DNA from: Cyanophora paradoxa CCMP329
Lineage: Eukaryota > Plantae > Glaucophyta
Length of the DNA stretch: 64,000 nucleotides
NCBI GenBank assembly: GCA_004431415.1
Contig: QPMI01000038.1
Span: forward strand, 1-64,000
Direction of reading: 5' to 3'
In this document: piece by piece, positions 1 to 64,000 of the stretch
How the letters are laid out: each line of letters opens with the position of its first letter
Numbering within the stretch: the stretch's first letter is position 1
Position numbers and translations under genes: made by a program
Notes under the pieces: model-generated
The model's database searches: none
The model's input: the letters and a program-made list of their open reading frames with translations, nothing else
What the model was told of the DNA's origin: nothing

Positions 1-1248
1 GGGCAATGCACTGAATTTGCATCTTCTGATAAGCGGCACCCGCATACCACTCCTCATTACCGACTCCACCGGCTGTGACACCATTGAATTCGAAGACCAG
101 ATCGAACGCCGATGTGCCTGTGGCATCGATGTAGCCCGTGTTCTCTTGGTTGAGAAGCGACGCCTTTCCGTTTCCAGCACCGAAGTAAATGCCAGTGAGA
201 GCGGGGTAGCTTGTGCTCTCGGTAAAGATCGCCGAATTATATTTATCTGAAGTTCGGTCGCGGCAATCATGAGAGGAGCGAAAGTATTCGAGTAAAGGCG
301 TTATTGTTGAGTTCCACATAGAAGCTTACAGCGTTGGTTCGAGTGCACGAGGAGCCAGAACCGAGAGAGTTCCGTTGTTCACCTTCGTCTTCGCGTTTTT
401 GGCGCACAGAGAATACGAGAGTGTGGATGAGACCCGCACCTGTGAGTTGCGAGAGATTGACTCGCGAACCGGAGGCGGTCGCTGGAAATCTGTGTGGAGG
501 AAACCGATTTCGTTGTAGGGGATCGCGATACCAGTCGATTTAACACGGGCAATGGTCTCAGATACAACCGCCTCATCGGCATTTACGACCTTGCAGATAA
601 TGCGGGGTTTCAGCACTTGAAGGGAAGCACCACTGTTTACGACCGAAATATTGCCAACATTGTTTACATCCTCAATGATACCATCACCAATCGCCTTTGA
701 ATTCGATTTCGACCACGATCTCAGATTCAGAGCGCAAAGTGGGAACATCGCCTTCTCGAAAGGAGAGGGTAAATCGATTTCGTAGGTTCCACCGACAGTG
801 TTACCAGCGGTTCCGACAAGACCACCCACATAGCGAAGTTTCTTATCGAGTTCGCCCTGTTCGGTCATCAGTAGAAAATACTGGGTGACGAAATCCTCTG
901 GACAACATAGCGGAATGAAGCGTGAGAGATTTTCAATGCGCTTAATTAGCGATCCAATAACGCGAAGGTAGCCAGTAGTTCCAGCGACACCATTCGTGAG
1001 ATCAGTGAGGGTGATCGGGTTAAGATCGAGTTGCAGCCGAGACCATTCAGGAAATGGTAGCGGGGATTTTGAAGACAACTCGGTTGCCGAGAGCGCTGGT
1101 GGCTCGGTCGGGGCGACCAGAACTCGAAGTGGCTTAGTGCCAGAGGACGTTCCAATGACCAGCGACTTGTTTAGGAAATAAATCCTTGTAGTCATCGGTG
1201 GTGAGCATAGATTTCAGCTTGGGCGCTGGAATTGGCTGTTAGTCTCAT
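1..1248 (-). CDS. Double jelly-roll major capsid protein, NCLDV/PLV-like, frameshifted; C-terminus runs off window
   Basis: Joining frames gives LGNRVVFKIPRYHFL..RLQLDL, IGSLIKRIE, IDLPSPFEKAMFPLCAL.SEIVVEIEF, RVNLSQLTGAGLIHTLVFSVR and QENTGYIDAT..FDLVFEF...MQIQCIA. These match the order of conserved DJR MCP blocks. ORF 326..1195 is a mosaic of these frames. Confidence 0.7.
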
Positions 1249-1294
1249 GAGCGTTTCTTCTCTATCTTTGGGATCAGAAAATAATTTACAGGGC

Positions 1295-2213
1295 TCAATA
1301 GAAATTCATTTCGGGCGGTGCGTCGTAGGTTTCGATTTCAAAAGTGAAATAATGCGCCCAAACCCGAATCTAAGAGAGCGCCATCATGGTCGATGAGTTT
1401 AATCGTGAGGCGGTCGAAGATTTTAATTCGCGGAATTCACGAATGAGAGGCACCGTAGTGGACGTGTCGAAGTGGTAGATATCACCATGTTCGAGTTCCT
1501 GTGGGATTGGAATGCGCATGAAATAACCATCGACGTGCTTGTTGACTGAGCGAATAAACGGCGCAAATTCATCAATATATAGCCAGATCATCGCCGCCGG
1601 GTCTCATCTCCACGAGTATAGCCGCGAATGCGTCGATTGAGTGTCACAGTTCCCGTCCCAGGATTAAACACAAGGAATGTATCGCTTGCAAAAGGGGTAA
1701 ATGTCTCGTAAACATATAGCTGAATATCTTTGAAACCGAATATTGCGAGTTTCTTAGCGATTGCTTTGCGATTACTGGATTTTCTGAGTGTTTCAGGGAA
1801 GCTTTGGAGAACTTGAACCAAAAGTTACTATCACTGAAAAACTCATAGATCTTTGAAGTAGTATTATAGCGGCATTTAATATATTTCCACCGAAATCTGA
1901 AAGGCGAGCTGCTTCGAGTCTTTCTGTGACTTTTGCGGCAAGGTCGTCTTTGGTGTAAAATCCTTTGGGATTGTGATGGTCACGAATCCGGAATCCGAAG
2001 CTGTGACCGAGAAATAGAGTTCCATGCGCTCGATGGTTGCACCAGTCGCGTCTATATCGTTTGTCACGGTCGAAAGAACATTGGGAACCGTTGCCTGCAC
2101 CAGGCGCACAGATTTACGTTGTCATAGCGACGGGGTAATGTCACTACATACTGGTTTGGCTGAGTAAACTCCTCATCGCGATCATCGCTCGAAAAGCTCA
2201 GGTATTCTTTCAT
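1295..2213 (-). CDS. Penton/minor capsid-like protein 1 (DUF5901-like), frameshifted
   Basis: MKEYLSFSSDDRD..PNQYVVTLP..NV/VRLVQATVPN, later IWLYIDEF..YFMRIP and a C-terminal HYFTFEIE. ORFs 2064..2285, 1876..2109, 1588..1821 and 1370..1591 are pieces of it. Confidence 0.65.
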
Positions 2214-2229
2214 CTTACTATAATAGATT

Positions 2230-3073
2230 ATGAAAGAATAACAATAAATTGCGACAGTAGAGACCTTGAAAATGGCGTGCTGCACTTGAAAACGCGCCTT
2301 AATAATGTAAGGCGATTTCGTGTGCTATCAGCTGAGATTCCCAATAGCTCTTATGTTGTTCCGCCCGATCAGACAATAACTATAACGCTTTTGAACGAAG
2401 AGCCCACAGTAATCCCCGCATCCAAAATGATAGCACCGATTCCAGCGTAAACGATTATTATTACGTCGATGCTGATAACGAACGATATCCGAAAGAGAGA
2501 GCTTTAAACAGTGATGCTTTACTCGGTTTTTCAGGCGGTTCTTTTAATCCTCTCGGTCTCTTCCCGGTTTCCTATTCTCTCGCTCTGTCTACGAACCGCT
2601 TCGTGTTCTCATCTCCGAATAGCCCTTTTACATTAGAGTCCTCAGACCAGGAGTTCTGTGACTGTCTCGGCATAGAACCCGGAGTGGTTTACGCCAGCAC
2701 ACCAGAACCAGTGCCGGTTCCACTCAGAGATTACCCCAGTCGCTACGCGATTATATGCCCGAAAATGGTCGACTTTAATGCAATTCCATATATTTACCTT
2801 GATATCGAAGAGCTCCGCCCTTTTACCAAATTCGCAGCGGTTACAGGTAGACAGAACAATGTCGACGACTCCTATCTATTGCGAATTCAGATGAATTCGG
2901 ACTTTGGTAGATATTCCTTTTACCACGAACCGAGCGCAAGCATCCCTTTCGTAAATGTCACATCGCAACTCGATTTAGATCGTCTCACAATATCGCTTCG
3001 AAAATGGCGGGGCTCTGTTGCGGATATAAACGGTCTCTCATACTCGTTCCAGCTCGAAGTGATCACCGATTAA
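2230..3073 (+). CDS. Penton/minor capsid-like protein 2, frameshifted at the 5' end
   Basis: ATG 2230, then in another frame RITINCDSRD..NVRRFRVLSAEIPNS. It continues into ORF 2603..3073 with YIYLDIEEL..LLRIQM..LDRLTISLRKWRG..DINGLSYSFQLEV. Confidence 0.65.
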
Positions 3074-3079
3074 GCGCTG

Positions 3080-4573
3080 TCACACATAGTAGCCCTCGAA
3101 ATCTATTCGGCATGCCGAAGCTACGTTCGTCGTGAGCACCCAGATTACGAGGGTTCTCACAGATCTCGGGTTCGCTAAGAAATGTTCGTCGGGTTCTACA
3201 CTTCCGGCTATTTGATTTGCATTGGTAAACACTCTCGTCGCGCCGGCTTCTGTGTATGTGACAAGCGCCGAAACTCCCGGAGTTAATTGGTAATCGATTT
3301 CAAACGTTTTAATGTAGTTTCCATTTGCAGCCGGCTTCATTTTTATAGAGGAAAGCATAAACAGACGCGGAAAATCAATGCGTAAATAATTGCCTCCCGA
3401 CCTACTACCTTGCGGCGGGTTGGTAAATCCCACCCACCCCGTAGCATTTGACCAGCGGGCATCAGAAGCTGTGCCAAATTCCGCAATAAAGGCGCTATTA
3501 TCGAGCGGCACCCAGTTAGACTCCGGGGGTGCGCTTACATCTGTGCACCCGGACAGATTAATTATGGGAACATCGCCCTCTGAGATATTCATCGTCAGCA
3601 CTGAATACATCGCATTAAAATACGTTTGCTGTGCGGAAACAAACGCGAGCGCTTCCGTTTCTAAATATTGCAAGTGCGTCGTTGTGATAGTATCGAGGGT
3701 CATTTTATCTTTCGGTAAAGGAACGCTCAGCTTATAGTAGCGATCGTAATTCTGATCATCGTTTCTGGGTAAAAGTTCCAGTAGCTTTACGTGGGCGTTT
3801 AGATCACTCGACTCTAAGAACATGCTGAGAATTGGCGATCCTGTGGCGCTTAGCATCCATTGCACGATCCCCCAATTCTTAATAGCGTCGTACGAATATC
3901 CAGATGTCGCCTTATCAGAGTCTTGGACGTGACCCGCCGTAATCGAGACCACTATAAGCTCCTCCTCGCAAGAGTTTCCGAATAAAGTGCGGGCGAATGT
4001 GTAGCCGCAAACCCCGGGCGAATTATTTCCACTCATGCAACCATCAATTAAACAGTATGTTCTTCCGGCGACTGTGACTTGTTTCGGCTCGAAATAGGTG
4101 GGCGCAGCTGAGGTAGCCCTTGCAGCATCGCGCACAAGCATCCCATTTATGTCTTCATCGTTGCTTGAAATAAAAACGGGGGACATTAAGACCGTGTCGA
4201 ACGCAGTCACGATGGTTGGTTTATAGAGATCCGCCATAGTCGCTGAGCCGCAGAGTTCCAGAGCCACAGCTTCTAAGTTAGTTGCTTCGTACTTTGGGCG
4301 CTGTACAATCGATGTAAGCACTCGTGGATTCGCGAAAATCAGCGGTAGCTTTGCTTTGTAGAGCGCCAGAATATCAGTGGCTGTATATTTAGGGGCGCCA
4401 TCGGTTCCCTTGATATTCAATAGGAGCGCGATTAATCCACCTGTGGATGTTCCCGCAAAGCAGTCGAATAGCTGTTGGATTCGTTTACCGGTTTGGGCTT
4501 CAATCTGTGCCAGTATAGCAGCCTCGATTATTCCACGCGACCCCCCTCCACTCAAAGCGAGAACGGTCTTCAT
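3080..4573 (-). CDS. Patatin-like phospholipase fused to a C-terminal discoidin (F5/8 type C) domain
   Basis: LSGGGSRG, GTSTG nucleophile elbow, ATSAAPTYF and a DGC variant of DGG. The C-terminal YLRIDF..YIKTFEIDY..VRTLVI..CRIDFEG is discoidin-like. Confidence 0.9.
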   Translation of the reverse strand: MKTVLALSGGGSRGIIEAAILAQIEAQTGKRIQQLFDCFAGTSTGGLIALLLNIKGTDGAPKYTATDILALYKAKLPLIFANPRVLTSIVQRPKYEATNLEAVALELCGSATMADLYKPTIVTAFDTVLMSPVFISSNDEDINGMLVRDAARATSAAPTYFEPKQVTVAGRTYCLIDGCMSGNNSPGVCGYTFARTLFGNSCEEELIVVSITAGHVQDSDKATSGYSYDAIKNWGIVQWMLSATGSPILSMFLESSDLNAHVKLLELLPRNDDQNYDRYYKLSVPLPKDKMTLDTITTTHLQYLETEALAFVSAQQTYFNAMYSVLTMNISEGDVPIINLSGCTDVSAPPESNWVPLDNSAFIAEFGTASDARWSNATGWVGFTNPPQGSRSGGNYLRIDFPRLFMLSSIKMKPAANGNYIKTFEIDYQLTPGVSALVTYTEAGATRVFTNANQIAGSVEPDEHFLANPRSVRTLVIWVLTTNVASACRIDFEGYYV

Positions 4574-4616
4574 TATCTTATATACTTCTTATATATCTTC
4601 TTTGTTTATAAAGAGG

Positions 4617-7600
4617 ATGTCGTTCCTGAATCCGCGACCAGATGCACGAGTTATTAATTCGACCACTCAGATAGAGGACACTGATCAGGTAAACACTGAA
4701 ATTCGCGGGTCTCTGAAAATAAACTTCAATGCAGACCGCGAAGATCCAGTCAGTGGAACACCGAGCAGACCCGCAGCTTTGCAGTTAATGAACGTCGAGA
4801 AAGGGGATCATAAACTTGGAATCGACTTTTTACTTGATGATAACGAACGAAACAGAGTCGCCAGCATTCAGGCAACCCGCCAGCTACCGAAAACGGTGCG
4901 ATATAATCGTAGGAACATCCCGAAAGCATTCGATAGAGGTCGCTTAAACTTCTTCATTCAAGATGAGAGCGGTTTCCAAAATGCAGCTATGAGAATCGTG
5001 GATAATAGCACACTTATAGCGGGAGTATCCACACGGAAAACAAAGGTAGAGGTCGTCCATGATCTCTCAGCAGGTAATCTAACGACGAGTAACATTACAG
5101 CAAGTAACATCACTACGGATACCCTAAATGTAAACTCGCTCAACTCCGAGTCGTTTTTCGCCACCAATGTCGCAACCTGTAACCTAAACATCGAATCCTT
5201 TGTGATTCAGAAGAGCGAATCGGTTCCCCAGATAACAGAGGGTGTTTTCACATTAGACCCCGCGAAACCGACCTTAGAAATTGTCGAAAATGGGAACGTT
5301 GTCGATATAATTGGCGCCAATGCTCCGAATGTGAGATCCTTAGCACTTGATAAAACGACTATATCATTTGCAGAAGAAATTCCGGCTTTTACCACAGAGA
5401 AACAGGCACTGAGAACAGACCATGTTCACATAACCAGAGACAATATAAACGATCTTTTAGGCAAGGACATCGTAAAGGCGTTTTTGGAGTTTGAAAGGAG
5501 CAAGAACACCAAAGATTCCAGCCAGGATGGAACCCTCACGACCCACACAACCGAAATCGCGGCTTTGCAATCAGAAATTAATGCTCTGTTTGCAGCAGAT
5601 GGAGCGCTTGCAATTACCTTAGCCCATATTCTGTCGAAAAGGAACATATACCCCGCGACTGACAACACATACCGAGTTGGTTTATCGAATCTGAGATGGT
5701 CAGAGGTGCATGGAGTTTCCATGTTTGCCTCCAATTTAATCCTTCCATTAAATCACTCACTCCGACCTAATCAGATTCTTACCAATGGTAATGCACTGAT
5801 CAGCTACACCGACTATAATAGTAACCTTTCCCGCTCGGTTTCGCAAACTGAGACCTACACTGTCGAGGGATACCCTCAGCAGCTCGCAAATGGGGTCTAT
5901 GTCGCTTATGTAGGCAAACCTACATATACATTCACTTGGGATCAGTTGGGTGTCACAGGTTTCGAGACGACTATACCCACTGTTTCATTGGTGGATCACA
6001 CTACTTATTATAATCCTATCTATAACAATAATGAATCGAATAAAGCATTTATCCAAAATGTCACCTCCACAGGGTTTCAGGTTTCGTTTGTCATTAACGA
6101 GACATACAATTTACTTATCATCCGAAACAACTCATTGAGTTCCGAAGCTACTATTAGTTTCACTCTTAACATCAATTATATCACCCCTGAATTCGATAGC
6201 AAACCCAGAGTGAAGGTTTACCGAGATTTACAAGGTAGCAATATCGTTCCCTTCTCACAGAATTTCGATCTTGGGGCGAATTCTTTGAGGTGGAACACAG
6301 TTTATACTTTGAATGCAAACACCTGTAATATTGTGGTCGCAGGTTCATCGGCTACTATTGGAGATCTGACCGCGCCTTTTAGAAAGGAGTATCTTAAAGA
6401 GCTGTATATAACAAAGTCTGATTTACCAGATGCTATTTCGTTGGTGCTCTCCCCGACTCCCAGCATATCATACCACAATGTGAAAGACACAAGTAATGTA
6501 GTGCAGAGTGGAAGCAAAGTATTCCAGGCATCCGAAATAGGATCGGTCTCATATAGATATCTTGCAGGGGTTCCAGCGAATTTTAATTTCACATTTGAGA
6601 CACCATTTGTTTCCCCTCCTACTATTGAAATAACAGACACGAATTTGTATGTGGTCAATGATGGGTCAGCTACATCACTTCAAAATGCACCAGCCGGCTA
6701 CTCCCCATTTGTTGCAACTAACATAACAACCACCGGCTTCACACTTGTCGGAAATGCAACAGTGACATATGCTCTGTCAGGGTATCCTGTTGGGTTGTAT
6801 TTTTCGAAATTTAATCTCTCTGTTATCCCAGCAGTGTCCCTTGCTCCTCCCTTTACTATCAGTTGGAAGGCAACAGGAACTATTCCGCGATTTGACCCCG
6901 AAGATCGATTAAAAATAAGGTATCCTCTCGATGTGACCGACCTCCATACTACGAGGATCAATGGGCAGAATTTCGTGTTTAATGGAACCAATGCGACTTT
7001 GATCGATAATAGAGTCACAAATAATTACTTTTTCGATTCTCGATATATTAATACTTGCAATATTGTCATACAAAACACGTTTGAAAATCGCAGTAAGACC
7101 TTAACAGTCACCTTGCCCACTCACTCGAATGTCTCAGATGGATTTCACTATTATCTTTTCAATCGTAATTACACCTCATATATTCCATATCCTTCTGAGA
7201 CTGTCAACATGAGCTATCCCAGAGTCACCCTAACATCGACCAATGCTGACTTCTTTGGATCCACGGACTTTATGACCTTCTTTGCTTTCACATCCTCTAC
7301 TGATGGGCTCTTAGTTTATTACACTTTCAGGTATGATGCTGTTTGGACTCAGCTTGACAGCCACCCAAATACAGATGTCATCGAAGTGGGCGATAAGAAA
7401 TACATAAAAACCGCTTCTCCATGGGTGTGCACTGTCCGGCTCGATGACAGATACACTCCTAACCTTAATAACATTGGATTGCACTCGACATGCAATATTT
7501 ATGTGCAAGGTGCGATTTCGGCTTCGAAGTACTTTGAGGGTGGGAATTGTGATACAGGACATAGGTTGCTATCGCGAAATGGACTCTTTGAGTCATTCAG

Positions 7601-8339
7601 TGGGACGGCTCTACCGCCCTTTATCAGGGACACAGTCTATGATACCACATGCAATATTTGGGTGTGTCGATCTGTGAGCAATCCACCTGTGACACAGGAA
7701 TTATACAAGTATCTCGCAGATACCTATGGTGCAATCTCAGGATCCTCCACAGGAAATCCAGCGACGGCTCCAATCGTGTTTGCGAATGCATACACAGCGC
7801 CGACCTCATTAGCAGGGTCGACAGAGCCGCCACCAAATGATCCAAATCCGAACCAGCCTAACCCAGATCCCGATTCACAAGATCCCCCTACAACTAATCC
7901 AGATCCAAACACACCACCTAATAATCCCACGAATCCTACAAATCCAGTCGGGGCACCGGGAACAGATCCAGGAACGTTAGTGCTTATGATTCTCTTGCCG
8001 ATTCTCGGTGCTCTTGGGCTTGTGCTTGCATACAAATTCCGAGCTTTATGTTGTGCTTGCATAGACAGAACCATTGCAGGAGCAGGTAATAAATACTCAA
8101 CACCAGAGCTTAATGTGACCCAAACAGCCGAAGGAGATGTGGGCTTAGAGGTGAGATCAGCCGAGGGGCATGGTCTTAGTGTTGTGAGGACTGACCGACC
8201 ACCAGCAAATAGGGCAGCACCCAAAAAATCACGAGCACAAGAATTGGCAGAGCAAACGATGAATAATGATAGAGACTTTATGGCGGAAATGGCACAGCGA
8301 GAAGGGAGAATATATGAACATGTTCCAAACGTTATGTAA
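4617..8339 (+). CDS. Large fibre/surface protein with H-lectin-like domains, Pro/Asn linker and C-terminal transmembrane segment
   Basis: Probable start MSFLNP (4617). It has phage-fibre-like PATDNTY.VG....RW..V motifs, a short coiled coil, FTFETPFVSPPTI..NITTTGFT..ISWKATG, and LVLMILLPILGALGLVLAY near the C-terminus. Confidence 0.7.
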   Translation: MSFLNPRPDARVINSTTQIEDTDQVNTEIRGSLKINFNADREDPVSGTPSRPAALQLMNVEKGDHKLGIDFLLDDNERNRVASIQATRQLPKTVRYNRRNIPKAFDRGRLNFFIQDESGFQNAAMRIVDNSTLIAGVSTRKTKVEVVHDLSAGNLTTSNITASNITTDTLNVNSLNSESFFATNVATCNLNIESFVIQKSESVPQITEGVFTLDPAKPTLEIVENGNVVDIIGANAPNVRSLALDKTTISFAEEIPAFTTEKQALRTDHVHITRDNINDLLGKDIVKAFLEFERSKNTKDSSQDGTLTTHTTEIAALQSEINALFAADGALAITLAHILSKRNIYPATDNTYRVGLSNLRWSEVHGVSMFASNLILPLNHSLRPNQILTNGNALISYTDYNSNLSRSVSQTETYTVEGYPQQLANGVYVAYVGKPTYTFTWDQLGVTGFETTIPTVSLVDHTTYYNPIYNNNESNKAFIQNVTSTGFQVSFVINETYNLLIIRNNSLSSEATISFTLNINYITPEFDSKPRVKVYRDLQGSNIVPFSQNFDLGANSLRWNTVYTLNANTCNIVVAGSSATIGDLTAPFRKEYLKELYITKSDLPDAISLVLSPTPSISYHNVKDTSNVVQSGSKVFQASEIGSVSYRYLAGVPANFNFTFETPFVSPPTIEITDTNLYVVNDGSATSLQNAPAGYSPFVATNITTTGFTLVGNATVTYALSGYPVGLYFSKFNLSVIPAVSLAPPFTISWKATGTIPRFDPEDRLKIRYPLDVTDLHTTRINGQNFVFNGTNATLIDNRVTNNYFFDSRYINTCNIVIQNTFENRSKTLTVTLPTHSNVSDGFHYYLFNRNYTSYIPYPSETVNMSYPRVTLTSTNADFFGSTDFMTFFAFTSSTDGLLVYYTFRYDAVWTQLDSHPNTDVIEVGDKKYIKTASPWVCTVRLDDRYTPNLNNIGLHSTCNIYVQGAISASKYFEGGNCDTGHRLLSRNGLFESFSGTALPPFIRDTVYDTTCNIWVCRSVSNPPVTQELYKYLADTYGAISGSSTGNPATAPIVFANAYTAPTSLAGSTEPPPNDPNPNQPNPDPDSQDPPTTNPDPNTPPNNPTNPTNPVGAPGTDPGTLVLMILLPILGALGLVLAYKFRALCCACIDRTIAGAGNKYSTPELNVTQTAEGDVGLEVRSAEGHGLSVVRTDRPPANRAAPKKSRAQELAEQTMNNDRDFMAEMAQREGRIYEHVPNVM

Positions 8340-8376
8340 CAACCTTAATTTTTGTAGTATTCCATAATAGAGTATA

Positions 8377-11300
8377 ATGACTGAACCCATAGTAGAAACG
8401 ACAATAAAGAATGCTGTATTGGATAATAATTTTTATATAACCCACGCCAATATACCCAGTGAATCCAATGACCTGATAGTAGATCTAAAAGGGTATGTGA
8501 TGGGAGCTATGGCTTCCAACCTGTGGAATGACATTTTTGGTTACGAGTTTGGTCACATATATGACATAGCAAATGGGATTGGCTATGTGGATGCAATGGC
8601 AGGAACAGCCTTTCGAAATCTAAATTGCAACTGTGTGGGAGGGTGGATGTTTCAGATCTGTTCAAATGTCGATCCTAGTATTGATCCAGCTACTGTGACC
8701 TTTGATTGCAATCTATTCGCCCCTAAAACCATTTTCTCCATCACTTGCAACCTTGTATGTTCAGATGTGCCCATTGTAGCACCTGTAATAGGTGCATCAA
8801 ATATGTATATCCAAAGAAACCCGGTCGTGCATACAGGTGCCGAATTTATATTGGGCGACAACACCCCAATTAGTCGAATCGAACTACCCAATTCTCACAA
8901 GCATTTGTGGGAACATATCACCAATGCCCCATTTACCTATCCGCCCAGTTCTCACGAGCATTTGTGGGAGCATATCACCAATCGACCATTAACCTTCCCA
9001 CCTGATCCACACACTCATGATTATTTGTCTCTCAAAGGTGGTGTTATTTCATCTAATCTTACAATTTCATCAAACCTTACAGTTACAAGTAACATTTATG
9101 CCAGTAACATTTATGCCAGTAACATTTACAGCAGTAACCTATGGGCAAGTAATATTAATGGAAGTAATGTAATAGTCGATTATCTCACTGTGAAGATTGA
9201 AGCAAACCTACCAAATCACCCGACATCGAATGTTGTTTTAGATTGGTTAGCAAAGCAAAAACACACAAAAGCAGATATTACAGATTTTGCCCACACTCAC
9301 ACAAAAGATCAAATAACAGATTTCGCCCACACTCATTTATGGGAGCATATCACGAATCCCCCATCCACCTTCCCACCGGGAAAACACACACATGATTACT
9401 CAGAGATTACTAATAGTAACCACAGGCACCCATGGGATGAAATAGATGAGCAGCCAGTTTTTGCACAATTGAATGCAATCGGAAATGTTTTTAATGGAGT
9501 CACACTTTACCAATCGATTAATACACCTGATAGGCTATTTTTGAATGATCATTACGTAAATCTCAATGGGACATTCACAGGTGAAACAGGCACACCGATG
9601 GTGGGAACTCTTGCAGTAAGATTACCCAGGGATCCAATCGTAAACGGAGTGTATAGTGGCGATTTCAATGTAGGAGTAAATGATACTTTCCCCAGTATCT
9701 ATGTTACGAATTATCACCCAGGAGAAATAGGACAAGAAGCGGATTTTTCAGCAGCAATTCAAGTAAATGTAACGGATCAAAGCGCATATGATGGAGCAAG
9801 ACCTAAGATAGTTTTCACAAGGGAGAAAGTTGTAAACTATCTTCCTGTTGTGGGACAACCCACAGATGATCACGGAAAATGCGAGATTGCATGGATAAAA
9901 ACGACAACAGGTGGCGCCTTAGAAGTCAATCAGAGAATGGCAGCTAAAAACTTACACAATACCACCCTTTCCGGTGTTGTTACAGATGATTACCTCGAAA
10001 GCAAAAACTATGTAGATGATACAGAACTTGCAGCAATTCTTGAAGATTATGTAACAGATACCGAATTAACGTCGGCTCTTGGGGATTATTTACCCCTTAC
10101 AGGCGGGACTCTCACAGGTGATGTGCATGCTCCGAATTTCTTTGTGGACACTCCGAATGATCAGTCATTCCCTGTTGTCCACCTTGGTGCTGAATATGTA
10201 TTAGATCCAAACACTCCATTTAGTCGACTTGAATTACCCAATGTTCACAGGCATTTTTGGGAGCATATCACCAATGCCCCATTAACCTATCCACCCAGTT
10301 CTCACGAGCATTTTTGGGAGCATATTGTCAATCCCCCATCGACCTATCCACCTGATTCACACGATCATGATTATTTACCACTAACAGGTGGAACAATTGC
10401 AGGTGATGTGCATGCTTCTAATTTCTTTGTTACTACTCCGAATGATCAAACATTTCCTGTTGTCCACCTTGGTGCTGAATATGTATTAGATCCAAACACT
10501 CCAATTAGTCGCATTGAATTACCCAATGTTCACAATGTTCGACCATTAACCTTCGCACCTTATCTACACACTCACACAAAGTCAGAGATTACAGATTTTT
10601 CACACACTCACACAAAGTCAGAAATAACAGATTTTGCCCATACCCACACAAAGTCTCAAATTACAGACTTCCCGACATTTGCGACTGTGGCAACAACTGG
10701 AAACTATGATGATCTGATAAATACACCAACATACACTTCACCAACTGATTTTGACGCTACAAGTGGTATTTCCACAGACCGCACAGGAGATTGGAGAGAT
10801 TATTTTGGGCAACCACTTGTAGGTGACACAAGCACTTGGGCAAACACATGGATTGATGGTGATGATGATTGTAGTAGCTGTAAGATGTATTGGACTGTTC
10901 CAACAGACATGAAATCATGTTATATCTATTATACGTGTCAGTATGACAGTAGATACTTTGATGTTGTTGGAATTGAACCATCAAACAATACTTATACTCG
11001 TTTACGAGTAAATGCCTATGCTCCTGGAATTAATCCTGTAAGAGATTTTAAACAGTTTGTTGCAATAAATTGTGAAGGACTTGTTAAAGTTGGTGTTCAT
11101 GGACAAATAGGAAGAATTTATCTTCCAGGTCCGATTACTGTTGGTTGGAGCAAAAACCCCGCTATATCGTCACACAGTGGTTTCCTCCATTGGAATAATA
11201 TATACGGGAAGCCAACAGCTTCTACGACTGTCGGTCCTCACTCTCATTTTAAAGCAGATATCACAGATTTCGCACATAGTCACACAAAGGCAAATATAAC

Positions 11301-11889
11301 AGATTTCGCCCATACTCACACAAAATCGGAAATCACGGATTTCCCAACCTTAGACCCATTTGTAGCGAACACGATCACAGCAAATAATACCATGTATGTG
11401 GGATCCGGTCAAATTTACGAACCAGATGCACCACTTTATTTAGAACAATGGTTTTTCCACAATTCCGCAAATATATACGATAAAACGTTATTATGTCGGG
11501 GAAATGCTTACGCAAGAGCATATTATGCAATGGATGAAACAGATAATACAAAGATTGCAAAACTTGTTTCAGAACAACGGGTCAATAAAGACCAGTATAT
11601 ACAGACAGGGAGTTTTTCAAATTCTTTAACAATCGTAGGTCCGGGTCATTGGGGATTTTCACAGGTTGTCACATTCCCAAAAGCATTTGCGCAAGCCCCA
11701 GAAGTGGTTCTCAATCTGAAACAAGGGTATAATGGTGGTTCATATGTATTGGTATATGGTGTCACAAGTTCCTCAACAACAACCTTTACTGTTAATGTAA
11801 CAGTTTCGGCAAATTATGAATTCAATGAAAGCATCGGACTTTTCCACTATCAAATGAGTTATATAGCAACAGGAAAGATGGTAGCATAA
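8377..11889 (+). CDS. Tail-fibre-like protein with HxH (phage tail repeat-like) repeats and gp53-like/H-lectin C-terminal domain
   Basis: HTHTKxxITDF and HxHxWEHITNxP repeats, YLPLTGGT motifs, and a C-terminal IQTGS..VTFPKAFAQAPEVV..STTTFTV..SYIATG. Confidence 0.8.
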   Translation: MTEPIVETTIKNAVLDNNFYITHANIPSESNDLIVDLKGYVMGAMASNLWNDIFGYEFGHIYDIANGIGYVDAMAGTAFRNLNCNCVGGWMFQICSNVDPSIDPATVTFDCNLFAPKTIFSITCNLVCSDVPIVAPVIGASNMYIQRNPVVHTGAEFILGDNTPISRIELPNSHKHLWEHITNAPFTYPPSSHEHLWEHITNRPLTFPPDPHTHDYLSLKGGVISSNLTISSNLTVTSNIYASNIYASNIYSSNLWASNINGSNVIVDYLTVKIEANLPNHPTSNVVLDWLAKQKHTKADITDFAHTHTKDQITDFAHTHLWEHITNPPSTFPPGKHTHDYSEITNSNHRHPWDEIDEQPVFAQLNAIGNVFNGVTLYQSINTPDRLFLNDHYVNLNGTFTGETGTPMVGTLAVRLPRDPIVNGVYSGDFNVGVNDTFPSIYVTNYHPGEIGQEADFSAAIQVNVTDQSAYDGARPKIVFTREKVVNYLPVVGQPTDDHGKCEIAWIKTTTGGALEVNQRMAAKNLHNTTLSGVVTDDYLESKNYVDDTELAAILEDYVTDTELTSALGDYLPLTGGTLTGDVHAPNFFVDTPNDQSFPVVHLGAEYVLDPNTPFSRLELPNVHRHFWEHITNAPLTYPPSSHEHFWEHIVNPPSTYPPDSHDHDYLPLTGGTIAGDVHASNFFVTTPNDQTFPVVHLGAEYVLDPNTPISRIELPNVHNVRPLTFAPYLHTHTKSEITDFSHTHTKSEITDFAHTHTKSQITDFPTFATVATTGNYDDLINTPTYTSPTDFDATSGISTDRTGDWRDYFGQPLVGDTSTWANTWIDGDDDCSSCKMYWTVPTDMKSCYIYYTCQYDSRYFDVVGIEPSNNTYTRLRVNAYAPGINPVRDFKQFVAINCEGLVKVGVHGQIGRIYLPGPITVGWSKNPAISSHSGFLHWNNIYGKPTASTTVGPHSHFKADITDFAHSHTKANITDFAHTHTKSEITDFPTLDPFVANTITANNTMYVGSGQIYEPDAPLYLEQWFFHNSANIYDKTLLCRGNAYARAYYAMDETDNTKIAKLVSEQRVNKDQYIQTGSFSNSLTIVGPGHWGFSQVVTFPKAFAQAPEVVLNLKQGYNGGSYVLVYGVTSSSTTTFTVNVTVSANYEFNESIGLFHYQMSYIATGKMVA

Positions 11890-11944
11890 TATTCTCACGT
11901 AATAATAATAATATTCTTACGTATTTATAAAGAACAATCAAAAG

Positions 11945-12943
11945 ATGTCGACTGTGTTTACCCCTGTGTTTTCCTTATCAGCCAGTGCTGTCCACAACGT
12001 GCAACACACTATATATGATCTAAGTGAGTCATTCCCTTCGACTGAGACAGCGAAAACCGATTCTTTCAATGAGACCTCCATTCTCAGAGTCAAAGAACTC
12101 AGAGCTGACAAGGCTGGTGGAATCGTTAAAGCTACTGAACTGATCGTATCGAATCGACCCGCAATATCTTCGGGGCTGGTCACCAAAGAAAATCTATATG
12201 AAGGTCAACAGGATTCCAAAACGACTTTTAATCCGGCTGACAGGAATTCGGCGGCTTTTCAAGTTTACAGTGGCGGGGCATGGATTGGGACTGGACTCTC
12301 AGTTAATGGGACAGTGACAGCTACTAACTTTGCGGGGGGATTCACAGGGTTACTCACAGCAAGTGGTGGAATTAAAACGAATTCGATTGACACTGTGGGT
12401 GCAAATGATAATGTTGTGATTAAACAAAATAACACAACAGTTGCTACAATCACATCAGGAGGGTTGTCAATTAATGCAGGTTACATTTCTAACAGACATC
12501 CTGTTTTCATGTTTTCTACTCCAAACACGAATACAGCTGGAACCGCAGGCACCAACACAAAAATTCCATTCAGTGTTTCACAATTTGAGGTAAACTCACC
12601 CACATTTAGCACTACCAACAATACGTTTCAAGCACCCATTAGGGGTATATACTTCTTTCAAGTGACCTTATATTTTATAGAAGTTACAGCAACATCCACG
12701 GATTTCACAATTGATATATCAAGCAGTTCAAGCTCGTTTACAGCCTATAATGCCCGCAATACTCAGCAGCTTTATAATGCATCTAAAAATGCTTCATTTA
12801 CTGGATTGGGAGTGAGTGCAACTTGGATAGTTCCAATGCAAGCAAACGATACAATATGTTGGTGGCTTTACTCACCACATGCCTACACTTATTTGAATGG
12901 AGGTAGATGCAATGTAAGTGGGTATCTTGTTTCCACATATTAA
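11945..12943 (+). CDS. C1q-domain fibre protein with shared N-terminal module
   Basis: N-terminal RVKELRADK.GG.VK module and a C-terminal C1q signature KIPF..FSTTNNTFQAPIRGIYFF..M.AND.I..SGYLV. Confidence 0.8.
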   Translation: MSTVFTPVFSLSASAVHNVQHTIYDLSESFPSTETAKTDSFNETSILRVKELRADKAGGIVKATELIVSNRPAISSGLVTKENLYEGQQDSKTTFNPADRNSAAFQVYSGGAWIGTGLSVNGTVTATNFAGGFTGLLTASGGIKTNSIDTVGANDNVVIKQNNTTVATITSGGLSINAGYISNRHPVFMFSTPNTNTAGTAGTNTKIPFSVSQFEVNSPTFSTTNNTFQAPIRGIYFFQVTLYFIEVTATSTDFTIDISSSSSSFTAYNARNTQQLYNASKNASFTGLGVSATWIVPMQANDTICWWLYSPHAYTYLNGGRCNVSGYLVSTY

Positions 12944-12964
12944 TTTCTGACACTATAATAAAAG

Positions 12965-13225
12965 ATGCCTACTATAAATTGTGATGTTTCAGACATTGAG
13001 GCACTTGCTATGACTGCATTCTTTACATCTGCACAAGATTGGATGAGAGAAGCTTTGAAATCTCGCACAGATATTGCGGTTAATGAGATTGTGGACAAAG
13101 AAGTGAAATCGTGTATTGGTGCTGGAATTCCGATTCCACTCACAAAGGAAGCGATTGTAGAGCAAGCTTTTAATCGGGGGACTGTTCGAAAGGCAAGCGA
13201 AATTCCTGTGAGTGCTCCTATGTAA
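12965..13225 (+). CDS. Small protein paired with C1q fibre (possible fibre assembly factor)
   Basis: 86 aa; clear homolog at 45366..45629 (QDW...R..IA..EIV.KE..SCI....IP..KEAIV.QAF.RGTV). Both lie directly downstream of C1q genes. Confidence 0.7.
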   Translation: MPTINCDVSDIEALAMTAFFTSAQDWMREALKSRTDIAVNEIVDKEVKSCIGAGIPIPLTKEAIVEQAFNRGTVRKASEIPVSAPM

Positions 13226-13246
13226 AGAGTCTGACGACTGGGTTTA

Positions 13247-14520
13247 TTGTTATTTTTCATAGATCATGCATAAGAAAGGCATGTATCTTGCATAGTGGGC
13301 GGGGCGCGAGTGGTTCCAGTGCATTAAATGGAACATTTCGATTGAAGTCGCGAGTGTGTGCAGGTGGGCATTTTCGGCATGCTTGCTCATGCACATACTT
13401 GCTTTCGTTATTTTTCATTGCTTGCGATAAATCGATTAATCGTGTTCTATCGTCGTACTTTGTCGATTATCGTACTCTATCGGTGGGGTTCACCTTGATT
13501 TCGTATTTGATCCATCCGGATTAAGGCTATCGGTGGGGGTCACCTTGATTTTTCAATTTGGGTAACTGAAAACAGTCCGGAAACGATCGGGAACATTTCG
13601 TAAAAATGAGGGTCTTACTGTCCTTACTGAGAGATCGGGGGAAAGTTAAAGGGCTTACTGGGAATGGTAAGGAATTAGAAAAATGAAGAATGAAAGGGTT
13701 TCGTGATTGGTTTCAGTAAGGAAGGGTTAGATGTTTGAAAAATACAATGTGGCTCAGTGCGAATTTGTGATTTTGTGACTGAGATTCGTGATGCTGAAAA
13801 TGTGCTTATTGAAAATGGTCGCGGGAAGGTCGCGCAATTGGTGGGGGTGACCACCCAGCGAGCGCCCCCGATCGCCGCGCCTACTCCGCCCCCTCGCCAC
13901 CCCGCCCCGCTGCTCGGCCCCACGCGCCGCCGCCGCCGCCGGCCCTGGTGGCCCCTGCCGAGATCCACCCGCCGACGCCTTCGCCGCTCCCGCCCCACTC
14001 CTGCCCGACCCCGCCCGGCCCGTGCCGGTGCAACTCCTTGGCTCCCGCGCTCGCCCTTCTCTCCCTATCAGAGCCGGCCCTCGCCTCGCTGGCCCCGGAC
14101 CTCGCGGAAGAATCATCCGCGTCGCCTCCGTCGTTTCTTCAGCTCCCCCGCCCCCCCACCCCTACCGGCTGAGCTGCAGGTTTCTGCTGCGCCGCCCTCC
14201 CGCCCCGACCTCCCCCTACCTGGCCTCCGTCCTGCAAAGTCCACTCGTGTACACCCCCGTACCCAGCGCCCGCTGACGCCCCTGCCCGCGCGCCCTCCCT
14301 TCTCGACAGCACGGGCACGTCGTAACGCTGCAGCCGCTCTCGCCCTGCGGAACAGCTGGCCCTCTTTACCGCCCCCAGAAGCTGTAAGGACTCGTCCGAT
14401 GGCTCCGCAGGCCAGCTCCCTCGCCGGCTCTCCTGCCCGGCCCCGGGGTTTCCGCCTCACGGTCCGCTTCGCGCTCTCGCCCGGCCGCTCTCTTCCCCGA
14501 CCCCGCCCGCCCCTCCTCGC
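13247..14520 (+). repeat. Left arm of a ~1.27-kb inverted duplication (partner 25827..27104)
   Basis: Reverse-complement match with a few substitutions and indels. It comprises the virus A end (13247-13863) plus LINE 5' sequence (13864-14520). Confidence 0.95.
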
Positions 14521-17500
14521 ATAAAACAGGAAGGGCGCCGGTTTGGTCGCGGAGAGGGAACGTGGGTGGGGGGCCAGGCGGAGCGGGGGTGGGGTGGCAG
14601 TGCGGGCAGGACAGGGCGGGTCCCCGTGCCCATTGTTCTGCGATCAGGGAGGAAATAGGGATGCCCCACATGCCAGGGTTGCAACGGTGGTACGCGACCA
14701 GAGGGGTGCCAGCCTCGGTCTGGGAGGTGGGGGCGAGTGTAAGATCCTCGTCCCAGTACCAGGCGGGGAGAGGCGTGTCACGGTCGGCGGGGACAGCGGG
14801 TTTGCAGAGGGAAGTGGGGTAGAAATGCCAGGTGGGGCCGGAACCCCTAGGATGGGCTAAGTAATAGTCGAGGGCGAGTTTCCTTGTAGGCCCGGGATCG
14901 GGGTAGTCAACATCAGGGGCGTCCTCGGGGAGTGGTTGAAGGAAGATTGGGTTGGGAGGGGAGCAGCACTGGAAGGAGATGCTGTGAGTGATGTCTCTGC
15001 GTCCTAAGGCTTCAAGGAAAGCGGAGTAGGCGCGGAGGATGTCGCAGTCCGAGACAATGGTCAGGTGTTCGTCGGAGAGAAAAAGAGTATGATCTTTGGG
15101 AAGTCGGATGCAGCGGTTCCAGATGACGGTGTCCTCCGCCGTGAAGGCGCGTTCAAGTCTGGCGGACGCGAGGGGGACGAGGTCAAGGACCAGGTGGGTG
15201 TTGGTAGTCTCGGAGGCATCTACATAGTCAACAAGGTCCGCTTGGCATCGGAGGAAATTGTAGTCGGTGGGGCTGTCAGCTAGAATATATGTGCGGATGT
15301 GCCGGCGAGGCGGGAAGAGGGACGAGAATAGTGACGGGGGGAGGGGTGGGGAGGAGTCGTCCGAAAAAAGGAGTCGGGCATCGGGGATGTCCATTCCACC
15401 AATATAGTGGTAGGGAGCCGAGGCAGAGAACGTCTGCGGGGCGGTAGGTAGGGGGGCAGCTGGTCCGCTGAGGGGGACACGGGGTCGGCGGGGGGAAGAG
15501 GGGGCCGGGCGGCGGGTCGTCGTTGGTGTCGGAGCCGTTGCAGGTGGCCGCGGGATGGTCTTTGGTTGGTGAGAGGGGACCCACTGAAGCGTGACTTGGA
15601 AGTTCGGGTCTTGGGCGATACGAATGGCGTATTGCGTTCGAGCGTTGAGGAGAAGGGCCCCGTCTTCTCGGCGGAGCAGGGTGCGGAAGTTGATGGGATG
15701 GGAGAAAGATGAAGGGTCTTGAAAGGCGAAGGCTGTCAGGGCTCGGATAGTGTTCTGACTGTCCGTGATAATTTTCCCGCCCGTGGGCCCGAAATACGTG
15801 AATGCTGCGGAGATTGTGCCTGCTAGCTCTCCCAGGTTCACGTTATGTTGGACGCCGGGGAGGCGGTGGGCGAACTCGATTTTGTCAGGCAGGTCGGGAT
15901 TATTTTCGAGGGGTGCAAGGCCGGCGTAAGTGGTTCGGACGGAGGCGGAGCCCTGTTTTTGTGTGCTGGCGTCCGTGTATATTACCCGGGGAGTAGGTCC
16001 GGAGGGAAGGGGCGGGGAGTTTAGTGCGCGGAGTGTAGGGCAGAGCTCTGCGAAAAGGGCTCGGGAGGTAATGAAAAGGAAGTCGAGCCCGGCCGGGGAT
16101 TCATAGAAGTCGCGGTCGGCTTGTGATGCGGGGGTCATAAGGCGTGGGCGTCTCTCGAGGGCAACATTGGTAGCCTGGGCCTCCGCTCGGAAAGAGTCCC
16201 ACCAGTCAGTTTCCCGGAGCCAGAGGTCGATGAAGCCAATGTGTGCGATTTCGCGGGGGAGGTTGGGAGGAGGGAGTTCGGGGTCATATTGAGCAGGAGG
16301 GGTAGCTGAGGAGGGGTCAAGGCGGGCTTTTTTAGCTGCGCGTGTGGGTTGAGCACGGGAGGGCTGCTGCCCTCTAGAGTGGGAGCATGTGAAGGCGGAG
16401 GTGGAGTCGGGCAGCTGCCGGGAGCGGGTGGGCACCGGCCTATTGAGATTGGAGAGGCTCGGAGACCAGCCCTTCGATTCGCACGACGAGCCTGCCGGGA
16501 TTCGGCGGACGTGAGATGCGTACTCGACCCATCGGCAAGCAGTCGTAGAGAGGCCCAGCTCGCGATGAAGCTGTTCAGAGCCGCAGTATTTTGGGTGAGG
16601 GCAAAATTGGAATTCCAATCTGCGTTCACGCCAGGCGGGGTCGAGCTCAAGCGCCGATAGACCGGGGTCGCGCGTGGAGAGGCCATCATATGGAATGAGG
16701 CAGTAATGGACGAGTTCCACCCCATAGTTATACTCTGAATCCCGGGGGCAGTTGGGGTCCGCGTCAGGGTCCTCGGAGGCCGGTTCGTCCAGGTTTTCGT
16801 CCGGGATCGGGGGTTTCCCAACGACGCGGCCAACTAGGCCTTGGGATGTCCATACAAAATCGCCAATTTTTAGTCCCGCAAGGACGGCATTAGCTTGGAG
16901 AGAGCGACGAATGTCTGGGATAGAGGGCGGCGGAGGCATAGGGTGGCGGGGGAGGAAAGGGGACCGGGTGGAGGGGCGGGGAAGAGAGAGTTCTTCGCGG
17001 ACAGCGTCCCACCAGGAGGGGGCACATTTGTAGTATGCCGGGACACGGCCGTGACTCCAGAGGAGGGACCATTCGGCAAGGGAGCCGTCAGGGGCCGTGA
17101 TGTCGCGGATTGTGAGGAGGCCGCAGCGATGGAGTCGCTGACCGGCTTGTTGGAGGGTGAGGGGCGACAATTGCGTTGATATAATATATTCTCGTCGAAG
17201 ATGGGATCGGCGGGAGGGGAGGCCATGTGTCCAGGAGTCGCACGTTGTGAGGATGTGATGGGAGGTGGAGGTCAGGTCTGCCGTGATGGCAAGCGTAATA
17301 TTTTTCTGTAGTGTGAGGGGCCCCGAGGGGAGGTTCGGATATTCGTGTGGGAGAAGGGGAAGCCCGTATCGGGCCTGGGTGTCGAGGACACGTTGTCGGT
17401 ATATTTGGCCGTAGAGTGATGATGTGTGAGAGGCTAGTTCCTGGCGGAGGCGCTCGTCGACGCACTGCTGTTGGCGTTGGATGACAGCTATTGAGGGAAG

Positions 17501-20500
17501 GCGATAGATGGAAGAGAAGGCAGCCGTGGATACGGACTGGGCCAGGTTGGCAGTGTGTTTGGCCGCGGTGAGCCAAACAGCGTCGAGAGATTGGCATTGG
17601 GATGGCGTTAAGGTCATGATGCGGAGAGGGTATGCCAGTTTAGGGAAGAGAACCCGATGTAGTATCACTTGGAATTCGTGAACGGTAATCTTTTTCGTGG
17701 CTAGGATCGAGATTGCAGATTGGAGCTGGGATTTGAGTAGGCGGACTTGGTGGGTCCAGGACAGGTTCGCAGTAAACTGGACGCCGAGGACGCGGAAGGG
17801 CGTTGTGGGGGAGAGGATGTGGCCAACCTCAGCTCTGGAATCGCCAACTCCGACATAGTATTTGCTCTTGACCGGCTCTTCGGATCGGGGGGGTTTCCAG
17901 TGAAAAATTTCCGTCTTTTTGGCGTTCAAGTTCATGCCATGGATATGTAGAAATTCGGACAGCCAGTCAAGCATATGTTGGAGGCCCTGAGCCGAGCTGG
18001 CAAGCATGGTGGTGTCGTCGGCGTATGCAAGCACAGAGACTTTGGGGCAGGGACCGGCGGGGAAGTAGAGGGGTTCGCCAGGGCATGGTGGGCGGGGGGA
18101 ACGGGGGCGGGTCGGATCAGATCGGTGCGGCCCAAGCTGGTAGCCGAAATTGGACTGAGTCGCTCGTTCTTCAATGGCGGTGAGAGCGGCGTCGAAGAAA
18201 ATGCGCCAGTGGAGGGGGGCTTCGATGCCACCTTGGGGGAGGCCACAGGGGACTTGAAAATATTCAGTGCGGCCGTGGGGGGTAAGGATGCACGCCGTGC
18301 GGTGTTGAGCTGCTTTTTTGTGGAGGGCTATATATCGTTTCCCTTCAGGATGGAGGTGGAGTTGGATACGGTTAAGGCTGAGCTCTTGGCTATGCCAGGA
18401 GACACTGTCGTAGGCGCTGGCGATATCCCCCAGGCCGCCAAAGATTGGCTTTTTGAACTGATGCGCGTCCTCGAGGGAGGATCGGAGGGCGTAGAGGACA
18501 GGGTCGGTAGATTCGCGGCGACAGAAACCATAATTACGGCCGCGTAGAATGTTATGTGTATCAATGCGGTCTTCCATGCGGTGGGTCAGGAGGCCTGTGA
18601 CCAGCTTCCAGGTGACTTCTTGAAGGGTGATGGGGCGGAGATCGGCGAGATCTGCTGAATTATCTCGTTTCGGGATAGCGTAGACTTGGCCGCGAAGTGC
18701 GTGGTCGGGCACGTGGCCGAGAAGAGTGGATTGAACTAGAGCTCGGATGGCGTCGCGCGAGGTGGTCCAGTGGGCCGCGGACTCGAAGCTGTTTATCTCG
18801 TCTGTAGAGTGTGAGGCGGCTAAGGTCTGGCGTTCCGTCTTGGAGAGGCGGAGGGGGGACCAGAGCATTTTAAGCATTCCGTTCGTGAGGCCGGAGGGAC
18901 CGCCAGCGCCATTGGACAGGGACGAGATGAGGCGATCGAGTTCGGGGTCCTCTGGCATGGCCATTAGCCCGTCCCAGACGGCGGGGGCGAAGTGGGAAAG
19001 GGGTCGGTACTGGCGTTTCCAAAATCTGCCCAACCAGGCGCCGTTTTCAATGACCTCGAATTTCGTAGCTATGGCATCCAGGTTTGGGGCGGCCTTGCGG
19101 AGTCGCCAGAAATTTTTGAAGTGATCCAGATGTGCGCGTTTAATTTCAGTGGGATCAGTGAGCACTTCGGGGAGTCCCGCTGCCGTGCGGGTAAGATACA
19201 GGCGAGGGGCGGATCGGAAGCGGGAGAGAAGGAGTTGAATAGCCCGACCCATGCTTCGACAGTGGGACAGGAGGTGGCGGCGGGTGTCAATATTGCGAGC
19301 GATGTCGGCTTCGGTGTATGCGCGGCGATGATTGTCCAGGGCGGCCCGCGCCTGTAAATACCACATGCTGAGTTGAGCATGGTACTCGGCGATTTCAGAT
19401 CCTGTAATGATACCATTCTCGAACTCAGGGTAATTAGGAGGGTCGGGGAAAGCGAGGAGGGAGGGGCAAAATGCCAGCGTGGTGTCCGAGCCCGCAGATT
19501 TTCGGATGTCTGTCACGTCTTTGGGAAGGTCCCGGAAAACAGCCCGAATAGTTTCGTCAGGCGGGTGGTCTGTGGAACCTTGGCGCGCCCAGTCGTTTAG
19601 GGCCTGTCCGACGCGGCCAACAAGTTGTTCGTCGTCAGCGTCCAGCGCAGACAAGTGGTTGAATTTAGCCATATCGCCCTGGGCGGCTACTCGGTGTTGG
19701 AGGACTTTTGCAGTAGAGAATTCTTTAGCGTGAGCGACGGACTTGATACTCTGGGCGATTGCGCAGAGGAGGGAGCGGTGGGATTTCGTGGCGCGGCGGG
19801 CGTAGTCGGGGCTGTTTTCGGGAGTGAGAAGGAGCTGGATATACCGCTGACCGTGTTTATTGAGAAAGGCTTCGACAGCGAGCTTGAAAGCAAGCCGGAT
19901 TGGTGCAGGCTGGGCGGCATAGTTGAAGAGAGGGGGGAGAGGCTGGGGTCGGGGCTGGCGGGGGGCGGTCGGGGGGGCAGAGAGCACTCCTTCGGTTGTG
20001 AAAGTCGCCAGTACTGGGAAGTGATCGGCTGAGAGCAGGGGGGAGGGTCGTCCAGGGACAGCCAGTGTACGAGTGCCCAGCGATCGGGCCGCTAGGGTGG
20101 GGGAGGCGAGGGCATAGTCGAGGCGGGCGGCGTTCAGGAGAGGGCGGTGGCCTTGCTCGTCGATGAAGTCTGCGTGGTGTGAGATGTGCGTGAAATCGCC
20201 GGGGGTACCGGTGTCGATGAGGCCCCAGGTCGCTCGGAGGAGGGTCCAGATTTCCGCGTAGGAGTTCGGGGGTGTAGTTTCGGTGCGCCGGTTGCCCCCG
20301 GTGATCCGGTCGTTGCACGGAGAGTGTGTGCTATTCATATCGCCGAGTACCAGGAGATGTGTCTGCCAGTCAGGCTCGTGGAGGTCAGGTGCGACCTTCG
20401 CGGTCAGGTATTCGGTGAGGTCGTGGAGCTCTTTTTGCAAATTGTCGTGCCCGCAGTCCGGTACATAGAGTGAGAGGACAATGAGGCGCTCGCGCGTGCG

Positions 20501-23500
20501 CGGGAAGTCAAACCGAGCGCCGGCTACCCGGCCGTCAAACGCGTAATCCGCCTGGCGGTGCGCTGCATAGCTTGCTGAGATCCACAGCGCGGAGCCGGCG
20601 GTGCCAGGACGGGCCGCGGAGGGAGGGGAGTAGACAAGGTAGCTAGATTTATGGCGGCGGACTGCCGTCTTAATCAGGTGATCGCGGATATTGGGCGGAA
20701 AGGGCTTCGAGGGGGGGCGGTCAACGGGGACCATGTCGACCTCTTGAAGAGCAACGAAGTGACAGTCCCAATCACGGCGGCCATAGTCGATTGCGCTGAT
20801 AAATTTAGTTGCAATATTGTTGCCGCTCGTCTTCCCCTCCAAGCGGCGAATATTCCACGTGAGGGCGCGGAGGTTCAGCTTCGCATTGGCCGCGTCCGGG
20901 GGATGTGCTAGGACGGGGATCTGGAGCACATCACGATGGCGGCGAGCGTCAATACGGTCAGCGGTGTAGAGGGAGGGAGGGTATAGCGTTAGAAGGGACG
21001 AGGCCGCCGTGACTAGTGTCGGGGAGGAGAGGGCAGCGGCGGCGGTAGCGACTGCAGCGGCCGTAGCTGTGCTGGGCTCAATGTCCGCAAAAGCGACGGG
21101 GACAAGGGCGGCGAGGAGAGCACAAAGGAGGAGGCGCGCGGGGAGAGGGGCCGGGCGGCTGAAGGTCCGTTGGACTTGTGGGGCGCGGCGCGCAGGCCGG
21201 CCCAGGAGTTCGAGACCGGCGTCATGCGGCGCAGCGTCCGTGGCGCCGGCGTCAGCGGGGCCAGCGCTGGCGTGCACGTAGGCACTGGCGCGGAAGCTAA
21301 CTGCGAGGTACGCGGCCGTGCGCGTGGCTGGTACGCGTCCGGATCCGTACGCGGGGCTCGTACGACAGCTCTCGGCGTCATGCAGCGCGGCGTCCGCGGC
21401 CGAGCTCGAGGCGCCGGCGTTGGCGGGGCTAGCACTAGCGTGGGCGCCGGAGCTAGCTGCGAAACCTGCAGTGGTAGTATCGGTGCTATAGCTAGGCGCC
21501 GGCACGCGACCGTACGCAGGGTTGGTGGTACTAGCTATAGCTATAGTGCAGCTATTAAAGCGCCAATCGCGGATTGCGGAGGTATTGGGCCGCTGCGATT
21601 CCTTCGAATCATTGCCCGACTCACCGGTCGCATGAATAGAAAAAACTGTTCGCGTTGGAGTTTTTTGACGGCACGCGGCGGGGGTACCGGTAGGCGCAGT
21701 TTCGTCCGGGGCCCTGAGACGTTCCGACCGGAAGGGGAGGCTCCACCGGCCACTGCAGTAGGCGGCGGCGCTGATGTGGCTTCCGTGCTCCAGTCCAGCG
21801 ATCAGGTTCTGGAGCATGCCGTAGCGCGGTCTAGCGAACGTGGTCCAGGAGGTGCTCCAGATGTAGACACGGCGACTGAGCTGCGAAAGTACTTGCGCGG
21901 CCTGCTGGATGCCGAGGCGAACAGCGCGGCGTGGAGCGGCAGCGACAGTAGCATCAGTACGGGGATTGGCCTCTCGAGCTCGCTGCGGGCCTGGAGACGC
22001 GCTCGACGGGCGGGGCGTTGCAGGCGGACCTCCGGGACACTTCTGCACACCGAGGTTTGTTCTAGGGGTCGGACAGTCGGCTCGGGAGGCCGACAGCGTT
22101 CTGGGGAGGCCGACAGCGTTCTGCAGGTCGAACGGAGGCGAGACAGGCGGCGCGATGGGGCCCGGCGGCGGCTTCACTTCAGGTCCAGGTCCGTCAGCAC
22201 GGGCGCGGCGCCGGGCAGCGGGGCGGCCGACAGCGTCCTGCAGGTCGCGCGGCGCGGGCGGAGGCGAGACAGGCTGCAGGCTGGGGCCCGTCGGCGGCTT
22301 CACTTGAGGTCCAGGTCCGTCAGCACGGGCGCGGCGCCGGGCAGTGCGGCGGCCGACAGCGTCCTGCAGGTCGCGCGGCGCGGACGGAGGCGAGACAGGC
22401 GGCGCGCTGGGGCTCGGCGGCGGCTTCTCTTCAGGTACAGGTCCGTCAGTCCGGGCTCGGCGCCGGGCAGCGGGGCGGCCGACAGCGTCCTGCAGGTCTC
22501 GCGGCGCGCGAGGAGGCGAGGCGCGGGGCGCGCTGGGGTTCGGCGGCGGATTCACGTCAGGTCCAGGTCCGTCAGCACGGGCGCGGCGCCGAGAAGTGCG
22601 GCGGCCGACAGCGTCCTGCAGGTCGCGCTGCGCGGGCGGAGGCGAGGCGCGGGGCGCGCTGGGGCTCGGCGGCGGCTTCACTTGAGGTCCAGGTCCGTCA
22701 GCACGGGCGCGGTGCCGGGCAGCGAGGCGACCGACGGTGTTCTGCAGGTCGCGCGGCGCGGGCGGAGGCGAGACAGGCGGCGCGCTGGGGCTCGGCGGCG
22801 GCTTCACTTGAGGTCCAGGTCCGTCAGCCCGGGCGCGGCGCCGGGCAGCGGGGAGGCCGACAGCGTCCTGCAGGTCGCGCGGCGCGGGCGGAGGCGAGAC
22901 AGGCGCGCTGGGGCTCGGCGGCGGCTCCACTTGAGGTCCAGGTCCGTCAGCACGGGCGCGGCGCCGGGCAGCGGGGCGGCCGACAGCGTCCTGCAGGTCG
23001 CGCGGCGCGGACGGAGGCGAGACAGGCGGCGCGCTGGGGCTCGGCGGCGGCTTCTCTTCAGGTACAGGTCCGTCAGTCCGGGCTCGGCGCCGGGCAGCGG
23101 GGCGGCCGACAGCGTCCTGCAGGTCTCGCAGCGCGGGCGGAGGCGAGGCGCGGGGCGCGCTGGGGTTCGGCGGCGGATTCACGTCAGGTCCAGGTCCGTC
23201 AGCACGGGCGCGGCGCCGAGAAGTGCGGCGGCCGACAGCGTCCTGCAGGTCGCGCTGCGCGGGCGGAGGCGAGGCGCGGGGCGCGCTGGGGCTCGGCGGC
23301 GGCTTCAATTGAGGTCCAGGTCCGTCAGTCCGGGCGCGGTGCCGGGCAGCGGGGCGACCGACAGTGTTCTGCAGGTCGCGCGGCGCGGGCGGGGGCGAGA
23401 CAGGCGGCGCGCTGGGGCTCGGCGGCGGCTTCACTTCAGGTCCAGGTCCGTCAGTCCGGGGGCGGTGCTGGGCAGCGGGGCGGCCGACAGCGTTCTGCAG

Positions 23501-25948
23501 GTCTCGCGGCGCGGGCGGAGGCGAGACAGGCGGCGCGCTGGGGCTCGGCGGCGGCTTCACTTGAGGTCCAGGTCCGTCAGCACGGGCGCGGCGCCGGGCA
23601 GCGGGGCGGCCGACAGCGTCCTGCAGGTCTCGCGGCGCGGGCGGAGGTGAGGCACGGGGCGCGCTGGGGCTCGGTGGCGGATTCACTTCAGGTCCAGGTC
23701 GGTCAGTCCGGGGGCGGTGCTGGGCAGCGGGGCGGCCGACAGCGTCCTGCAGGTCTCGCGGCACGGGCGGAGGCGAGGCGCGGGGCGTGCTGGGGCTCGG
23801 CGGCGGCTTCACTTGAGGGCCAGGTCCGACAGCACGGGCGCGGCGCCAAGCAGCGGGGCGGCCGACAGCGTCCTGCAGGTCTCGCGGCGCGGGCGGGGGC
23901 GAGGCGCGGGGCGCGCTGGGGCTCGGCGGCGGCTTCACTTGAGGTCCAGGTCCGTCAGCACGGGCGCGGTGCCGGGCAGCGGAGGGGCCGACAGCGTCTT
24001 GCAGGTCGCGTGGCGCGGGAGGGGGCGAGGCGCGCGGGGGGCTGGGGCCCGGCGGCACATGTGGCATGCGAGGCGTGATGCAGCTGGGGCCCCGGCAGGT
24101 GGTTAGACCCTGTCCGTCGATCCAACCAGTAGACGTCGGAGTGGTCATGCTCGAGGGCCCCTGTAGTCGCGTGCGGCCGCAAGCGAGGAGGGCAGCAGTA
24201 GCTCCAAGAGCAAGGAAAAGGGGACTGGGTAGAAGGGGGATGAGGCCTAGGGGAAGGTGCAGGACGGGATGCGCAGCAGCAGGTTGGATGTGCCACGAGA
24301 GGGCGGCGATGATGGTGAGGAACTTGGGGGAGTAGTGTGGGTACGGGGCTTTCTTATAGGGGCCACGGGGGGATATAGTGTCTAGAGCAGTTTGTAGGGT
24401 GTGGCCTGTTAAGGCGGAAACGGTCACTATCGAAATAAATTCTAGGGGCTCTGGAGGGTGACCGAGGAGGAGGAGGAAAGGCAGGGTAAACGGTGCAGCC
24501 AGCACAGCCGGGGCCAGGCCCGGGTCATCTGAGACATAGAGTGCATGCAGGAGATCAGCCCCGAGCTGCCATATTGCACAGGAGAGCACATGCCATTCGG
24601 CCGCTAGGAAGGCCGGGAAAATAATAGAAAATTCAAGGAGACGGGGTGCGAGAAGGAGAGCGAAGTCGGCGAGGCGGGTCCAAGCAAACGCTGCCCGGCG
24701 GCGTGCCAAGGGGGACAGGACCGGGGGGGGGCGAGGGGAGGTCGGGGGAGGGACAGGGCAGGTAAGGAGTTGAAGAAGAGCAGGGCCGGACGAGTCAAGA
24801 AACCGCCGGCGGCGCCGGGAGAGGAGTGCGAGCAGGAGGATCCCGGCAGCTGGCGGGGGAAGAGGCAGGGGGGTAGGGGGAGGCGGGAGCGGGGGGAGGG
24901 AGAAGGGTGGGAGGGGGGGAGCAGTTGCTCGGGGTGTCCTAGGAGGAGGGGCGGGGGGAGGGCTGGTCGAGGGGGCCGGGTACGAGGGATCAATGAGCCA
25001 TAGTGGGGACACGGGAACCGCTGCAATAACGAAGCGGAGGGCGCCGAAAAGGTGAGGGGCAGTTGTAAGGGGAGGGAGGGCAAGGAGACAGTGAAGGGAG
25101 AGGATAAGGAGGGGGACCCCGCGGTAAGGGCCTCCACATCGACGCCCTCGAGCTCGTCGCGCACGCTGGGCTTGCCGGCGGGCGCGGGTGAGGGGGGGAC
25201 GGTGGGCGCTGGGAGCAGGGTCGGGGAAGGCCAGATGGCGAAGAAAGCGGGAAGACAGCAGGAGGAGAAGCAGCGAGGGGAGGGCGAGGAAGGCAGGGGG
25301 GAGCTGAAGATAAGACGGAGGCCTGATAGAAGGGGGGGAGGAAGAGGCGGGAGAGGCGGAGAGAGGGGGCGGTGCTCTAGGGGTAGTCCACAAGGGGAGA
25401 GGGGGGGGGTCAGGGGGGGCCGAGAGAGGAGGCGATTCTGCGAAGGTCACTGCTGAGGGGGTCCAAGGGGGGGAAAGGAGAGTTCTATGTAAGAGCCGGG
25501 CAATCAGGGGGTGCAGGGGGGGGTACTCTGAGAGGCGGGGGGGTAACTGGAAGAGAAGTGAGAAAGGGAGTAGTGAGAGAGCGAGGAGAAAGGAAAGAAG
25601 AAAAAGGAGAGAGAGGGCGGAGAGGGCGAGGAGCTCGGGGGTTGTGATATGGGGCAGGAGAGGACACGAGTCATGTAGGAAGGCATGAAGGGGGGAAGTG
25701 GAGGCCGTACAGGAGGGAGGGGGGTGAGGGGCTGACGTTAATGGGCTTCGGCGCGGCTCCGGGGCGGGCTGGGGGCGGGGCTCTCGGGCTGGGCGGCGGC
25801 GGTTGGCGCGGCCCTTGAGGCGTCGGGCGAGGAGGGGCGGGCGGGGTCGGGGAAGAGAGCGGCCGGGCGAGAGCGCGAAGCGGACCGTGAGGCGGAAACC
25901 CCGGGGCCGGGCAGGAGAGCCGGCGAGGGAGCTGGCCTGCGGAGCCAT
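14366..25948 (-). CDS. Non-LTR retrotransposon polyprotein: long hydrophobic/repeat N-terminus, APE endonuclease, reverse transcriptase, RNase H; 3'-truncated at 14521
   Basis: APE: TWNIRRL, ALQEV, LGDMNS, RLDYAL, SADHFPV (~20860-20010). RT: LRPITL, DIASAYDSV, GLPQGG, YADD (~18020), FRVLG. RNase H: IYTDAS, ELAG, ITDSQ, QWVPSH (~15980-15570). The last ~50 codons read into the inverted arm. Confidence 0.92.
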   Translation of the reverse strand: MAPQASSLAGSPARPRGFRLTVRFALSPGRSLPRPRPPLLARRLKGRANRRRPAREPRPQPAPEPRRSPLTSAPHPPPSCTASTSPLHAFLHDSCPLLPHITTPELLALSALSLLFLLSFLLALSLLPFSLLFQLPPRLSEYPPLHPLIARLLHRTLLSPPWTPSAVTFAESPPLSAPPDPPPLPLWTTPRAPPPLSASPASSSPPSIRPPSYLQLPPAFLALPSLLLLLLSSRFLRHLAFPDPAPSAHRPPLTRARRQAQRARRARGRRCGGPYRGVPLLILSLHCLLALPPLTTAPHLFGALRFVIAAVPVSPLWLIDPSYPAPSTSPPPAPPPRTPRATAPPLPPFSLPPLPPPPTPLPLPPPAAGILLLALLSRRRRRFLDSSGPALLQLLTCPVPPPTSPRPPPVLSPLARRRAAFAWTRLADFALLLAPRLLEFSIIFPAFLAAEWHVLSCAIWQLGADLLHALYVSDDPGLAPAVLAAPFTLPFLLLLGHPPEPLEFISIVTVSALTGHTLQTALDTISPRGPYKKAPYPHYSPKFLTIIAALSWHIQPAAAHPVLHLPLGLIPLLPSPLFLALGATAALLACGRTRLQGPSSMTTPTSTGWIDGQGLTTCRGPSCITPRMPHVPPGPSPPRASPPPAPRDLQDAVGPSAARHRARADGPGPQVKPPPSPSAPRASPPPAPRDLQDAVGRPAAWRRARAVGPGPQVKPPPSPSTPRASPPPVPRDLQDAVGRPAAQHRPRTDRPGPEVNPPPSPSAPRASPPPAPRDLQDAVGRPAARRRARADGPGPQVKPPPSPSAPPVSPPPAPRDLQNAVGRPAAQHRPRTDGPGPEVKPPPSPSAPPVSPPPAPRDLQNTVGRPAARHRARTDGPGPQLKPPPSPSAPRASPPPAQRDLQDAVGRRTSRRRARADGPGPDVNPPPNPSAPRASPPPALRDLQDAVGRPAARRRARTDGPVPEEKPPPSPSAPPVSPPSAPRDLQDAVGRPAARRRARADGPGPQVEPPPSPSAPVSPPPAPRDLQDAVGLPAARRRARADGPGPQVKPPPSPSAPPVSPPPAPRDLQNTVGRLAARHRARADGPGPQVKPPPSPSAPRASPPPAQRDLQDAVGRRTSRRRARADGPGPDVNPPPNPSAPRASPPRAPRDLQDAVGRPAARRRARTDGPVPEEKPPPSPSAPPVSPPSAPRDLQDAVGRRTARRRARADGPGPQVKPPTGPSLQPVSPPPAPRDLQDAVGRPAARRRARADGPGPEVKPPPGPIAPPVSPPFDLQNAVGLPRTLSASRADCPTPRTNLGVQKCPGGPPATPRPSSASPGPQRAREANPRTDATVAAAPRRAVRLGIQQAAQVLSQLSRRVYIWSTSWTTFARPRYGMLQNLIAGLEHGSHISAAAYCSGRWSLPFRSERLRAPDETAPTGTPAACRQKTPTRTVFSIHATGESGNDSKESQRPNTSAIRDWRFNSCTIAIASTTNPAYGRVPAPSYSTDTTTAGFAASSGAHASASPANAGASSSAADAALHDAESCRTSPAYGSGRVPATRTAAYLAVSFRASAYVHASAGPADAGATDAAPHDAGLELLGRPARRAPQVQRTFSRPAPLPARLLLCALLAALVPVAFADIEPSTATAAAVATAAAALSSPTLVTAASSLLTLYPPSLYTADRIDARRHRDVLQIPVLAHPPDAANAKLNLRALTWNIRRLEGKTSGNNIATKFISAIDYGRRDWDCHFVALQEVDMVPVDRPPSKPFPPNIRDHLIKTAVRRHKSSYLVYSPPSAARPGTAGSALWISASYAAHRQADYAFDGRVAGARFDFPRTRERLIVLSLYVPDCGHDNLQKELHDLTEYLTAKVAPDLHEPDWQTHLLVLGDMNSTHSPCNDRITGGNRRTETTPPNSYAEIWTLLRATWGLIDTGTPGDFTHISHHADFIDEQGHRPLLNAARLDYALASPTLAARSLGTRTLAVPGRPSPLLSADHFPVLATFTTEGVLSAPPTAPRQPRPQPLPPLFNYAAQPAPIRLAFKLAVEAFLNKHGQRYIQLLLTPENSPDYARRATKSHRSLLCAIAQSIKSVAHAKEFSTAKVLQHRVAAQGDMAKFNHLSALDADDEQLVGRVGQALNDWARQGSTDHPPDETIRAVFRDLPKDVTDIRKSAGSDTTLAFCPSLLAFPDPPNYPEFENGIITGSEIAEYHAQLSMWYLQARAALDNHRRAYTEADIARNIDTRRHLLSHCRSMGRAIQLLLSRFRSAPRLYLTRTAAGLPEVLTDPTEIKRAHLDHFKNFWRLRKAAPNLDAIATKFEVIENGAWLGRFWKRQYRPLSHFAPAVWDGLMAMPEDPELDRLISSLSNGAGGPSGLTNGMLKMLWSPLRLSKTERQTLAASHSTDEINSFESAAHWTTSRDAIRALVQSTLLGHVPDHALRGQVYAIPKRDNSADLADLRPITLQEVTWKLVTGLLTHRMEDRIDTHNILRGRNYGFCRRESTDPVLYALRSSLEDAHQFKKPIFGGLGDIASAYDSVSWHSQELSLNRIQLHLHPEGKRYIALHKKAAQHRTACILTPHGRTEYFQVPCGLPQGGIEAPLHWRIFFDAALTAIEERATQSNFGYQLGPHRSDPTRPRSPRPPCPGEPLYFPAGPCPKVSVLAYADDTTMLASSAQGLQHMLDWLSEFLHIHGMNLNAKKTEIFHWKPPRSEEPVKSKYYVGVGDSRAEVGHILSPTTPFRVLGVQFTANLSWTHQVRLLKSQLQSAISILATKKITVHEFQVILHRVLFPKLAYPLRIMTLTPSQCQSLDAVWLTAAKHTANLAQSVSTAAFSSIYRLPSIAVIQRQQQCVDERLRQELASHTSSLYGQIYRQRVLDTQARYGLPLLPHEYPNLPSGPLTLQKNITLAITADLTSTSHHILTTCDSWTHGLPSRRSHLRREYIISTQLSPLTLQQAGQRLHRCGLLTIRDITAPDGSLAEWSLLWSHGRVPAYYKCAPSWWDAVREELSLPRPSTRSPFLPRHPMPPPPSIPDIRRSLQANAVLAGLKIGDFVWTSQGLVGRVVGKPPIPDENLDEPASEDPDADPNCPRDSEYNYGVELVHYCLIPYDGLSTRDPGLSALELDPAWRERRLEFQFCPHPKYCGSEQLHRELGLSTTACRWVEYASHVRRIPAGSSCESKGWSPSLSNLNRPVPTRSRQLPDSTSAFTCSHSRGQQPSRAQPTRAAKKARLDPSSATPPAQYDPELPPPNLPREIAHIGFIDLWLRETDWWDSFRAEAQATNVALERRPRLMTPASQADRDFYESPAGLDFLFITSRALFAELCPTLRALNSPPLPSGPTPRVIYTDASTQKQGSASVRTTYAGLAPLENNPDLPDKIEFAHRLPGVQHNVNLGELAGTISAAFTYFGPTGGKIITDSQNTIRALTAFAFQDPSSFSHPINFRTLLRREDGALLLNARTQYAIRIAQDPNFQVTLQWVPSHQPKTIPRPPATAPTPTTTRRPAPSSPRRPRVPLSGPAAPLPTAPQTFSASAPYHYIGGMDIPDARLLFSDDSSPPLPPSLFSSLFPPRRHIRTYILADSPTDYNFLRCQADLVDYVDASETTNTHLVLDLVPLASARLERAFTAEDTVIWNRCIRLPKDHTLFLSDEHLTIVSDCDILRAYSAFLEALGRRDITHSISFQCCSPPNPIFLQPLPEDAPDVDYPDPGPTRKLALDYYLAHPRGSGPTWHFYPTSLCKPAVPADRDTPLPAWYWDEDLTLAPTSQTEAGTPLVAYHRCNPGMWGIPISSLIAEQWARGPALSCPHCHPTPAPPGPPPTFPLRDQTGALPVLCEEGRAGSGKRAAGREREADREAETPGPGRRAGEGAGLRSHRTSPYSFWGR
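22085..24055. repeat. Coding tandem repeat, 126-bp unit (42 aa), 15 full units plus one partial
   Basis: A CAGCGTCCTGCAGG-like anchor recurs at 22231, 22357, 22483 ... 23992, with one 123-bp unit. It encodes PPPSPSAPRASPPPAPRDLQDAVGRPAARRRARADGPGPQVK. Confidence 0.97.
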
Positions 25949-27104
25949 CGGACGAGTCCTTACAGCTTCTGGGGGCGGTAAAGAGGGCCAGCTGTTCCGC
26001 AGGGCGAGAGCGGCTGCAGCGTTACGACGTGCCCGTGCTGTCGAGAAGGGAGGGCGCGCGGGCAGGGGCGTCAGCGGGCGCTGGGTACGGGGGCGTACAC
26101 GAGTGGACTTTGCAGGACGGAGGCCAGGTAGGGGGAGGTCGGGGTGGGAGGGCGGCGCAGCAGAAACCTGCAGCTCAGCCGGTAGGGGTGGGGGGGCGGG
26201 GGAGCTGAAGAAACGACGGAGGCGACGCGGATGATTCTTCCGCGAGGTCCGGGGCCAGCGAGGCGAGGGCCGGCTCTGATAGGGAGAGAAGGGCGAGCGC
26301 GGGAGCCAAGGAGGTGCACCGGCACGGGCCGGGCGGGGGTCGGGGCAGGAGTGGGGGCGGGAGCGGCGGAGGCGTCGGCGGGTGGATCTCGGCAGGGGCC
26401 GCCAGGGCCGGCGGCGGCGGCGGCGCGTGGGGCCGAGCAGCGGGGCGGGGTGGCGAGGGGGGCGGAGTAGGCGCGGCGATCGGGGGCGCTCGCTGGGTGG
26501 TCACCCCCACCAATTGCGCGACCTTCCCGCGACCATTTTCAATAAGCACATTTTCAGCATCACGAATCTCAGTCACAAAATCACAAATTCGCACTGAGCC
26601 ACATTGTATTTTTCAAACATCTAACCCTTCCTTACTGAAACCAATCACGAAACCCTTTCATTCTTCATTTTTCTAATTCCTTACCATTCCCAGTAAGCCC
26701 TTTAACTTTCCCCCGATCTCTCAGTAAGGACAGTAAGACCCTCATTTTTACGAAATGTTCCCGATCGTTTCCGGACTGTTTTCAGTTACCCAAATTGAAA
26801 AATCAAGGTGACCCCCACCGATAGCCTTAATCCGGATGGATCAAATACGAAATCAAGGTGAACCCCACCGATAGAGTACGATAATCGACAAAGTACGACG
26901 ATAGAACACGATTAATCGATTTATCGCAAGCAATGAAAAATAACGAAAGCAAGTATGTGCATGAGCAAGCATGCCGAAAATGCCCACCTGCACACACTCG
27001 CGACTTCAATCGAAATGTTCCATTTAATGCACTGGAACCACTCGCGCCCCGCCCACTATGCAAGATACATGCCTTTCTTATGCATGATCTATGAAAAATA
27101 ACAA
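25827..27104 (-). repeat. Right arm of the inverted duplication
   Basis: Reverse complement of 13247..14520. Confidence 0.95.
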
Positions 27105-27213
27105 CAGTGCGAATTTGTGATTTTGTGACTGAGATTCGTGATGCTGAAAATGTGCTTATTGAAAATGGTCGCGGGAAGGTCGCGCAATTGGTGGGGGTGA
27201 CCACCCAGCGAGC
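26488..27213. mobile_element. 726-bp non-coding TIR element (internally deleted provirus A) with 109-bp TIRs and 6-bp TSD GGGGGC
   Basis: GCTCGCTGGGTGGTCACC... at 26488 is inverted at 27105-27213. GGGGGC flanks it at 26482-26487 and 27214-27219. Confidence 0.85.
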
Positions 27214-28820
27214 GGGGGCCCCGGTGGAGGCCCCGAGGTCCAGTGTCGACTGCGCGGGGTGCGGACTCGGCAGCATCGTCTAGGCGCCGGCGCCGTCGGA
27301 CCCAGCACCCCAAGCCGATTCCCACGGACAGGCTAAGCGCCGTGAGTATCGCCAGGGCGGCCCAGCTGGGACTAGATAGGGGCCCGAGGATCTCAGCGGC
27401 GCAGACGGAGGGAAAGAGAGCCCAGGCGGGGGGGTCAGCTAGGGGCCCGAGGACCGGAGCGAAGCTGGCCGCCGTCGGGAGGAGGGCGAGGAAAAGAAGG
27501 GAAAACAGACCGGGGGTGGAAAGGCCAGGTCGGGGGCCCGGGTTTCTGCGGTGGTAAAGCGACATCAGAGAGTCGGGGTGCGGCGGCGGGCGGCGAGCAG
27601 GCGGGCGGAGGCGCGCGCGCCGCGGAGAGCGAACAGCAGGGGGGCATCTTACCCCGGTGAGCCTTGCGGCCCCCGGGGATCGACGCGCGGATTGCCTATC
27701 CACGGAGAGCCGGACCGCTCGACGACGGCGTGTGGCCCCGTGGTATCGGCGCAACGGGGGGGACCGGACGGATAGCCAAACCGCGCGACGACGGTGTAAG
27801 GCCCCGTTACATCGATCCGTTTGTGAATTGAGGGGGGGCTTATTCACGGATAGCCAAACCGCGCGACGGCGGTGTAAGGCCCCATGACATCGGCCAGAGG
27901 GCGGCATGCCTTTAGCGTCGGCAGCGAACGCGGGGGGCACGTCGTTCGAACGTCGGCCGCCCGCGCCCGCCACGCAGTGAAAGAGTGGTGATTTGAGAAC
28001 TGCGGGGCGGGCGTGAGGCCCGGGCGGGTGGCGCGAACGACGCGCGAGGCGGGGTGATGTCCCTTCGCAAGGGCGCATCGCACGGGGGCTTCTGCAGGAA
28101 GAAGGAGCATGTTCAGGATGCCGCCGCCCGGCTCGAGTTCCGTCGCGGGCGGCGTGTGTTGTTCGGTGGTCGCGCGGCCCTGGAATGGGCGCGGCGCCAC
28201 ATCGTTCGACTCCCTCTGCACCGCCGAGCTGCGACGCCGCTAGGCTTGCGCCTTGTTGTTGGCGGTGCGTCGCGAGCCGTGATTTTGGCTCCGGTGTGCT
28301 CGGGCGGTGTCCTCCGGCTCCGTTTGGTGCCGGGAGGCTGCTTATGCTGCTGGACGATGCGCGAGCATCGCCAGTTTCCCGTACGCGCAGGCCTTCGCGA
28401 TGGCCTGGGTACATCGTTTTTTTTCCTTTTCTACGCGAATCCGGAAGAGCAACTTCAGCTGCCGGATGCGTTCGCAAGTATTGAAAAGATGAAGGAGCTG
28501 AAGAGTTTGCATATCAGTGAGCTCCTTCATCTGCAGATCTTTTTCCTCTGAAGCCTTTCCGCGCAGATCATACGGCGGTTGAAGCTTTGGCCGCGGCCGC
28601 AAAGTTGCCGGGTTTCGACCTTCCGAAAATTTGCAAGCTTTCAGTTGACCTTACCGGGGCCGAAAACTGGGCGTACGGTCATCCTGAAGTGCCTACACTT
28701 ATGGAAGACATCGTTCGTCCTGAGGTATCTTTCATTAACCAACTGTGATCGCACACATCGCTCACATCGCTCACATCGTAATCCGCGCAGGTTTTTCCGA
28801 AACTTGAACGAATCGAGTTA

Positions 28821-29627
28821 TTGAATGCTCCACGCGAAATTCCCCTGCTCTGTCTTTTACGGACGTGTCTGGCGAGGGCCGAAAGCGAGCACCAGCTGGG
28901 CGAGTCATCGTCCGCGCCGAATCCGCGCCGACTGACTGTCGCGCTCTCGATTCAAGAATGTGGGGAGACTTGCCCGGTGTTCAGTGGGCTTACGGACTTC
29001 CCTTGCATTGTTGAGCCTCTGGATCCGGATATCGATATCTACACCCAAACAGCCATGGAGCCCATTCTAGCCAATTTGCTCTCGCTCGATCTCTCCGTCA
29101 CTGGCTGCGGCGGATACTTGTCGAATGTGCTCACTCAACTTACATCCGTCGTCGCCTGGAGCGAGCATCTGCGATCCGTCAAACTTGAGATCGTCCACCA
29201 AATTCCATTTCATGTTCACAGCAAGAATGCTGTGCTGGCTGAAACATCTCTTGCGCTTCACATGGAGGACCTGCTCATGACAAAGCCTAAAGTCTTCACG
29301 GCAATCAAGCGGGTCGGCCTGTTTCCTGTCGAGCGCGAGACTCATTCGCTTGCGCGGTGCCCGAATCTGGAGCGCGTGGATCTTGTCTTCCGAGCGGCCC
29401 TGAAGGAGTTTTTCGAGGCGGGCGGCCGGCCGCTATTCGTCTCAGCCCTGCAACCACTCGGCCCTATTGCTAACCAGTTGGATAGATGGCCTTCGTGCAA
29501 CATGCGTTTCGTGAAGAACGCCTTCTCGGACCCCATGGCCAAACTCGTGAAAGATTTGCTTCCAGGTTGGCACATTGCCTTCAGTCGTGTTGCAGAAGCT
29601 CTTGCCGCTCGTGCTCGCTTCTGGTGA
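28821..29627 (+). CDS. Hypothetical protein, probably part of a larger interrupted host or TE gene (~28400-30050)
   Basis: 268-aa ORF with ordinary composition and Leu-rich LxxLxL-like segments. Coding-like fragments lie on both sides. Confidence 0.35.
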   Translation: MNAPREIPLLCLLRTCLARAESEHQLGESSSAPNPRRLTVALSIQECGETCPVFSGLTDFPCIVEPLDPDIDIYTQTAMEPILANLLSLDLSVTGCGGYLSNVLTQLTSVVAWSEHLRSVKLEIVHQIPFHVHSKNAVLAETSLALHMEDLLMTKPKVFTAIKRVGLFPVERETHSLARCPNLERVDLVFRAALKEFFEAGGRPLFVSALQPLGPIANQLDRWPSCNMRFVKNAFSDPMAKLVKDLLPGWHIAFSRVAEALAARARFW

Positions 29628-30056
29628 TGCGCAATGGCGCTATATTTCCAGAAGTATTGTCTTAATCCGATTGGCTTATTGAAAACCTGCTACGTGCTAT
29701 GGGCCGGGCTGCTTGGACAGAGCGAGCTAGCGCTAGCGCTGCTTCGTAGAACAAGTTATGCGACAATCGCAATCTGCATTCGAGGAGGCACTGGAAGTGC
29801 TTTTGATAGAAGAACTGGACTCGGAAATCGAACGGCTGGCTAGGATCCAAAAGCGGTCGCTAGGAAGGGAACATCCTCTACTTCCGGGCTCGTGTCGCAC
29901 GTGATGTAGAACAGATCGTCTGGAGATGGCCTCTGCGGCGTCGTCGCCTGTGCACGCGTGAATTTGCGAAAGCAGCAAAAGAAAGATCGCTTGCACCGGT
30001 GGTTCGAAGCACCGGCCTTCTGGGTCGTACCGATACAGCGCCAGCTTGCGTCCCAT

Positions 30057-31022
30057 ATGCCATACCAATCCAGCCGAAATTAAAGCGGAGCACAGCGAGT
30101 GACTGGCGCGAGACCGGGCACGTAGGAAGTGCATTTTAGATGAGCAGAGATGAAAAACATTTTTGGTCTCGCGCCAGTACCTCGCAGCGCGAAAGTTGGC
30201 CTCGGAGGTCGCTGCGCCCCGGCCCCCTCTTCAGCCCTCGACAGCACAAGGCAGCTCAAGGCCCGCCCAGGCCCCCCCGCTCCCCCCAACTGCCCTCCCC
30301 GGGACTCGAACGCTGGAGCAATAAGACGCCGGCCGGGCGCGCTGCTAGCTCGGCTAGCTCGCCGCGAAACTGGCCTTTTCCTCGTCCCGTTTGTATGACC
30401 ATACATCTAGGAAAATCTTGTACCGCGTCCGCGAGAGACTGAGCATCAAATATGCATTTAGAGCCGTACTAGCTCGTGTTTAGTGCTTCGGTCTCTCGCC
30501 AATCGCTCCCCCTAGTTTAATCGAGCCGGACCGAACAGATGCCATACCAATCCAGCCGAAATTAAAGCGGAGCACAGCGAGTGACTGGCGCGAGACCGGG
30601 CACGTAGGAAGTGCATTTTAGATGAGCAGAGATGAAAAACATTTTTGGTCTCGCGCCAGTACCTCGCAGCGCGAAAGTTGGCCTCGGAGGTCGCTGCGCC
30701 CCGGCCCCCTCTTCAGCCCTCGACAGCACAAGGCAGCTCAAGGCCCGCCCAGGCCCCCCCGCTCCCCCCAACTGCCCTCCCCGGGACTCGAACGCTGGAG
30801 CAATAAGACGCCGGCCGGGCGCGCTGCTAGCTCGGCTAGCTCGCCGCGAAACTGGCCTTTCCCTCGTCCCGTTTGTATGACCATACATCTAGGAAAATCT
30901 TGTACCGCGTCCGCGAGAGACTGAGCATCAAATATGCATTTAGAGCCGTACTAGCTCGTGTTTAGTGCTTCGGTCTCTCGCCAATCGCTCCCCCTAGTTT
31001 AATCGAGCCGGACCGAACAGAT
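30057..31022. repeat. Direct tandem duplication, 482-bp unit x2
   Basis: ATGCCATACCAATCC at 30057 and 30539. The copies are near-identical and duplicate ORFs are offset by 482. Confidence 0.97.
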
Positions 31023-31129
31023 TGCAGCCCAAATCCCAGCGCGCACGGGTCAGCAGCTCGTCCTGCCACCACTCCGAAACATGGATGTTGATTCGCACAG
31101 GCCCTGCGCTGTTGCGATCAGGCACCTAG

Positions 31130-31393
31130 CTACAGGGCACGAGGCGACCGGATTGCACCTGTCAGTCCTGTTACGCCATCTGGGGGATCTCGGCAGTCCC
31201 CGAGAACGCGCACCTCGACATAGCTGCCCTCGTTCTCAGCCCCGGTTGTGGTTTGTGGCGCGTACAGGGCAATCAGCGCTTCCGACTCCGCAATTTGCTC
31301 CGCTGACGGTGGTCGCACTGTTTGGCTCCCGAGAAATTTTCGAGGAGCTTTACCGCCAGAGGAACGACGAGCAGTCTGCTTGCTTCTCGCCAT
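31130..31393 (-). CDS. Short ORF beginning with a histone H3 N-terminal tail mimic, no histone fold
   Basis: MARSKQTARRSSGGKAPRKFL versus H3 [21 protein letters not shown]. The remainder is unrelated to H3. Confidence 0.6.
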   Translation of the reverse strand: MARSKQTARRSSGGKAPRKFLGSQTVRPPSAEQIAESEALIALYAPQTTTGAENEGSYVEVRVLGDCRDPPDGVTGLTGAIRSPRAL

Positions 31394-31698
31394 CCTTCTG
31401 ACGCGTGCTCGCTAGTTCTGACTAGTTCGACTTCGAGCGCGCAACACTGCAGCGCTAGGGGAGAGTGCAACACTGCAGCGCAACACTGCTGCTTCAATTG
31501 CAAGCCCCAACACTGCAGCTGGCCATGGTTGGGGGAGAGTGCAAGACCCGGGTACAGGATTGCAGTCTAGCAAAGCGCCCCTGCATGAAGCGCCCACGCT
31601 CGCCGGGCTCAAAAGCTGGATATCGATCCGATACAGAACTGCACGCGGATCATGGCGGTGAAAATATGACCGGTCAGCGCTTCTGTTCTCCGTGTGTG

Positions 31699-31984
31699 CA
31701 CACATAGTAAAATGCGGAGTTTTAACCCTCGGCTTAATCTTAATTGATTTTGTTGATATATCTCGTATATTCTATTTCAATCAATCGATAATCTGTGTAT
31801 ATCTTATCGAATTTTCATTTATTTCGATTATTTTGTATTCTTTTCGATATTTTATCGTAAATTTCTCTTATTTTCCGATTAGTCTTACTGAGTTAATCGA
31901 TAATCTGTATATATTTCCGAATAATATAACTGAATCTCAATTAGATCTTGCCTCTGGTTAAAACTCCGCATTTTACTATGTGTG
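31699..31984. repeat. Terminal fold-back of copy B: perfect 29-bp inverted repeat around a 228-bp AT-rich spacer
   Basis: CACACATAGTAAAATGCGGAGTTTTAACC (31699-31727) and its reverse complement (31956-31984). Confidence 0.95.
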
Positions 31985-32237
31985 ATTGGTCTAAAAGTTA
32001 ATTGATTTAATCGATATTATATTCATGTACTTTCTCGATTAAATTTAATTAAATTTAATTCATTTAATCGGAAACATATCGCTAAACTCGATTAAGATCC
32101 ATAAATGATTCATTTGTTTATATTAACAAATCGATCTCTTATTGAATTCAATCGTAATTATACATGAAACTTATATGATTTTATCATTGTTTTGTTGAGT
32201 CTAAGGGGGGACCCTTAGGTTTTTTTGAAATAATTGG

Positions 32238-32527
32238 GTGTGACAGGTGTGACAGGTCCATCCAAAACTTTTGATAGTTCATTTTTAGGTTATTGAAAAG
32301 TTTGGGATAGACCTGTCACACCTGTCACACACACCATATTCAGTAAGATCCTCTTTTATAATGAAAAATTCAGTAACAATAAGTAAGAAGTTTATCTATG
32401 TAATTCTACTTAAATAAACAAATGAAATAATCGAGTGTGACAGGTGTGACAGGTCCATCCCAAACTTTTGAAAGTTCATTTTTATGCTATAGAAAACTTT
32501 GGGATAGACCTGTCACACCTGTCACAC
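32238..32527. repeat. Two subterminal palindromic units built from TGTGACAGG 9-mers
   Basis: GTGTGACAGGTGTGACAGGTC...GACCTGTCACACCTGTCACAC at 32238-32330 and 32435-32527. Confidence 0.95.
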
Positions 32528-32996
32528 AAACCATATTCAGTAAGGACCTCATATATTGTGAAAATCTCAGTGTTAGTTGGTGTAGTTGATTCAAAAAATG
32601 CATTTTATACTCTGATTCATTGTTATTTCCTGTGAAATTTGAGTCAACTCAACCCACTTAGTCAACCCTTGCATTGAATTCGTAACAAAATCCATATACT
32701 ATTACTACTTTTACGATTAATATGAGTCAACCTTGAGTCCACTTTAATATAAATATTATATAATAGGGGGATTCTAGGGGAATGTTGAGTTTGACATTGC
32801 TTAATGTAGGGTGCATTCATATTTTGGCTACATCATACAGTAGAATTCTATCGAAAAAATGTTTGGAATCCGAAAACTAATCATTGTAGAAAGCTATTGT
32901 AGTAAAAGGATATATTATGTCCTTTTGTAACAGTAGCTGATCAATGTTATTGTTAGAAAACAAAGGAATCCTTTCAAAACTCATTATAGAAAACCA

Positions 32997-33395
32997 TTAA
33001 AACGGAAATCTATCATGTTTATGTCTTTCAGTCTTCTCAAATGTGAGGAAATTCATTGTTTTATCGATCTCATCTGCAACTGATTGTGTTTTATGCTGAG
33101 CTTCTTTACCACAACTGAATATATCAATTGCTAACATGCCTTCATTGGAATAACAATGAGCTGTACAGTGGCTTTCATCTAATAGCAGAACCAATGCAAA
33201 ACCAGGAGGTGATACTTTGCCATCAAATATCTCACAGTGTTTATGAACAATCCTAATGCCTTGTCTTAATACTGCTTGTTCAAGGGTTCCCATAATCCAA
33301 TTACCTAGGAAGCTCACATGCTCATGTCCTGTTGCAATAGCTGATTTAGCCTTGTAATCAAGCATAACATGAAAGCCTCTGTATTGAGTCTCCAT
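32997..33395 (-). CDS. speD: S-adenosylmethionine decarboxylase proenzyme (prokaryotic-type SpeD family)
   Basis: G.HVMLD, PPGF..VLLLDESHCTAHCY..G..AIDIFSCG with the pyruvoyl-forming E-SH site. Confidence 0.9.
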   Translation of the reverse strand: METQYRGFHVMLDYKAKSAIATGHEHVSFLGNWIMGTLEQAVLRQGIRIVHKHCEIFDGKVSPPGFALVLLLDESHCTAHCYSNEGMLAIDIFSCGKEAQHKTQSVADEIDKTMNFLTFEKTERHKHDRFPF

Positions 33396-33424
33396 TAAGA
33401 ATACCTTAGAAAAATTAATTAAAC

Positions 33425-33697
33425 CTAATCGAACCTAATGCAAACATCCCTATACTCTACTCTTATTGATGAAGTAGCCCTTTTCCTATGTGCTTGACTT
33501 TTTCTTTTATTACAGTCCCTACACCCTGATCCCTTCACATGATTAAAGGGATATGTTAGGATCACCTTGTTACACTGCAAACATCTAACAGATACTTTCT
33601 CTTGAGCTTTGATGTAATGTGTCTCACTGTAATCGAATTTATCTTTACCATGGACTGTCATAGCAGCATCAATAAACTTTTTTGTTTTACTATCCAT
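33425..33697 (-). CDS. DUF723/CapR-like Zn-binding protein
   Basis: FI..A..VHG..KFDYS...Y.....KV.V.C..C......P.NH..G.GC..C pattern, common in phages and giant viruses. Confidence 0.7.
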   Translation of the reverse strand: MDSKTKKFIDAAMTVHGKDKFDYSETHYIKAQEKVSVRCLQCNKVILTYPFNHVKGSGCRDCNKRKSQAHRKRATSSIRVEYRDVCIRFD

Positions 33698-33719
33698 ACT
33701 CTATATATAACCAATATTC

Positions 33720-34553
33720 TTATGGAGCAGTATCCTGCCCGAAAATGGGGAAATATCGATTTGTCCCATAGTATTCAGCATAGGTATTCTGCTTTGCAAT
33801 AAAATCGGTTCTCTCTGCAAACATCACACACTTGTAGATACCAAACTTGGTGGCTCTCACAAGAAACTGATAGTCTTCCAAACCGAAATTGACTCCATGA
33901 TAAGCAATTCCGAAATTGTCATATGGGGTGATCACAACTGCAAAGTTGGGAGTTCCACCTTCAACTTGGCATACAGCATAAACATCTGGTGGGATATCCA
34001 CAACTACCTTGTAGTGGTCACCAATTTCAACAAGAGAGTCTACTACTGCTGTTTGTTCATTCACAACAATTGGGAATATCTTTATAATGTATGGGGCATT
34101 CATGCTGGGGACATAGGTTCGAATTCTTGTGTTGGGATCAATGGGATTGGGTTGATCATTCACAAATAGAGGCGCTCCAACAGCCCCACCAACCCTAAGA
34201 CCATCACCAATATAAGCTCCCCCCGATTTGCAGTTAATAGCTCCCGACCTAGATTCAAAAGAATAAGTAGACAGAGGATCTCCATAGCTATCTGGGTCTC
34301 CATAATGAGCAGAAAAGTTTGCATTTGTGACAAGTAGCTTAGTTGTCTTAACTATTCCATTATTTTTATCACATCTGAGTTCTTGTAATCTCAGCTTGTG
34401 GGTGGAACCAAAGGTGTTCATTGTAGGTTGGACCTCTGTGGATTGGAGACCTTCCACATCATCAAAGGTAGCATGTTGCAGAACATGGTTTGCTGGTGCA
34501 GCTAATGAAAGCTGAGGTGTAATTATTCGTTCAAGTGGGGGTTGCTCAGCCAT
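33720..34553 (-). CDS. Putative virion protein, shared N-terminal module family
   Basis: LSLAAPANH..H...D...GLQSTE..F....LR..ELRCDKNNG.VKTT module; near-identical ortholog at 43619..44449. Confidence 0.75.
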   Translation of the reverse strand: MAEQPPLERIITPQLSLAAPANHVLQHATFDDVEGLQSTEVQPTMNTFGSTHKLRLQELRCDKNNGIVKTTKLLVTNANFSAHYGDPDSYGDPLSTYSFESRSGAINCKSGGAYIGDGLRVGGAVGAPLFVNDQPNPIDPNTRIRTYVPSMNAPYIIKIFPIVVNEQTAVVDSLVEIGDHYKVVVDIPPDVYAVCQVEGGTPNFAVVITPYDNFGIAYHGVNFGLEDYQFLVRATKFGIYKCVMFAERTDFIAKQNTYAEYYGTNRYFPIFGQDTAP

Positions 34554-34576
34554 TTTACATTAAAGGGATATATCTT

Positions 34577-35431
34577 TTATGGGGTTGGGTCATCAATCAC
34601 ATCTGGTTCCATGTAAAATCCTGTTGTGAATATATCAGCAACATTTACACCACGAAGTGCTGATACAGCTGCTATATCTGTTCTCAGTCCCATAATCATA
34701 GTATTGTATACTCCAACCTCAGTGACAAACAGATCATAGGTAAATGTCAAATTGTTATAAACACAATATCCTCTGCCAAAATGGTTCGAAGCTTGAACAA
34801 AGAATAAGTAGTTGTGACCTGGTTGATTATTATTGGCTCTACACATGGAAAGCATTGAAGTGGGAAGAGGAATATTTCTTCTTACTCGATCAGTTCCTGT
34901 AATGGAAACTAATTCCGAATTCTCAAGAGTTACAGAGGATGCAACATAGAAATGCAAAAAAGGTTGCTGTGCAACAGGTGTGTAGAAACGAATTCGTTGT
35001 GGGTTCTCAGCATTTTGCTCTAGAGTATCTGGGACATCATTGTAGGAAACAGATGAAGATAGCTGACCTGAAACTCTGCAGCCTCCACCAATAAAAGCTC
35101 CTCCTGATCTCACAGTAACAGCTGCAGAATTCTTATCGAAATCAAGGGCTTTCAGATCAACACTGTAAGCATCAGGACCTCCATTAGTAGGTTGGAAAAA
35201 GTTAGCATTTGTGACAAGAAGTCGAGTTGTTTTCACCACACCTGAGTTCTTATCAGCTCTCAGCTCTTTAACTCGAATAATCGAATTCTTATCAAAGGAG
35301 TTACCATTGGAATTGGGTCTCTCTGTGGATTCTAAACCACGAACCTCATCATTAACTTCATGCTGGCGAAAGTGCATTGCAGGGGATCCAAGGGAATATA
35401 TTGGAAGTTGAACTCGATTATATTCACCCAT
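34577..35431 (-). CDS. Putative virion protein, shared N-terminal module family (likely start MGEYNR)
   Basis: Same module (IRVKELRADKNSGVVKTT); ortholog at 44473..45327. Confidence 0.75.
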   Translation of the reverse strand: MGEYNRVQLPIYSLGSPAMHFRQHEVNDEVRGLESTERPNSNGNSFDKNSIIRVKELRADKNSGVVKTTRLLVTNANFFQPTNGGPDAYSVDLKALDFDKNSAAVTVRSGGAFIGGGCRVSGQLSSSVSYNDVPDTLEQNAENPQRIRFYTPVAQQPFLHFYVASSVTLENSELVSITGTDRVRRNIPLPTSMLSMCRANNNQPGHNYLFFVQASNHFGRGYCVYNNLTFTYDLFVTEVGVYNTMIMGLRTDIAAVSALRGVNVADIFTTGFYMEPDVIDDPTP

Positions 35432-35470
35432 TGCTTCTTTTACTAAAAAGGAAAGAAAAATAAACTGCAA

Positions 35471-35776
35471 TCAAGCCAAAGTGATTAAATTCGATCCAAG
35501 GGATTGGTAGGCAACTGAAAGTGTTTGAAGGTTAGATGTCATTGCTTTGATGTTGTTATCACATTCAGTGTATTTAGCTACAGGGTCACCATATGCAGAT
35601 TTGGCAAGGACATTAACCAAGAGGTTTTTATACTCATTTACAACTGGTGAGAGCTTGTTAGTTTGCTGAATCGTCTTTTCAACTGTTTGTAATGCGTTTA
35701 CAAGGGTGATTGTATCAAAAGAAAGCGCAACTGGCTCAGTAGAATAGGTGGTTCCACCAAGAGGATAGGTCGCCAT
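35471..35776 (-). CDS. Hypothetical helical protein downstream of the S74 fibre
   Basis: 101-aa ORF tightly packed between viral genes. Confidence 0.55.
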   Translation of the reverse strand: MATYPLGGTTYSTEPVALSFDTITLVNALQTVEKTIQQTNKLSPVVNEYKNLLVNVLAKSAYGDPVAKYTECDNNIKAMTSNLQTLSVAYQSLGSNLITLA

Positions 35777-35779
35777 TTA

Positions 35780-38700
35780 TTATACTTTGACATTTTTAAT
35801 TTGGTCTATTTGATCCTGTAGATCTTTGCATTTTTGGGACAACTCCTTCACAGCTTCAATGAGAACTGGAATTAAACCTGTGTATTCAAGAGATAGGTAG
35901 CCATCGTCTTTTTTAACATTAACTACCTCTGGTATTACCTTTTGAACATCTTGTGCAATTAAACCTAATTTAACTCCATCTTTTTCACTTCCAATTCGTT
36001 TAAAACTCACTCCCTCTAATTTCTCTATTGCTGAAAGAGCGCCGGATATCTTTTTAATATCGGTTTTGTATCTTATGTCACTTCCTTGTGTTAAATAACC
36101 TCCAATCCACATCCATCCTCCATGATACATGTAACAAATATCAGTATCTTGTTCATTTCGGAATACAAGGGGAATATCTCCCCCTCCTTTCAAATATGTA
36201 GAAGTTTGGTTACCGAAATGGATACGATTATATCCATCACTTGAACTAAACCAAGTCCCCACAGATCCTGTTAAGATATTTGGTTTACTATAAACGTTAT
36301 TCCAATGAATATAGCCGGTGTGACCACCATAACTATTTCCTACCCAAATTTTCATGTAACTAATACCCATAATATGAACTCTTCCAATCTTTGGTCTAAT
36401 CCGAATAGTGAGGAATCTATTTCCAAGATGTATTGGAACATTATTTAAACCACTGTGGTTACCATCAGGCGATGTGGCGTATGGTTGATAACTATTCACT
36501 GATGTAATAAAAACTTCATTCCCTTGTCTATTAACTCCCCAAATTTCAAAAAGTCGTGAGTTAGTCCAAGGTAAATAGGTTAAAAATGCTGTTCCTGTGT
36601 GGTATCCATCGGGTATATCGAAGTCAATCCAAGCGGTAGAAGTTTCGTCATCAGATTGATTATTATGGACATATGAACCATAATTATAATATGGATCCCA
36701 TGCTGTACTCCATGCCCATGTCCAACCCTCAGAACATCTATTAAATGCAATACCTCCTACTGTTTTATCTGCTGTGTGAAACTTTGGGACATCATTACCG
36801 TTTATTTGGAGTTTGGTAGTAGCATTAATAGTGGGTGCTGTAATAGTGTTATTCACCCAAAAGTTACCATTACCATATGATTTTAAGATTGCTGCATTCG
36901 CTGAGTTTCTAAATTCGACAGATACACCATCGCCATTTTCATAGCCTCGAATATATGTAGTTTGACCATTTCCAAACCAAATTCGCTCGACTGCATCTAC
37001 TGATTTTAACCATGCATTTGTTGCCCATGTTGCGGTTTGTGGAAGGTCTGCGGCTGAGTAAAATGATGGTTTACTAAATATATTATCCCAAGAGATCATC
37101 CCAACCTCATTATCTGTTGCCCTCTGTCTACTCCACCAAAAACACCTGTAAGATGGATTCTACCTTTTCGACCTTGAACATATATTTTTGTGTAAAACTC
37201 ACAGTTAATAGAGATGAAAAGTATACTGGATTGTGTTCCATCATGTACTGATGCTTGAATACCTTGATAAACATTTAAACGCCGAAGGAAATGTTGATTA
37301 CCATTAGCTGTTTGACCATAGATGTCAAAATATCTACAATTAGACCAACACATGGTTTGAATATAAAACGTTTTCATTCCTGTGGGGACATTCCACCTCA
37401 TCCAAAAAGCGCTACAATCTTCATCATTTTGTGGTGTTGTATAACATCCTGTTTGTCCGGTTCTTGGTGTCCATCCTAAGTTCCAATTATTTGCGCTTCT
37501 ATATGTCGAAACCACATCTAATTGGTCGAAATCGTAACCTTTTGGTATTGTGGTTCCACCAATTTGTAAAGTGGTAGCATTCACAGTTCCTGTTACAGTT
37601 CCACCTGTAAGAGGTAAATAATTCCCAAGAGCTGCTGTTAATTCGGTATCTGTTACAACATCTGTAAGAGCTAATTGTAATTCTGTATTTGTTACATAAT
37701 CTTTGTTTTCTAAATAATCATCTGTAACAACACCAGAGAGGGTCTCATTGTGTAAGTTTTTTGCTGCCATCCTCTGATTGACTTCTAAGGCTCCTCCTGC
37801 TAATGTTTTAATCCAGGACATTTCGCATTTCCCATAGTTATCTGATGGTTGTCCCGCAAGTGGGACATAATTGAATTTTGGATCGACTGAATATTATTTT
37901 AGGTCTGGAGCCATCAGTTGCACTGACATCTGTTACATTTACTTGCATAATGGCATCCTTGTCATCATATGCTGCTGGATCAGATGGGAGAGGTGGTAAT
38001 CCTGATGTCAATGGGATGTCCTCATTATAATAACTTGTTAAGAAGATGCCTGGTTTGGTATCAATCACCCCAACACCACCTGCTGAAATCATTTGGATTC
38101 TTGTTGGTTGTTTGATGTATAATTCACCTTCCATTGTGGTCCCTGCATCAATGCCTTTTCGATTGACATAATAATCATTTAGTTGTAGCCTTTCAGGTAT
38201 GGTATTACTCTGGTAGAGACTCACACCATTTGTAAAGTCTGTCAAAATATTGCCTGATGATGCAAAAGTTGGTTGTTCATCTATTTGACTCCAAGGGTGT
38301 CTGTGGTTGCTATTGGTTATTGTTGAGTAATCATGAGTGTGTGAATCAGGTGGGAAGGTTAATGGAGGATTTGTGATATGCTCCCATAAATGAGTATGGG
38401 CGAAATCTGTGATCTGATCTTTGGTGTGAGTATGTGCGAAATCTGTTATTTGGTCTTTTGTGTGAGTATGGGCGAAATCTGTGATCTGATCTTTGGTGTG
38501 AGTATGTGCGAAATCTGTTATTTGGTCTTTTGTGTGAGTATGGGCGAAATCTGTTATTTGGTCTTTTGTGTGAGTATGGGCGAAATCTGTTATTTGGTCT
38601 TTTGTGTGAGTATGGGCGAAATCTGTTATTTGGTCTTTTGTGTGAGTATGGGCGAAATCTGTTATTTGGTCTTTTGTGTGAGTATGGGCAAAATCTGTTA

Positions 38701-40282
38701 TTTGGTCTTTTGTGTGAGTATGGGCAAAATCTGTTATTTGGTCTTTTGTGTGAGTATGGGCAAAATCTGTAATCTGGGCTTTTGTGTGAGTGTGATTTTG
38801 AATCCAACCTTGAACCACATTAGAGGTTGGATGATGTGGTAAATTTGCATTGCTTGTAACTGTAAGGTAATCTATTACAGTATCAGGTGAGGTTATTTTT
38901 AATCCTCTGTAAATATTCAGAGTCTGGGTATGAGTGAATCCATATTTTTGTTGAATGTAATACCTCACAGCATTCTTTTCAGAAGTTGTCAAAGCCCTAT
39001 TGAAAACAATCAACTCGGAAATACCACCATTCACAATATTACCAAATCCGAAATGATTGACAGTATTATCTGGTAGATAATTTGTTCCTACAAGTGTTTC
39101 AATATCTACTCCATTTAACCCGACTGTGTAGCTGCTGGAAGTAATTGTTTGGTCAGTGTAATACCATGTATTTATTAAAGAAGGAACCGTAATAACTGGG
39201 CGGGTTTGGGATGCTCCATTAATAGTGAACTGGTTCATTCCAATAGCAGTAGAAGATGTTGCCCCATAATAACAATATCGTGATGGAAAGGCGCTTCTGT
39301 AAAGTCTCAAGTGAACTTGCATAGAAGAGGCAGTTGGATGATATTTTCCCACAAAGAAAAATGTAAGCCCATTTGAGAAATCAATAGTTCTTGCAGCAGA
39401 GGTATATGCATAAAAAGTGCCTGTTGGGTTTGAAACACTAACTTGGTTGTTGATTTCGGGATTGGTGTAATAGGAACTGGCTCCGGAGATAAACAAGTCT
39501 GGAACAACTGAATTCGGGACTCTGCTTACTATAGTTGTATACATTGCTGATTGACCTGGTACTCCTGATGCCTTCCAAGCAAAAATGCAGTTCGAGATAT
39601 TTGATGCTGGATCAAAGCTTGGTGGGACATCATACCATTCTTCGTAAACCTGATTCATGGTATTGAAATTGCAAGAGCCAATTGTGAGGATTCCATTTAC
39701 TTTCAAATTGCTGGTCTCTATATTGCTACTGTAAATATTACTATTAACTGTGAGGTTTCCTGTGATTGTCCCACCCACAAGAGGGAGATATTTGGATAGT
39801 TCTGCTGCAAGTTCAGCTTCTGTAATAAATTGATCAAGCATAGCAAGGGTTACAAAATTAACAAGGATTACTGCAGTAAGGTAATCCTCTGTGACCACTC
39901 TCGAAATATTTTCGTTGTGTATGTTTTTTGCAGCCATCCTCTGATTGGCTTCCAGAACCCCACCATAATCTGTTTTAATCCATGCAAGCTCTGCCCTCCC
40001 ATAATTATCATTTGCAGTTCCCACTATGGGAATGTAGGAATATTTATCTCTGCTGAATACTATCATTGGTCTTGAGCCATCTAAACTGCTTACATCTGCT
40101 ACATGAACCTGTATAGCAGAGTTGAAATTTTGGTAGGTTGCTGGGTCTGTTGGGACTCTGAATGTATCTGTGGGAATGTCAGCCTCCATGTAGCTTGACA
40201 CAAAGATATTTGGTATGGTTGCTCCTGGTTCAGGTGGTGGATCATAAGAGCCTGGTAATGTCCTAATATGAAGTGGTCCTCT
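35780..40282 (-). pseudogene. Large fibre gene (LamG-like domain, HxH repeats, C-terminal peptidase S74 intramolecular chaperone); 5'-truncated, two frameshifts
   Basis: ORFs 37838..40357, 37096..37821 and 35780..37099 join through single-base indels in A/T runs (~37878, ~37140), restoring collinearity with 8377..11889. SDIRYKTDI..GLIAQDVQKVIPEVV..LEYTGLIPVLIEAVKEL is S74. ISELIVFNRALT..E...V..Y...KYG is LamG-like. Confidence 0.8.
38391..38795. repeat. 36-bp coding tandem repeat x11 (HTHTKDQITDFA)
   Basis: The TGAGT(A/G)TG anchor spans 38391 to 38787, which is 11 x 36 bp. Confidence 0.97.
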
Positions 40283-41469
40283 CACTGGGAGCCAGAAATT
40301 AAGTTTACCATATGGTAAACTTAGGGGGTGGTAAAGGTGTGCCGTTTGCGTTACCACACGGTAAAGTCAGGGTGGTAAAGTCAGGGTGGTAAAGTTGGGG
40401 TGGTAAAGTCAGGGTGGTAAAGTTGGGGTGGTAAAGTCAGGGTGGTAAAGTCAGAGTTACATCCTGCTGCTTTCCCATATCCATGCCAGCGCTGTTTTTC
40501 CGTGCATGCTGATATATATATTACATGCAATTCACATCTTCCTCGCTAGCTACGTATACTGCGCATGCAGAGCTAGCTATAGCTCGCGCTGCATCGCTGC
40601 AGCGCCTATAGCTAGCTAAAGGCGCGACACACAGCTGGACCTGGGGGCGTGCAAAGGCGATGGCCATGGTCAGCTCAAGCTTTGGATGTACAGCGATTGC
40701 ATTGAGAGCGATAGAGGGGACAGCGCAGGTTATCACCTATGGGCCCAGCCGGCAGCCCCGCCTGCTCGCTCACCTTCGAGCAGCAAGGCCGCCGGCAGAC
40801 CCCACTGCTTGCTCACTTCAAGCAGCAGGGCCGGCCAACTGCAAATAGCGTGCTTTCAAAAAGGAAGGGTGCACAGACCTCTAGATCTTCGATTCTAGAT
40901 GAGAATGCTCTTGACAGCTCTGCGGGAGACAATACAGGCAGTGGTCAGCTGCATATCGATGCATATGAGAAAGAGGATCGGAAATCGCAATCTAACGCCT
41001 ACGGGCCCAGCCGGCAGCCCCGCCTGCTCGCTCACCTTCGAGCAGCAAGGCCGCCGGCAGACCCCACTGCTTGCTCACTTCAAGCAGCAGGGCCGGCCAA
41101 CTGCAAATAGCGTGCTTTCAAAAAGGAAGGGTGCACAGACCTCTAGATCTTCGATTCTAGATGAGAATGCTCTTGACAGCTCTGCGGGAGACAATACAGG
41201 CAGTGGTCAGCTGCAGATCGATGCATATGAGAATGAGGATCTGAAATCGCAATCTAACGCCTACGGACCCAACCGGCAGCCCCGCCTGCTCGCTCACCTT
41301 CGAGCAGCAAGGCCGCCGGCAGACCCCACTGCTTGCTCACTTCAAGCAGCAGGGCCGGCCAACTGCAAATAGCGTGCTTTCAAAAAGGAAGGGTGCACAG
41401 ACCTCTAGATCTTCGATTCTAGATGAGAATGCTCTTGACAGCTCTGCGGGAGACAATACAGGCAGCGGT
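40283..41469. mobile_element. Probable CACTA/EnSpm-type element end inserted in the copy B fibre gene
   Basis: Starts with CACTG where fibre homology to copy C ends. It has a 24-bp palindrome TAAGTTTACCATATGGTAAACTTA (40300-40323) and seven 14-bp subterminal repeats GGTAAAGT(CA/TG)GGGT (40360-40454). The other end is not seen. Confidence 0.5.
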
Positions 41470-41471
41470 CA
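40736..41471. repeat. 262-bp tandem repeat, ~2.8 units, third unit cut by virus copy C
   Basis: CCTA(T/C)GG(G/A)CCCA at 40736, 40998 and 41260. Confidence 0.95.
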
Positions 41472-41565
41472 CACATATTGAAAAACGAATTTAAATCCCT
41501 CGTTCATCTCGATCGCTTCGCGATCTCGATTCACTCTGGATTTAAATTCGTTTTTCAATATGTGT
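41471..41565. repeat. Terminal fold-back of copy C: perfect 28-bp inverted repeat, 39-bp spacer
   Basis: ACACATATTGAAAAACGAATTTAAATCC (41471-41498) and its reverse complement (41538-41565). Confidence 0.95.
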
Positions 41566-41884
41566 TAATTTAATACTAAAATACATATTTATCGATTAAT
41601 TTCTTTAACTTTTTATGCAAACTTTGTATAAATTAATGCAAACTTTGTATTAAAAATGATAAACGCGTTTAATTTAATGCATATTCACGATTGATTCAAT
41701 CGATATTATATCGATAGATTATGTTCTTTGTCGATTACATATATAACTTCGATTGATTAACATTAAACTACTTAAAGAACGATATAATCGCGATTAATTC
41801 GCATAAATTCGCATAAATTCGCATAAACTCGATATATCTCTTTGGTATTGAAGTAGACCACCGCCCATTCTGTATCAAAAAAAC

Positions 41885-42675
41885 GCAAAAAGTGTCACAT
41901 AGTTGCATTATGTCCAATTAAACAATCGATGAGATTGCGGATGTACATTTTTGCACCCAAAAAGTGTCACAGAGTTGCATTATCTCCAATTAAACAATTG
42001 ATTAGATTGCGGGATTTTCTATTGGAATATATCGGTACTGCATTATGTCCAATTAAACAATCGATGAGATTGCTGATGTACATTTTAGATCGAAAAAGTG
42101 TCACAGAGTTGAATGGTCTCCAATTGAACAATCGATTAGATTCCATATGTTCTATAAAACATAATAAATGAATTCAAGTGTGACAGGTAGTATTCAAATG
42201 ATATTCAGTAAGAGATATATTTGTTTTTGATAAAGTCAGTAAGAGGGGTAGAATGTCTGTGACAGGTGTGACAGGTGTGACAGGTGTTTTCAAAAGTCTG
42301 TCATTTTTGAAAAATTTAAAAAGTTTGAAAATAGGTGTCACACCTGTCACACCTGTCACACTCAATTAAACTACCTGTCACACCCGATCTCCTTACCATT
42401 TTCAGTAAGCCGGAAAGGTATTCATGAAATCGACTATTGTTGGGTGGATTTTGAAGGTGTCACACCTGTCACATAGACTGTTTTCAGTAAGACAACAATA
42501 AATTCTTGAAAATCTCAGTAATAAATAGAGTCTTTTGTTAATTGGGTGTGACGGGTGTGACAGGTGTGACAGGTGTTTTCAGAAGTCAGTAATTTTTGGA
42601 GAATTTTAAAAAGTTTGAAAATAGGTGTCACACCTGTCACAGGCGTCACAGTCAATTAAATAGGTGTCACACCCG
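41885..42675. repeat. Subterminal repeats of copy C: degenerate direct repeats, then two TGTGACAGG palindromic units
   Basis: TCCAATTAAACAAT-containing units occur about four times (41885-42140). (TGTGACAGG)3...(CCTGTCACA)n lies at 42258-42384 and 42547-42675. Confidence 0.9.
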
Positions 42676-42730
42676 ATTATCTGACCATTTTCAGTAAGAC
42701 CATCTGAAATTCTGAATTTTTCAGTGTCAA

Positions 42731-43132
42731 CTAACTCGGAAATCGCAATACTCTATGTTTCTCCGATTTCTCCAACCCTGAAAACACACCTGTTATTCTC
42801 TCATCTATCTCATGAGATACTCTCGTGGTTTTTCTTTCTGCTTCTAATCCACAACTGAATATATCAATCGCCAACATACCTTCATTTGAGTAACAATGAG
42901 CAGTGCAATGGCTCTCATCCAGCAGAAGAACCATTGCAAAACCAGGAGGAGAAATACCACCATCGAAAATCTCGCAATGCTTGTGAACTACTCGAATACC
43001 TTGCTCTTGAATAATAGTTTGCAAGAACTGCATTAACCAACTGGTTGTTGTCTCCAATTCCTCCATTCCTACTGCTAATTGGGTTCTGAATTTGTAATCC
43101 AGCATCACATGGAAGCCTCGATGAGTATTCAT
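42731..43132 (-). CDS. speD: S-adenosylmethionine decarboxylase proenzyme (SpeD family)
   Basis: GFHVMLD..PPGFAMVLLLDESHCTAHCYSNEGMLAIDIFSCG. Confidence 0.9.
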   Translation of the reverse strand: MNTHRGFHVMLDYKFRTQLAVGMEELETTTSWLMQFLQTIIQEQGIRVVHKHCEIFDGGISPPGFAMVLLLDESHCTAHCYSNEGMLAIDIFSCGLEAERKTTRVSHEIDERITGVFSGLEKSEKHRVLRFPS

Positions 43133-43172
43133 TTATGAATAATTTAGAAAAATTAAAAACGCGATTGGTAGA

Positions 43173-43322
43173 ATGCGAACCATCTTAGCAAGAGTGCTAC
43201 CTTATGAGTTGGTGGATATCATCCTGCTGCATTACCATAAGACCTGTCCAAACTGTTTTGATACATGCATAATCACGAAGGGAAAATGGGGAAAGATCCT
43301 CATTTCTCTCTCAAAGATCTAA
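43173..43322 (+). CDS. 49-aa micro-ORF with an F-box-like start and CxxC
   Basis: Translated by hand: MRTILARVLPYELVDIILLHYHKTCPNCFDTCIITKGKWGKILISLSKI. It fills the gap between speD and the Zn gene and is absent from copy B. Confidence 0.45.
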   Translation: MRTILARVLPYELVDIILLHYHKTCPNCFDTCIITKGKWGKILISLSKI

Positions 43323-43591
43323 TCAAAGTACAGTACCACTGGTTTATCATCTATCACAATTCCTGATGTCGTCTTTTTTCTATATGCATGAGAGGATTTC
43401 TTGTTGCATTCTCTGCATCCACTTCCCCTTACATGATTAAATGGGTATGTTTGGAGGATCTTGTTGCATTTAAGGCATCTAACAGAGACCTTCTCTTGCG
43501 CTTTCTTATAGACTGTCTCACTATAATCGAATTTAGAATCACCATGAACCATCATTGCAGATTCTATGAATTTCTTTGTTTTATCATCCAT
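43319..43591 (-). CDS. DUF723/CapR-like Zn-binding protein
   Basis: Ortholog of 33425..33697. Confidence 0.7.
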   Translation of the reverse strand: MDDKTKKFIESAMMVHGDSKFDYSETVYKKAQEKVSVRCLKCNKILQTYPFNHVRGSGCRECNKKSSHAYRKKTTSGIVIDDKPVVLYFD

Positions 43592-43618
43592 CCCTCTCTC
43601 TATATATACCTGAGATTT

Positions 43619-44449
43619 CTATGGAGCAGTATCCTGCCCGAAAATGGGGAAGTAGCGATTTGTGCCGTAATATTCTGCATATGTATTCTGTTTTGCAATA
43701 GCATCGGTTCTCTCAGCATAGAGAATGCATTTGTAGATACCAAACCTGGTGGCTCTCACCAAGAACTGGTAATCTTCAAGACCGAAATTCACTCCATGAT
43801 AAGCAATTCCGAAATTGTCATATGGGGTGATCACAACTGCAATATTTGGGGTTCCACCTTCCACTTGACAGACAGCATAAACATCTGGTGGAATATCCAC
43901 GACCACCTTGTAGTGGTCACCAATCTCAACAAGAGAATCAACTACTGATGTCTGTTCATTCACAACAATTGGGAAGATCTTGATAATATATGGTGCATTC
44001 ATACTGGGGACATAGGTGCGAATTCTGGTGTTGGGATCAATGGGATTGGGTTGATCATTTACGAAAAGAGGCGCACCAACAGCTCCACCAACCCGAAGAC
44101 CATCACCAATATATGCTCCCCCCGTTTTGCAGTTAATAGCTCCCGACCGAGATTCAAAAGAGTAAGTAGAAAGAGGATCACCATAACTGTCTGGGTCTCC
44201 ATAATGGGCAGAAAAGTTTGCATTGGTGACAAGGAGTTTCGTTGTCTTAACTATACCATTATTTTTATCACATCTGAGTTCCTGCAATCTCAGTTTGTGG
44301 GTGGAACCAAATGTATTCATTGTGGGTTGCACTTCTGTGGATTGGAGACCTTCTACATCATCAAAGGTAGCATGCTGCAAAACGTGATTTGCAGGTGCTG
44401 CTAATGAGAGTTGGGGTGTAATAATTCGTTCTGGTATTGGGGCAGCCAT
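43619..44449 (-). CDS. Putative virion protein, shared N-terminal module family
   Basis: Ortholog of 33720..34553. Confidence 0.75.
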   Translation of the reverse strand: MAAPIPERIITPQLSLAAPANHVLQHATFDDVEGLQSTEVQPTMNTFGSTHKLRLQELRCDKNNGIVKTTKLLVTNANFSAHYGDPDSYGDPLSTYSFESRSGAINCKTGGAYIGDGLRVGGAVGAPLFVNDQPNPIDPNTRIRTYVPSMNAPYIIKIFPIVVNEQTSVVDSLVEIGDHYKVVVDIPPDVYAVCQVEGGTPNIAVVITPYDNFGIAYHGVNFGLEDYQFLVRATRFGIYKCILYAERTDAIAKQNTYAEYYGTNRYFPIFGQDTAP

Positions 44450-44472
44450 TTTACATTAAAGTGATATATAAT

Positions 44473-45327
44473 TTATGGGGTTGGGTCATCAATCACATCT
44501 GGTTCCTGGTAAAACCCTGTTGTGAAGATATCTGCAACGTTTACCCCTCGAAGTGCCGAAACAGCTGCTATATCTGTCCTCAGTCCCATAATCATAGTAT
44601 TGTAAACTCCAACCTCAGTTACAAACAAATCATAGGTAAATGTCAAATTGTTATAAACACAATATCCTCGACCGAAATGGTTTGATGCTTGAACAAAGAA
44701 TAGGTAATTATGACCTGTTTGATTGTTGTTTGCTCTGCACATAGATAGCATTGCTGTGGGAAGCGGAATATTTCTTCTTACTCGATCAGTTCCTGTTATA
44801 ATAACCAATTCCGAATTTTCAAGAGTGACAGAGGAAGCAACATAGAAATGTAGAAAAGGTTGCTGTGCAACTGGTGTATAGAAACGTATTCGTTGGGGAT
44901 TCTCTACATTTTGTTCAAGAGTATCTGGGACATCATTATACGAAACTGATGAAGAGAGTTGTCCTGAAACACGACAACCACCACCAATAAATGCTCCTCC
45001 TGATCTCACAGTAACAGCAGCAGAATTCTTATCGAAATCAAGGGCTTTCAGATCAACACTGTAAGCATCAGGACCTCCATTAGTAGGTTGGAAGAAATTC
45101 GCATTTGAGACAAGGAGCCGAGTTGTTTTAACCACACCAGAATTCTTGTCTGCTCTCAGTTCTTTAACTCGAATAATCGAATTCTTATCAAAGGAGTTAC
45201 CATTGGAATTGGGTCTCTCTGTGGATTCTAAACCACGAACTTCATCATTCACTTCATGCTGGCGAAAGTGCATTGCTGGGGATCCAAGGGAATATATGGG
45301 AAGTTGAACTCGATTATATTCACCCAT
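44473..45327 (-). CDS. Putative virion protein, shared N-terminal module family
   Basis: Ortholog of 34577..35431. Confidence 0.75.
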   Translation of the reverse strand: MGEYNRVQLPIYSLGSPAMHFRQHEVNDEVRGLESTERPNSNGNSFDKNSIIRVKELRADKNSGVVKTTRLLVSNANFFQPTNGGPDAYSVDLKALDFDKNSAAVTVRSGGAFIGGGCRVSGQLSSSVSYNDVPDTLEQNVENPQRIRFYTPVAQQPFLHFYVASSVTLENSELVIITGTDRVRRNIPLPTAMLSMCRANNNQTGHNYLFFVQASNHFGRGYCVYNNLTFTYDLFVTEVGVYNTMIMGLRTDIAAVSALRGVNVADIFTTGFYQEPDVIDDPTP

Positions 45328-45365
45328 TGCTTCTTTTACTAAGAAGGAAAGAAAAATAATGTTCA

Positions 45366-45629
45366 CTACTCTTCTGTGACATTGTTATACTCAATAGCGC
45401 GTTTTACAGTTCCCCTTTGGAATGCCTGTAATACAATGGCTTCCTTTGAGGTTGGTATCTGAACTGCACCTGAGATGCAAGATTGAATCTCTTTCTGAAC
45501 AATCTCATCAATTGCAATTCTTGCTCTGTTGTGGGCAGCATTATCAATCCAATCCTGAACAGAAGCAGAGCAATATTCCATTCCCAAATTTTCAGTATCT
45601 GAGAGAATGACTTGGTAGATATTCGACAT
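45366..45629 (-). CDS. Small protein paired with C1q fibres
   Basis: Homolog of 12965..13225. Confidence 0.7.
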   Translation of the reverse strand: MSNIYQVILSDTENLGMEYCSASVQDWIDNAAHNRARIAIDEIVQKEIQSCISGAVQIPTSKEAIVLQAFQRGTVKRAIEYNNVTEE

Positions 45630-45651
45630 TCCTTAATCTACTACAAGAAAA

Positions 45652-46671
45652 TTAAACGATGCTAATCAATTCACCCGAAAGACCTGTTATACTTGAATAT
45701 GAACCAGAGGAGCTTGTGACCAGTGTCACATACTCATTTTGAGCAAGATTTAGAATGCAAGAGAAACACAATGCTTTATTGGTGTGTGTGCTGCTGTGGA
45801 TTTGGGAAATGCTTAAACCCCCAGGATCTGCATCATTCACTTTTATAAATAATTCGATAGTAGCTGATGTGGTCGAAAAAGAGAACACTGAAAATCGATA
45901 GTGTCCTGCAACAGGTGCTGTAAATCTTCCTGTTGATGTGCTAAATGCATTGGTATTGTTAACCCGAACTGTTGCCCAGTTTATCAGAGCAGCAGCAGAA
46001 GTAGCAGTGTGAGCATATCCAAGTTGAACTGAAAATCGTGGATGTGACGTTTTAAGATAGCATCCTTCATTTACTGTCAAACTATTGGCTTCAAGAGTAG
46101 CAACAGTGTTACTATTTCGTTTTAACAAAAAATTGACATCGGCTCCTGTATCAATTTCAGGAGAGACAACCTTAGTAGATGCTGTGATTATTGATTGTGT
46201 GTAGTTAGGAATACTTATACCAGCATTTGCTGTAACCAAACCTGTAAATGTGCTTGTTCCTGTAATGTTTACTTGATTTGCTGTAAGGGTTCCATCAATC
46301 ATTGCCCCATCTCCAATATAAGCGCCTCCACTTTTTACTACAAGAGCTGAGTTATTGATGGTGTTGTCAAAAGTAACAATCTTTGGTGTGGTGAACCCTC
46401 CCACATCATCATAAATTGCTGAATCTGATACAATCTGACCTGATTGAACTTGGTTCTTGTTTGAAACTATTAAACCTGTGGTTCTCACCCTCCCTCCATT
46501 TCGATCACATCGAATTTCTTTGCATCTGATCACAGAATGTTGAGAGAATGAATCGGCTCCTATGGTCTCTGTGCAAATGAAACCTGGGGTAGCATCTGTT
46601 ACTGTATGGTTGAGTTGATGCAATTTCGGCGCTGCATAACAGAAAACAGGGACAGCTATTTGAGTGGTCAT
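45652..46671 (-). CDS. C1q-domain fibre protein with shared N-terminal module
   Basis: HPRFSV..INW..V.VN...FSTSTGRFTAPVAGHYRFS..LNLAQNEYV..SGELI. Confidence 0.85.
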   Translation of the reverse strand: MTTQIAVPVFCYAAPKLHQLNHTVTDATPGFICTETIGADSFSQHSVIRCKEIRCDRNGGRVRTTGLIVSNKNQVQSGQIVSDSAIYDDVGGFTTPKIVTFDNTINNSALVVKSGGAYIGDGAMIDGTLTANQVNITGTSTFTGLVTANAGISIPNYTQSIITASTKVVSPEIDTGADVNFLLKRNSNTVATLEANSLTVNEGCYLKTSHPRFSVQLGYAHTATSAAALINWATVRVNNTNAFSTSTGRFTAPVAGHYRFSVFSFSTTSATIELFIKVNDADPGGLSISQIHSSTHTNKALCFSCILNLAQNEYVTLVTSSSGSYSSITGLSGELISIV

Positions 46672-46693
46672 ACTTTACATTATGTGGATAATA

Positions 46694-47764
46694 TTATGAT
46701 GAATGGACAAGGATACATCCAAAAAAGTATCTGATATTGTAGTTTACACCAGCATCTCCGGAATTGACCAGCCTGATCGAATCATTAGCTACAAGGTTCA
46801 CAATAATATCAAAACCAACAGTTGCATTTCCTGTTGCATTTTGAGAGTTAGAGTTAATTCCGAATGTTGTCCCATTTTTAAGCAAAGAGGTCAAATAAGT
46901 ATTGCTCTTAGCAGAATTGTAACCAGACGCATGGAAAAATACGAGGTAGTTTCCAGAAACAGGTGCAGTAAAACTTCCTGTTGCAGGATCGAAATTATTT
47001 CCATGGTTGACTATGACTCCTGTTGATGAGAACAAAGTTGTTCCACTTGCAGCGAAGTTTGTATCTTTTGAAGTATTGGGCGCTTGTTTTGTTGCAAAGA
47101 AACGAGGATGACTACTTAATTTGAGATACTTGTCTGTCGGAAGTGTAAGGAGCTGAACAGTTGTATTATCTGTTTGAGTTGTCTTTCCAAGAGAAAATAC
47201 TGTATTTCCATTTCGTTTGTAGTTCACATTTGCGTCTGTCCCATTATCTGTCTCAGGTGTGTTTATTCTTGTAGTAGCTGTGATAGTTTGATACTGAAAG
47301 TTGCCTGAGAGACCACCATTAAAGTTCATCAATCCTGTGAATACACTTGTCCCACTCACATTTAATTGGTTTGCTGTAACAGTTCCTGCTACATTTGCTC
47401 CATCTCCAATGTAGGCACCACCACTCTTCACCACAAGAGCGGAATTATTACTTGTGTTACCAAAAGTAAATATCTGAGCTGTGGTAAATCCACCTACATT
47501 ATCATATATTGCTGAATCTGGGACTACTTGACCTGCTTGAACTTGGTTTTTATTCGAGATTATAATGCCTGTGGTTCTAATCTTACCATTATTGCGATCA
47601 CATCGAATTTCTTTGAATCTGAGTATAGTATTCTCTGTGAAAGAGGTATTGCTTGTGGTTTCAGTGCAAATATACCCAGGGGTTGAATCAACTACTCCAT
47701 GAGAGGTGCTGTGTAGTGATTTGGCTGCAAGTTCATAGTTTGGGATTTCTAATAGAGAGGTCAT
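46694..47764 (-). CDS. C1q-domain fibre protein with shared N-terminal module
   Basis: HPRFFA..VNHGNNFDPATGSFTAPVSGNYLVFF..LLKNG..VNLVANDSI..FFGCILV. Confidence 0.85.
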   Translation of the reverse strand: MTSLLEIPNYELAAKSLHSTSHGVVDSTPGYICTETTSNTSFTENTILRFKEIRCDRNNGKIRTTGIIISNKNQVQAGQVVPDSAIYDNVGGFTTAQIFTFGNTSNNSALVVKSGGAYIGDGANVAGTVTANQLNVSGTSVFTGLMNFNGGLSGNFQYQTITATTRINTPETDNGTDANVNYKRNGNTVFSLGKTTQTDNTTVQLLTLPTDKYLKLSSHPRFFATKQAPNTSKDTNFAASGTTLFSSTGVIVNHGNNFDPATGSFTAPVSGNYLVFFHASGYNSAKSNTYLTSLLKNGTTFGINSNSQNATGNATVGFDIIVNLVANDSIRLVNSGDAGVNYNIRYFFGCILVHSS

Positions 47765-47789
47765 CTTTGTAATAGTGTGAGAATCTTTA

Positions 47790-50700
47790 TTATGCTGATG
47801 CTATCCCATGGATTGCAATTTGAAGCCACTGTGGTTGAATGGTTACCCATCCTGCTGCCCAAATAACAAGATTGATTGTGGTAGAGGTTGTTGAGTTGCT
47901 TGATATTCCTATTTTATAATCGATTTCCACATTTGTTGCAGGTAGTCCCTGCAATGTTACAACAACAGATGGAGCAGATGCAAAGGCAGGACTCCAATTT
48001 AATGTAATGCTATGGTTTTGCCTTGCTGAACTGCCCCCAATTTGAGGATTCGCAATTGTCATTTCATGTCTCCCTTTTCTAATCAGGTTATCAAGCATGT
48101 ATTGAGGAGCCAGCTTAGTAACCTTTGAATTGTCCCGAGGATCCATGACCCACATTTCTCTTGCATATGCATTTCCACGAACAAGTAGGGTTTTATCCTG
48201 ATAGTAAGATATAGAGTTAGTAGAAAGGGTTGAATTGTGGAAATTCCAAATAACAGGAGGATCAGGCATAATATATGGGTCATAATCGAGAAAGTAACCT
48301 GATCCAATGAGAAGGTTTGCATTTGCAGTGATATTATTTGCTGTAAAGGGATCGAGGGTGGGTTTATTGGTCAGGTCATTGTAGTTGCCCGAAAATAAAG
48401 CGGGTTTGTTATAGATATCTGTATTCCAATCATGAGTATGTGCAAAATCTGTAATATCTGCTTTGACATGAGTGTGAGCAAAATCTGTAATCTCACTCTT
48501 GACATGAGTGTGTGCAAAATCTGTAATCTCACTCTTGACATGAGTGTGTGCAAAATCTGTAATCTGTGACTTTGTGTGAGTGTGTGCGAAATCTGTGATT
48601 TCAGATTTAAAATGAGTGTGAGCGAAATTCGTAATATCTGCTCTTGTGTGGGTGTGTGCAAAATCTGTTATCTGGGATTTTGTGTGAGTGTGTGCGAAAT
48701 CTGTGATCTCTGCTCTTGTGTGGGTATGTGCTCGATTATTCAGATCAAGGAAGCTACCTGAATATGCAACAGGGTGTAGATTAGATGGGGTGGGTTTATT
48801 AATGAGATCATTATAATCTCCTGTGAAAGATATGATTTTCAGTTCACCCCTTCCAACATAATCGGAAGGGAGGTCAATCTTAATGGGCATGATAGCTGGA
48901 TCATCAGGTATCTCATACTCACCTCCTGGATGTACAACTGGGAATGTTTGATTGCTTTCAGTATGAACAAAGAAGTTGCATGCTGTTACTGTTCCATCAA
49001 TTACCCCACCTGTGAGAGGGAGGTAATCTCCTGTCACACCAATGTTTATACCTGCAATGATTGTATTAAGTTCTGTTTCATCTATGTAGTTTTGGGCTTG
49101 CAGGTAATCCTCTGTAACCACTCTTGAAATGGTCTCATTGTGAATATTCTTTGCAGCCATCCTCTGATTGGCTTCCAGAACCCCACCATAATTTGTTTTG
49201 ATCCATGCAAGCTCTGCCCTCCCATAGTTATCATTTGCAGTTCCCACTATGGGAATATAGGAGTATTTATCTCGACTGAAAACTATCATTGGTCTTGATC
49301 CATCCAGACTGCTCACATCTGCAACATGAACCTGTATAGCTGCATTGTAATTTTGGTAGGTTGCTGGGTCTGTTGGAACTCTAAAAGTATCTGTGGGTAT
49401 GTCAACCTCCATGTAGCTTGACACAAAGATATTTGGTATGGTTGCTCCTGGTTCTGGTGGTGGATTATAAGAGCCTGGTAATGTTCTAATATGCAATGGT
49501 CCTATCATAGCTGAATTTGCAAGTGTCCCTTCCACATGAACATAGTGGTGATTCAAAAAGATCCTTTCAGGGACATTGCAAGTCTGGTAAAGAGAAACTC
49601 CCAGAGTAGCAAGAGGCTCTACTTTTGCGAATTCTGGTTGGTCATTGATCTCATCCCAGGTGTGTTCATGTTTGCTTGGTGGAAACTCAGTTGGTATTCC
49701 ATCAATGTCACCCCAATCATGCCTGTGATCCTCTGGTGGGAATTTCGCTGGTTTCCCTAAGATCTCATCCCAGTCATGGTTGTGATCCTCTGGTGGAAAT
49801 CTGGCTGGTTTGTTATTGATCTGCTCCCAATCTGGAAAGAACTCCCAAATCTCTGGGCGAAATCCATCTGGTAATAATTCTTCATGGGGTTCATAAGGTT
49901 GCTCATAGTCAACCACTGGTGGTTCGTGACCATCTGCTAAGTATTCCTCATGGGGTTCATAATTCTGCTCATATTCATACTCTTGTGGATCTAAACCATC
50001 TGGTAAATACTCTTCCTCATTGGGATCATATTGATCATATTCATACTCTTGTGGGTCGAAACCATCAGGTAGGTATTCCTCCTCATCTGGAACGAATTGG
50101 TATTCGTCAAGCTCCAAAATATCAATTTCAGGAGGTAAATATTGCTCATCAATTTGCTTTCTTGGTTCAATTATCGGTTTATTTCGAACCTGCTCCCAAC
50201 TCACAATGTGTTGCCCAAAAGGAACTGTCTCATCTGCTGTGTACTCTCTTCCTGGTTGCTTTTTCGGTGTTAAATCTGGTGGATCCCAAGGAAGAGGGAA
50301 GGGAACTGGGACAGGTCCATAATATTCAAAGATCTCTCTGATGGTCTTCTCACTTACAAGTTTCTCACCATTTGCATAGACATTGCTTCCATGGATATTT
50401 CGCCATTGCCTGGTTCTGATACCAAGATCTTTGGTGTTGGTTACCAGAGGTAAAAGGTGCCTGTCCATTTCGACAAGGTCTGGGTGTAAATGAATTGTTA
50501 CTGGTTGAGTGGGGCTACTGTTGACAGTGACAGACGCCTTATTCTTTGCTGTATCACCAGGTAGTTGGAAACCGAATTGTGCATTAGAAGCCGAATTCGC
50601 CACAATATCTCTTGGATAAACATTGTTAGTGAACTCGATTTTGTTGGTTTCTCCATGGGGGGCTATCTGTAATATTTCGGGAATTTGTGCAATTGCATTT

Positions 50701-50834
50701 GATCCTTCATTATAGATTCTTAAACCACTCTGATGCCCACCCTTCTCATTTTGAACATTGAATATTAACCTACCACTATCGAATCGAGTTGGAATATCTG
50801 GGTGGGTTCCACTGGTTTTCAGTTTGAAACTCAT
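47790..50834 (-). CDS. Tail-fibre-like protein (acidic repeats, HxH repeats, H-lectin/gp53-like C-terminus)
   Basis: The N-terminus resembles 4617..8339 (FD.GRL.F.VQ.E.G). It has EEYLPDG.DPQEYEY repeats, eight HTHxxxxITxFA units and a C-terminal WSPAFASAPSVVVT. Confidence 0.8.
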   Translation of the reverse strand: MSFKLKTSGTHPDIPTRFDSGRLIFNVQNEKGGHQSGLRIYNEGSNAIAQIPEILQIAPHGETNKIEFTNNVYPRDIVANSASNAQFGFQLPGDTAKNKASVTVNSSPTQPVTIHLHPDLVEMDRHLLPLVTNTKDLGIRTRQWRNIHGSNVYANGEKLVSEKTIREIFEYYGPVPVPFPLPWDPPDLTPKKQPGREYTADETVPFGQHIVSWEQVRNKPIIEPRKQIDEQYLPPEIDILELDEYQFVPDEEEYLPDGFDPQEYEYDQYDPNEEEYLPDGLDPQEYEYEQNYEPHEEYLADGHEPPVVDYEQPYEPHEELLPDGFRPEIWEFFPDWEQINNKPARFPPEDHNHDWDEILGKPAKFPPEDHRHDWGDIDGIPTEFPPSKHEHTWDEINDQPEFAKVEPLATLGVSLYQTCNVPERIFLNHHYVHVEGTLANSAMIGPLHIRTLPGSYNPPPEPGATIPNIFVSSYMEVDIPTDTFRVPTDPATYQNYNAAIQVHVADVSSLDGSRPMIVFSRDKYSYIPIVGTANDNYGRAELAWIKTNYGGVLEANQRMAAKNIHNETISRVVTEDYLQAQNYIDETELNTIIAGINIGVTGDYLPLTGGVIDGTVTACNFFVHTESNQTFPVVHPGGEYEIPDDPAIMPIKIDLPSDYVGRGELKIISFTGDYNDLINKPTPSNLHPVAYSGSFLDLNNRAHTHTRAEITDFAHTHTKSQITDFAHTHTRADITNFAHTHFKSEITDFAHTHTKSQITDFAHTHVKSEITDFAHTHVKSEITDFAHTHVKADITDFAHTHDWNTDIYNKPALFSGNYNDLTNKPTLDPFTANNITANANLLIGSGYFLDYDPYIMPDPPVIWNFHNSTLSTNSISYYQDKTLLVRGNAYAREMWVMDPRDNSKVTKLAPQYMLDNLIRKGRHEMTIANPQIGGSSARQNHSITLNWSPAFASAPSVVVTLQGLPATNVEIDYKIGISSNSTTSTTINLVIWAAGWVTIQPQWLQIAIHGIASA

Positions 50835-50918
50835 CCCTGTTGTAGGTTTGCTGGATAATTGAAACTCATCCCTGTTTACTCTACTTATAGAGATTTATTA
50901 AATTTGAGTTAAGTAAAG

Positions 50919-52460
50919 ATGCCCCTTCGTGTAATTCTCAGTCTCTCAGGTGGGGGAGCTCGTGGTATAATTATTACGAGATTGTTAACAGAAATCGAAA
51001 CTCGAACAGGAAAAAGAGTAATTGACCTTGTTGATCTGGTGAGTGGAACATCCACTGGTGGGATAATTGCGATTGGTCTCAATGTGAAAAATCCCGAATT
51101 TCCAAACGAACCTAAACTCACTGCAACCGATTTGCATTCCACTTATCTCAATCAACTCCCCTTAATCTTTGCAAATCCCAGAAATATTATTGATAATGCA
51201 CTTTTCAACACCAAGTATGATGTGACCCCATTGGAGACAGCCATTCTCACTGTTACTGGTGAGTCTCTCATTCAAGACTCTCTCAAAGATGTAGTGATCA
51301 CAAGTTTTGACACTGTGAGTATGAAGCCCATTTTTATCACCAATGATAACTCCTACAAATCCATCCCCAGCAAGATTGCTGCAAGATCCACCTCTGCTGC
51401 TCCAACATATTTCTCACCTGTGAACTATGATGGGATGTCTCTAATTGATGGTGCAATCTCAGGTAACAACAATCCCAGTGTATGTGGTTACAGTCATGCT
51501 AAGAAGATCTATGATGATGATGATGATATTATAGTGATAAGTATATCCTGTGGTGAAGTCAATGAAACAGATGCTCCAAATGTGGGTTACTCTTATGAAG
51601 ATGTGAACAGCTGGGGCATCCTCTCTTGGATTGCTTCGACCTCTGGAAGTCCATTAATCAATATGTTGATGGCTGCAAGTGAACTCTCTGCTCTGGAAAA
51701 GATGCAAGAGTTTCTCCCATACAATGATGATCAAGGATATGCAAGATATTATAGACTCTCTGTTCCACTTCCAAAGACCATAGTAAACTCTTTGGATGAT
51801 ACCTCTAAGATCCCAGATATGATAGATGCAACCGAAATGTACATAGCAGCAAACACTGTGATGATTGATAGACTCTGTGATTTACTGGTTGCAAATTACG
51901 AAATCAAGAACCCTGCAAGGTTCTATATATCATCCACTCTGAATAACATACCTCCCATTGATGCTAACTGGTATCTTCTATCAGATGGTGCATTCACTGC
52001 TTCATCATCGAAAATTGGAAGGGAGGCATTTAAAGCAAGACCTTCATTAACAGGTTGGGAGGCAAATGCATCTGCTCCTGATGGAATATGGAGTGTTCCC
52101 ACTGAGTATCTGCAAGTATCCTTCCCATATATATTTGAGGTAGCATCTATAATTGCGTATGGTTCTGGTGTAACAAACGCTTTTATTAAGACCTTCAATG
52201 TTGCAACATCACAAGATGGTGTTTCCTGGTCATTTATCAAGTATGAAGGTGTCAACAGAGTGTTTATGTGTGAAACTATTAATAATGCCCACAACAGTGG
52301 TGATGTCTCATACAGTTCTGGGTATCCCACCTCTATTAGAGACGTTTTCTATATTGGCTACCCTCTGAGGACAAGGTATATTCGAATTTATCCACTTGTA
52401 TACATCAACACCCCAACTATGAGAGTGGATGTCACAGGTGCATTTATTCGAAGTGTATGA
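50919..52460 (+). CDS. Patatin-like phospholipase fused to a discoidin domain
   Basis: LSGGGARG, GTSTG, STSAAPTYF, DGA; YLQVSF..FIKTF.V..SQDG..W..TRYIRIYP..MRVDV.G. Ortholog of 3080..4573. Confidence 0.9.
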   Translation: MPLRVILSLSGGGARGIIITRLLTEIETRTGKRVIDLVDLVSGTSTGGIIAIGLNVKNPEFPNEPKLTATDLHSTYLNQLPLIFANPRNIIDNALFNTKYDVTPLETAILTVTGESLIQDSLKDVVITSFDTVSMKPIFITNDNSYKSIPSKIAARSTSAAPTYFSPVNYDGMSLIDGAISGNNNPSVCGYSHAKKIYDDDDDIIVISISCGEVNETDAPNVGYSYEDVNSWGILSWIASTSGSPLINMLMAASELSALEKMQEFLPYNDDQGYARYYRLSVPLPKTIVNSLDDTSKIPDMIDATEMYIAANTVMIDRLCDLLVANYEIKNPARFYISSTLNNIPPIDANWYLLSDGAFTASSSKIGREAFKARPSLTGWEANASAPDGIWSVPTEYLQVSFPYIFEVASIIAYGSGVTNAFIKTFNVATSQDGVSWSFIKYEGVNRVFMCETINNAHNSGDVSYSSGYPTSIRDVFYIGYPLRTRYIRIYPLVYINTPTMRVDVTGAFIRSV

Positions 52461-52482
52461 TACATCAGGACTTCTGATGTAT
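52460..52482 (+). terminator. Hairpin directly after the patatin stop (possible 3'-end signal)
   Basis: ATACATCAG-gactt-CTGATGTAT. A second palindrome TACAGTAGCTACTGTA lies at 52507-52522. Confidence 0.35.
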
Positions 52483-52910
52483 GGTGCACCAGATTATGGC
52501 TTTTTTTACAGTAGCTACTGTATTTTGCATTATTTTACTGTATGTTCCTTACAGTAGAAAGTAGCCGATAAATCGTTTTTTCGAAATATGTGTATGTAAT
52601 ATATACGTATATATACTTGATACCTACATCATCGTGTAGGTCGTTTTAAGCGCTTTCCAGCGCTATGTCGACGGTCGCGATCTGATGATCTGGTGGTGAG
52701 ATACAAGCGTTTGAAGTTGCCGACAGCCCCACAGTGGGAACGTTACGCGATGCCGACAGTAGTAACGCGAACCGTCAAGTATATATGCGCATATATACAT
52801 TTTGCCCACAAAATCGCAGATTGGTCGGTCGCCGACTCGGGGGGCTCAGTGTCACACGAAATTTATGGTATATATATATATGATGAAACACGTGATGTCA
52901 TGACGTCATA

Positions 52911-53100
52911 ATGGTTGCGCAACCAGCGCAACCATGATGCAACCATGGTTGCGCTGGTTGCGCAACCAGGTTGCGCAACCAATTTTTTTCCAATTGAGTG
53001 GTTGCGCAACCTGGTTGCGATGATGCAACCATGGTTGCGATGATGGTTGCGATGATGCAACCATGGTTGCGATGATGGTTGCGATGACGCGCAACCATTT
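52911..53100. repeat. Array of ATGGTTGCG/GCAACCAT motifs in both orientations
   Basis: Repeated GGTTGCGCAACC and GCAACCATGGTTGC palindromes. Confidence 0.9.
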
Positions 53101-53128
53101 TGCGATTCATAGAATTATCCGATTGACA

Positions 53129-53258
53129 GAAACTTCACCGAAACTTTACCGAAACTTCACCGAAACTTCCCCGAAACTTTTTCGAAACTTCACCGAAACT
53201 TTTCCGAAACTTCACCGAAACTTCACCGAAACTTCACCGAAACTTCACCGAAACTTCA
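53129..53258. repeat. 11-bp tandem repeat GAAACTTCACC, ~12 units
   Basis: Directly visible, with a few variant units. Confidence 0.95.
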
Positions 53259-53418
53259 ATATCGGTCATACATATGTATTTTATTACCAGGTGCTCCGTT
53301 TTTAAATCTGAAAACAGATTCGGAATCGCCACGATAGCGCCAATCAGGATTCGTCGTGATCGGGCACTTACAAAATAAAAAATTGACAAGGATTTTCTGG
53401 ATTCTCCCAACTTCTGCT

Positions 53419-53661
53419 ATGGATCCCATCTACCAAGACCCTGCTATCATCCATGCTGCCCAGTCAGACTGGATCCATGATTTCAAGACTGCTTTCTATT
53501 ACAATTTCTTCATGTCACAGCCAGAGCATGTGAGACTGTTCTTTGTTTATAATTACCAACTGGTCTCAAACCTTGAAACTTTCTTCTTGGAAATTATTGA
53601 AAAAGATAGACAAATGAGGAAAATTCGCCAGAGGTCTAAGAGATTCCGAAAGCGTTGTTAA
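53419..53661 (+). CDS. Hypothetical small protein with basic C-terminus
   Basis: MDPIYQDP...RKIRQRSKRFRKRC; converges on the integrase stop with a 1-bp gap. Confidence 0.5.
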   Translation: MDPIYQDPAIIHAAQSDWIHDFKTAFYYNFFMSQPEHVRLFFVYNYQLVSNLETFFLEIIEKDRQMRKIRQRSKRFRKRC

Positions 53662-53662
53662 T

Positions 53663-54667
53663 CTATTTCCTCTGCCCACTTCGTAGATTGAATCGAGTTT
53701 GGGGTGCAGTATATGTTTCTTTGGTGGTTGAAAAGTCATTATACCACCTCTGACTGTTGACTTCTGATAATTTCTGGGTTCCTGCTATGGTCAACTTCTT
53801 TAATTCTTTCTCTACTCTACCCTTCTTTTGTGCTCTTGCTTCTGTGAGGGGTTCTTTTGGTATTTCACTTGCTTTTTCTATGCCCTCCTTTCTGATTGCT
53901 GAATCAACCCTGGCTTCCTCCTTTGCCTGTTCAAGAGCATCCACTGTGGGAGTTTCATGATACTCAACACCTTTAATGGGCAGCAGTTCATGAAAAGCGA
54001 ATCTACCATCAACTATCTCACCACTGGGACTTCTGATTCTGAACTTGAAGCCCTCTCTGCCCTCCACACTATAAACAATTCGAGACCAATTAACCCCTTG
54101 CTTTGCAAATGGATTCTTTTCAACTTTCACTCTCACAAACATTCCAGGTTTCAGGGCATCAAGATACTCAATCGATTTCTTGAATCTCTGATCCTCCATA
54201 TTCACTATCTCTTTGTAGTGGGCTTCTGTGGTCTCTGCTGGTTTTCTCTTGGTTGCAGAGTGAATGGTATTATTATAATTATACTCAATATCACCCAACA
54301 CATCAAAAAATCGTGCAGTATTATTTGCAATGCAGTAGTTTGTGATCAATCTCTTGATCTGTCTGTTAAAGGCTTCAATTCGACCTTGGGTTCTGTGATC
54401 TGCAACATCACTTAGTTGATGCTCAATGAATTTTGTTCCCAAATAATCTGTGAACAACACATTGGTAAATTCGCTTCCACTGTCACTCTGAATGCGAACA
54501 ATTGGTCTGGGGACTCTCTGTTCAAGTTGCTTGAATGCTGCAAGTGTAGTTAGAGCACTCTTGTCTCTCATTGGAATTATGAACCCAGTTCTTAGGGTTG
54601 ATTCCATTGCACTCATAAATGTATCATAACCATCATTCTGCTTTTTGTATGCAGGAAAGAAGAGCAG
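53663..54667 (-). pseudogene. Polinton-type rve (DDE) integrase, 5' part displaced by LTR insertion
   Basis: Y...NDGY..., IQSDSGSEF (2nd D), GRIEAFNRQIK (E), YNNTIHSAT..KP, G.FVRV.....F.K....WS..VY.V. The first catalytic Asp falls at the insertion junction. Confidence 0.88.
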
Positions 54668-54950
54668 TGTCGCATCCGACATTATAGCGGATGCTCGTTT
54701 GTGAGCCGCTAGGGTTCTAGATGATGTGCGCAGCCTTCGTGCTGCTAGATCGACGGCGCCTAGGCTAGTTAGAGCGCCGCGGTCACTTGTATGCGTGTGT
54801 CGGGGTACGCCGTAGCTGGACGGGTACACCCTGAGTCTACCATCCCGGTGGCTAACACCAGCAGCACTCGCCAAACCCCGCCCTGCCGAGCTTGCACTCC
54901 GCACGGGCTTCCCGCGCGCACGATTAGACACACTAATCTCGCACGCGACA
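54668..54950 (+). repeat. Probable 5' LTR (TG...CA, 283 bp; alternative end 55160)
   Basis: TGTCGC...GCGACA terminal inverted hexamer. Confidence 0.65.
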
Positions 54951-54968
54951 GGCGCCACTGCCGGGAAT
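54951..54968 (+). promoter_or_regulatory. Primer-binding site, tRNA-Asp-like
   Basis: GGCGCCACTGCCGGGAA directly after the LTR resembles the Athila-type Asp PBS TGGCGCCGTTGCCGGGGA. A second PBS-like stretch lies at 55161-55185. Confidence 0.6.
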
Positions 54969-55028
54969 TTGATCGAGCTTGAGCTCTCTTTTACAACGCG
55001 CCCCCGGCCTCTTCCCCCTCCGTTCCGA

Positions 55029-55101
55029 AATCCCGTCCGCGGGATCCGAACCGGGGATCTTGGCTCGTAGAGCAACAGCTCTACCAACTGAGCCAAGAGG
55101 G
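55029..55101 (-). other. tRNA-derived sequence (A and B boxes), not a functional tRNA
   Basis: Minus strand CCCTCTTGGCTCAGTTGGTAGAGC...CCGGTTCGGATCCC. The acceptor and anticodon stems pair poorly. It is flanked by CCGTTCCGA direct repeats (55020-55028, 55102-55110). Confidence 0.6.
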
Positions 55102-55636
55102 CCGTTCCGATGTGAGACTCGCGTCTCGGCGCCTGGTGCGCCACAATCTCGCACGCGACAGGCGCCATTCTGCCGGAATCGAACCTTCAAGGGTCGCTGG
55201 ACTTCCAGGCTCTGCCCGCGCCGCGCGCCTCGCCGCGCCGCCTCGCATAAGCTTAAAGAGATCTGGGACGAGCTTTCCGGGCGACCGCCACTTGTGGCGT
55301 GCTACGCTGCACACTTCGGCCGCGTCGCCTCTGGGCGGGCTGATTGTGCTTCGGAAGTGACTCTAGTGTCCCTCGCGGGCTTCGGTGCATCCCCAGACCG
55401 AAGCGCACGCACGAGCTCTCGCGAGAGTCTCAATCATTGTCTGTGTCCCTTCGCCGGTTGCACGCTTCGCGTCGCACACTGTGCCCCGGAGTCTGCCAGC
55501 GGCAGTTCTCTGAGTGTCCCTGAGTCGGTTCTCGCACGCCACGAGAAGACCGTGTCCCGGATCTGCAGTGCGCTGCAGCTCAAATCTTGTGCCCTGGCAT
55601 TCTGTTCTCGTGGCTATACGCTGCAAAGAGAGCAAT

Positions 55637-58600
55637 ATGTCGAACACTTCTGAACTGATCAGTTCTGAAGTCCGTAGCCAGCTGTCCGCACTTGCGCACG
55701 TTGAGCCTGCGAAGGCCGAACTTGCTGTGCAGCTCGCTGGCACCGCCGCTGCGGCGGAGGATGATCCCGCGCGGATCGCCTTCCTCCCCGCGAAGCCGCG
55801 CCTCGCCGACGGTGACCGGTTCCGGAAGGATGTCCGGAACTTCCAGTCGGCTCAGCCGACGAAGTATCTCTTTGGCCCGGACACTGCCGGCGGCCAGGAG
55901 TATACTAAGTCTGAGGCGCTTGCCGGAGTGATCGTCGGGCGCATCCGCCCCGGCGCCCTCCGCGCCGAGATTGAGCGTAAGCGCGACCTCTATGAGGCCT
56001 CTATTGCTGGCCTGGAGCGTGACCGCGCCCTGCTCGCTCGTCTCGGACTTGTCCCGGCTGATCTGCGGACTGCCGAGGATGAGGCTGCAATCTTGGCGCT
56101 GCAGCAGAGCTGCGCGCGCGATCATGCCACTATCGTGGCCGTGCGTGACTCGTACTTGCGTGCCCCCGGGCTCCTCGCGACGATCACGGCATGGATTCAT
56201 GAGACGCGCCCGCACGCGGCCCGCCGGGCTCTCACTGAGCCCTACACGGGCGAGGACCCGCGCTCATGGCATGACTGGTTCATGCCCCTAGTGCAGCACA
56301 CGCTGCCCCAGGGCCAGCGCCTCGCCGTGTACTATGCGGAGTGTCTGCGCACTGCGCTCGAGGCCCGCTCGACGAGCGAGGACCCGGAATATCAGAACCT
56401 CGATGTTCGGATGGCCGGGTTCGCCCAGGCGAACGAGCGCACTCTGCGCGCGTTCCTCGCCGCGCTGCAGCAGCGCATCCTTGCACAGGACGGCGCCCTG
56501 TCGCCGCTCCAGCTCGACGAAATCTTCGTCGCAGCGTGCAAGACGCACGGCTGCCGCACCGTGCTGCCCCCCACGGCCACGGCCGCACTCGAGGCGCCGG
56601 AGGCTAAGAAGCCCCGCGTGCGCAAGCTGGCGCCGGTAGCGGCCGCCGCCAGCGACGACGACGGCGACGAGCCCATCGAGGCCGTGCCCGTCAAGTCCGT
56701 CAATGCGGCCCCGGGCACGAAGGCTCCGCAGGGCGCGCCCGTCGCGGGTCGCCGGCACCCCGACGAGGAGCGCCTGGGGTACCCGAGCACGACCACGTCC
56801 CATGCCCCCTGTGCATGCACGTGGAGATGCCGGCCCTCGACCGCTGCCACTTTACGTGGAACTGCGTGTGGGGCACGGCCCCCTTCCCCAATATCCCATA
56901 CTCCGAGTGGGTGAAAGGGATTGCGGATAAGCGCGCGCGGCGCCGCGATCGGCCGGCGCGCGAGGAGGATGCCGCCGATGAGCGCAGCGAGCCCGGCCCG
57001 ACCCGCGGCGGGTTCTCGCACCGCGGCGGGCACCGCCAGGAGCCGTACGCCCGCGGCGGCTACCGCAACGACCGCGGCGGCTTCGGCCGGGACCGCGGCG
57101 GCGGCTACAGCCGGGGCGGCGCCACCCGCGCCCCTGCCTCCGGCCCGAACCAGCGCCCGCTGGGAAGGGCAAGGAGAAGAGCGCCCAGGACGACCGTGAG
57201 CCGGGCTGCTGGACCTGCGGGTCTCTGGACCACATCCGCCGGGACTGCCCGGACGCTGAGTCACAGGGCCGCGGCGGACGCGGCCGGGGCTACGGCCAGG
57301 ACATGAACCGCGGGCAGCGGCCCCGGTTCAACCAAGTTCGCGCCGAGAACGAGCCCCGCTCTGACTCGCCGAACTCGGCCGCCATGGCTGCATTCTTCCA
57401 GCACCTGCAAGTGATGCAGCAGCAGGCCGCCCTGCACGAGAGCGCGCGTGGCGCCAGCTCCTCGTCTGCAGGCGGCAACCCGAACGCCGGCGCCCCTCCG
57501 GGCGGCCCGTCCATTCGGTCGCTGTCTGTACATGTGATGCCCGTGGGCACGGATTCCGACTCGGACGAGGCTGCGGCCGTTGCAGCGGTCCGCCAGCCGT
57601 CCGACGCCCTCGCCATGGCCGCCAAGGCGCGCGACCAGGCCGCCTTCGATGCCGCTGCGGCGGACATCTCGGCTGGCGCCCTCGACGATGCCACTCGCGA
57701 GGCTGCGTTCGAGCGGGACCTCCGCTGCGCCAACCCGGCCAGCGAGGACGGCTCCGGGGAGTCCGAGCTTGGGGAGAGCGACGCCGAGCGGCTCGACACG
57801 GACTCCGAGTCCGCCCCGAGCTCCGACCCTGGCCAGGGCTCCGCGCCCTACGCCAGCGACACCTCGAAGCCCGCCTATTTCGGGCCGTTCGGTTCTCCGG
57901 ACCGCGACGTGCCCCAGGCACCACCCCGGTGCTCCACGAAGTCGTGGGCACTGGATTACATGCCGTATGACCACGTGCCTGCCACGGACGTGGAGAAAGA
58001 GGGCGAGCGCGAGGGCGGGCCCTACTTGCCCCGCTACGTGAGCCCGGTGCTCATGCCGCTCACAAAGTGGTACGCCCACTTGACGGCCAAGCCCCGTGAC
58101 CTAGAGCGCGCCATTGGGCTGCTCTTCACGAACGGCCTCGACGACGCGAAGCAGACGCTGCTCGTTCGCGAACTCGCCCAGGAGGGCCCGAAAGGCATAG
58201 CCCTTGACCGGTTCCTGGGGGCCTGCGGCCTGCGGCGCCCCGAGCGCCTGCTGCTGGGTCGCCTGGCTCACCGCACCGAGGCTCACTCCCTCGCCTGCGT
58301 GATCGAGGCTGCGGCGACGATCGCCAAGCTCGATTACCGCCTCCAGGAGGGCCCCGATTCGAGCATTGCGATGCTCGCAATCCGCGGTGCCCAACTCAGC
58401 CACCCCGTCACCAAGTGCTCGGGTATTGGCTCGGCCCCTGATCCTGAGGATCTTTGGCCCGACGACCCCAATGAGCTCGACGTCGCCTCGCTGAAAGCTT
58501 GGGACGACATGCTATTGTCGTGGGAGCGGCACGCGCCCGCCTCGAACGTCTGGGGCCTCGCCTCAGACTCGAGCGCACTGCCGGACAGCGAGCGTTTACC

Positions 58601-61600
58601 GCTGCTATCCCTGCTCATTTCGTCGGCGTACCTGCTCGCTCAGCCGGGCCTGAAATGGCCGGGGATCCAGCACCTGCAGGTCGAACCAAACGGCGACCCG
58701 CGGTTCGACATTACGCCCGACGGGAACGTCTCCCGTACCGTGACGGGCTACCACGCCATGCGCACAGCGCTCGCTGCGGCTCGCGAACTCCTCGACGAGG
58801 ATTCCGACTTCCACGCTTACTGCGTGCAGCTTGTGCTTGCCATAATCCGTTTCCGGACCCTTACGGTGCTGCCGGGCGCACTCGGATTCGAGAAGGGCAG
58901 CCTTTTCGCGTGGATTAGCCCTAAGGACGTGGCCCCGCCACTGTCGCTGTTCCAAACATACACGGAGCGGCTGACTGAGGTTGCCGGAGCCACGTGCTTC
59001 GACACGCGCGCCAAGGGCACCGTCCCGAGCGCGTTATCGCCATGCAAAACAGCCGCCGCGCTCGCTGCATGGCCGGGGAGCCGCCGCTCGTGAACCTGTC
59101 CGAGCTGGTGCAGCACGGCTCAGACCTTGAGGGGTTCCGGGCCATCAAGTTGCTCCCCGCGTCGCCGTGCGCCGCCTGGCCAGGATCCTCGACCTGCGCC
59201 GCCCCACGGAGTTCAGCAGCTTGCTGTTCTCCGACTGGCTCATGGGCCTGGGGACCTATCACGCCGCCCCACGGTCGTGGTAGACAGCCCCGTCGGCCCC
59301 GGCGAAGGGCTCCGGTTCCGGGAATTCCCGAATGCCGACCCCCTCATGCTTGGACCGAGTGTTGAAGCGTTCTACGATCGCTCCTACCCGATCACTCGCC
59401 GCGGGCGGTGCTGTGACTACGATGTCATTGAGCTGCTGGCATCCCGCACTGTCCCCCGTGAGGGCCGTGGCCCGCTCCCTGGCGGCGTCCGTGACTCGAG
59501 CGAGTACTCATGGCTCGTGAACGCCCTCCACGGCGAGTTCTCTGCCGCGAACCGCTGGGGTGAAATGCACCGTAGCATTTTCACCTGGGTTTGCTACTGC
59601 ATCTCGCAGTCCGGCGTCCGCGCCGTTGCTCTGCTCGAAAAGCCGCGCGACCGCGTGCGCTTGATGCTGGGCGAGGTACGCCGCCGCTTCACGGCCAAGC
59701 GCTCGCACCGTCCGGTCTGGGATGAGTTCGATGACGACCTCCAGACCAGCGACCGCATGGCTCGCGAGGTCGCCGAGCGTGAGGCCGCCGCCGGCCGCCG
59801 TGGCCGCGGCAAGGGCAAGGTCGACGAAACGACCTCTGCCGCCAAGCCCGCTCGCACCCGCGGCACCAGCCGCCGGCCCGCCCCCGCCAAGCCGGCAAAT
59901 GCCGAGGCCGAGGGCGAAGGGGAAGCGGAAGAGGGCCCCGGCACGCCCTCTCCTGACCCCATGGAGTCCGATGAGAGCGCTGGCGTCGACAACGACACGC
60001 GCGAGAGGATGCGGCACGCGCTCTTTGTCCGTGCGGGCATTGACGCCCACCTCTTCGAGCTCATCGGCTGCCCCAGCCCCTCTAGCCGTTGGCCGACTCA
60101 GGTCGAGCACATGTGGCTCGCCAACAGCGGCCTGCAGCCGGCTCAAAACCCGGTCACGCTGCACATCGCTCCCGACCCGGAGCTCGCCTCCTGGCTCGAA
60201 GCTGAAGCGGCCCAGCCGCCCTGGCGCCGCTTCGCCTGGTTCCATGAGAACCCCGACCGCCCCCAGTGGGAGCGGCTGGAAATCGTCATGCCGAATCGCC
60301 ACCCGGCGAACATTCGCATGCTGAAGCGCGCTGTCGCTTCCTTCGAGCTCGCCGCCTCCAGCGCCGGCTTGCTCGTGCCGCTGCCGGACCTGCCGGCCGA
60401 CACCACGCAGTGGAATGCCCTTCACTGGGACGCGTTCTTCATAGATCGCTTTGAGCTGCATGTGTCGCACCTGCCCCCGTACTATGTCGAGGGACGCTGG
60501 CGCTCTTCCGCCAACACGGGCCCGACCCTCTCTGAGGTTGTCGCCCCAGTCCCCAGCCATGCGCGCTGGATGCTGTCCTGCCTAGACAGCGGTCGCACCG
60601 GACCGGGCATCACGCCCTTCGTCCCGCGCGAGCAGCAGAAGCTGCCGGACGACGTTAGCTATTTCTATGACATGGTTAACGCCTCGCACCCGGGGTGCGA
60701 GGAGCTCGTCCGTACGCTCGCCCCGGCGTACCCGGCAAACCTCGAAATTCCCGAGGTCGTCCAGCGCGAGGCCGCAAAGGACGACTCGGATTCGTGGCTG
60801 GCCACCAGTTACCGCTGCTACGACACCGTCGTCGAAGGCGCTAATTGGCTGCTGGGCGAGATCCACGAGGCCCGAATTGGCGGCAACGCCCCAATTCGCT
60901 CCCTTCCCTTTGTGCAGTGGCTCGACAACTGGGAAGGCGAGGCCCGCCGTAGCGAAGCCGATCGCGACGCTGAGGGCGACGTGCCCATGGCCAGCTCCTC
61001 AGCTGCGCCTGTCGCCGGACCGTCCGGGGTCTCCACTGCTACGGCCACGCCGGCGGCACCTGCTGCTGGGGCCCGCACGTGGTACGACGGCACGCCTGAG
61101 CGCGTCCGGTACTGCGACAAGTACTGCGTGCTGCTGCCCGACCCGCTCGGCGGTAGCCCGGCCCGCAATCCGACGGCCGAGCAGTACCCGTGGGCTGCTA
61201 TTCCGCGGCTCGTGCCGCTCACCCTCGGCGAGAACGGGCCGCCCGACGCGCCCTGCGTGAATGCGACTGCCCCAGTCGTCACGCGTTTCCACCCGAACGC
61301 GCTCGACGCTGATGCAGCCATGCACTGCCTTGCCTCCACGCTCATCGCAAACGTCGAGGGCCATAACCGCGGCATCCCCGCCGCGGTAATGTTGTATGGC
61401 CCGCCCGTGCCACCGGCACCGACGTCCATGCAAGGCACCGACGTTCAGGGCTTGCCCTACGTCGCGGCGATGATGGGGCTCGACGAGTCCATCATGCAGT
61501 GGGTCGCGTTGGAGCCCACTCCCGCAAACCGCCTCGATGGGCCGATCACGCGCGCCTACTCGGTGCTGAACACCGCCCTGCACCACACGTGCCGCCAGGC

Positions 61601-64000
61601 GTTTGCGTACCTCGCTCGCCCGCACACGTTCGAGGCGCCCATCGGGGTCAACCGCGCCAAGCGTGGGCAGCGCTTGGTCGTGTTCCACGAGCCCCGCTTC
61701 GGCAGGGGCTTCGGCATCCGTGGCGTCGCCCAGCCCGATGCCCGGGTCCGCGGCCTCCTGCCAGGCACCCCGATCCAGACGGGCGAGAAGCACGTGAGCA
61801 CTGAGCTCGACGTGAACAACGTCGATGTCATGGGCGATCCCGTCGGCACGAATGCCACGCGCTGCTCGCTTGGTCCTGCCCACGTGGCCATGCAGCACGC
61901 CCCGCCCTCCGAGGCGCGTCGCCAGTACGACCGCCTCCCTCGGCGCGTGTTCGTGCTCGGATTCGAGCGGCCCCGCCCGCTCGTCGATCCGAAGGACCGC
62001 GGGCACCGGAAGTACCCGGTTGTCTGCCCGGGCGTGCAGAAGCACGGACCCACGTGGTCCCCGTTGCCGCCCCGGGAGTTCGTCGCATCCCTGCTTGCGG
62101 GGTATGTGAACAGCATGGCTGCCTGGGTGCTGGGGCACGAGCTGCCCGACCAGCCCCGGCCCGCGCCGACCAAGGGATTCAACCCCCAAATGCACATTGT
62201 GGGGCCGACGGCCATATACGAGTTCATGTGGTCCACCTGCTACCGCGCCGACCCGGCCACTCGTTCCGCGGCCGAGGCAGCAGCTGGGGCCCATGCACGT
62301 TCCGCTGACGGCGACGAGCTTTACGCCGTCCTGCAGCACCTCAAGAGCGGCCAGCTCGGCGAGTCGATTGACGAGACCGCAGCTCTCGTCATCGCCTCTC
62401 AGCTCCCGCTGACAACGGCGTTCTGGCTCTCGATGCCAGACCTGCCGCGCCCCAACGCCACGCATACGTCCTGGCTGGACAACGCGGCAGACGCCAGCAA
62501 GCGCCTCTCGGACGCCCTGCTGCAGATCTGGGGCCTGCCGGCGACGAAGCAGCTGCGCGCTGTTCTCGCCAAGTACGAGCAGGAGGACGAGCCCCTCCTC
62601 TCCGTCCGCCGCCTTGAGCGCATCCTGCCCGCTCGGGTAGCGGCGCACGGCATGCGCCCGTACTGCCACGTCGAGCGCGATACGTGGGCCGCCAGGCACC
62701 TCGTTGCTGGCGCGACGCTCGCGGGCCAGGAGCCCATCGCCTCGGCTCTCCTGAACTGGGTTCAGAAGATCAATGACGTCCTCTGGCCCATCTTCACGGG
62801 CGTGAAGGCGAAGCGGATTATGGTCTCCGACCTCTATCCCGCCCCTGCCCTGGACACTGTCGCCCAGCAAGGCGCGGCGCCGTTCCCTGCGCCCCCCGAG
62901 GCCAGCGACCTCGGCGACACGGTGGCGGCAATCACGCCGTTCCACTACCGGCTGCGCGCCGAGCTGCTCCAGAACTGGAACGGGTACACGGCAGAGGATC
63001 TGCCCCCGAGCTTGCGCGCCCAGCAGCAGGCCGACCACGCCGTGGCAGCGGCCGCCCCGGCGAAGCCTGCGGCATCGTCCTCTGCCTCGGGCACCACGGG
63101 CTCTGGCTCCCGCGAGCCCAGCCCTGCCCCCAAGCGCTCGGCCACGCCCTCGCCCTCGAGGAAGAAGAGCGAGCCAAAGCGCGAGCGCTCCCGCGACCGC
63201 CGCGGGCGCCGCCAGAGCCGCGAGGCCGCCGCTTCCCGCGAGCGCACCGAGTCGCCCCGGCAGGAGTCGTCGAGCTCGCCTGCCCCGACGCGCACGCAGC
63301 CGCCGGGCGCCACCGGCCAGCGCCGCGAGCGGCCGCGTATCCTGCAGGGCAGTCGCGTGACCGTTCGCGGCACCGTGCCCAGCGCCTCGTCTACGGGACC
63401 TGAGTCCCTCGACCTGGCCGACATGGACGACGCCGAATTCACTGCCTATGCCCGCCAGCATGGCCTTGAGTTCGAGCCGGACCCGGCCGAGGACACGCGC
63501 CAGCGCCTCCTCGCCGAGGCTGAGCGCCGCAGCAAGCGCGCCCGCGTTGCTGCCCAGTCCACCGCGGAATTGGCCCCCGCGCCGTTCCCGTACCCGTACC
63601 CGGCGTCGATGGGCCCGCCCCCGCCGCGCGTACCCGGCTGGGGATTGCCGCCGCCCCCACTCTTGCCGCAAATCGCCGGCCCGCACGGCTATTACTGGCC
63701 GCACGGCCTCATGTACCCGCCTGCGGGTCCCGCGGCCAGCTCGAGCTCCGGCCAGGCCCCGCCGGCCACGGACGAGAATGTGGGCAGTGCCCACTACCAG
63801 GCCGCCAAGAACTGGCGCGCGCGGCTGCGGCTCCTGCTCGAGCGCAATGCCCAGCCGGCCGTCTTGTCTGAAATGCTCGATGAGATTGCCACGGCCGCGG
63901 GCCATGATCTCACCGGCACCACCTTGCCGAGCGGCGCCTCTTGGGCGGCACGGAACGCCGCTGCGACGGTGTGGGCCGCAAATTACCCGGGCATGGAGCA
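55637..64000 (+). CDS. Giant gag-like polyprotein with CCHC zinc knuckle; five apparent -1 frameshifts; open at window end
   Basis: MSNTSEL start, RGG-rich stretch and CWTCGSLDHIRRDC at ~57207-57248. ORFs 55514, 56815, 57303 and 58994 plus an unlisted open frame from ~59270 to the end join through single C losses in C runs. Confidence 0.65.

What the first reader, a model, noticed from the sequence alone, without database searches (positions are those of the whole stretch)
1..54667. Three divergent proviruses of an apparently unusual integrating virus combining an NCLDV-like capsid module with phage-type receptor-binding fibres
Seen: a DJR MCP and two penton-like genes next to a patatin-discoidin and fibre genes, TIR/hairpin ends, a 6-bp TSD, and a Polinton-type integrase nearby. 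Known: a 6-bp TSD plus rve integrase typifies Polintons, some PLVs and Mavirus; HxH repeats, S74 chaperones and C1q tips are typical of tailed-phage fibres. Inference: a eukaryote-integrating virus family that spends over 10 kb on a variable adhesin arm. Replication and packaging genes are not in the window, so its class is unresolved.
Basis: partly seen in the sequence, partly recalled or inferred. Interest (0 to 1): 0.88.

Follow-up and report, generated by a model that had tools for sequence, protein, structure and literature searches.

The report
Known algal Polinton-like virus fragments
The AT-rich blocks are real, partial copies of integrated Polinton-like DNA viruses, likely in the alga Cyanophora paradoxa; this group, its giant-virus-like capsid and its phage-like fibres are already in print, so the find is largely ordinary.

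Summary
Real but largely known. Three AT-rich blocks (A 1-13863, B 31699-40284, C 41470-54667) and a 726-bp mini-element with a 6-bp TSD sit in GC-rich host DNA. None is a complete provirus: only A has capsid genes, only C reaches an integrase (cut), and the TSD belongs to the mini-element. A's capsid protein is near-identical to Cyanophora paradoxa MCPs tabulated by Bellas 2023, with HHpred hits to NCLDV capsids, which that paper calls normal for PLVs. Bulzu 2025 counts 156 glaucophyte PLVs (A32 ATPase 139, rve 85, lipase 89, AdoMet decarboxylase 66, S74 37, pPolB 49, no protease) and describes their PTR/H-lectin fibre and patatin-discoidin. Short-read contigs from many runs hold block A and show multi-copy families; the frameshifts in A are likely assembly errors. 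Not found in my searches: a ~125-aa N-terminal module shared by seven fibre-arm genes with exchangeable tips (C1q or unknown), strongly conserved in two B/C pairs (dN/dS 0.03-0.05). The class-level position of the capsid remains untested.

The parts
1..13863 (.). Block A: one arm of an endogenous Polinton-like virus (capsid module plus fibre arm); runs off the window start
   Evidence: GC 0.38-0.50; end fixed by the terminal decamer at 13854-13863 and by contigs of other LINE copies that align only from 13864 (records 6 and 14)
1..1217 (-). Major capsid protein, double jelly roll; frameshifted in this assembly, C-terminus beyond base 1
   Evidence: P0002, P0003; ESM Atlas 0.97-0.98 to Capsid_N clusters for P0003; published HHpred for near-identical proteins
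1330..2213 (-). Penton-like gene 1, several frameshifts (assignment by recalled motif only)
   Evidence: Three-frame translation; no Pfam hit
2211..3073 (+). Penton-like gene 2, frameshifted (assignment by recalled motif only)
   Evidence: no Pfam, PHROG or NCBIfam hit
3080..4573 (-). Patatin phospholipase; 36% identical over its full length to the patatin-discoidin of C
4617..8339 (+). 1240-aa protein with weak H-lectin-like stretches and a hydrophobic segment near the C-terminus; likely adhesin
   Evidence: Pfam H_lectin E 8e-4, below cut-off; sequence
8377..11889 (+). HxH-repeat fibre, PTR-like repeats plus C-terminal H-lectin-like tip
   Evidence: both Pfam hits below cut-off; phrog_988 E 7e-20
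11945..12943 (+). Shared N-terminal module plus C1q-like tip
   Evidence: (phrog_15750 E 1e-6)
12965..13225 (+). 86-aa ORF, 51% identical to 45366-45629 in C
13247..13863 (.). Terminal region of A; identical (reverse complement) to 26488-27104
26488..27213 (.). 726-bp non-coding mini-element of the A type, about 110-bp terminal inverted repeats
   Evidence: (I6)
26482..26487 (+). Left copy of 6-bp target-site duplication GGGGGC
27214..27219 (+). Right copy of 6-bp target-site duplication GGGGGC
31699..40284 (.). Block B: one arm of a second end-type, cut inside a fibre gene
   Evidence: GC step at 31700; similarity to C stops at 40284; contigs have loose ends there
31699..31984 (.). Terminal hairpin of B, starting CACACATA
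32997..33395 (-). S-adenosylmethionine decarboxylase (B)
   Evidence: Pfam AdoMet_dc E 4e-11; ESH motif present
33425..33697 (-). Small zinc-finger protein of the type found in HNH endonucleases (B)
33720..35431 (-). Two genes (277 and 284 aa) with the shared N-terminal module and unknown tips (B)
35780..40284 (-). Fibre region of B: three overlapping ORFs (HxH repeats, weak LamG-like stretch, C-terminal S74 chaperone), likely one long gene in other copies
   Evidence: single-base indels against deep contigs fall in both ORF overlaps (table 4)
41470..54667 (.). Block C: same end-type as B; fibre arm, patatin-discoidin, repeat region, cut integrase; no capsid genes
41470..41565 (.). Terminal hairpin of C, starting CACACATA
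42731..43132 (-). S-adenosylmethionine decarboxylase (C), 62% identical to B's
43319..43591 (-). Zinc-finger protein (C)
43619..45327 (-). Two shared-module genes, 96% and 98% identical in protein to B's
45652..47764 (-). Two shared-module genes with C1q tips
   Evidence: Pfam C1q above cut-off; Foldseek C1q hits
47790..50834 (-). HxH-repeat fibre (1014 aa)
50919..52460 (+). Patatin-discoidin (F5/8 type C) fusion
52905..53258 (.). Palindrome cluster and 11-bp tandem array; function unknown, possibly an origin or an internal junction
53663..54667 (-). rve-type integrase, N-terminal part lost at 54667
   Evidence: a deep contig matches 54381-54667 and continues with 63 other letters (record 8)

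Best explanation
These are partial, nested copies of a multi-copy family of endogenous Polinton-like viruses, likely in the glaucophyte Cyanophora paradoxa, which likely integrate through an rve integrase acting on terminal repeats and would form double-jelly-roll virions bearing phage-type fibres. Shown: capsid gene, fibre, patatin and AdoMet decarboxylase genes, a cut integrase, defined ends, and a 6-bp TSD on a mini-element made only of A-type ends. Inferred: the integrase of an intact copy mobilised that mini-element in trans; MCP and pentons build the shell; HxH/S74 fibres and C1q, H-lectin or discoidin tips bind host surface glycans; virion-borne patatin breaches the membrane; AdoMet decarboxylase feeds polyamine synthesis for genome packing; fibre tips are exchanged among copies on a conserved N-terminal module. 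Packaging (A32) and replication genes (pPolB, D5 or PIF1 type) lie outside the window and are taken from the published table for this host group. Dependence on a giant helper virus is possible but untested.
For: The MCP fragment has 2 relatives among 1.84 billion representatives: P0002 (53%) and P0003 (37%), the latter named as a C. paradoxa gene model. Bellas 2023 Table S2 lists C. paradoxa MCPs with a 58-residue stretch identical to the window by eye, HHpred 92-98% to NCLDV MCPs, and Table S4 gives 366 MCP hits in that genome. Bulzu 2025 Table S6: of 156 glaucophyte elements, A32 139, rve 85, tyrosine recombinase 0, lipase 89, AdoMet_dc 66, S74 37, pPolB 49, protease 0, matching the window's rve, patatin, AdoMet_dc and S74. 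19 of 24 listed runs, all one organism label, hold 55-61% of the words of 1-10000 (15 named studies, 14 of them from one year and perhaps one campaign; one holder may be the source). Contigs over the MCP region have depth about 1400-1850 against 35-62 for an exact contig at 12355-13135, and about 1200 over the integrase against 56-59 at 40427-40773: a rough sign of tens of copies. Deep contigs differ from the window by single-base indels across the capsid region (12 of 61 shown, all between 247 and 2232), as Bellas reports for EVE assembly errors. dN/dS between B and C: 0.046 and 0.030 for the two shared-module genes, 0.13 for the zinc finger. In Gezel-14T a fibre and a putative lipase were found in particles.
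Against: My own fold of the MCP failed (pLDDT 33.5, two-row alignment); Foldseek on that model is weak (TM 0.2-0.27) although its named top hits are mostly DJR capsids. No PDB sequence hit. Pentons are unconfirmed. No contig listed bridges the A/host, B/host or C/host terminal junctions by 31 letters on both sides in the rows shown (tables cut), and linkage of the integrase to C's fibre arm rests on the window's assembly. Contig depth is not a copy number by the tool's own warning. Host identity is inferred from protein identity to a named genome, not read from the record. Only 2 of 156 glaucophyte elements matched Bulzu's PLV MCP profile, so the capsid is unusually divergent.
Confidence: 0.86

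Rival explanations
1. The elements belong to the NCLDV-like small viruses (Mriyavirus, Zoravirus, Zephyrvirus continuum of Bellas and Sommaruga 2026) rather than to Aquintoviricetes-type PLVs, and are a host-linked branch of them. This refines rather than replaces the best explanation.
For: All four Atlas rows for P0003 are viral clusters, three of them Capsid_N/Capsid_NCLDV in 12-18% of members with Nucleocytoviricota commonest. 15 of 156 matched an NCLDV penton profile and only 2 the PLV MCP profile. Zoravirus and VC218 often carry rve (57%, 62%), and Zephyrviruses a large lipase ORF.
Against: Best hits to NCLDV capsids are generic for protist PLV MCPs. The top Foldseek hit is an adintovirus capsid (weak model). 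107 of 156 matched a PLV ATPase profile and 1 the NCLDV one. No VLTF, HUH or Mriya48 gene was recognised in the window (Pfam, PHROG, NCBIfam scans of the main ORFs), though the relevant arm is missing.
Confidence: 0.2
2. The blocks are decayed remnants of a large giant-virus integration (GEVE) broken up by retroelements.
For: NCLDV-like capsid; AdoMet decarboxylase and patatin also occur in large viruses (a 24%-identical patatin on a 171-kb viral contig); many frameshifts in A.
Against: Short defined termini, a TSD on a mini-element, repeated parallel arms (B and C), tens-fold contig depth, indels absent from deep contigs, purifying selection and no giant-virus core genes in about 36 kb of AT-rich DNA.
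Confidence: 0.03
3. The AT-rich blocks are contaminant phage or virus DNA chimerically assembled into host contigs.
For: Phage-type fibre domains; sharp GC steps; the inverted duplication 13247-14520/25827-27104 could be a local misassembly.
Against: 19 of 24 listed runs under one organism label hold block A; the mini-element has a TSD; an exact low-depth contig spans 40427-40773 between B and C in both runs laid; a eukaryote-virus capsid and integrase are present.
Confidence: 0.03

Closest known systems
Endogenous PLVs of Cyanophora paradoxa (Bellas et al. 2023, PMC10120064, Tables S2 and S4; Bulzu et al. 2025, PMC12220804, Table S6, Fig. S6)
   Same: Near-identical MCP; rve integrase, patatin/lipase, discoidin fusion, S74, PTR plus H-lectin fibre, AdoMet decarboxylase; multi-copy; frameshifted in assembly.
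   Different: No difference in kind found. The end structures, the mini-element, the C1q tips and the shared N-terminal module are not described in the parts of these papers that I read.
Gezel-14T (PgVV) of Phaeocystis globosa (bioRxiv 10.1101/2022.07.28.501842)
   Same: DJR MCP, penton, phage-like fibre and putative lipase, both found in particles.
   Different: Tyrosine recombinase and alpha/beta hydrolase rather than rve and patatin; one long fibre gene rather than an arm of several; MCP not detectably similar in my searches.
Maverick-Polintons / Polintoviricetes
   Same: rve integrase, TIRs, 6-bp TSD, DJR capsid.
   Different: Maturation protease 0 of 156 and pPolB only 49 of 156 in the glaucophyte set; MCP outside the Maverick-Polinton columns of Table S4.
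Mriyaviruses, Zoraviruses, Zephyrviruses (bioRxiv 10.64898/2026.06.19.733378)
   Same: Small genomes with an NCLDV-like morphogenic module; rve in Zora and VC218; lipase in Zephyr.
   Different: Marker genes (VLTF2/3, HUH, Mriya48) not seen here; mriyaviruses lack integrases; Cyanophora is not mentioned in that preprint's main text.

Membership tests
Polinton-like viruses (broad sense) | Double-jelly-roll major capsid protein | tested here: met
   Atlas features 0.97-0.98 to Capsid_N clusters for relative P0003; weak Foldseek DJR hits; published HHpred for near-identical proteins; own AlphaFold model uninformative
Polinton-like viruses (broad sense) | Single-jelly-roll penton (mCP) | tested here: inconclusive
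   Two ORFs with recalled penton-like motifs next to the MCP; no library hit
Polinton-like viruses (broad sense) | A32-like packaging ATPase | not testable with these tools
   Not in the window; no genome held; 139 of 156 in the published glaucophyte set
Polinton-like viruses (broad sense) | Integrase (rve or tyrosine recombinase) | tested here: met
   rve core with two of three catalytic motifs, cut at 54667; on block C, not on the capsid-bearing block
Polinton-like viruses (broad sense) | Terminal inverted repeats and 5-6 bp TSD | tested here: inconclusive
   Met for the A-type mini-element; no large block has both ends
Polinton-like viruses (broad sense) | Genome of 14-40 kb | not testable with these tools
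   All copies in the window are partial (13.9, 8.6, 13.2 kb)
Polintoviricetes (Maverick-Polintons) | pPolB and capsid maturation protease | not testable with these tools
   Neither is in the window; published counts 49 and 0 of 156 argue against
Mriyaviruses and related NCLDV-like groups | VLTF2/VLTF3, HUH endonuclease, Mriya48 | tested here: inconclusive
   None recognised among the ORFs scanned, but the replication arm is absent from the window
Mriyaviruses and related NCLDV-like groups | MCP and ATPase group with Nucleocytoviricota in phylogeny | not tested
   No reference set could be fetched; only two intact relatives were available
Virophages (Mavirus type) | Virophage-type MCP and protease | tested here: not met
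   No virophage capsid among named Atlas rows or the 50 Foldseek rows shown (several rows unnamed); MCP-VIR 0 of 156
Giant endogenous viral elements | Long block with NCLDV core genes | tested here: not met
   Short, end-bounded, repeated blocks; no core genes found

The most novel reading that the evidence does not exclude
The Cyanophora elements are a deep, glaucophyte-specific virus lineage on the giant-virus side of the PLV continuum, still intact in tens of copies, whose virions use a cassette system: an undescribed ~125-aa docking module, held under strong purifying selection, carries interchangeable receptor-binding tips (C1q or unknown folds) that are shuffled among the endogenous copies.
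Probability: 0.2. Interest if true: 0.62.

Novelty: already known. Interest (0 to 1): 0.3.

Why it matters
What remains of value: a culturable alga of a deep-branching lineage with many near-identical, apparently intact copies offers a system to test induction, helper dependence and fibre function; the capsid has almost no environmental relatives and has not, in what I read, been placed in a class; and the shared N-terminal module may be how several different tips attach to one virion.

Tried and rejected
No whole genome is held, so base 1 could not be extended and copies could not be counted directly. Word-based protein searches: none for the MCP fragment among longer proteins, only itself for P0002, only P0002 and P0003 for the alignment. 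IMG/VR scans with the MCP fragment, the shared-module alignment and the integrase found no relative; the patatin alignment gave 1 locus of 44 candidates at 24% identity, not followed up. Both metagenome scans were empty. These scans need short exact peptides, so the blanks are weak. AlphaFold failed for the MCP (pLDDT 33.5) and for the N-terminal module (residues 1-248 below 50; only the C1q tip folded). The module has no match in Pfam, PHROGs, NCBIfam, PDB sequences or phage genomes. No RNA holder listed; this says nothing on expression. No tRNA in the window. No similarity between B's and C's outer flanks and no TSD partner for either. No earlier findings in three look-ups. Literature: 'Cyanophora + polinton + major capsid protein' 3 papers; 'Cyanophora paradoxa + endogenous viral + polinton-like' 1; 'glaucophyte + virus + polinton + virophage' 4; 'C1q + polinton-like + fiber' 0. 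No trimer prediction for the module and no Atlas result for the penton-like gene were obtained, so both questions stay open. Rejected: GEVE remnant, contaminant, Mavirus-type virophage.
Full report
Anatomy. The window has three AT-rich blocks in GC-rich DNA. Block A (1-13863) reads, from the left: capsid gene (-), two penton-like genes, patatin (-), a 1240-aa protein, an 1170-aa HxH fibre, a 332-aa and an 86-aa ORF (all +), then a non-coding end. Block B (31699-40284) and block C (41470-54667) start with the same octamer and a terminal hairpin, then AdoMet decarboxylase, a zinc finger, two genes with a shared N-terminal module, and fibre genes. B stops inside a fibre gene. C goes on through two C1q-tipped genes, a 1014-aa fibre, patatin-discoidin, a repeat region and an integrase cut at 54667 by a GC-rich element with a zinc-knuckle ORF. 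Between A and B lie a LINE (4044-codon frame with RT and weak RNase H) and a 726-bp mini-element made of A's end sequence, with about 110-bp TIRs and the TSD GGGGGC.

Is it real? 19 of 24 listed runs hold 55-61% of the sampled words of 1-10000; all carry one organism label, in three different years, and one may be the source. Contigs over the capsid region are about 30 times deeper than an exact contig at 12355-13135, and those over the integrase about 20 times deeper than one at 40427-40773. The tool warns that contig depth is not copy number, so this is a rough sign of multi-copy families. Deep contigs differ from the window by single-base indels: 12 of 61 are shown, all between 247 and 2232. 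The frameshifts in A are therefore likely errors of this assembly or peculiar to this copy. In B, indels fall in both overlaps of the three fibre ORFs, which suggests one long S74-tipped gene in other copies.

The capsid. A full HMMER scan of 1.84 billion representatives with the MCP fragment gave 2 hits: P0002 (53%, from Logan) and P0003 (37%, named by its source as a Cyanophora paradoxa gene model). The ESM Atlas places P0003 with Capsid_N/Capsid_NCLDV clusters at 0.97-0.98, with a recognition value below the tool's threshold. My AlphaFold model failed; Foldseek on it gave weak hits, led by an adintovirus capsid and a pithovirus MCP. Bellas 2023 Table S2 lists six C. paradoxa MCPs; two match the window closely by eye (a 58-residue identical stretch), one is P0003, and all six have HHpred best hits to iridovirus, ascovirus or Pyramimonas virus MCPs at 92-98%. 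The paper states that MCPs of most Polintons and PLVs are more similar to NCLDV capsids than to Sputnik's, and neighbouring rows for other protists show this. An NCLDV-like capsid is thus the ordinary state.

The fibres and lipase. Bulzu 2025 has a section on phage-like fibres in PLVs: S74 in most host groups, a PTR-PTR-H_lectin protein in a C. paradoxa PLV, and discoidin alone or fused to patatin in glaucophyte PLVs (n = 11) (Fig. S6 text). Its Table S6 row for Glaucocystophyceae (156 elements) gives A32 139, rve 85, tyrosine recombinase 0, lipases 89, AdoMet_dc 66, S74 37, pPolB 49, D5_N 40, PIF1 34, protease 0, PLV-MCP profile 2, virophage MCP 0. These are profile counts on an error-prone assembly and are probably lower bounds. 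They fit the window and supply the genes it lacks. Starrett 2021 also noted adintovirus-like proteins in C. paradoxa contigs.

What I did not find in print. Seven ORFs share an N-terminal module of about 125 residues (23-35% identity across types); a profile of it finds these seven and no other copy in the window (the seven match by construction). It has no match in Pfam, PHROGs, NCBIfam, PDB sequences or phage genomes and did not fold. Three carry C1q-like tips and four carry unknown tips. Two B/C pairs show dN/dS of 0.046 and 0.030 at dS about 0.5. A search for C1q with polinton-like and fiber gave 0 papers. That the module docks tips onto the virion is inference from gene context only.

Mechanism. 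Shown: gene content, ends, TSD, conservation. Inferred from related systems: rve-mediated integration with a 6-bp TSD, independent attachment by fibres and entry helped by a lipase, as proposed for Gezel-14T where both are in particles. The polyamine role of AdoMet decarboxylase and the penton motifs are recalled knowledge. Helper dependence is untested.

Class. Not resolved. The 2026 framework describes small viruses with NCLDV-like modules, some with rve or lipase, and does not mention Cyanophora in its main text. The published ATPase profile counts favour PLV (107 against 1). I could not build a phylogeny.

Papers seen: PMC10120064, parts 2-3 of 7 of the text, passages, and supplement rows (Tables S1, S2, S4; the file is cut, Table S5 and the figshare data not seen). 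PMC12220804, section 9, part 1 of 2 of section 13, passages, Table S6 and part 1 of the supplementary PDF. PMC8502044 and 10.1101/2022.07.28.501842, passages. 10.64898/2026.06.19.733378, abstract, sections 3 and 6, passages; its supplements were not seen and may place these MCPs. 10.64898/2026.10.13.758929, term search only, no hits.

Verdict. Observation partly confirmed; interpretation partly supported; already known at group level; interest 0.30.

Noticed in passing
window 13247-14520 and 25827-27104: Inverted duplication: A's end and the mini-element sit at the same base of a LINE 5' region. The 617 viral bases are identical; the 657 flanking bases differ by 5 substitutions and 4 indels. 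Either one insertion later duplicated, two insertions at a preferred site, or a local misassembly.
   Followed up: partly
window 14521-26487 (-): LINE with a single frame of about 4000 codons: 15 copies of a 126-bp repeat, an endonuclease-like stretch (recalled motifs), RT (E 1e-18) and weak RNase H; its 3' end is cut at about 14520.
   Followed up: partly
window 54668-64000: GC-rich multi-copy element that cuts the integrase; gag-like ORF with a zinc knuckle (56982-59093) and a 1635-codon open frame with no Pfam hit. A tRNA-like stretch near 55040-55100 seen by eye was not called by ARAGORN.
   Followed up: partly
window 40285-41470: Between B's break and C's end: a short palindrome, a 14-bp array (6.8 copies) and a 262-bp repeat (2.8 copies) that abuts C's hairpin exactly; C's true end could lie further left.
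   Followed up: partly
window 32226-32571 and 42258-42698: Paired palindromic arrays of a 9-bp unit in the subterminal DNA of B and C; candidate protein-binding or origin sites.
   Followed up: no
window 7980-8339 (+): The 1240-aa protein ends with a Pro/Asn-rich linker, a hydrophobic segment and a Cys cluster, like a membrane-anchored surface protein; unusual for a capsid fibre, and an assembly frameshift is not excluded.
   Followed up: no
window 12355-13135 and 45557-47228: Contigs over the C1q-type tip genes are much shallower (46-62 in A, about 190-220 in C) than over the capsid or shared genes, a hint that tips vary among copies; depth cannot rank genes reliably.
   Followed up: partly
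window 30057-31022: Tandem duplication of 482 bp (99%) about 680 bp outside B's end.
   Followed up: no
window 28300-29630: Possible intron-containing host gene; no Pfam hit for the ORFs tested.
   Followed up: no
L001 10001-11008: Patatin relative (24%) on a 171-kb IMG/VR contig.
   Followed up: no

Follow-up and report, generated by a model that had tools for sequence, protein, structure and literature searches.

Modular, phage-like fibres of polinton-like viruses (PLVs) have already been published. As set out in the available part of Bulzu et al. (2025, PMC12220804), PLV fibres are large multi-domain proteins carrying S74, Laminin_G_3, phage-tail repeats (PF12789) and H_lectin, a patatin-discoidin fusion occurs as well, and glaucophyte PLVs are the source of its one PTR + H_lectin example and of 11 discoidin cases. 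The Ltf and the lipase of Gezel-14T/PgVV-14T were found in PLV particles, with a proposed role in attachment and entry (bioRxiv 10.1101/2022.07.28.501842). Among the endogenous mavirus-like elements of Cafeteria, a recombinant element, EMALE02, is described, and apparent frameshifts were unconfirmed on resequencing (Hackl et al., 2021, PMC8547959). The T4 gp37 needle contains His-x-His pairs, three His of the trimer binding an iron atom (PMC6957217), and a deletion in a repeat-rich, fibre-like collagen gene of Guarani virophage has been linked to a new host range (PMC7242381). Our literature search, with subscription journals and supplements outside its reach, returned architecture surveys only and no nucleotide-level exchange of PLV fibre modules within one genome.

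Here we analysed a window of 64,000 nt from the glaucophyte Cyanophora paradoxa CCMP329 (GCA_004431415.1, contig QPMI01000038.1, positions 1 to 64,000), in which AT-rich PLV pieces carry three large fibre genes, A, B and C, amid GC-rich host DNA (Table 1). The pieces are multi-copy, GC-distinct insertions: their GC content is 34-48% against 55-78% in the flanks, and short-read contigs from four runs (980-6,419 mapped per run and stretch) indicate many copies, with a depth over baseline that agrees between runs. Pfam identified accessory genes typical of such elements (patatin, F5/8, S74 and C1q), and the fibres end, as phage-type fibres do, in a C-terminal S74 chaperone or a lectin-like tip and have many PHROG tail-fibre matches. 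Judged from sequence, A, B and C are predicted phage-like attachment fibres of several PLV families in one host genome.

The elements in the window are nested, truncated and interrupted by a retroelement, and all three are partial there. Counting against this reading, the searches of the window turned up neither a major capsid gene nor a gene for a packaging ATPase, and the 28 ORFs scanned gave no A32-like packaging ATPase. The capsid candidates 326-1195 and 2-319, where the element runs off the window, had no meaningful match in Pfam, PHROG, PDB or IMG/VR. Two broken ORF sets (1373-2231 and 2139-3070), which resemble pentons by their motifs, have two relatives at 62-65% but no Pfam match, and IMG/VR scans with a penton-like protein, ORF 326-1195 and a small fibre returned nothing. 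The left ends of the B and C elements are related (~71%); no match to a right end, such as terminal inverted repeats would give, was found in the window, where the elements are cut. The window holds no tRNA or Rfam match.

Table 1. Fibre genes, their modules and neighbouring genes in the window.
Feature	Position	Strand	Remarks
Patatin-like phospholipase, A element	3080..4573	-	39% aa to C copy
Large fibre-like gene D (fourth)	4377..8339	+	First ATG 4620; head to head with patatin; faint H_lectin stretches
Fibre A	8377..11889	+	1170 aa, intact ORF
Core domain of A	9466..9996	+	3' half 79% aa to B second core, 62-64% to B first core and C
Trp-containing domain of A	10864..11214	+	Flanked by two His-repeat arrays; not in C
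Neck and H-lectin-like tip of A	11344..11886	+	Distant C counterpart; not in B
Small fibre-like gene	11945..12943	+	Shared N-terminal anchor (high depth); C1q-like tip from ~12355 (baseline depth)
AdoMetDC gene and Cys-rich ORF, B element	32997..33697	-	Silent sites near saturation vs C copies
Two small fibre-like genes, B element	33720..35431	-	96-98% aa to C-element pair; dS 0.44-0.53
Fibre B	35780..40284	-	5' end cut; three frames here
Remainder of B	35780..37567	-	Two Trp domains; S74 chaperone ~35921-36082
A-like block of B with second core	37568..38882	-	A-like on the outside; middle part as far from A as from C
His-x-His array of B	38391..38794	-	11 repeats of 36 nt
LamG/concanavalin-like domain	38924..39655	-	B only
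First core of B	39879..40284	-	C-like, 90.9% nt, dS 0.39, dN 0.023
AdoMetDC gene and Cys-rich ORF, C element	42731..43591	-	
Two small fibre-like genes, C element	43619..45327	-	Match B-element pair
Two small fibre-like genes	45652..47764	-	Shared anchor and C1q tips; first gene's tip ~4-5x baseline depth
Fibre C	47790..50834	-	1014 aa, intact ORF
Patatin fused to F5/8 (discoidin) domain	50919..52460	+	Head to head with fibre C
rve-type integrase core ORF	53663..55168	-	Pfam rve E 0.003, below cut-off; PHROG transposase E 5e-11; assigned to C element by position alone

The three fibres are built from overlapping sets of modules, much as an earlier note on this DNA had described. Fibre A runs from an N-terminus of its own through His-rich 57-nt and 36-nt repeats, the core, two internal duplications (81% identical codons), the Trp domain and a neck to an H-lectin-like tip. 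Fibre C has an N-terminus with a weak likeness to the gene at 4377-8339, followed by acidic repeats, His repeats, the core (49102-49637), a 36-nt array (48432-48731), a neck and an H-lectin-like tip. Fibre B carries two core copies, the first C-like and the second A-like. The near-identical block that the note reported in B and C spans 39879-40284 and 49102-49507, without gaps over 406 nt, and its protein identity of 95.5% over 134 codons falls to 28% in the linker and then to no homology, as in a mosaic receptor-binding protein; on the other side the likeness of B to C ends at 40284, adjoining a 14-nt repeat array. The A/B likeness resolves into two blocks (9165-9562 with 38882-38161, and 9757-10139 with 37948-37568) at 75-77% nt; taken together, the blocks that link A and B stand at about 75-82%. 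The Trp-containing W.VPT.MK domain, one copy in A and two in B, is shared at only 31-40% aa, and A and C share the neck (55% aa) and the tip (31% aa), both tips matching H_lectin below the Pfam cut-off (E 9.5e-5 and 8.5e-4). Wherever they can be aligned, A and C are near silent-site saturation. The His-x-His arrays are 72-75% identical between elements in a repeat-unit comparison that leaves out the out-of-phase array a1.

The S74 chaperone does close B (E 1e-15, above the cut-off), and its LamG-like domain scored 0.97 in the Atlas, all 10 best family matches belonging to one family or clan; Pfam Laminin_G_3 lies below the cut-off there (E 0.03), and a single-sequence fold of the region (pLDDT 31) was left out of the evidence. 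The note had read B as one large ORF; instead it lies in three frames, 40357-37838 (no start), 37872-37096 and 37099-35780, with frame breaks of one letter each near 37873 and near 37135. The core itself has no detected relative in the collections searched: no true relative was found among 1,553 and 2,842 candidates from a set of 5.8 billion proteins, among 122 stretches in JGI metagenomes or among phages, the 14 IMG/VR loci match repeat or linker parts alone, and Atlas scores are 0.87 or less. One match among 1.84 billion representatives, to a fish leucine-rich-repeat protein, was rejected as a summed-repeat artefact. The Trp domain had no Pfam or phage match, and PDB sequence searches gave nothing useful.

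The blocks common to the fibres form a patchwork in which silent divergence jumps at block borders. Between B and C, dS is 0.39 in the core and 0.44-0.53 in the small fibres, and it reaches 1.5-3.6 in the two adjoining genes; the core together with two small fibre genes has 488 identical codons out of 658, and the two genes alongside have 68 out of 135 (Fisher 1.6e-7). The change is abrupt, with 26 of 30 nt identical in B and C on one side of 39879 and 10 of 30 on the other, and with 26 against 6 of 30 on the two sides of ~35465. In the second A/B block a max-chi2 permutation gave p = 0.005 (n = 161), and in the second block of B the informative sites for B=A, B=C and A=C stand at 48:12:24 and 68:22:26 outside, and at 25:28:28 inside (p = 4e-5, post hoc). 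Codons are identical at 51 of 71 positions for B/A and at 97 of 124 for B/C, saturation lying at ~0.44, and for A/C at 33 of 69 in neck plus tip and 66 of 183 in patatin; these comparisons cover three long copies, and several blocks comprise just 26-54 codons and were picked post hoc.

Additionally, each module type occurs in roughly 4-21 near-identical copies, and the number differs between adjacent modules. Taken as a rough guide and not as a copy number, contig depth is 13-14x baseline for the Trp domain of A, 1x for the C1q-like tip of the small fibre after A, 18-21x for the LamG domain of B, and 16-17.5x for the tip of C versus 3.8-5.1x for the C1q tip of the C element. Joints that the window lacks were seen in each of the four runs (for example, 38293 to 49677 at ~13x and 8810 to 9310 at ~4x), resting on 41-55 letters at 85% likeness and mostly with unknown sequence between; many others were repeat mis-mapping, and joints and loose ends lying in His arrays were excluded as ambiguous mapping.

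Based on these results, we propose, with a probability of about 0.72, that the patchwork arose by repeated homologous recombination between PLV families in one genome, with crossovers likely in conserved joints. The note had put module edges often at YLPLTGG or HTH motifs and called the exchange repeat-mediated. Some edges do fall at repeats, 7 of the 14 counted by hand lying within 12 codons of such a motif, but this is not clearly above chance (p = 0.13 against 0.32, the share of fibre A that is equally near to a hinge motif or a His-repeat array). At 39879/49102, the sharpest edge precedes a Gly-Gly hinge motif by ~30 codons and is far from any His repeat.

We consider it unlikely that the exchange, though real, took place in the host chromosome, with integrated copies recombining ectopically or converting one another. 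Templates would be plentiful, the summed depth of the core being 400-480x baseline, the nesting, truncation and retroelement insertion of the elements would agree with such events, and a single event confined to this locus could explain the tip at 12355-13135, which is at baseline depth. However, the mosaic junctions of B are present in about 14-20 near-identical copies and were thus amplified after forming, and the window contains no donor-identical tract (best 91%). The shared tracts, moreover, have a dN/dS of 0.03-0.06 at dS 0.4-0.5, and such purifying selection indicates viruses that were replicating, not dead proviruses. The part of the note that placed the exchange among proviruses is not supported by this result, as the shared tracts appear to have diverged in working viruses.

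It is quite improbable that no exchange occurred, and that A, B and C descend, through duplications and deletions, from one long two-core ancestor, with differences in identity reflecting unequal domain constraint. Module order by itself can be derived from one long ancestor via deletions, the modules fitting a common super-order; whichever half is taken, the four core copies give the same quartet, (A,B-II)(B-I,C), at 28:0:1 and 23:2:2; and the internal duplications of A show that duplication is active. Yet divergence at silent sites, on which protein constraint should have no hold, jumps between adjacent blocks within one element pair, and one tree plus deletions, the outcome that would have overturned the note's proposal of module exchange, is therefore rejected. 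B is close to each of A and C, which between themselves approach saturation, and adjacent modules differ 4- to 14-fold in depth. This reading is largely refuted.

That part of the patchwork, above all the C-like first core of B, is an assembly chimera of collapsed repeats is most improbable: B is truncated with its two frame breaks, both penton-like genes are also broken and no contig crosses the C-core/LamG junction at 39879 among the 32 of 18,794 pieces listed, but the first core of B differs from C by 9%, nearly all of it silent, and continues in frame into LamG, the ORFs of A and C are intact, and two junctions, one at the LamG/shaft edge (38761-39591) and one at the switch within the second core of B (37765-38186), are spanned by contigs with 0-1 other letters, so neither of the two is a chimera. 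A dedicated inversion or DGR switch was also considered and rejected, as no invertase was present among the scanned ORFs, the sole RT sits in a 3860-aa non-LTR-type ORF, and no near-identical second tip copy was found within the window.

Under recombination between PLV families, the conserved core, the His-x-His arrays, the Gly-Gly hinge and the small-fibre anchor may serve as in-frame landing sites, through which lectin-like heads (H-lectin, LamG, C1q, the Trp domain and the S74-capped tip) would be gained, lost or swapped. The His boxes of T4 are recombination hot spots, although our literature search gave no supporting paper. Exchange would occur mainly while several families replicate in one cell, good chimeras re-integrating as new families, and the swaps would alter which surface sugars, host strains or helper viruses a particle binds. 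The note had spoken of a diversified host range, but all of these elements share a single host genome, so that variants of the host surface, or a helper giant virus, might just as well be the target. A further idea, which we regard as rather doubtful, is that the resident copies form a standing library of fibre heads, reshuffled through the shared joints on reactivation, with chimeras re-integrating as new families; if true, this would be an archive resembling antigenic variation, built around a core domain without known relative, that retargets protective PLVs to new host surfaces or helper giant viruses.

In comparison with known systems, the fibres of this window have the architecture described for PLVs by Bulzu et al. 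(2025), but the available part of that survey lists architectures across hosts, whereas a nucleotide-level test of exchange between co-resident families is what the present analysis adds. The Ltf of Gezel-14T/PgVV-14T is likewise a long, repeat-rich, phage-like fibre accompanied by a lipase (10.1101/2022.07.28.501842); Ltf was shown in virions, whereas the fibres here are predicted from genes. The His-x-His pairs of T4 gp37 (PMC6957217) also occur here, as read from sequence. The Cafeteria elements are also AT-rich multi-copy families in a GC-rich host with retroelement insertions, but the exchange there concerns a capsid module, and the word 'fiber' does not occur in that text (PMC8547959). 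In Guarani, the 'host' is a giant virus and the change a deletion, as opposed to the module swap proposed here (PMC7242381). The phage receptor-binding proteins of Smug et al. (2023, PMC10684548) likewise combine a conserved anchor with exchangeable middle and tip domains and a chaperone in several combinations; unlike in those phages, the pool here consists of endogenous copies in a single eukaryotic genome, and no relative of the core was detected in phages or elsewhere. One genome in which each fibre type has tens of near-identical copies, with modules combined in many ways, provides a data set for crossover mapping and single-tip binding tests, and would carry the arms race of phage tail fibres over to endogenous viruses of eukaryotes.

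The large fibres A, B and C are real mosaics. All the blocks that an earlier note had named as shared among these three genes were recovered by sequence alignment: between B and C at 39879-40284 and 49102-49507 (90.9% nt), between A and B at 9165-9562 and 9757-10139 in A coordinates (75-77% nt, up to 82% in shorter stretches), and between A and C as a common neck and tip (39% aa), while the 36-nt repeat units are 72-75% identical between elements. A runs from its own N-terminus through His repeats, shaft, core, duplicated beta motif, repeats, Trp-containing domain, repeats and neck to a lectin tip; C runs from a D-like N-terminus through His repeats, core, beta motif, repeats and neck to a lectin tip; B has a C-like core, LamG, A-like shaft, repeats, a second core, two Trp-containing domains and S74. 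The core found twice in B is without detected relative in a set of 5.8 billion proteins, among 1.84 billion representatives (whose one hit, a fish leucine-rich-repeat protein, was rejected as a summed-repeat artefact), in JGI metagenomes and in phages. The S74 (Pfam above cut-off) and LamG-like domains (Atlas 0.97, Pfam only faint) claimed for B were confirmed, and the lectin-like tips of A and C are both H_lectin-like, although below the Pfam cut-off. B holds its blocks, but it is no single ORF here: its start is missing, the gene breaks off at 40284, and the coding sequence is spread over three frames. Module edges, said to lie often at named motifs, show no clear tie to them: 7 of 14 edges, counted by hand, are near such a motif, where a share of 0.32 would be expected (p=0.13).

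Since module order by itself also fits deletions from one long ancestor, divergence was tested. Between B and C, dS is 0.39 in the core and 0.44-0.53 in two small fibre genes, and 1.5 and 3.6 in the two genes adjoining the latter; identical codons number 488/658 in core and small fibres versus 68/135 in the adjoining genes (Fisher p=1.6e-7). Along the second block of A and B, the identical-codon share changes from 4/15 to 26/38, 24/52 and 51/71 (permutation max-chi2 p=0.005), and informative sites in this block of B favour A outside A residues 393-457 and are even within them. By these results B is near both A and C, which have diverged from each other almost to saturation in neck, tip and patatin; therefore, a single tree with deletions, the outcome the earlier note had set against its own reading, cannot give this pattern. 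Shared tracts are under purifying selection (dN/dS 0.03-0.06). Counting against exchange, the four cores give one same quartet in both halves, and some compared blocks are short and were chosen after looking.

Contigs from four runs (24 listed, 20 with the stretch) were mapped at 85% likeness to 33400-52460 (3,792-6,419 per run) and 8300-13240 (980-1,456). Relative to a baseline of the same low value at two loci, near-identical contigs reached 13-14 in the Trp-containing domain of A, 18-21 in LamG and about 14 (three runs) in the second core of B, 16-17.5 in the C tip, 3.8-5.1 in the C1q tip adjoining C and 1 in the tip adjoining A, ratios that are rough because contig depth is no copy number, and on which the runs nonetheless agree. 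Summed depth along A rises from 13-37x to over 400x. Contigs run across two junctions of B, namely the edge between LamG and shaft and the switch within its second core, and forms joining 38293 to 49677, 38434 to 39341 and 8810 to 9310, absent from the window, occurred in 4/4 runs among the joints listed (best 15 of 48 in one stretch, 15 of 21 in the other); position 39879 was bridged by none among the matches listed (best 32 of 18,794 pieces; other stretch, 32 of 4,650). At the two frame breaks of B, 51-56% and 83-86% of contig depth carries a one-letter indel relative to the window, so that most other copies likely lack the breaks. One contig of run X1, 1,729 nt long and at baseline depth, matches 12420-13113 only from its letter 1034 on; the part before that has no fit in the window.

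GC-rich DNA (55-78%) alternates with three AT-rich stretches, in which an ORF scan found genes for patatin, patatin-F5/8, S74, C1q, AdoMetDC and rve-like proteins, besides ORFs that we take, by their motifs, to be putatively penton-like. Published protist polinton-like viruses (PLVs) carry a matching gene set, as far as the available text describes it (PMC12220804). PLV membership is not proven, because the window, where all three elements are partial, yielded neither a major capsid protein nor an ATPase; A, B and C are likely PLV fibres. The 9-nt palindromic clusters and the 14-, 11- and 12-nt arrays are possible origins or terminal signals. The retroelement, which by its motifs presumably includes an endonuclease-like region, cuts off the A element and is flanked by 1278-nt inverted repeats (99.3% identity), whose AT-rich part has a 22-nt match to the end of the C element.

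Features in and around the fibre-bearing elements
Feature	Position	Strand	Remarks
AT-rich stretches	~1-13250, 31700-40300, 41470-54700		GC 34-48%
Presumed penton-like genes (by motifs)	1373-2231, 2139-3070	-, +	both frame-broken; second has two intact relatives
Fourth large fibre-like gene, D	4377-8339	+	hydrophobic stretch near its end
Fibre A	8377-11889	+	
Seven small fibre-like genes	11945-12943, 33720-35431, 43619-47764		two kinds of tip, one C1q-like
Non-LTR-type retroelement ORF	13247-27214		3860 aa; RT, RNase H, 126-nt repeats
Tandem arrays	30057-31022, 40736-41471		482 nt x2, 262 nt x2.8; directly adjoin left ends of B, C elements; no Rfam match
Palindromic 9-nt repeat clusters	32226-32571, 42258-42698		near left ends of B, C elements
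AdoMetDC gene	32997-33395, 42731-43132		one per element, near element end
Fibre B	35780-40284	-	
14-, 11-, 12-nt arrays	40360-40454, 52911-53258		near other ends of B, C elements
Fibre C	47790-50834	-	
Integrase ORF	53663-55168	-	5' third GC-rich; tRNA-like stretch by eye (~55020-55110), nothing there by ARAGORN and Rfam

The small fibre-like genes have a common anchor of ~130 aa (35-64% aa among five compared). D and C, each head to head with a patatin, align weakly at their N-termini (score 67, against at most 52 in 300 shuffles). Because of this likeness and layout, C may combine an A-like body with a D-like head.

Overall, we put the probability that fibre modules were exchanged between virus families at about 0.85. 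The patchwork, the dS jumps and the unequal depth of neighbouring modules form the observed basis for a mechanism in which conserved joints (core, His arrays, Gly-Gly hinge, anchor) would let homologous recombination swap heads while the frame is kept. Since two junctions are common to ~14-20 near-identical copies, the chimeras multiplied once they had arisen, in keeping with exchange during virus replication and subsequent re-integration; exchange probably took place mainly in the replicating virus. In Tetraselmis, a giant virus is described as reactivating endogenous PLVs in the available text of bioRxiv 10.1101/2025.10.09.676808, and such a helper, rather than the cell, is a real alternative as the target of the putative heads (PMC7242381, in part).

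Fibre exchange here is a known process in a new, testable setting. According to the available portions of the sources, fibre shuffling is established in phages (PMC10684548), recombinants are known among endogenous virophages (PMC8547959), giant-virus islands are enriched in adhesion genes (PMC13620141), and the word 'fiber' is absent from PMC10120064 and bioRxiv 10.64898/2026.06.19.733378. Modular PLV fibres are already published (PMC12220804, available text), whereas a literature search of openly available main texts showed no within-genome, nucleotide-level test for such fibres. In T4 gp37 the His pairs bind metal (PMC6957217, available text), and by analogy the fibres of this study would form trimers with metal-binding His pairs.

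Follow-up and report, generated by a model that had tools for sequence, protein, structure and literature searches.

A common N-terminal module with exchangeable tips in short fibre-like genes of likely Polinton-like elements integrated in Cyanophora paradoxa

The window (the whole 64,000-nucleotide stretch of Cyanophora paradoxa CCMP329 DNA that was analysed, QPMI01000038.1:1-64000) contained three low-GC endogenous virus segments, A, B and C (44%, 37% and 40% GC respectively, against 63-69% in the flanks), and seven genes in these segments had in common an N-terminal module of ~125 amino acids. The seven ORFs listed in the first-pass annotation (11945, 33720, 34577, 43619, 44473, 45652 and 46694) were all located, and its counts of one, two and four genes for A, B and C were correct per segment; B and C are truncated, so these cannot be read as counts per virion. 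The family genes were intronless, low in GC and tightly packed, and in both A and C a small partner ORF lay 3' of the final gene with a C1q tip:

11945..12943, forward strand, segment A: P0001, module (about 11945-12328), short shaft and C1q-like tip
12965..13225, forward strand: 86-amino-acid partner ORF directly 3' of the C1q-tipped P0001, 45% identical to 45366-45629
33720..34553, reverse strand, segment B: P0002, module (34164-34553) and predicted H-type-lectin-like tip
34577..35431, reverse strand, segment B: P0003, module (35042-35431) and second lectin-like tip
43619..44449, reverse strand, segment C: P0004, duplicate of P0002
44473..45327, reverse strand, segment C: P0005, duplicate of P0003
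45366..45629, reverse strand: 87-amino-acid partner ORF following C's second C1q-tipped gene, 45% identical to 12965..13225
45652..46671, reverse strand, segment C: P0006, module (46267-46671), shaft and C1q tip; contig joint 45631->46220 (about amino acid 151)
46694..47764, reverse strand, segment C: P0007, module (47360-47764), shaft and C1q tip; contig joint 46676->47179 (about amino acid 196)

The surrounding features were the following:

1..1217, reverse strand: putative double-jelly-roll major-capsid-like gene of segment A, frameshifted and cut off by the edge of the window; its intact relative P0009 is 48% identical
1644-2324, reverse strand: second penton-like candidate, also frameshifted, no library match
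2139..3073, forward strand: frameshifted penton-like gene, by motif only, no library match
8377..11889, forward strand, segment A: long fibre that contains HxH repeats and matches PTR/H_lectin weakly, without the module
31700..40320, no strand assigned: segment B (37% GC), cut within a fibre gene; it has a hairpin at the left end and encodes SAM decarboxylase, two family members and an S74 fibre
41471..54720, no strand assigned: segment C (40% GC); a hairpin marks the left end and an rve-type integrase the right end, and its genes include SAM decarboxylase, the four family members, a long fibre and patatin-F5/8
47790..50834, reverse strand: long fibre of segment C, without the module

At their starts, segments B and C both had hairpins together with inverted repeats (TGTGACAGG), and both broke off abruptly; the only terminal repeats were the short hairpins at these left ends, and no paired long TIR was found around the low-GC blocks. 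The integrase of segment C (53663-55168) matched phrog_956 (E 5e-11) and rve (E 0.003, below the curated cutoff). No packaging ATPase or replication gene was detected among the 32 ORFs scanned, from segments of which A runs off the window and B and C end abruptly. P0009, which aligned to window positions 1217-2, scored 0.98 in the Atlas to Capsid_N/Capsid_NCLDV clusters (recognition 1894, under the mark of 2300, with Pfam shares of 10-18%); neither the capsid-like gene nor P0009 had a Pfam, PHROGs, NCBIfam or PDB match, and no capsid relatives were found in IMG/VR. The sequence of segment A thus gives a weak indication of a double-jelly-roll major capsid-like gene, and the ORFs at 2139..3073 and 1644-2324 are presumably penton-like, going by a motif. 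Neither a homologue of the capsid gene of A nor any other capsid match was detected in the abruptly ending segments B and C, which carried six of the seven family genes. The long fibres at 4617 and 47790 showed a weak match over 33 amino acids (E 0.006). Taken as a whole, the elements are likely to be multi-copy integrated viruses of the Polinton-like type, and the retroelement and other gene content would suit a microbial eukaryote as host.

The motif described in the first-pass annotation was present in the family genes (H-x3-H, TE, F, R-x2-E-x-R-x-D, G, N and A-x5-GG-x2-G). The N-terminal halves were 31.5-46.7% identical across types (blastp E 5e-20 or better) and 64% identical between P0006 and P0007, the two C1q genes of segment C. 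An HMM built from the three C1q-type modules alone recovered the other four (E 2.5e-25 to 6e-23), and a six-frame search with the module HMM found no eighth copy in the window. Thirteen positions were invariant in 13 distinct modules (P0006 numbering): H18, H22, E35, F42, R49, E52, R54, D56, G60, N71, A109, G115 and G116. Of these, the H-x3-H pair, E35 and D56 might be metal ligands. Because 33720/43619 and 34577/44473 are duplicates (95-99% identical at the amino acid level, within a 1999-nt block shared by B and C at 87%), there are five distinct paralogues and not seven, the pair of B duplicating that of C. Synonymous to non-synonymous codon differences between the B and C copies were 37:1 and 27:1 in the modules and 38:7 and 41:5 in the tips; the module is under purifying selection. 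The family is real and functional, and its N-terminal candidate anchor domain is undescribed.

The module had not been recognised in the first reading of the DNA, and profile searches gave the same answer: there was no match in Pfam, PHROGs or PDB sequences for the family, nor in NCBIfam for the five of seven proteins searched there, and the best Atlas score (0.88) fell in unnamed clusters. An MCM6 match among PDB sequences (E 0.03) and Pfam matches to Glyco_hydro_42M and Bactofilin (E about 0.008) were rejected as chance. The idea that the GG-x-x-IG half represents a shaft repeat widespread in phages was dropped too, with none of 1303 ORFs matching at E<=0.1, equal to the reversed and shuffled controls. 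The module profile retrieved eight proteins at E<=0.001 from 1.84 billion representatives, and seven of these carried the module; the eighth, P0017 (E 1.3e-4), was discarded because its match, within a long repeat protein, covered just 34 positions of the profile. A word-based search added one relative, P0010. Three of the homologue clusters consisted of gene models from Cyanophora paradoxa (16 sequences with 22 accessions, 10 of which sequences were taken into the module/tip comparison), and the remaining clusters came from ENA or Logan contigs. Scans that reach close relatives only gave no module locus among the pattern matches from IMG/VR (0 of 80), JGI metagenomes (0 of 66 and 0 of 28) and GTDB genomes (0 of 38), and none in GenBank phages. 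AlphaFold gave no confident monomer model of the module (pLDDT under 50; mean 43.7 and pTM 0.20 for the module alone). Such low confidence would fit an intertwined or partner-dependent structure, and shallow alignments give the same result.

Three unrelated classes of tip were found on the module: C1q, a predicted H-type-lectin-like sandwich, and the phage-related phrog_34132. In the window, the Pfam C1q profile matched only 45652 (P0006) and 46694 (P0007); the tip of 11945 (P0001) was C1q-like through phrog_15750 and through blastp to the 45652 tip (E 8e-15). Pfam C1q was also matched by the homologues P0012 and P0013 and, at a score below the curated cutoff, by P0015, and the C1q tips were homologous with only 26-34% identity. 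The first-pass division into three C1q proteins and four proteins with two other domains held for the C1q class, but the two “other” domains turned out to be homologous to each other (25% over 130 amino acids, E 7e-8). For the tip of P0002, a sandwich of six strands was predicted (pLDDT about 55-68). When residues 154-247 of P0002 were compared with 48,161 chains, the five best were phage or pyocin fibre heads and Helix agglutinin, among them the Pam1 tailspike RBD (Z 6.5, rmsd 2.2, 69 residues aligned), the R2 pyocin fibre (Z 6.0, rmsd 2.6, 78 aligned), Helix agglutinin (Z 5.9, rmsd 3.0, 87 aligned) and AP22 gp53 (Z 5.7, rmsd 2.6, 73 aligned), all at Z<8, which is below the level trusted by the tool and may reflect a mere common arrangement. 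Foldseek found nothing in the PDB at E<=0.001 for this low-confidence model, and Pfam H_lectin did not match the P0002-type tips. The predicted fold of the lectin-like tip resembles H-type-lectin fibre heads. The third type of tip, in P0014, matched phrog_34132, of unknown function; a suspected likeness to Peptidase_G2-type chaperones was abandoned, there being no Pfam match at E<=0.05 and none in the PDB. The assignment of the tips to the fibre/adhesin type was borne out by Pfam C1q and by the predicted lectin-like fold, the latter at Z<8. C1q and H-type lectin heads are expected to form trimers.

The tips had also been described as swappable, which proved right for the C1q-type class and the one third tip type but not for the lectin-like genes, which retain their tips. 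The modules of P0014 were 89% and 91% identical to those of P0015 and P0023, and the tips were unalignable at E<=1e-3; between P0015 and P0023 the modules were 87% identical and the tips 33.5%. P0014, P0020 and P0021 had a common tip (97-98% identity). In the module tree, P0014 nested with the C1q members P0015 and P0023 (99/97), and the C1q label required three changes.

Sequencing contigs, with their depth taken as a rough guide only and not as copy number, pointed in the same direction, with high depth on the module and depth close to single-copy on the C1q tips. The tip of P0001 and part of its partner gene lay on a single contig (12355-13135) at depth 45.7/80, with the P0001 module bins deep and the capsid-region contigs at 1136-1564 and 2417-2940. 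In segment C, the C1q-tip contigs were at depth 133-352, and the fibre contig next to them at 568-1441. Two of three DNA runs had contigs in contact with the sequence on either side of a tip (45631->46220 and 46676->47179), at about the lowest depth; the joints do not show what lies between, and a plain deletion would be compatible with them as well. These contig positions fell on the protein at amino acids about 137-147, 151 and 196. The C region was contained in 20 public DNA or untyped runs from one organism; two presumed-RNA runs had no contig over the viral genes and have no bearing on expression. For the lectin-like genes, depth stayed high along the tip and the tips were 95-97% alike between B and C; the tip of P0005 was 4-5 times shallower than its own module in summed depth. 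The comparison of modules and tips shows that tips have been exchanged on a near-constant module in the C1q-tipped members; in the lectin-like members the tips are retained and are subject to purifying selection.

The partner ORF was followed beyond the window. It had 137 relatives in IMG/VR, of which 80 loci were kept. An upstream ORF was present in 76 of the 80, and 58 of these 76 had a C1q-like tip according to an HMM made from the tips of the window (41 of 55 distinct sequences), compared with 36 of 735 other ORFs; Pfam C1q was matched by 40 of 47 submitted upstream proteins. The loci were tailed-phage tail regions, judging by 51 hand-picked ORFs from 16 of them, and the module was absent from all 80 (best E 0.066, and 0.17 in a second search). 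Because the partner follows C1q genes in tailed-phage loci that lack the module, the tip and partner form a phage-type cassette on a non-phage base, and the partner product might serve as a folding or assembly helper.

The reading we consider probable is that one module with exchangeable tips makes up short trimeric fibres on the particles of Polinton-like viruses, the module being the anchor and the tip the host-binding part. The module would plug the fibre into the virus particle, folding only with its trimer mates or at the docking site, and the tip would attach to the surface of the host. Recombination close behind the module (amino acids about 137-196) would replace the C1q tip and, in one copy, also part of the partner gene, so that copies within one element family would come to differ in the binding head that their common anchor bears. 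The lectin-like pair would be fixed components, and one or two members would carry the replaceable C1q heads. In a more speculative extension, which we put forward tentatively, an undescribed plug-and-socket anchor mounts several fibres on the capsid, and the tens of integrated copies act as a recombining library of phage-derived C1q-plus-helper cassettes that supplies reactivating viruses with new specificities.

For the socket, a capsid protein, most likely the penton, would be the best candidate, at somewhat under an even chance, with a long fibre following as a real possibility that is only slightly less probable. Two observations speak against capsid docking: the long fibres, which are the obvious penton binders, were without the module, and six of the seven family genes had no adjoining capsid gene in the window. 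The counter-indication named in the first-pass annotation, the module occurring without capsid genes, is thus literally present in B and C, but the abrupt ends of these two segments allow either reading of it.

Possibly, then, the module docks the short fibres on a long fibre or hub protein (e.g. 4617, 8377 or 47790), giving a branched spike with no direct capsid contact. In A and C, the family genes lay directly downstream of a long-fibre gene (8377 and 47790, respectively), and in B one short ORF (35471) stood between the S74 fibre and the family genes; the long fibres themselves had no module, and B and C retained fibre and family genes without capsid genes. Branched multi-spike docking occurs in phages, which counts for this arrangement. 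However, gene adjacency is no proof of binding, and no common docking domain was found on the long fibres beyond the 33-residue 4617/47790 match. A doubtful proposal sees in B and C satellites without a capsid, or else domesticated remnants, whose proteins work away from the virion, for example as lectins produced by infected cells or as fibres supplied to a different virus. The absence of a capsid gene from B and C, their hairpin and inverted-repeat starts and abrupt ends, and strong purifying selection, which could reflect a role outside their own virion, would all agree with it, but the module shares segment A with a capsid-like gene, the genes are packed in viral style, intronless and low in GC, and the tips and partner derive from phage fibre loci. 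It is highly improbable that there was no exchange and that tips merely diverged faster than the module after gene duplication: tips did have more amino acid change than modules and the C1q tips differ widely despite their homology, which makes this possible for some C1q-to-C1q differences, but the nearly identical modules of P0014 and P0015/P0023 bear phrog_34132 and C1q-like tips respectively, and P0014, P0020 and P0021 retain theirs almost unchanged, which contradicts it for P0014/P0015.

Under the preferred reading of short anchored fibres, the family provides a candidate anchor that is well defined and strongly conserved, whose natural tip variants on nearly identical bases make the socket and the ligands testable with small proteins, and a phage C1q-fibre cassette, with a widespread, uncatalogued 87-amino-acid partner, grafted onto a likely eukaryotic virus. 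If the module proves to be only a shaft or trimer base, it would be a modest new domain.

In adenovirus fibres and T7-type tail fibres the N-terminal anchor is conserved and the C-terminal head varies, and the attachment of PLV fibres and their part in host-cell choice are inferred largely by analogy to adenoviruses. Our working model for the family follows this anchor-plus-head layout by analogy; however, the known anchors have no sequence match to the module (~125 amino acids, with invariant H-x3-H, E and R-x2-E-x-R-x-D). The sandwich of H-type-lectin-like heads (AP22 gp53, 4mtm; R2 pyocin, 6cu2; Pam1, 7eea; Helix agglutinin, 2ccv) is like that predicted for the P0002 tip, but at 6-14% identity and Z 5.7-6.5, and sugar binding by P0002 would be conjectural.

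Phage-like fibres of Polinton-like viruses are already known; what is new here is the N-terminal candidate anchor, whose partner we infer. In the parts of PMC12220804 consulted, Polinton-like viruses are described with phage-like fibres, those of glaucophytes having PTR plus H_lectin and patatin fused to F5/8. The endogenous low-GC elements described there likewise carry S74, PTR, PTR plus H_lectin and patatin-F5/8, the PTR/H_lectin matches of the window being weak; the fibres (including the Gezel-14T Ltf) are mostly long, whereas the window family is short with a common N-terminal module. The portion of section 13 consulted includes no short-fibre family with such a module, and the text of that paper and two of its supplements contain no occurrence of C1q; C1q is likewise absent from the portion of the text of PMC10120064 that was consulted. 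According to the sections seen of two preprints, a PLV fibre is present in Gezel-14T particles (10.1101/2022.07.28.501842) and Tetraselmis PLVs have phage-like fibres (10.1101/2025.10.09.676808). Our literature search found nothing linking Polinton-like viruses, fibres and C1q; subscription papers and preprint supplements, which lay outside its scope, may annotate such genes.

The closest parallel to the exchange of tips was found in the C1q receptor-binding proteins of marine phages. In the available part of PMC3909814, metaviromic islands of marine tailed phages are reported in which the N-terminal part recruits deeply and C1q under-recruits, which was read as variability in host recognition. 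The window shows the same pattern of a deep N-terminus and a shallow C1q; the published cases concern tailed phages in a wild population, whereas here they are integrated copies in the DNA of one organism, and in place of whatever base the 80 tailed-phage C1q loci have, which is not the N-terminal module of the window, the tips stand on that module.

A family of small ORFs represented twice in the window, by an 86-aa ORF in segment A (12965-13225) and an 87-aa ORF in segment C (45366-45629), is a candidate for an uncatalogued fibre chaperone. The family matched neither Pfam nor PHROGs at threshold, yet it had 137 relatives in IMG/VR, of which 80 were kept, and these lay mostly directly 3' of C1q fibre genes. 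Three long fibre genes (8377-11889, 37838-40366 and 47790-50834) were built of shuffled common blocks plus HxH repeats of variable number, the variation in repeat number being visible in contigs.

Other features, in order of position, were as follows:

3080-4573, patatin phospholipase, segment A
14366-25948, minus strand, reverse-transcriptase ORF of 3860 aa (RVT_1 match; weak RNase H match)
31130-31393, minus strand, ORF with a histone-H3-like N-terminal tail followed by unrelated sequence, immediately left of segment B
32997-33395, minus strand, S-adenosylmethionine decarboxylase, segment B
42731-43132, minus strand, S-adenosylmethionine decarboxylase, segment C
50919-52460, patatin phospholipase with a detected F5/8 domain, segment C

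In the capsid region of segment A (1-3073), which may contain two penton-like genes on opposite strands, the genes differed by many single-base indels from the majority contigs in each of three DNA runs, whereas those from 3080 onward were intact; these indels reflect local decay or assembly error. At its right end, segment A adjoined the reverse-transcriptase element, whose ORF was flanked on both sides by a 1278-bp inverted repeat of 99.3% identity (13247-14520 and 25827-27104) and spanned a tandem array with a unit of about 125 bp (22103-24056).

The left ends of segments B (31699-32527) and C (41471-42659) showed short terminal hairpins and, next to them, inverted TGTGACAGG repeats in arrays; these structures may be replication origins. 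Segment B broke off inside a fibre gene exactly at a short G-rich tandem repeat (40328-40455). The ORF at 31130-31393 gave no Pfam match; we take its N-terminal tail to resemble that of histone H3.

The two patatin phospholipases were 36% identical, and S-adenosylmethionine decarboxylase already has a column (AdoMet_dc) in the Polinton-like virus table of PMC12220804.

Follow-up and report, generated by a model that had tools for sequence, protein, structure and literature searches.

This locus raises the question of whether a single viral integration site can be seen in two states, full and emptied, in one stretch of DNA. The window, that is, the whole stretch of 64,000 nucleotides analysed here, contains the end of a gene-bearing provirus, A, and an ends-only unit, U (Table 1). 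A preliminary description assigned to U terminal inverted repeats (TIRs) of 109 bp and the target-site duplication GGGGGC, matched its first 617 bp to the end of A, and observed that both abut the same LINE nucleotide; all of these coordinates hold. It also proposed one site in two states, and this is the best reading, which we hold with little more than even confidence: U would be what is left, after emptying, of one integration of a Polinton-like virus in a LINE, and A a second copy of that integration. It is more doubtful that one molecule carries both states, 12.6 kb apart, and we give this clearly less than even credence; the side-by-side placing of A and U may be an assembly join.

Table 1. 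Coordinates of the features of A, U and the host LINE in the window
Feature	Position	Strand	Remarks
Major-capsid-like fragment of A, gene seemingly frameshifted in the assembly	326..1195	-	feature comparison
Minor-capsid (penton)-like ORF of A	2603..3073	+	feature comparison
Accessory genes of A: patatin, tail-fibre-like and C1q-like proteins	3080..12943	.	
Last viral gene of A, 86 aa	12965..13225	+	stop codon 21 bp interior to the shared terminus; element B has a homologue near 45390-45650
Terminus of A, matching the first 617 bp of U without difference	13247..13863	-	probably the whole true TIR or most of it; multi-copy in 4/4 runs
LINE flank of A, 657 bp, inverted copy of 25827-26487	13864..14520	+	begins with the reverse complement of the duplication; contigs restore four Cs
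LINE ORF, 3860 aa: endonuclease-like region, RT, weak RNase H	14366..25948	-	some 51 C-terminal aa come from the inverted flank
Inversion join, head to head, between the LINE flank of A and the 3' part of the LINE around U	14520..14521	.	readable side without microhomology
Left target-site duplication of U, GGGGGC	26482..26487	+	
Ends-only remnant U, 726 bp	26488..27213	+	617 bp of one viral terminus and the outer 109 bp of the other
Left terminus of U, outer 109 bp; small terminal hairpin, arms GGTGG/CCACC	26488..26596	+	perfect inverse of 27105-27213
Deletion junction on a 12/13-nt microhomology	27092..27105	+	partner copy 13736-13747 in the TIR of A
Other terminus of U, outer 109 bp	27105..27213	-	sole remainder of that end; contigs diverge to other flanks at exactly 27213
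Right target-site duplication of U, GGGGGC	27214..27219	+	27184-27340 found without difference in X1 and X3 contigs
Same LINE reading frame, upstream part	27214..28477	-	frame stop-free across the reconstructed empty site

Two loci with a shared terminus

Two observations in the window support one site in two states: segment 13247-13863 and the reverse complement of 26488-27104 show 0 differences in 617 positions, and both loci adjoin the same LINE base. The inverted match extends into the LINE, where 13864-14520 corresponds to 26487-25827 with five substitutions and four single-C deletions, the latter all on the A side; in total, the inverted block common to the two loci covers 1274/1278 bp. 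The comparison of 0/617 substitutions in the viral end with 5/657 in the LINE flank (Fisher p 0.063) leans slightly towards separate LINE copies or polishing effects. In A's flank, the substituted bases at 13949 and 14253 are matched by no listed contig; unmatched bases and the four homopolymer deletions would fit a poorly supported segment.

The two ends of U are exact reverse complements over 109 bp, and the next inward base is mismatched. The first 40 nt of the left end fold at -5.3 kcal/mol (DNA fold, without shuffle control). Of the duplication lengths from 3 to 11, 6 alone leaves perfect direct repeats on both sides. The window is equally compatible with a TIR of 110 bp and a duplication of 4 bp, a reading ruled out because other flanks start exactly at 27213. 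The 33-nt terminus occurs three times in the window and never in 100 shuffles. U contains no gene, and its GC content is 0.445, against 0.65-0.75 in the surrounding LINE. Short, non-coding, and equipped with TIRs and a duplication, it has the structure of a MITE.

Copy level and length of the terminus

The short-read contigs of four of the 24 listed runs (X1, X3, X9 and X11) were compared with the window, three of them for U; their depth is a hint and gives no copy number. Relative to the low-depth contig 12355-13135 of A, depth reaches 23-30x at the outer terminus and 25-26x at 26629-26741, and is 1.5-1.8x in the LINE flank adjoining the site. The inward continuation of A at 13230 has a depth of about 15x in X1 and X3; in X9 and X11 the total is about 29x, half of which belongs to a variant, so that the inner edge of the TIR is not fixed. 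The contigs diverge at 27098 and at 13229. In all four runs, variants join at 13229 and not at 13247, and the sequence inside 13247 is likewise multi-copy. On this contig evidence 13247-13863 is a multi-copy viral terminus, and not, as the preliminary description had envisaged among the outcomes that would refute it, an independent MITE unrelated to the viral genes.

Depth and divergence points suggest that the true TIR measures about 611-635 bp, of which U shows 109 bp at one end, so that U would consist of one near-complete TIR and 109 bp of the other. The remark that identity with A stops exactly where the second TIR begins was right about the boundary, at 13247/27104; it is, however, a tautology of a single deletion junction and no separate coincidence, the 109 bp being a remnant of the likely longer repeat.

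The same terminus is also inserted in unrelated DNA, absent from the window, with a 6-bp duplication of its own that differs from GGGGGC. The flanks of this second site end and begin with the same 6-mer: X3 has both flanks, X11 has one, and X1 has a consensus mixed from two contigs. Contigs of two runs, X1 and X3, contain the right LINE junction of U exactly; they reach 30 letters into the TIR, one fewer than the 31-letter rule for a bridge demands. A contig of X11 begins exactly at 27213, where filled and empty sites would branch, and a paralogue contig of X9 aligns from exactly 13864, preceded by 105 unaligned letters. The deletion junction 27104/5, the left junction 26487/8 and the join 14520/1 are in no listed contig, a weak negative since contigs lose rare paths. 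Contig joints at 13941-14495 and similar ones were set aside, their sides being only 21-24 letters in GC-rich repeats. Partial contig records number 8/91, 9/113 and 9/71 in three runs, where the terminus gives no sign of amplification: the terminal loose ends listed lead to one other insertion site. Patterns of the terminus found 0 matches in viral_contigs and 0 in metagenome_contigs.

The probable deletion junction

That U derives from the virus by internal deletion, as had been supposed, is supported by the identical end of A and by the microhomology at the junction. The partner motif ends 7 nt short of the retained segment, and is the sole such site in the TIR (14/592 windows, all a single site); among random break pairs, 57/20000 score as high. 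The join lies 7 nt away from the clean product, which counts against the deletion model. Splicing was rejected as the origin of U: read along the sense strand of the LINE, the missing interior ends in TA, not AG.

The history that we propose has three steps. An integrase, presumably of rve type, would have inserted the virus into the LINE frame, leaving the 6-bp duplication that is observed. Next, a copy of the locus and its flank would have arisen: a segmental or fold-back duplicate, a homologue, or a sister in another cell. Finally, one copy would have lost its interior by slippage or end-joining between near-identical motifs of 12-13 nt, a likely mechanism for the junction that we observe. 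One motif is situated close to where one TIR ends on its inner side, and the other some 120 bp in from the far end. The inverted orientation of the TIRs turns the two into direct repeats, which would be juxtaposed if the TIRs paired as a panhandle. A further 7 nt would have been lost at the deletion.

It is tempting to go further, and to conjecture that Polinton-like proviruses have a built-in route for emptying themselves, equivalent, for inverted repeats, to the formation of solo LTRs. A motif internal to the TIR would turn into a direct repeat when the ends pair, and the interior would be looped out repeatedly, in place, leaving stubs of about 0.7 kb with intact ends, which helper viruses could mobilise as virus-derived MITEs. 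We consider this improbable; if true, the window would show the parent together with its product at the same site. Should the stub be single and its pairing with A an assembly join, the event is an ordinary deletion.

The host LINE and its inverted flank

The LINE appears to be of the APE type with RNase H, its endonuclease, RT and RNase H lying in one ORF: RVT_1 is matched with E 1e-18, RNase H with E 0.005, below the cut-off, and the endonuclease region aligns to homologues bearing PF03372 (endonuclease family). The in-frame empty site is weak evidence on the length of the duplication because 726 and 732 are both multiples of 3. The LINE flanks of A and U are 99% identical, against a difference of about 6-8% for LINE paralogues. 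One paralogue, P0010, ends before the position equivalent to 14521 and does not display the natural 3' end.

The gene-bearing provirus

A is classed as Polinton-like because it carries predicted major- and minor-capsid-like genes. The major-capsid-like fragment has atlas feature scores of 0.93-0.94 and clusters with Capsid_N / Capsid_NCLDV; its recognition score of 1920 is below the threshold of 2300, which makes it a lead only. It has no sequence match in Pfam, PHROG or PDB (in PDB, none under E 0.9), and none of the 17 matches of its pattern in viral_contigs is a relative. The penton-like ORF scores 0.97-0.98 against unnamed viral clusters, with a recognition of 1665, also below threshold; the nearest named cluster is Sputnik V18/19 at 0.96 (52% of members), and 0/9 candidates are sequence homologues. 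An exact look-up found 0/6 proteins. The duplication GGGGGC, like the other 6-mer of the second site, has the 5-6 bp expected of Polinton-like elements.

The other end of A lies beyond base 1 of the window, so that the label of a full provirus in the preliminary description goes further than the sequence does, and its integrase lies likewise outside; a packaging ATPase, a replication gene and an integrase were not found among the ORFs scanned in the part of A inside the window. An rve-like ORF at 53663-55168 was assigned to another element. A 106-aa ORF at 12940-13260(-) was ruled out as a gene, the 86-aa ORF on the opposite strand having a homologue in element B, which is without the terminus of A and U.

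Alternative explanations

The main rival is a chimera of assembly or reads, which we judge unlikely while giving it more credence than any other alternative: the stub or A would be real, and either the link of A to the LINE or the join at 14520/1 would result from a misjoin through the multi-copy TIR, a fold-back, or a ligation chimera. It would explain a flank of A with four C deletions and at least two bases unmatched in listed contigs, and a head-to-head join with no readable microhomology; the second site, which has both junctions, could be A's true home, misjoined via the shared TIR. There are precedents in the available text of two studies: TIRs, repeats and heterozygosity gave assembly problems in EMALEs (PMC8547959), and false consensus is reported for Polinton-like viruses, or PLVs (PMC10120064). 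However, a plain fold-back of a stub molecule would run through the stub's second end and not through viral genes, and the flank has no significant excess of homopolymer errors (4/23 runs versus 0/16, p 0.13). Flank depth agrees, as a hint only, with two copies, and U has microhomology at its deletion junction and a right junction present in two runs.

The remaining explanations are much less credible. An integrase that favours this nucleotide of the LINE family could have hit two LINE copies independently, one being later emptied; we find this quite improbable. Flanks that differ while the viral ends are identical speak for it, as does a depth of 2.9-3.6x for the right-junction contig, which includes LINE words that empty paralogues may share. 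The flanks are nevertheless far closer than LINE paralogues are, and the insertion of the same terminus in unrelated DNA, next to a different 6-mer, means that not all insertions fall on one target and sets aside integration targeted to the LINE family only; the available text of PMC8547959 likewise reports that sequence-specific integration was not found in EMALEs. More improbable still is a nascent mobile MITE or defective satellite, excised or copied and then re-integrated by a helper integrase. The stub does retain both termini and a perfect duplication, and fragments with TIR and duplication have been suggested to transpose after gene loss (bioRxiv 10.64898/2026.07.28.741278, in the part available), but a new jump would not share its site with a gene-bearing end. 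Partial records are also few, no high-depth joint among those listed matches the junction of U, and amplification of a virus-derived MITE, whose nascent form was another of the initial suggestions, is at odds with the one other insertion site of the exact terminus among the contigs listed. U could move only with integrase provided in trans, and no sign of past movement is seen. We give slightly less credit again to retrotransposition, in which the transcript of a provirus-bearing LINE is reverse-transcribed, RT switches at the microhomology from one side of the TIR stem to the other, and the resulting daughter inserts into its parent at 14520/1. This would account for the shared site, for the microhomology and for an inverted position close by, and the LINE frame is intact; yet the terminal Cys/His knuckle that visual inspection shows in several homologues (only 24-28% identical) is missing from the ORF, 14521 has no tail and looks like a break rather than a natural 3' end, and the remainder of the parent LINE was not found past the 5' end. 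The least probable of all is an independent MITE or an excision footprint unconnected with a deletion. Element B, with the 86-aa gene but without this terminus, suits the former, which the multi-copy sequence inside 13247 and the variants joining at 13229 contradict. A footprint, which the preliminary description had allowed for, keeps only the duplication or filler; excision would remove the termini of the element, and U retains both, with its duplication.

Comparison with known systems

Protist genomes contain tens to thousands of such proviruses (PMC10120064, available text), and a survey retained inserts of 6-80 kb (PMC12220804, available text). Ends-only stubs escape surveys that rely on capsid genes or size filters. 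The loss of proviruses and their conversion to passengers are little documented, and the junction of U beside its likely parent offers a testable route of decay. U is ordinary in kind, and an unusually clean snapshot.

Solo LTRs of retroviruses, like U, are emptied proviruses at the original site with their duplication; they arise by recombination between long direct repeats, whereas U has inverted ends and a join at a short motif. The Ds and KP elements are internally deleted, non-autonomous derivatives of TIR transposons, and non-autonomous Polintons were reportedly described by Kapitonov and Jurka in 2006. Internally deleted hAT families also keep both ends and the duplication and lose the interior; U differs in that its likely parent is a virus with capsid-like genes and that no amplification is seen, and the same source, in its available part, reports that non-autonomous Polintons were not found in lizard (PMC3014272).

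The closest systems are the endogenous Polinton-like viruses and virophages of protists (PMC10120064, PMC12220804, PMC8547959). Like A and U, they form low-GC islands in a GC-rich host and have duplications of 5-6 bp; they also have many related copies, as does A, TIRs of several hundred bp, as is likely for A, and major and minor capsid genes, for which A has candidates. The available text of these papers describes no ends-only remnant that shares its site with a gene-bearing copy. Fragmented elements of Halocafeteria seosinensis (bioRxiv 10.64898/2026.07.28.741278) resemble U in keeping TIRs and duplications, in their LINE-rich loci, and in their terminal palindromes. The available part of that study presents them as lacking most core genes, and remnants as small as the gene-free U may exist among them; in U, the junction and a possible parent copy are visible.

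The stub and the terminus of element A

The 726-bp ends-only stub inside the LINE is a real feature of the sequence, and its 109-bp inverted ends and GGGGGC target duplication, claimed in the preliminary description, are borne out by sequence comparison. When the window is compared with itself, a single inverted block (1274 and 1278 bp, 13247-14520 against 27104-25827) relates the stub to the end of A, the gene-bearing, probably Polinton-like element at the left edge; the 109-bp segment occurs three times. The viral portion of the block, 617 bp (13247-13863), has no differences, and the LINE portion, 657 bp, has five substitutions and four single-C deletions, the deletions on A's side. The claim that both copies abut the same LINE nucleotide also stands: A's end meets GCCCCC, the reverse complement of the stub's GGGGGC, and so the same position on the opposite strand.

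Coordinates of the stub, the LINE and the viral features of the window
Feature	Position	Strand	Content
Stub	26488-27213		perfect 109-bp inverted ends; 6-bp GGGGGC duplication
LINE, unusually large, unclassified	14366-28477	-
LINE ORF	14366-25948	-	RT; weak RNase H
Tandem array in LINE	22100-24056		42-aa (126-bp) unit, in the ~1700 aa ahead of the endonuclease
Last gene of A	ends at 13225		86-aa ORF; homologue in virus-like element B
Element A, capsid-like gene and second penton-like gene	1-2600	-	frameshifted in assembly; errors or decay
Two more low-GC virus-like elements, tandem	31700-40300; 41470-54700		no capsid gene noticed
Gene block common to both	33470-35463 vs 43364-45359		87%; SAM decarboxylase, HNH-like, tail-fibre, S74 chaperone, C1q
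Inverted repeat, left edge of first element	31699-31984		42 nt
Hairpin, left edge of second element	41471-41565		near-perfect; 46-nt arms
rve-like integrase ORF	53663-55168	-	adjoined by patatin gene and palindromic array (52900-53100)
tRNA-like stretch	~55040-55130		by eye; no ARAGORN call
Tandem duplications by viral edges	30054-31022; 40718-41503		482 bp and 262 bp; near-identical
GC-rich region	55600-64000		long ORFs (425, 596, >1551 aa); no PHROG match; possibly another retroelement

The terminus in short-read contigs

Contigs of four of the 24 runs were compared with 11000-16500, and those of three of these runs also with 26370-27340. Contigs depart from the terminus at precisely 27213 and 26488 and continue in unrelated DNA. 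The two flanks there share AGTAGA, which marks a second insertion, flanked by its own 6-bp duplication. Contigs of runs X1 and X3 reproduce the stub's right junction exactly, 30 of their letters falling on the TIR side, and a contig of X11 begins at 27213, the point at which a filled and an empty allele would part.

All run data being contigs, depth is only a hint. With that reserve, depth is low over A's stretch 12355-13135 (76, 104, 35 and 46 in the four runs); relative to it the outer terminus is 23-30x deeper, and 26629-26741 stands at 25-26x, with one variable stretch at about 8x. Sequence just inward of 13247 is also multi-copy by this hint, standing at about 15x in runs X1 and X3; in X9 and X11 it reaches about 29x, half of that being a variant. 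Variants diverge at 13229 in all four runs and at 27098 in X3 and X11. Consequently no foreign joint lies at 13246/7, and the TIR proper likely ends 611-635 bp from the tip; from the listed depths and divergences we infer that contigs cross 13246/7. Family variants that lack 89-170 bp from within the terminus (13312-13550) are common in contigs of the four runs, which makes the middle of the TIR plastic.

Origin of the stub

The stub is likely a genuine deletion remnant of a Polinton-like provirus. Its junction, 27104/5, carries microhomology: the final 13 nt before it match, at 12 of 13 positions, a site that stops 7 nt short of the outer segment retained. That site is unique in the TIR (14 of 592 windows, all one site), and as high a score is reached by 57 of 20000 random break pairs, a figure that is optimistic because the window sizes were picked after the junction was seen. 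Near the TIR's inner edge the motif has one orientation, and about 120 bp from the tip it has the opposite one; copies on opposite termini are thus direct repeats flanking the interior. Direct repeats at a junction are what slippage or microhomology-mediated joining would be expected to leave.

Given the demonstrated ends, duplication, shared base, junction microhomology and second target site, the best reading, to which we lean by a little, is one integration, copied with its flank, one copy then being emptied. The virus would have integrated once into the LINE, the locus would have been copied together with its flank, and the interior would have been lost from one copy, perhaps assisted by pairing of the TIRs; a preprint cites a panhandle model for polintons (bioRxiv 10.64898/2026.07.28.741278).

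A chimeric join, of assembly or of reads, is unlikely but is the rival to be taken most seriously. Among the contig matches listed there is none for junctions 27104/5, 26487/8 or 14520/1, which weighs little, as a further 2302 and 259 pieces lie beyond those listed; at 14520/1, the head-to-head join of A's LINE flank to the stub's LINE, no microhomology is readable, and the join seems to cut the LINE ORF ahead of its terminal knuckle. The four Cs missing from A's flank are present in contigs, and the A-side substitutions at 13949 and 14253 are in none of the contigs listed, the other three lying outside those matches. Targeted integration at one LINE nucleotide we find improbable, and a mobile MITE slightly more so; a retrotransposition product has still less to commend it, and an unrelated MITE or excision footprint least of all. 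Of the earlier proposal of one site in two states, the shared base holds in the sequence as assembled and a deletion remnant is likely; the more striking claim, that the two states lie side by side, is plausible and unproven.

The host LINE and the viral genes

When the stub and one duplication are deleted by coordinates, a frame without stops runs from 28300 through to the LINE ORF, about 4460 codons counted from 28477 (-): the stub thus splits a very long LINE frame within its 5' part. The closest relatives of the ORF, at 24-28% identity, carry the endonuclease family, and a paralogue, 82-86% identical, is present in EukProt. Host-like DNA of the window has no CpG depletion; together with contig totals of 69-123 million letters per run, this makes a GC-rich unicellular eukaryote the likely host. 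In the 3860-aa ORF, some 1700 aa precede the endonuclease, with five hydrophobic stretches.

Element A has accessory genes (patatin, tail-fibre-like, C1q-like), as well as a penton-like ORF and a fragment resembling a major capsid gene, both of them only leads by the recognition thresholds used. Judged on the part inside the window, A would work like a Polinton-like virus. In the two tandem elements, palindromic TGTGACAGG arrays follow the hairpin or inverted repeat at both left edges, and may be origins.

Comparison with known systems

In the literature searched, with most subscription journals outside its coverage, we found no account of a Polinton-like virus reduced to its ends at the site of its parent. 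Three papers give Polinton-like viruses long TIRs, 5-6-bp duplications and assembly problems (PMC12220804, PMC8547959, PMC10120064); others report degraded copies of vertebrate Mavericks (PMC8097293) and, for the anole, absence of non-autonomous Polintons (PMC3014272). In Halocafeteria, according to the preprint, fragments keep TIR and TSD, and insertions fall in LINE-rich loci (bioRxiv 10.64898/2026.07.28.741278); similarly small remnants may occur there too. The stub adds to a known kind of remnant an example with a clean junction.

Follow-up and report, generated by a model that had tools for sequence, protein, structure and literature searches.

Long imperfect fold-backs at the left ends of an integrated polinton-like family in Cyanophora paradoxa: candidate one-strand, self-priming hairpin ends

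Terminal palindromes have been described in Halocafeteria seosinensis, in its endogenous virophages and its polinton-like viruses (PLVs) of subtype 4, where they accompany RVE and replication genes of non-pPolB type. To account for them, either hairpin priming or an accident of annealing was proposed, and as presented in that preprint the two cannot be separated (bioRxiv 10.64898/2026.07.28.741278). The large genomes of vaccinia virus and Kaumoebavirus end in a perfect stem that passes into a mismatched hairpin, and these ends occur in two orientations (PMC8956199; PMC7909422). The left-end (3') hairpin of the parvoviruses MVM and LuIII is an imperfect terminal palindrome with an extended palindromic form, and its mismatch bubble can direct asymmetric resolution (PMC1185569). 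At the level of single folds, the mini-hairpin GCGAAGC, which occurs in origins and promoters of phages, is extraordinarily stable (PMC13037366), and the G.A pairs formed by CGAG blocks are sheared and stable (PMC10085684); the known examples of the two come from phage origins and promoters and from a human promoter. The question addressed here is how the ends of polinton-like viruses are copied without a protein-primed polymerase.

We analyzed 64,000 nt of Cyanophora paradoxa CCMP329 (GCA_004431415.1 QPMI01000038.1:1-64000; hereafter the window, with positions counted from its first letter), which harbors two elements, B and C, and a related copy, A. At the starts of B and C, precisely at the left ends of a high-copy integrated polinton-like family, lie long fold-backs with imperfect pairing. 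Each is likely a hairpin telomere of the free linear genome in opened form, and the 3'-ended strand is predicted to fold and to prime synthesis, a reading to which we assign a probability of about 0.6.

The resemblance to the Halocafeteria viruses is closest: there, too, a palindrome lies at the extreme end of an integrated small DNA virus, at the host junction as in B and C, with an RVE integrase, no pPolB seen and hairpin priming proposed. The Halocafeteria palindromes were defined by a gap of at most 10 and at most 4 mismatches (the example has 52 nt), whereas the B and C units measure 95-286 nt, are incompletely paired and are strand-biased (bioRxiv 10.64898/2026.07.28.741278). Compared by hand, neither unit passes those settings, with 7 of 18 core positions mismatched in C and 33 mismatches plus 14 gaps in B, which suggests that screens for palindromes may miss such ends when the limits set on gaps and mismatches are tight. 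The words mismatch, imperfect and flip are absent from the main text of the preprint, and in the literature we found no mismatched or strand-biased terminal palindromes of such viruses, so this long, mismatched, strand-biased form seems to be new. An incompletely base-paired stem, as in poxviruses and asfarviruses, was found in both B and C, but these elements are small and integrated and both of their ends (2/2) have one orientation. In contrast to MVM and LuIII, no HUH Rep/NS1 was seen in B and C, their ends have no Y or T shape, and their gene content is PLV-like. The exact GCGAAGC heptamer lies at the minus-strand tip of C with a CGAG/CGAG block adjoining it, here at an end of PLV type; we found no report in the literature of either fold at PLV ends.

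Features of the window (plus and minus give the strand).
Feature	Position	Strand	Remarks
Related copy A	2..3073		Frameshifted probable major capsid gene (2-1213, minus); probable penton genes
B outer arm	31700..31727	+	28 bp, C31699 pairs too; element start; depth jump
B imperfect fold-back stem	31728..31955	-	228 nt; minus-strand mismatches mostly A.A, plus two tandem G.A steps; pairing poor near tip
B inner arm	31956..31983	+	Inverted-repeat scan, arm pattern
B arrays	32226..32571		Two inverted GTGTGACAG arrays, each followed by TCAGTAAG; likely origin iterons
B genes	32997..40357	-	AdoMet decarboxylase, small HNH-associated zinc-finger ORF, two ORFs with a common N-terminal domain, fibre-like ORFs
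B inner 24-bp palindrome and 14-mer tandem array	40300..40460		B apparently stops near here
Host 262-bp tandem repeat	40718..41470	+	Third unit cut by C at GGTC(A)
C outer arm	41471..41498	+	Inverted-repeat scan, arm pattern
C fold-back core	41499..41537	-	Gap-free; three tandem GA/GA mismatch blocks; GCGAAGC tip 41515-41521
C inner arm	41538..41565	+	Inverted-repeat scan, arm pattern
C arrays	42258..42698		Two inverted GTGTGACAG arrays, homologous to those of B
C genes	42731..52460		Orthologues of the first four ORFs of B, C1q and tail-repeat fibre genes, patatin
RVE-like integrase	53663..54667	-	N-terminal part lost at GC-rich insertion at about 54668

Arms, spacers and host junctions

A scan for perfect inverted repeats returned arms of 29 bp in B (31699-31727 and 31956-31984, 228 nt apart) and of 28 bp in C (41471-41498 and 41538-41565, 39 nt apart). 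An earlier note on this DNA had both ends start with CACACATA and a perfect repeat of 28-29 bp; the repeats were confirmed, but the leading C of CACACATA pairs in B only. Because this C is unpaired in element C, where it also matches the host repeat, and because the high-depth contig of sequencing run X5 has its first position at 31700, the element terminus is more likely ACACATA, with an ambiguity of 1-2 nt. Counted from ACACATA, the arms of both copies are 28 bp long and have CC as their last letters. In the window, ACACATA-N19-CC has 4 matches, each of them an arm of B or C, compared with an expectation of 0.36; the single match of this pattern in viral contigs was in coding DNA without a partner arm. 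As the earlier note had stated, the arms differ between the copies while remaining perfectly paired in each, the difference amounting to 9 of 28 positions, all of them compensated. The selection on a terminal stem that it drew from this holds in part. Perfect arms alone are no proof of selection, because copying through a hairpin would homogenize them; the structured spacer and a compensatory change, both described below, are better evidence.

We observed that the spacers of B and C are not loops but imperfect stems that reach a small tip. Each unit was folded as a single unbranched stem with every mismatch weighted alike, and on this scoring the 39-nt spacer of C formed 11 pairs below a 3-nt loop, gap-free and with 7 mismatches, while the 228-nt spacer of B formed 71 pairs, interrupted by 33 mismatches and by 14 gaps. 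Dinucleotide shuffles never reached the pairing score of either spacer (0/500 for C, 0/60 for B). The proposal of a racket-like end was therefore wrong, as the spacer pairs up to the tip. The contrast in spacer length was real, and so was the conservation of the inner edges (CC-CTCG ... CTCT-GG), which are common to B and C and form a 3x3 internal loop. Nearest-neighbor energies barely separated the strands (in C -34.9 vs -33.2 kcal/mol, less than 2 kcal/mol apart), and they did not single out the C spacer taken alone (z of about -1.2 to -1.5). Standard energy tables are not known to include terms for sheared pairs. Rfam gave no match in 31600-43000. A possible third terminus at 26487-27214, with 508 nt between 110-bp arms, showed no fold (48 vs 58 for 10 shuffles) and was rejected.

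The inverted repeats coincide precisely with the host junctions of two AT-rich elements of polinton-like type, with a GC content of 37% in B and 40% in C compared to 57% in the flanks. The outer arm of C interrupts the third unit of the 262-bp host repeat. The contig across the B junction (31450-31726) was identical in all 4 public runs examined, from 21 listed, at depths of 39-100. From the element start inward, depth at the B end was approximately 70 to more than 100-fold above the flank, and single contigs gave 4308 vs 38.9 in run X5 (~110x) and 5600 vs 77.8 in run X1 (~72x), although read depth is a poor proxy for copy number according to the tool's own warning.

Sequence variants were taken from the contigs listed for these runs; at least 75 further loose ends and at least 1621 further pieces exist. 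One X5 contig (depth 477.7) carried both T31749C and A31933G, positions that face each other in the B stem, which makes this a compensatory change. The same contig skipped about 96 nt around the tip, passing from 31798 to 31895, a near-symmetric loss (centers 31846.5 and 31841.5), and in its two other listed changes an unpaired pyrimidine was swapped for another. A deletion at 31736, present in nearly all of the local depth in X1 and X5, eliminates an A.C mismatch, and a change at 31894-31895, the majority form in 3 of 4 runs, exchanges one mismatch for another. Among the loose ends listed, one from run X2 carried a third arm with 5 positions different.

Strand bias of the mismatches and competing readings

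On the plus strand, 33 of the 40 mismatches in B and C were pyrimidine-pyrimidine (YY), with 4 purine-purine (RR) and 3 mixed, and 12 of the 14 bulged bases in B were pyrimidines. For comparison we chose nine other imperfect palindromes from inverted-repeat scans in or beside B and C; their 73 mismatches divided into 19 YY, 24 RR and 30 mixed, giving a Fisher p of 1e-8 for the YY excess at the B and C ends. The minus strand is the one whose 3' end is the element end, and a YY mismatch on the plus strand is an RR mismatch there. On the minus strand of C, 6 of the 7 mismatches fell within three GA/GA steps, two of them in a pyrimidine-GA-purine context, one of these two being the CGAG block, and GCGAAGC forms the tip; no shuffle out of 1000 reached the score of this strand. 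The conserved inner edges are the outermost GA block of C, and this block is common to B. The minus strand of B was less tidy, having 18 A.A mismatches, two GA steps and a weakly paired tip. The B spacer is T-rich, and since composition-keeping shuffles already gave a YY fraction of 0.67 +/- 0.04 (maximum 0.775, n=60) against 0.79 observed, the pyrimidine bias and the T-skew of B are largely one fact. Both complete termini had the same orientation (2/2, a chance of 1 in 2), with short contigs that are unable to bridge the arm reliably. A mismatch code that favors the 3'-ended strand argues for function and names the relevant strand.

The same anatomy, perfect arms followed by a mismatched stem, would be expected of a covalently closed, incompletely paired flip/flop telomere of the poxvirus or asfarvirus type, in which the mismatches bind a telomere or packaging protein and do not serve one-strand priming. 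The vaccinia mismatches serve assembly and not DNA synthesis (PMC8956199), the 102-bp hairpin of Kaumoebavirus is incompletely paired and occurs in flip and flop forms (PMC7909422), and the conserved 3x3 loop would suit a protein-binding site. In such a telomere both forms must work, however, and this does not explain why one strand has purine-only mismatches and a GAA tip. The single orientation of both copies also counts against it, weakly, as does the only joint among the contigs listed, which showed no strand change in contigs that are short. We consider this telomere unlikely, but worth serious attention.

It is distinctly improbable that the folded strand is a substrate for recombination or integration, an att-like site, and not a primer. 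Integron attC and CTX phage attP are folded-strand substrates of this kind, and strand-specific folding and a location at the junction are what such a site would have. For PLV inverted repeats, a double role as substrate of a recombinase and as origin has also been proposed (PMC11296320). A crossover within the palindrome would split it, yet the whole palindrome is intact on the element side. The suggestion in the earlier note of an att-like or resolution site found no support among the 28 ORFs, which include no tyrosine recombinase or protelomerase family; the sole integrase seen is RVE-like.

Accidental fold-back duplications from repair or integration, later decayed, are already unlikely, and we would give them only a slim chance. 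Such an accident is the alternative proposed for the Halocafeteria palindromes (bioRxiv 10.64898/2026.07.28.741278), and perfect arms require no selection. Decay, however, predicts mainly transition-type mismatches with YY equal to RR, not the 3 mixed, 33 YY and 4 RR observed, and would not spare the arms; moreover, the B end is common to approximately 70-110 copies, as judged by depth, with the arm length fixed at 28. Independent MITEs lying at the element edge by coincidence, which short terminal inverted repeats, a high copy number and a variable interior might suggest and which the earlier note had named, with their own TSDs, as its refutation, are the least credible reading and were rejected: the flanks differ and there is no target duplication at either unit, the host repeat cut by C does not resume past the inner arm, depth remains high through 32700, and both units (2/2) continue into high-depth element DNA with homologous arrays and orthologous genes.

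Iteron-like arrays and a possible route of end replication

The 20-mer GTGTGACAG was present in 15 viral loci, and in 9 of these the arrays lay at the 3' ends of primase or helicase genes. These nine loci were picked by eye and the neighboring or overlapping ORF was scanned; all 9 ORFs belonged to primase or helicase families, from about six lineages. Of the remaining loci, three resemble coding repeats and three were left unscanned. A phage search agreed, placing the motif at primase-helicase gene ends in the best 10 of 11 records, all from one phage group. By this analogy the arrays of B and C are likely origin iterons for a primase-helicase. The window contains no primase-helicase gene, and the iteron pattern had 0 matches in metagenome contigs.

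The earlier note's link between a terminal hairpin and replication is supported by junction position, spacer pairing, strand bias, adjoining arrays and copy number. In a self-priming hairpin end, a primase-helicase coming from a complete element or from a helper would bind the arrays and unwind the end. The 3' strand would then fold, stabilized by sheared G.A pairs and the GAA tip, while the complementary strand with its C.T and T.T mismatches would fold less well. Extension of the 3'-OH into the genome would give a hairpin-closed or dimer intermediate, and copying through the hairpin would keep the arms identical within a copy while they drift between lineages. Finally, the RVE integrase would insert the extended form at ACACATA, perhaps reading the 3x3 loop to choose one orientation. 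More tentatively, and at clearly less than even odds, this may be a PLV family with one-strand hairpin ends made of sheared G.A pairs and a GAA mini-hairpin. Such an end would be a self-priming telomere of a single orientation that takes the place of protein priming, and an RVE integrase that reads the asymmetric 3x3 loop would bring it whole into host DNA.

Gene content of B, C and copy A

Judged by sequence, the family is probably polinton-like, and we regard B and C as capsid-less or truncated members. A double jelly-roll major capsid protein was absent from B and from the visible part of C. The 28 ORFs included no Pfam family of a packaging ATPase or replication gene, A and C being elements that run off or are interrupted, and neither a right terminus nor a target duplication was found in the 64-kb window. 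For a 284-aa ORF no homologue was returned at E 0.001 and the Atlas gave no usable match, and viral contigs held no relatives of this ORF, the AdoMet decarboxylase, the RVE or the capsid alignment.

An endogenous polinton-like virus is recognized in part by an RVE or tyrosine integrase, and here the RVE-like ORF at 53663-54667 was found. It matched a PHROGs transposase (E 3.6e-11) and Pfam rve at E 0.003, which is below the cut-off. Its nearest locus with context was an RVE adjoining a polB-like ORF (36%). A query of metagenome contigs with the RVE returned a single distant locus of Polinton-like type (L017), and the part of it that was examined has no terminal hairpin.

Copy A spans 1-13246 in reverse. 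Its frameshifted ORF had no Pfam or PDB match, but gave Atlas scores of 0.93-0.94 to viral clusters, some of them Capsid_N/Capsid_NCLDV, with low recognition and a model pLDDT of 34. The ORF at 2232-3073, a putative penton gene by a C-terminal motif, had two unnamed homologues and a model pLDDT of 36; neither model confirmed a capsid fold. Patatin, which C has in addition to the genes it shares with B, and fibre genes also occur in copy A. The fibre-like ORFs of B carry Peptidase_S74 and tail repeats, the last fibre gene being shorter than in C, and the first four ORFs of B and C are 62-98% identical.

Motif arrays at phage genes and a Polinton-like locus

Unrelated primase-helicase genes of phages have inverted GTGTGACAG arrays at their 3' ends (loci L001, L002, L003, L006, L008, L009, L011, L014 and L015). 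A eukaryotic element resembling polinton-like viruses has the same motif, which suggests an origin signal that is widely shared.

The distant metagenome locus recovered by the integrase (RVE) search, L017, is Polinton-like (contig positions 5437-10636); it carries a large ORF labeled polB-like by eye and a small nuclease-like ORF, and its RVE lies close to the contig end.

Fibre genes and internal repeats of the virus-like copies

Seven ORFs have in common an N-terminal domain of ~130 aa with 25 invariant alignment columns, and their C-termini, either C1q or unknown, are swapped. The domain is probably a capsid-anchoring fibre module; no database homologue was found for the single member searched. 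The fibre genes of the related copies A, B and C contain coding repeats whose copy number differs among the three. At comparable inner positions, B and C each have a cluster of palindromes with a short tandem array after it; the two array sequences are unrelated.

Coordinates of features in the window
Feature	Position	Location
Shared N-terminal domain ORFs	33720-35431, 43619-47764, 11945-12943	
36-bp HTHTKDQITDFA-type coding repeats	38391-38794, 48433-48731, 9262-11346	fibre genes
Palindrome cluster, 11-mer tandem array	52911-53265	C
Palindrome cluster, 14-mer tandem array	40300-40460	B
Near-identical 482-bp tandem duplication	30054-31022	host flank left of B
Non-LTR retrotransposon frame with inverted repeats	13247-27214	truncates A
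Additional 110-bp copy of its enclosing repeat	27105-27214	
GC-rich insertion	54668-64000	interrupts RVE gene of C

Probable retroelement insertions

The non-LTR frame beside A spans 4044 codons, with RT and RNase H identified by Pfam and endonuclease-like motifs by eye. It is flanked by inverted repeats of 1278 bp, possibly reflecting a head-to-head pair of insertions or a fold-back duplication. The GC-rich insertion in C looks like an LTR-type retroelement; it begins with TG, and after this come possible primer-binding motifs and an ORF with a zinc knuckle.
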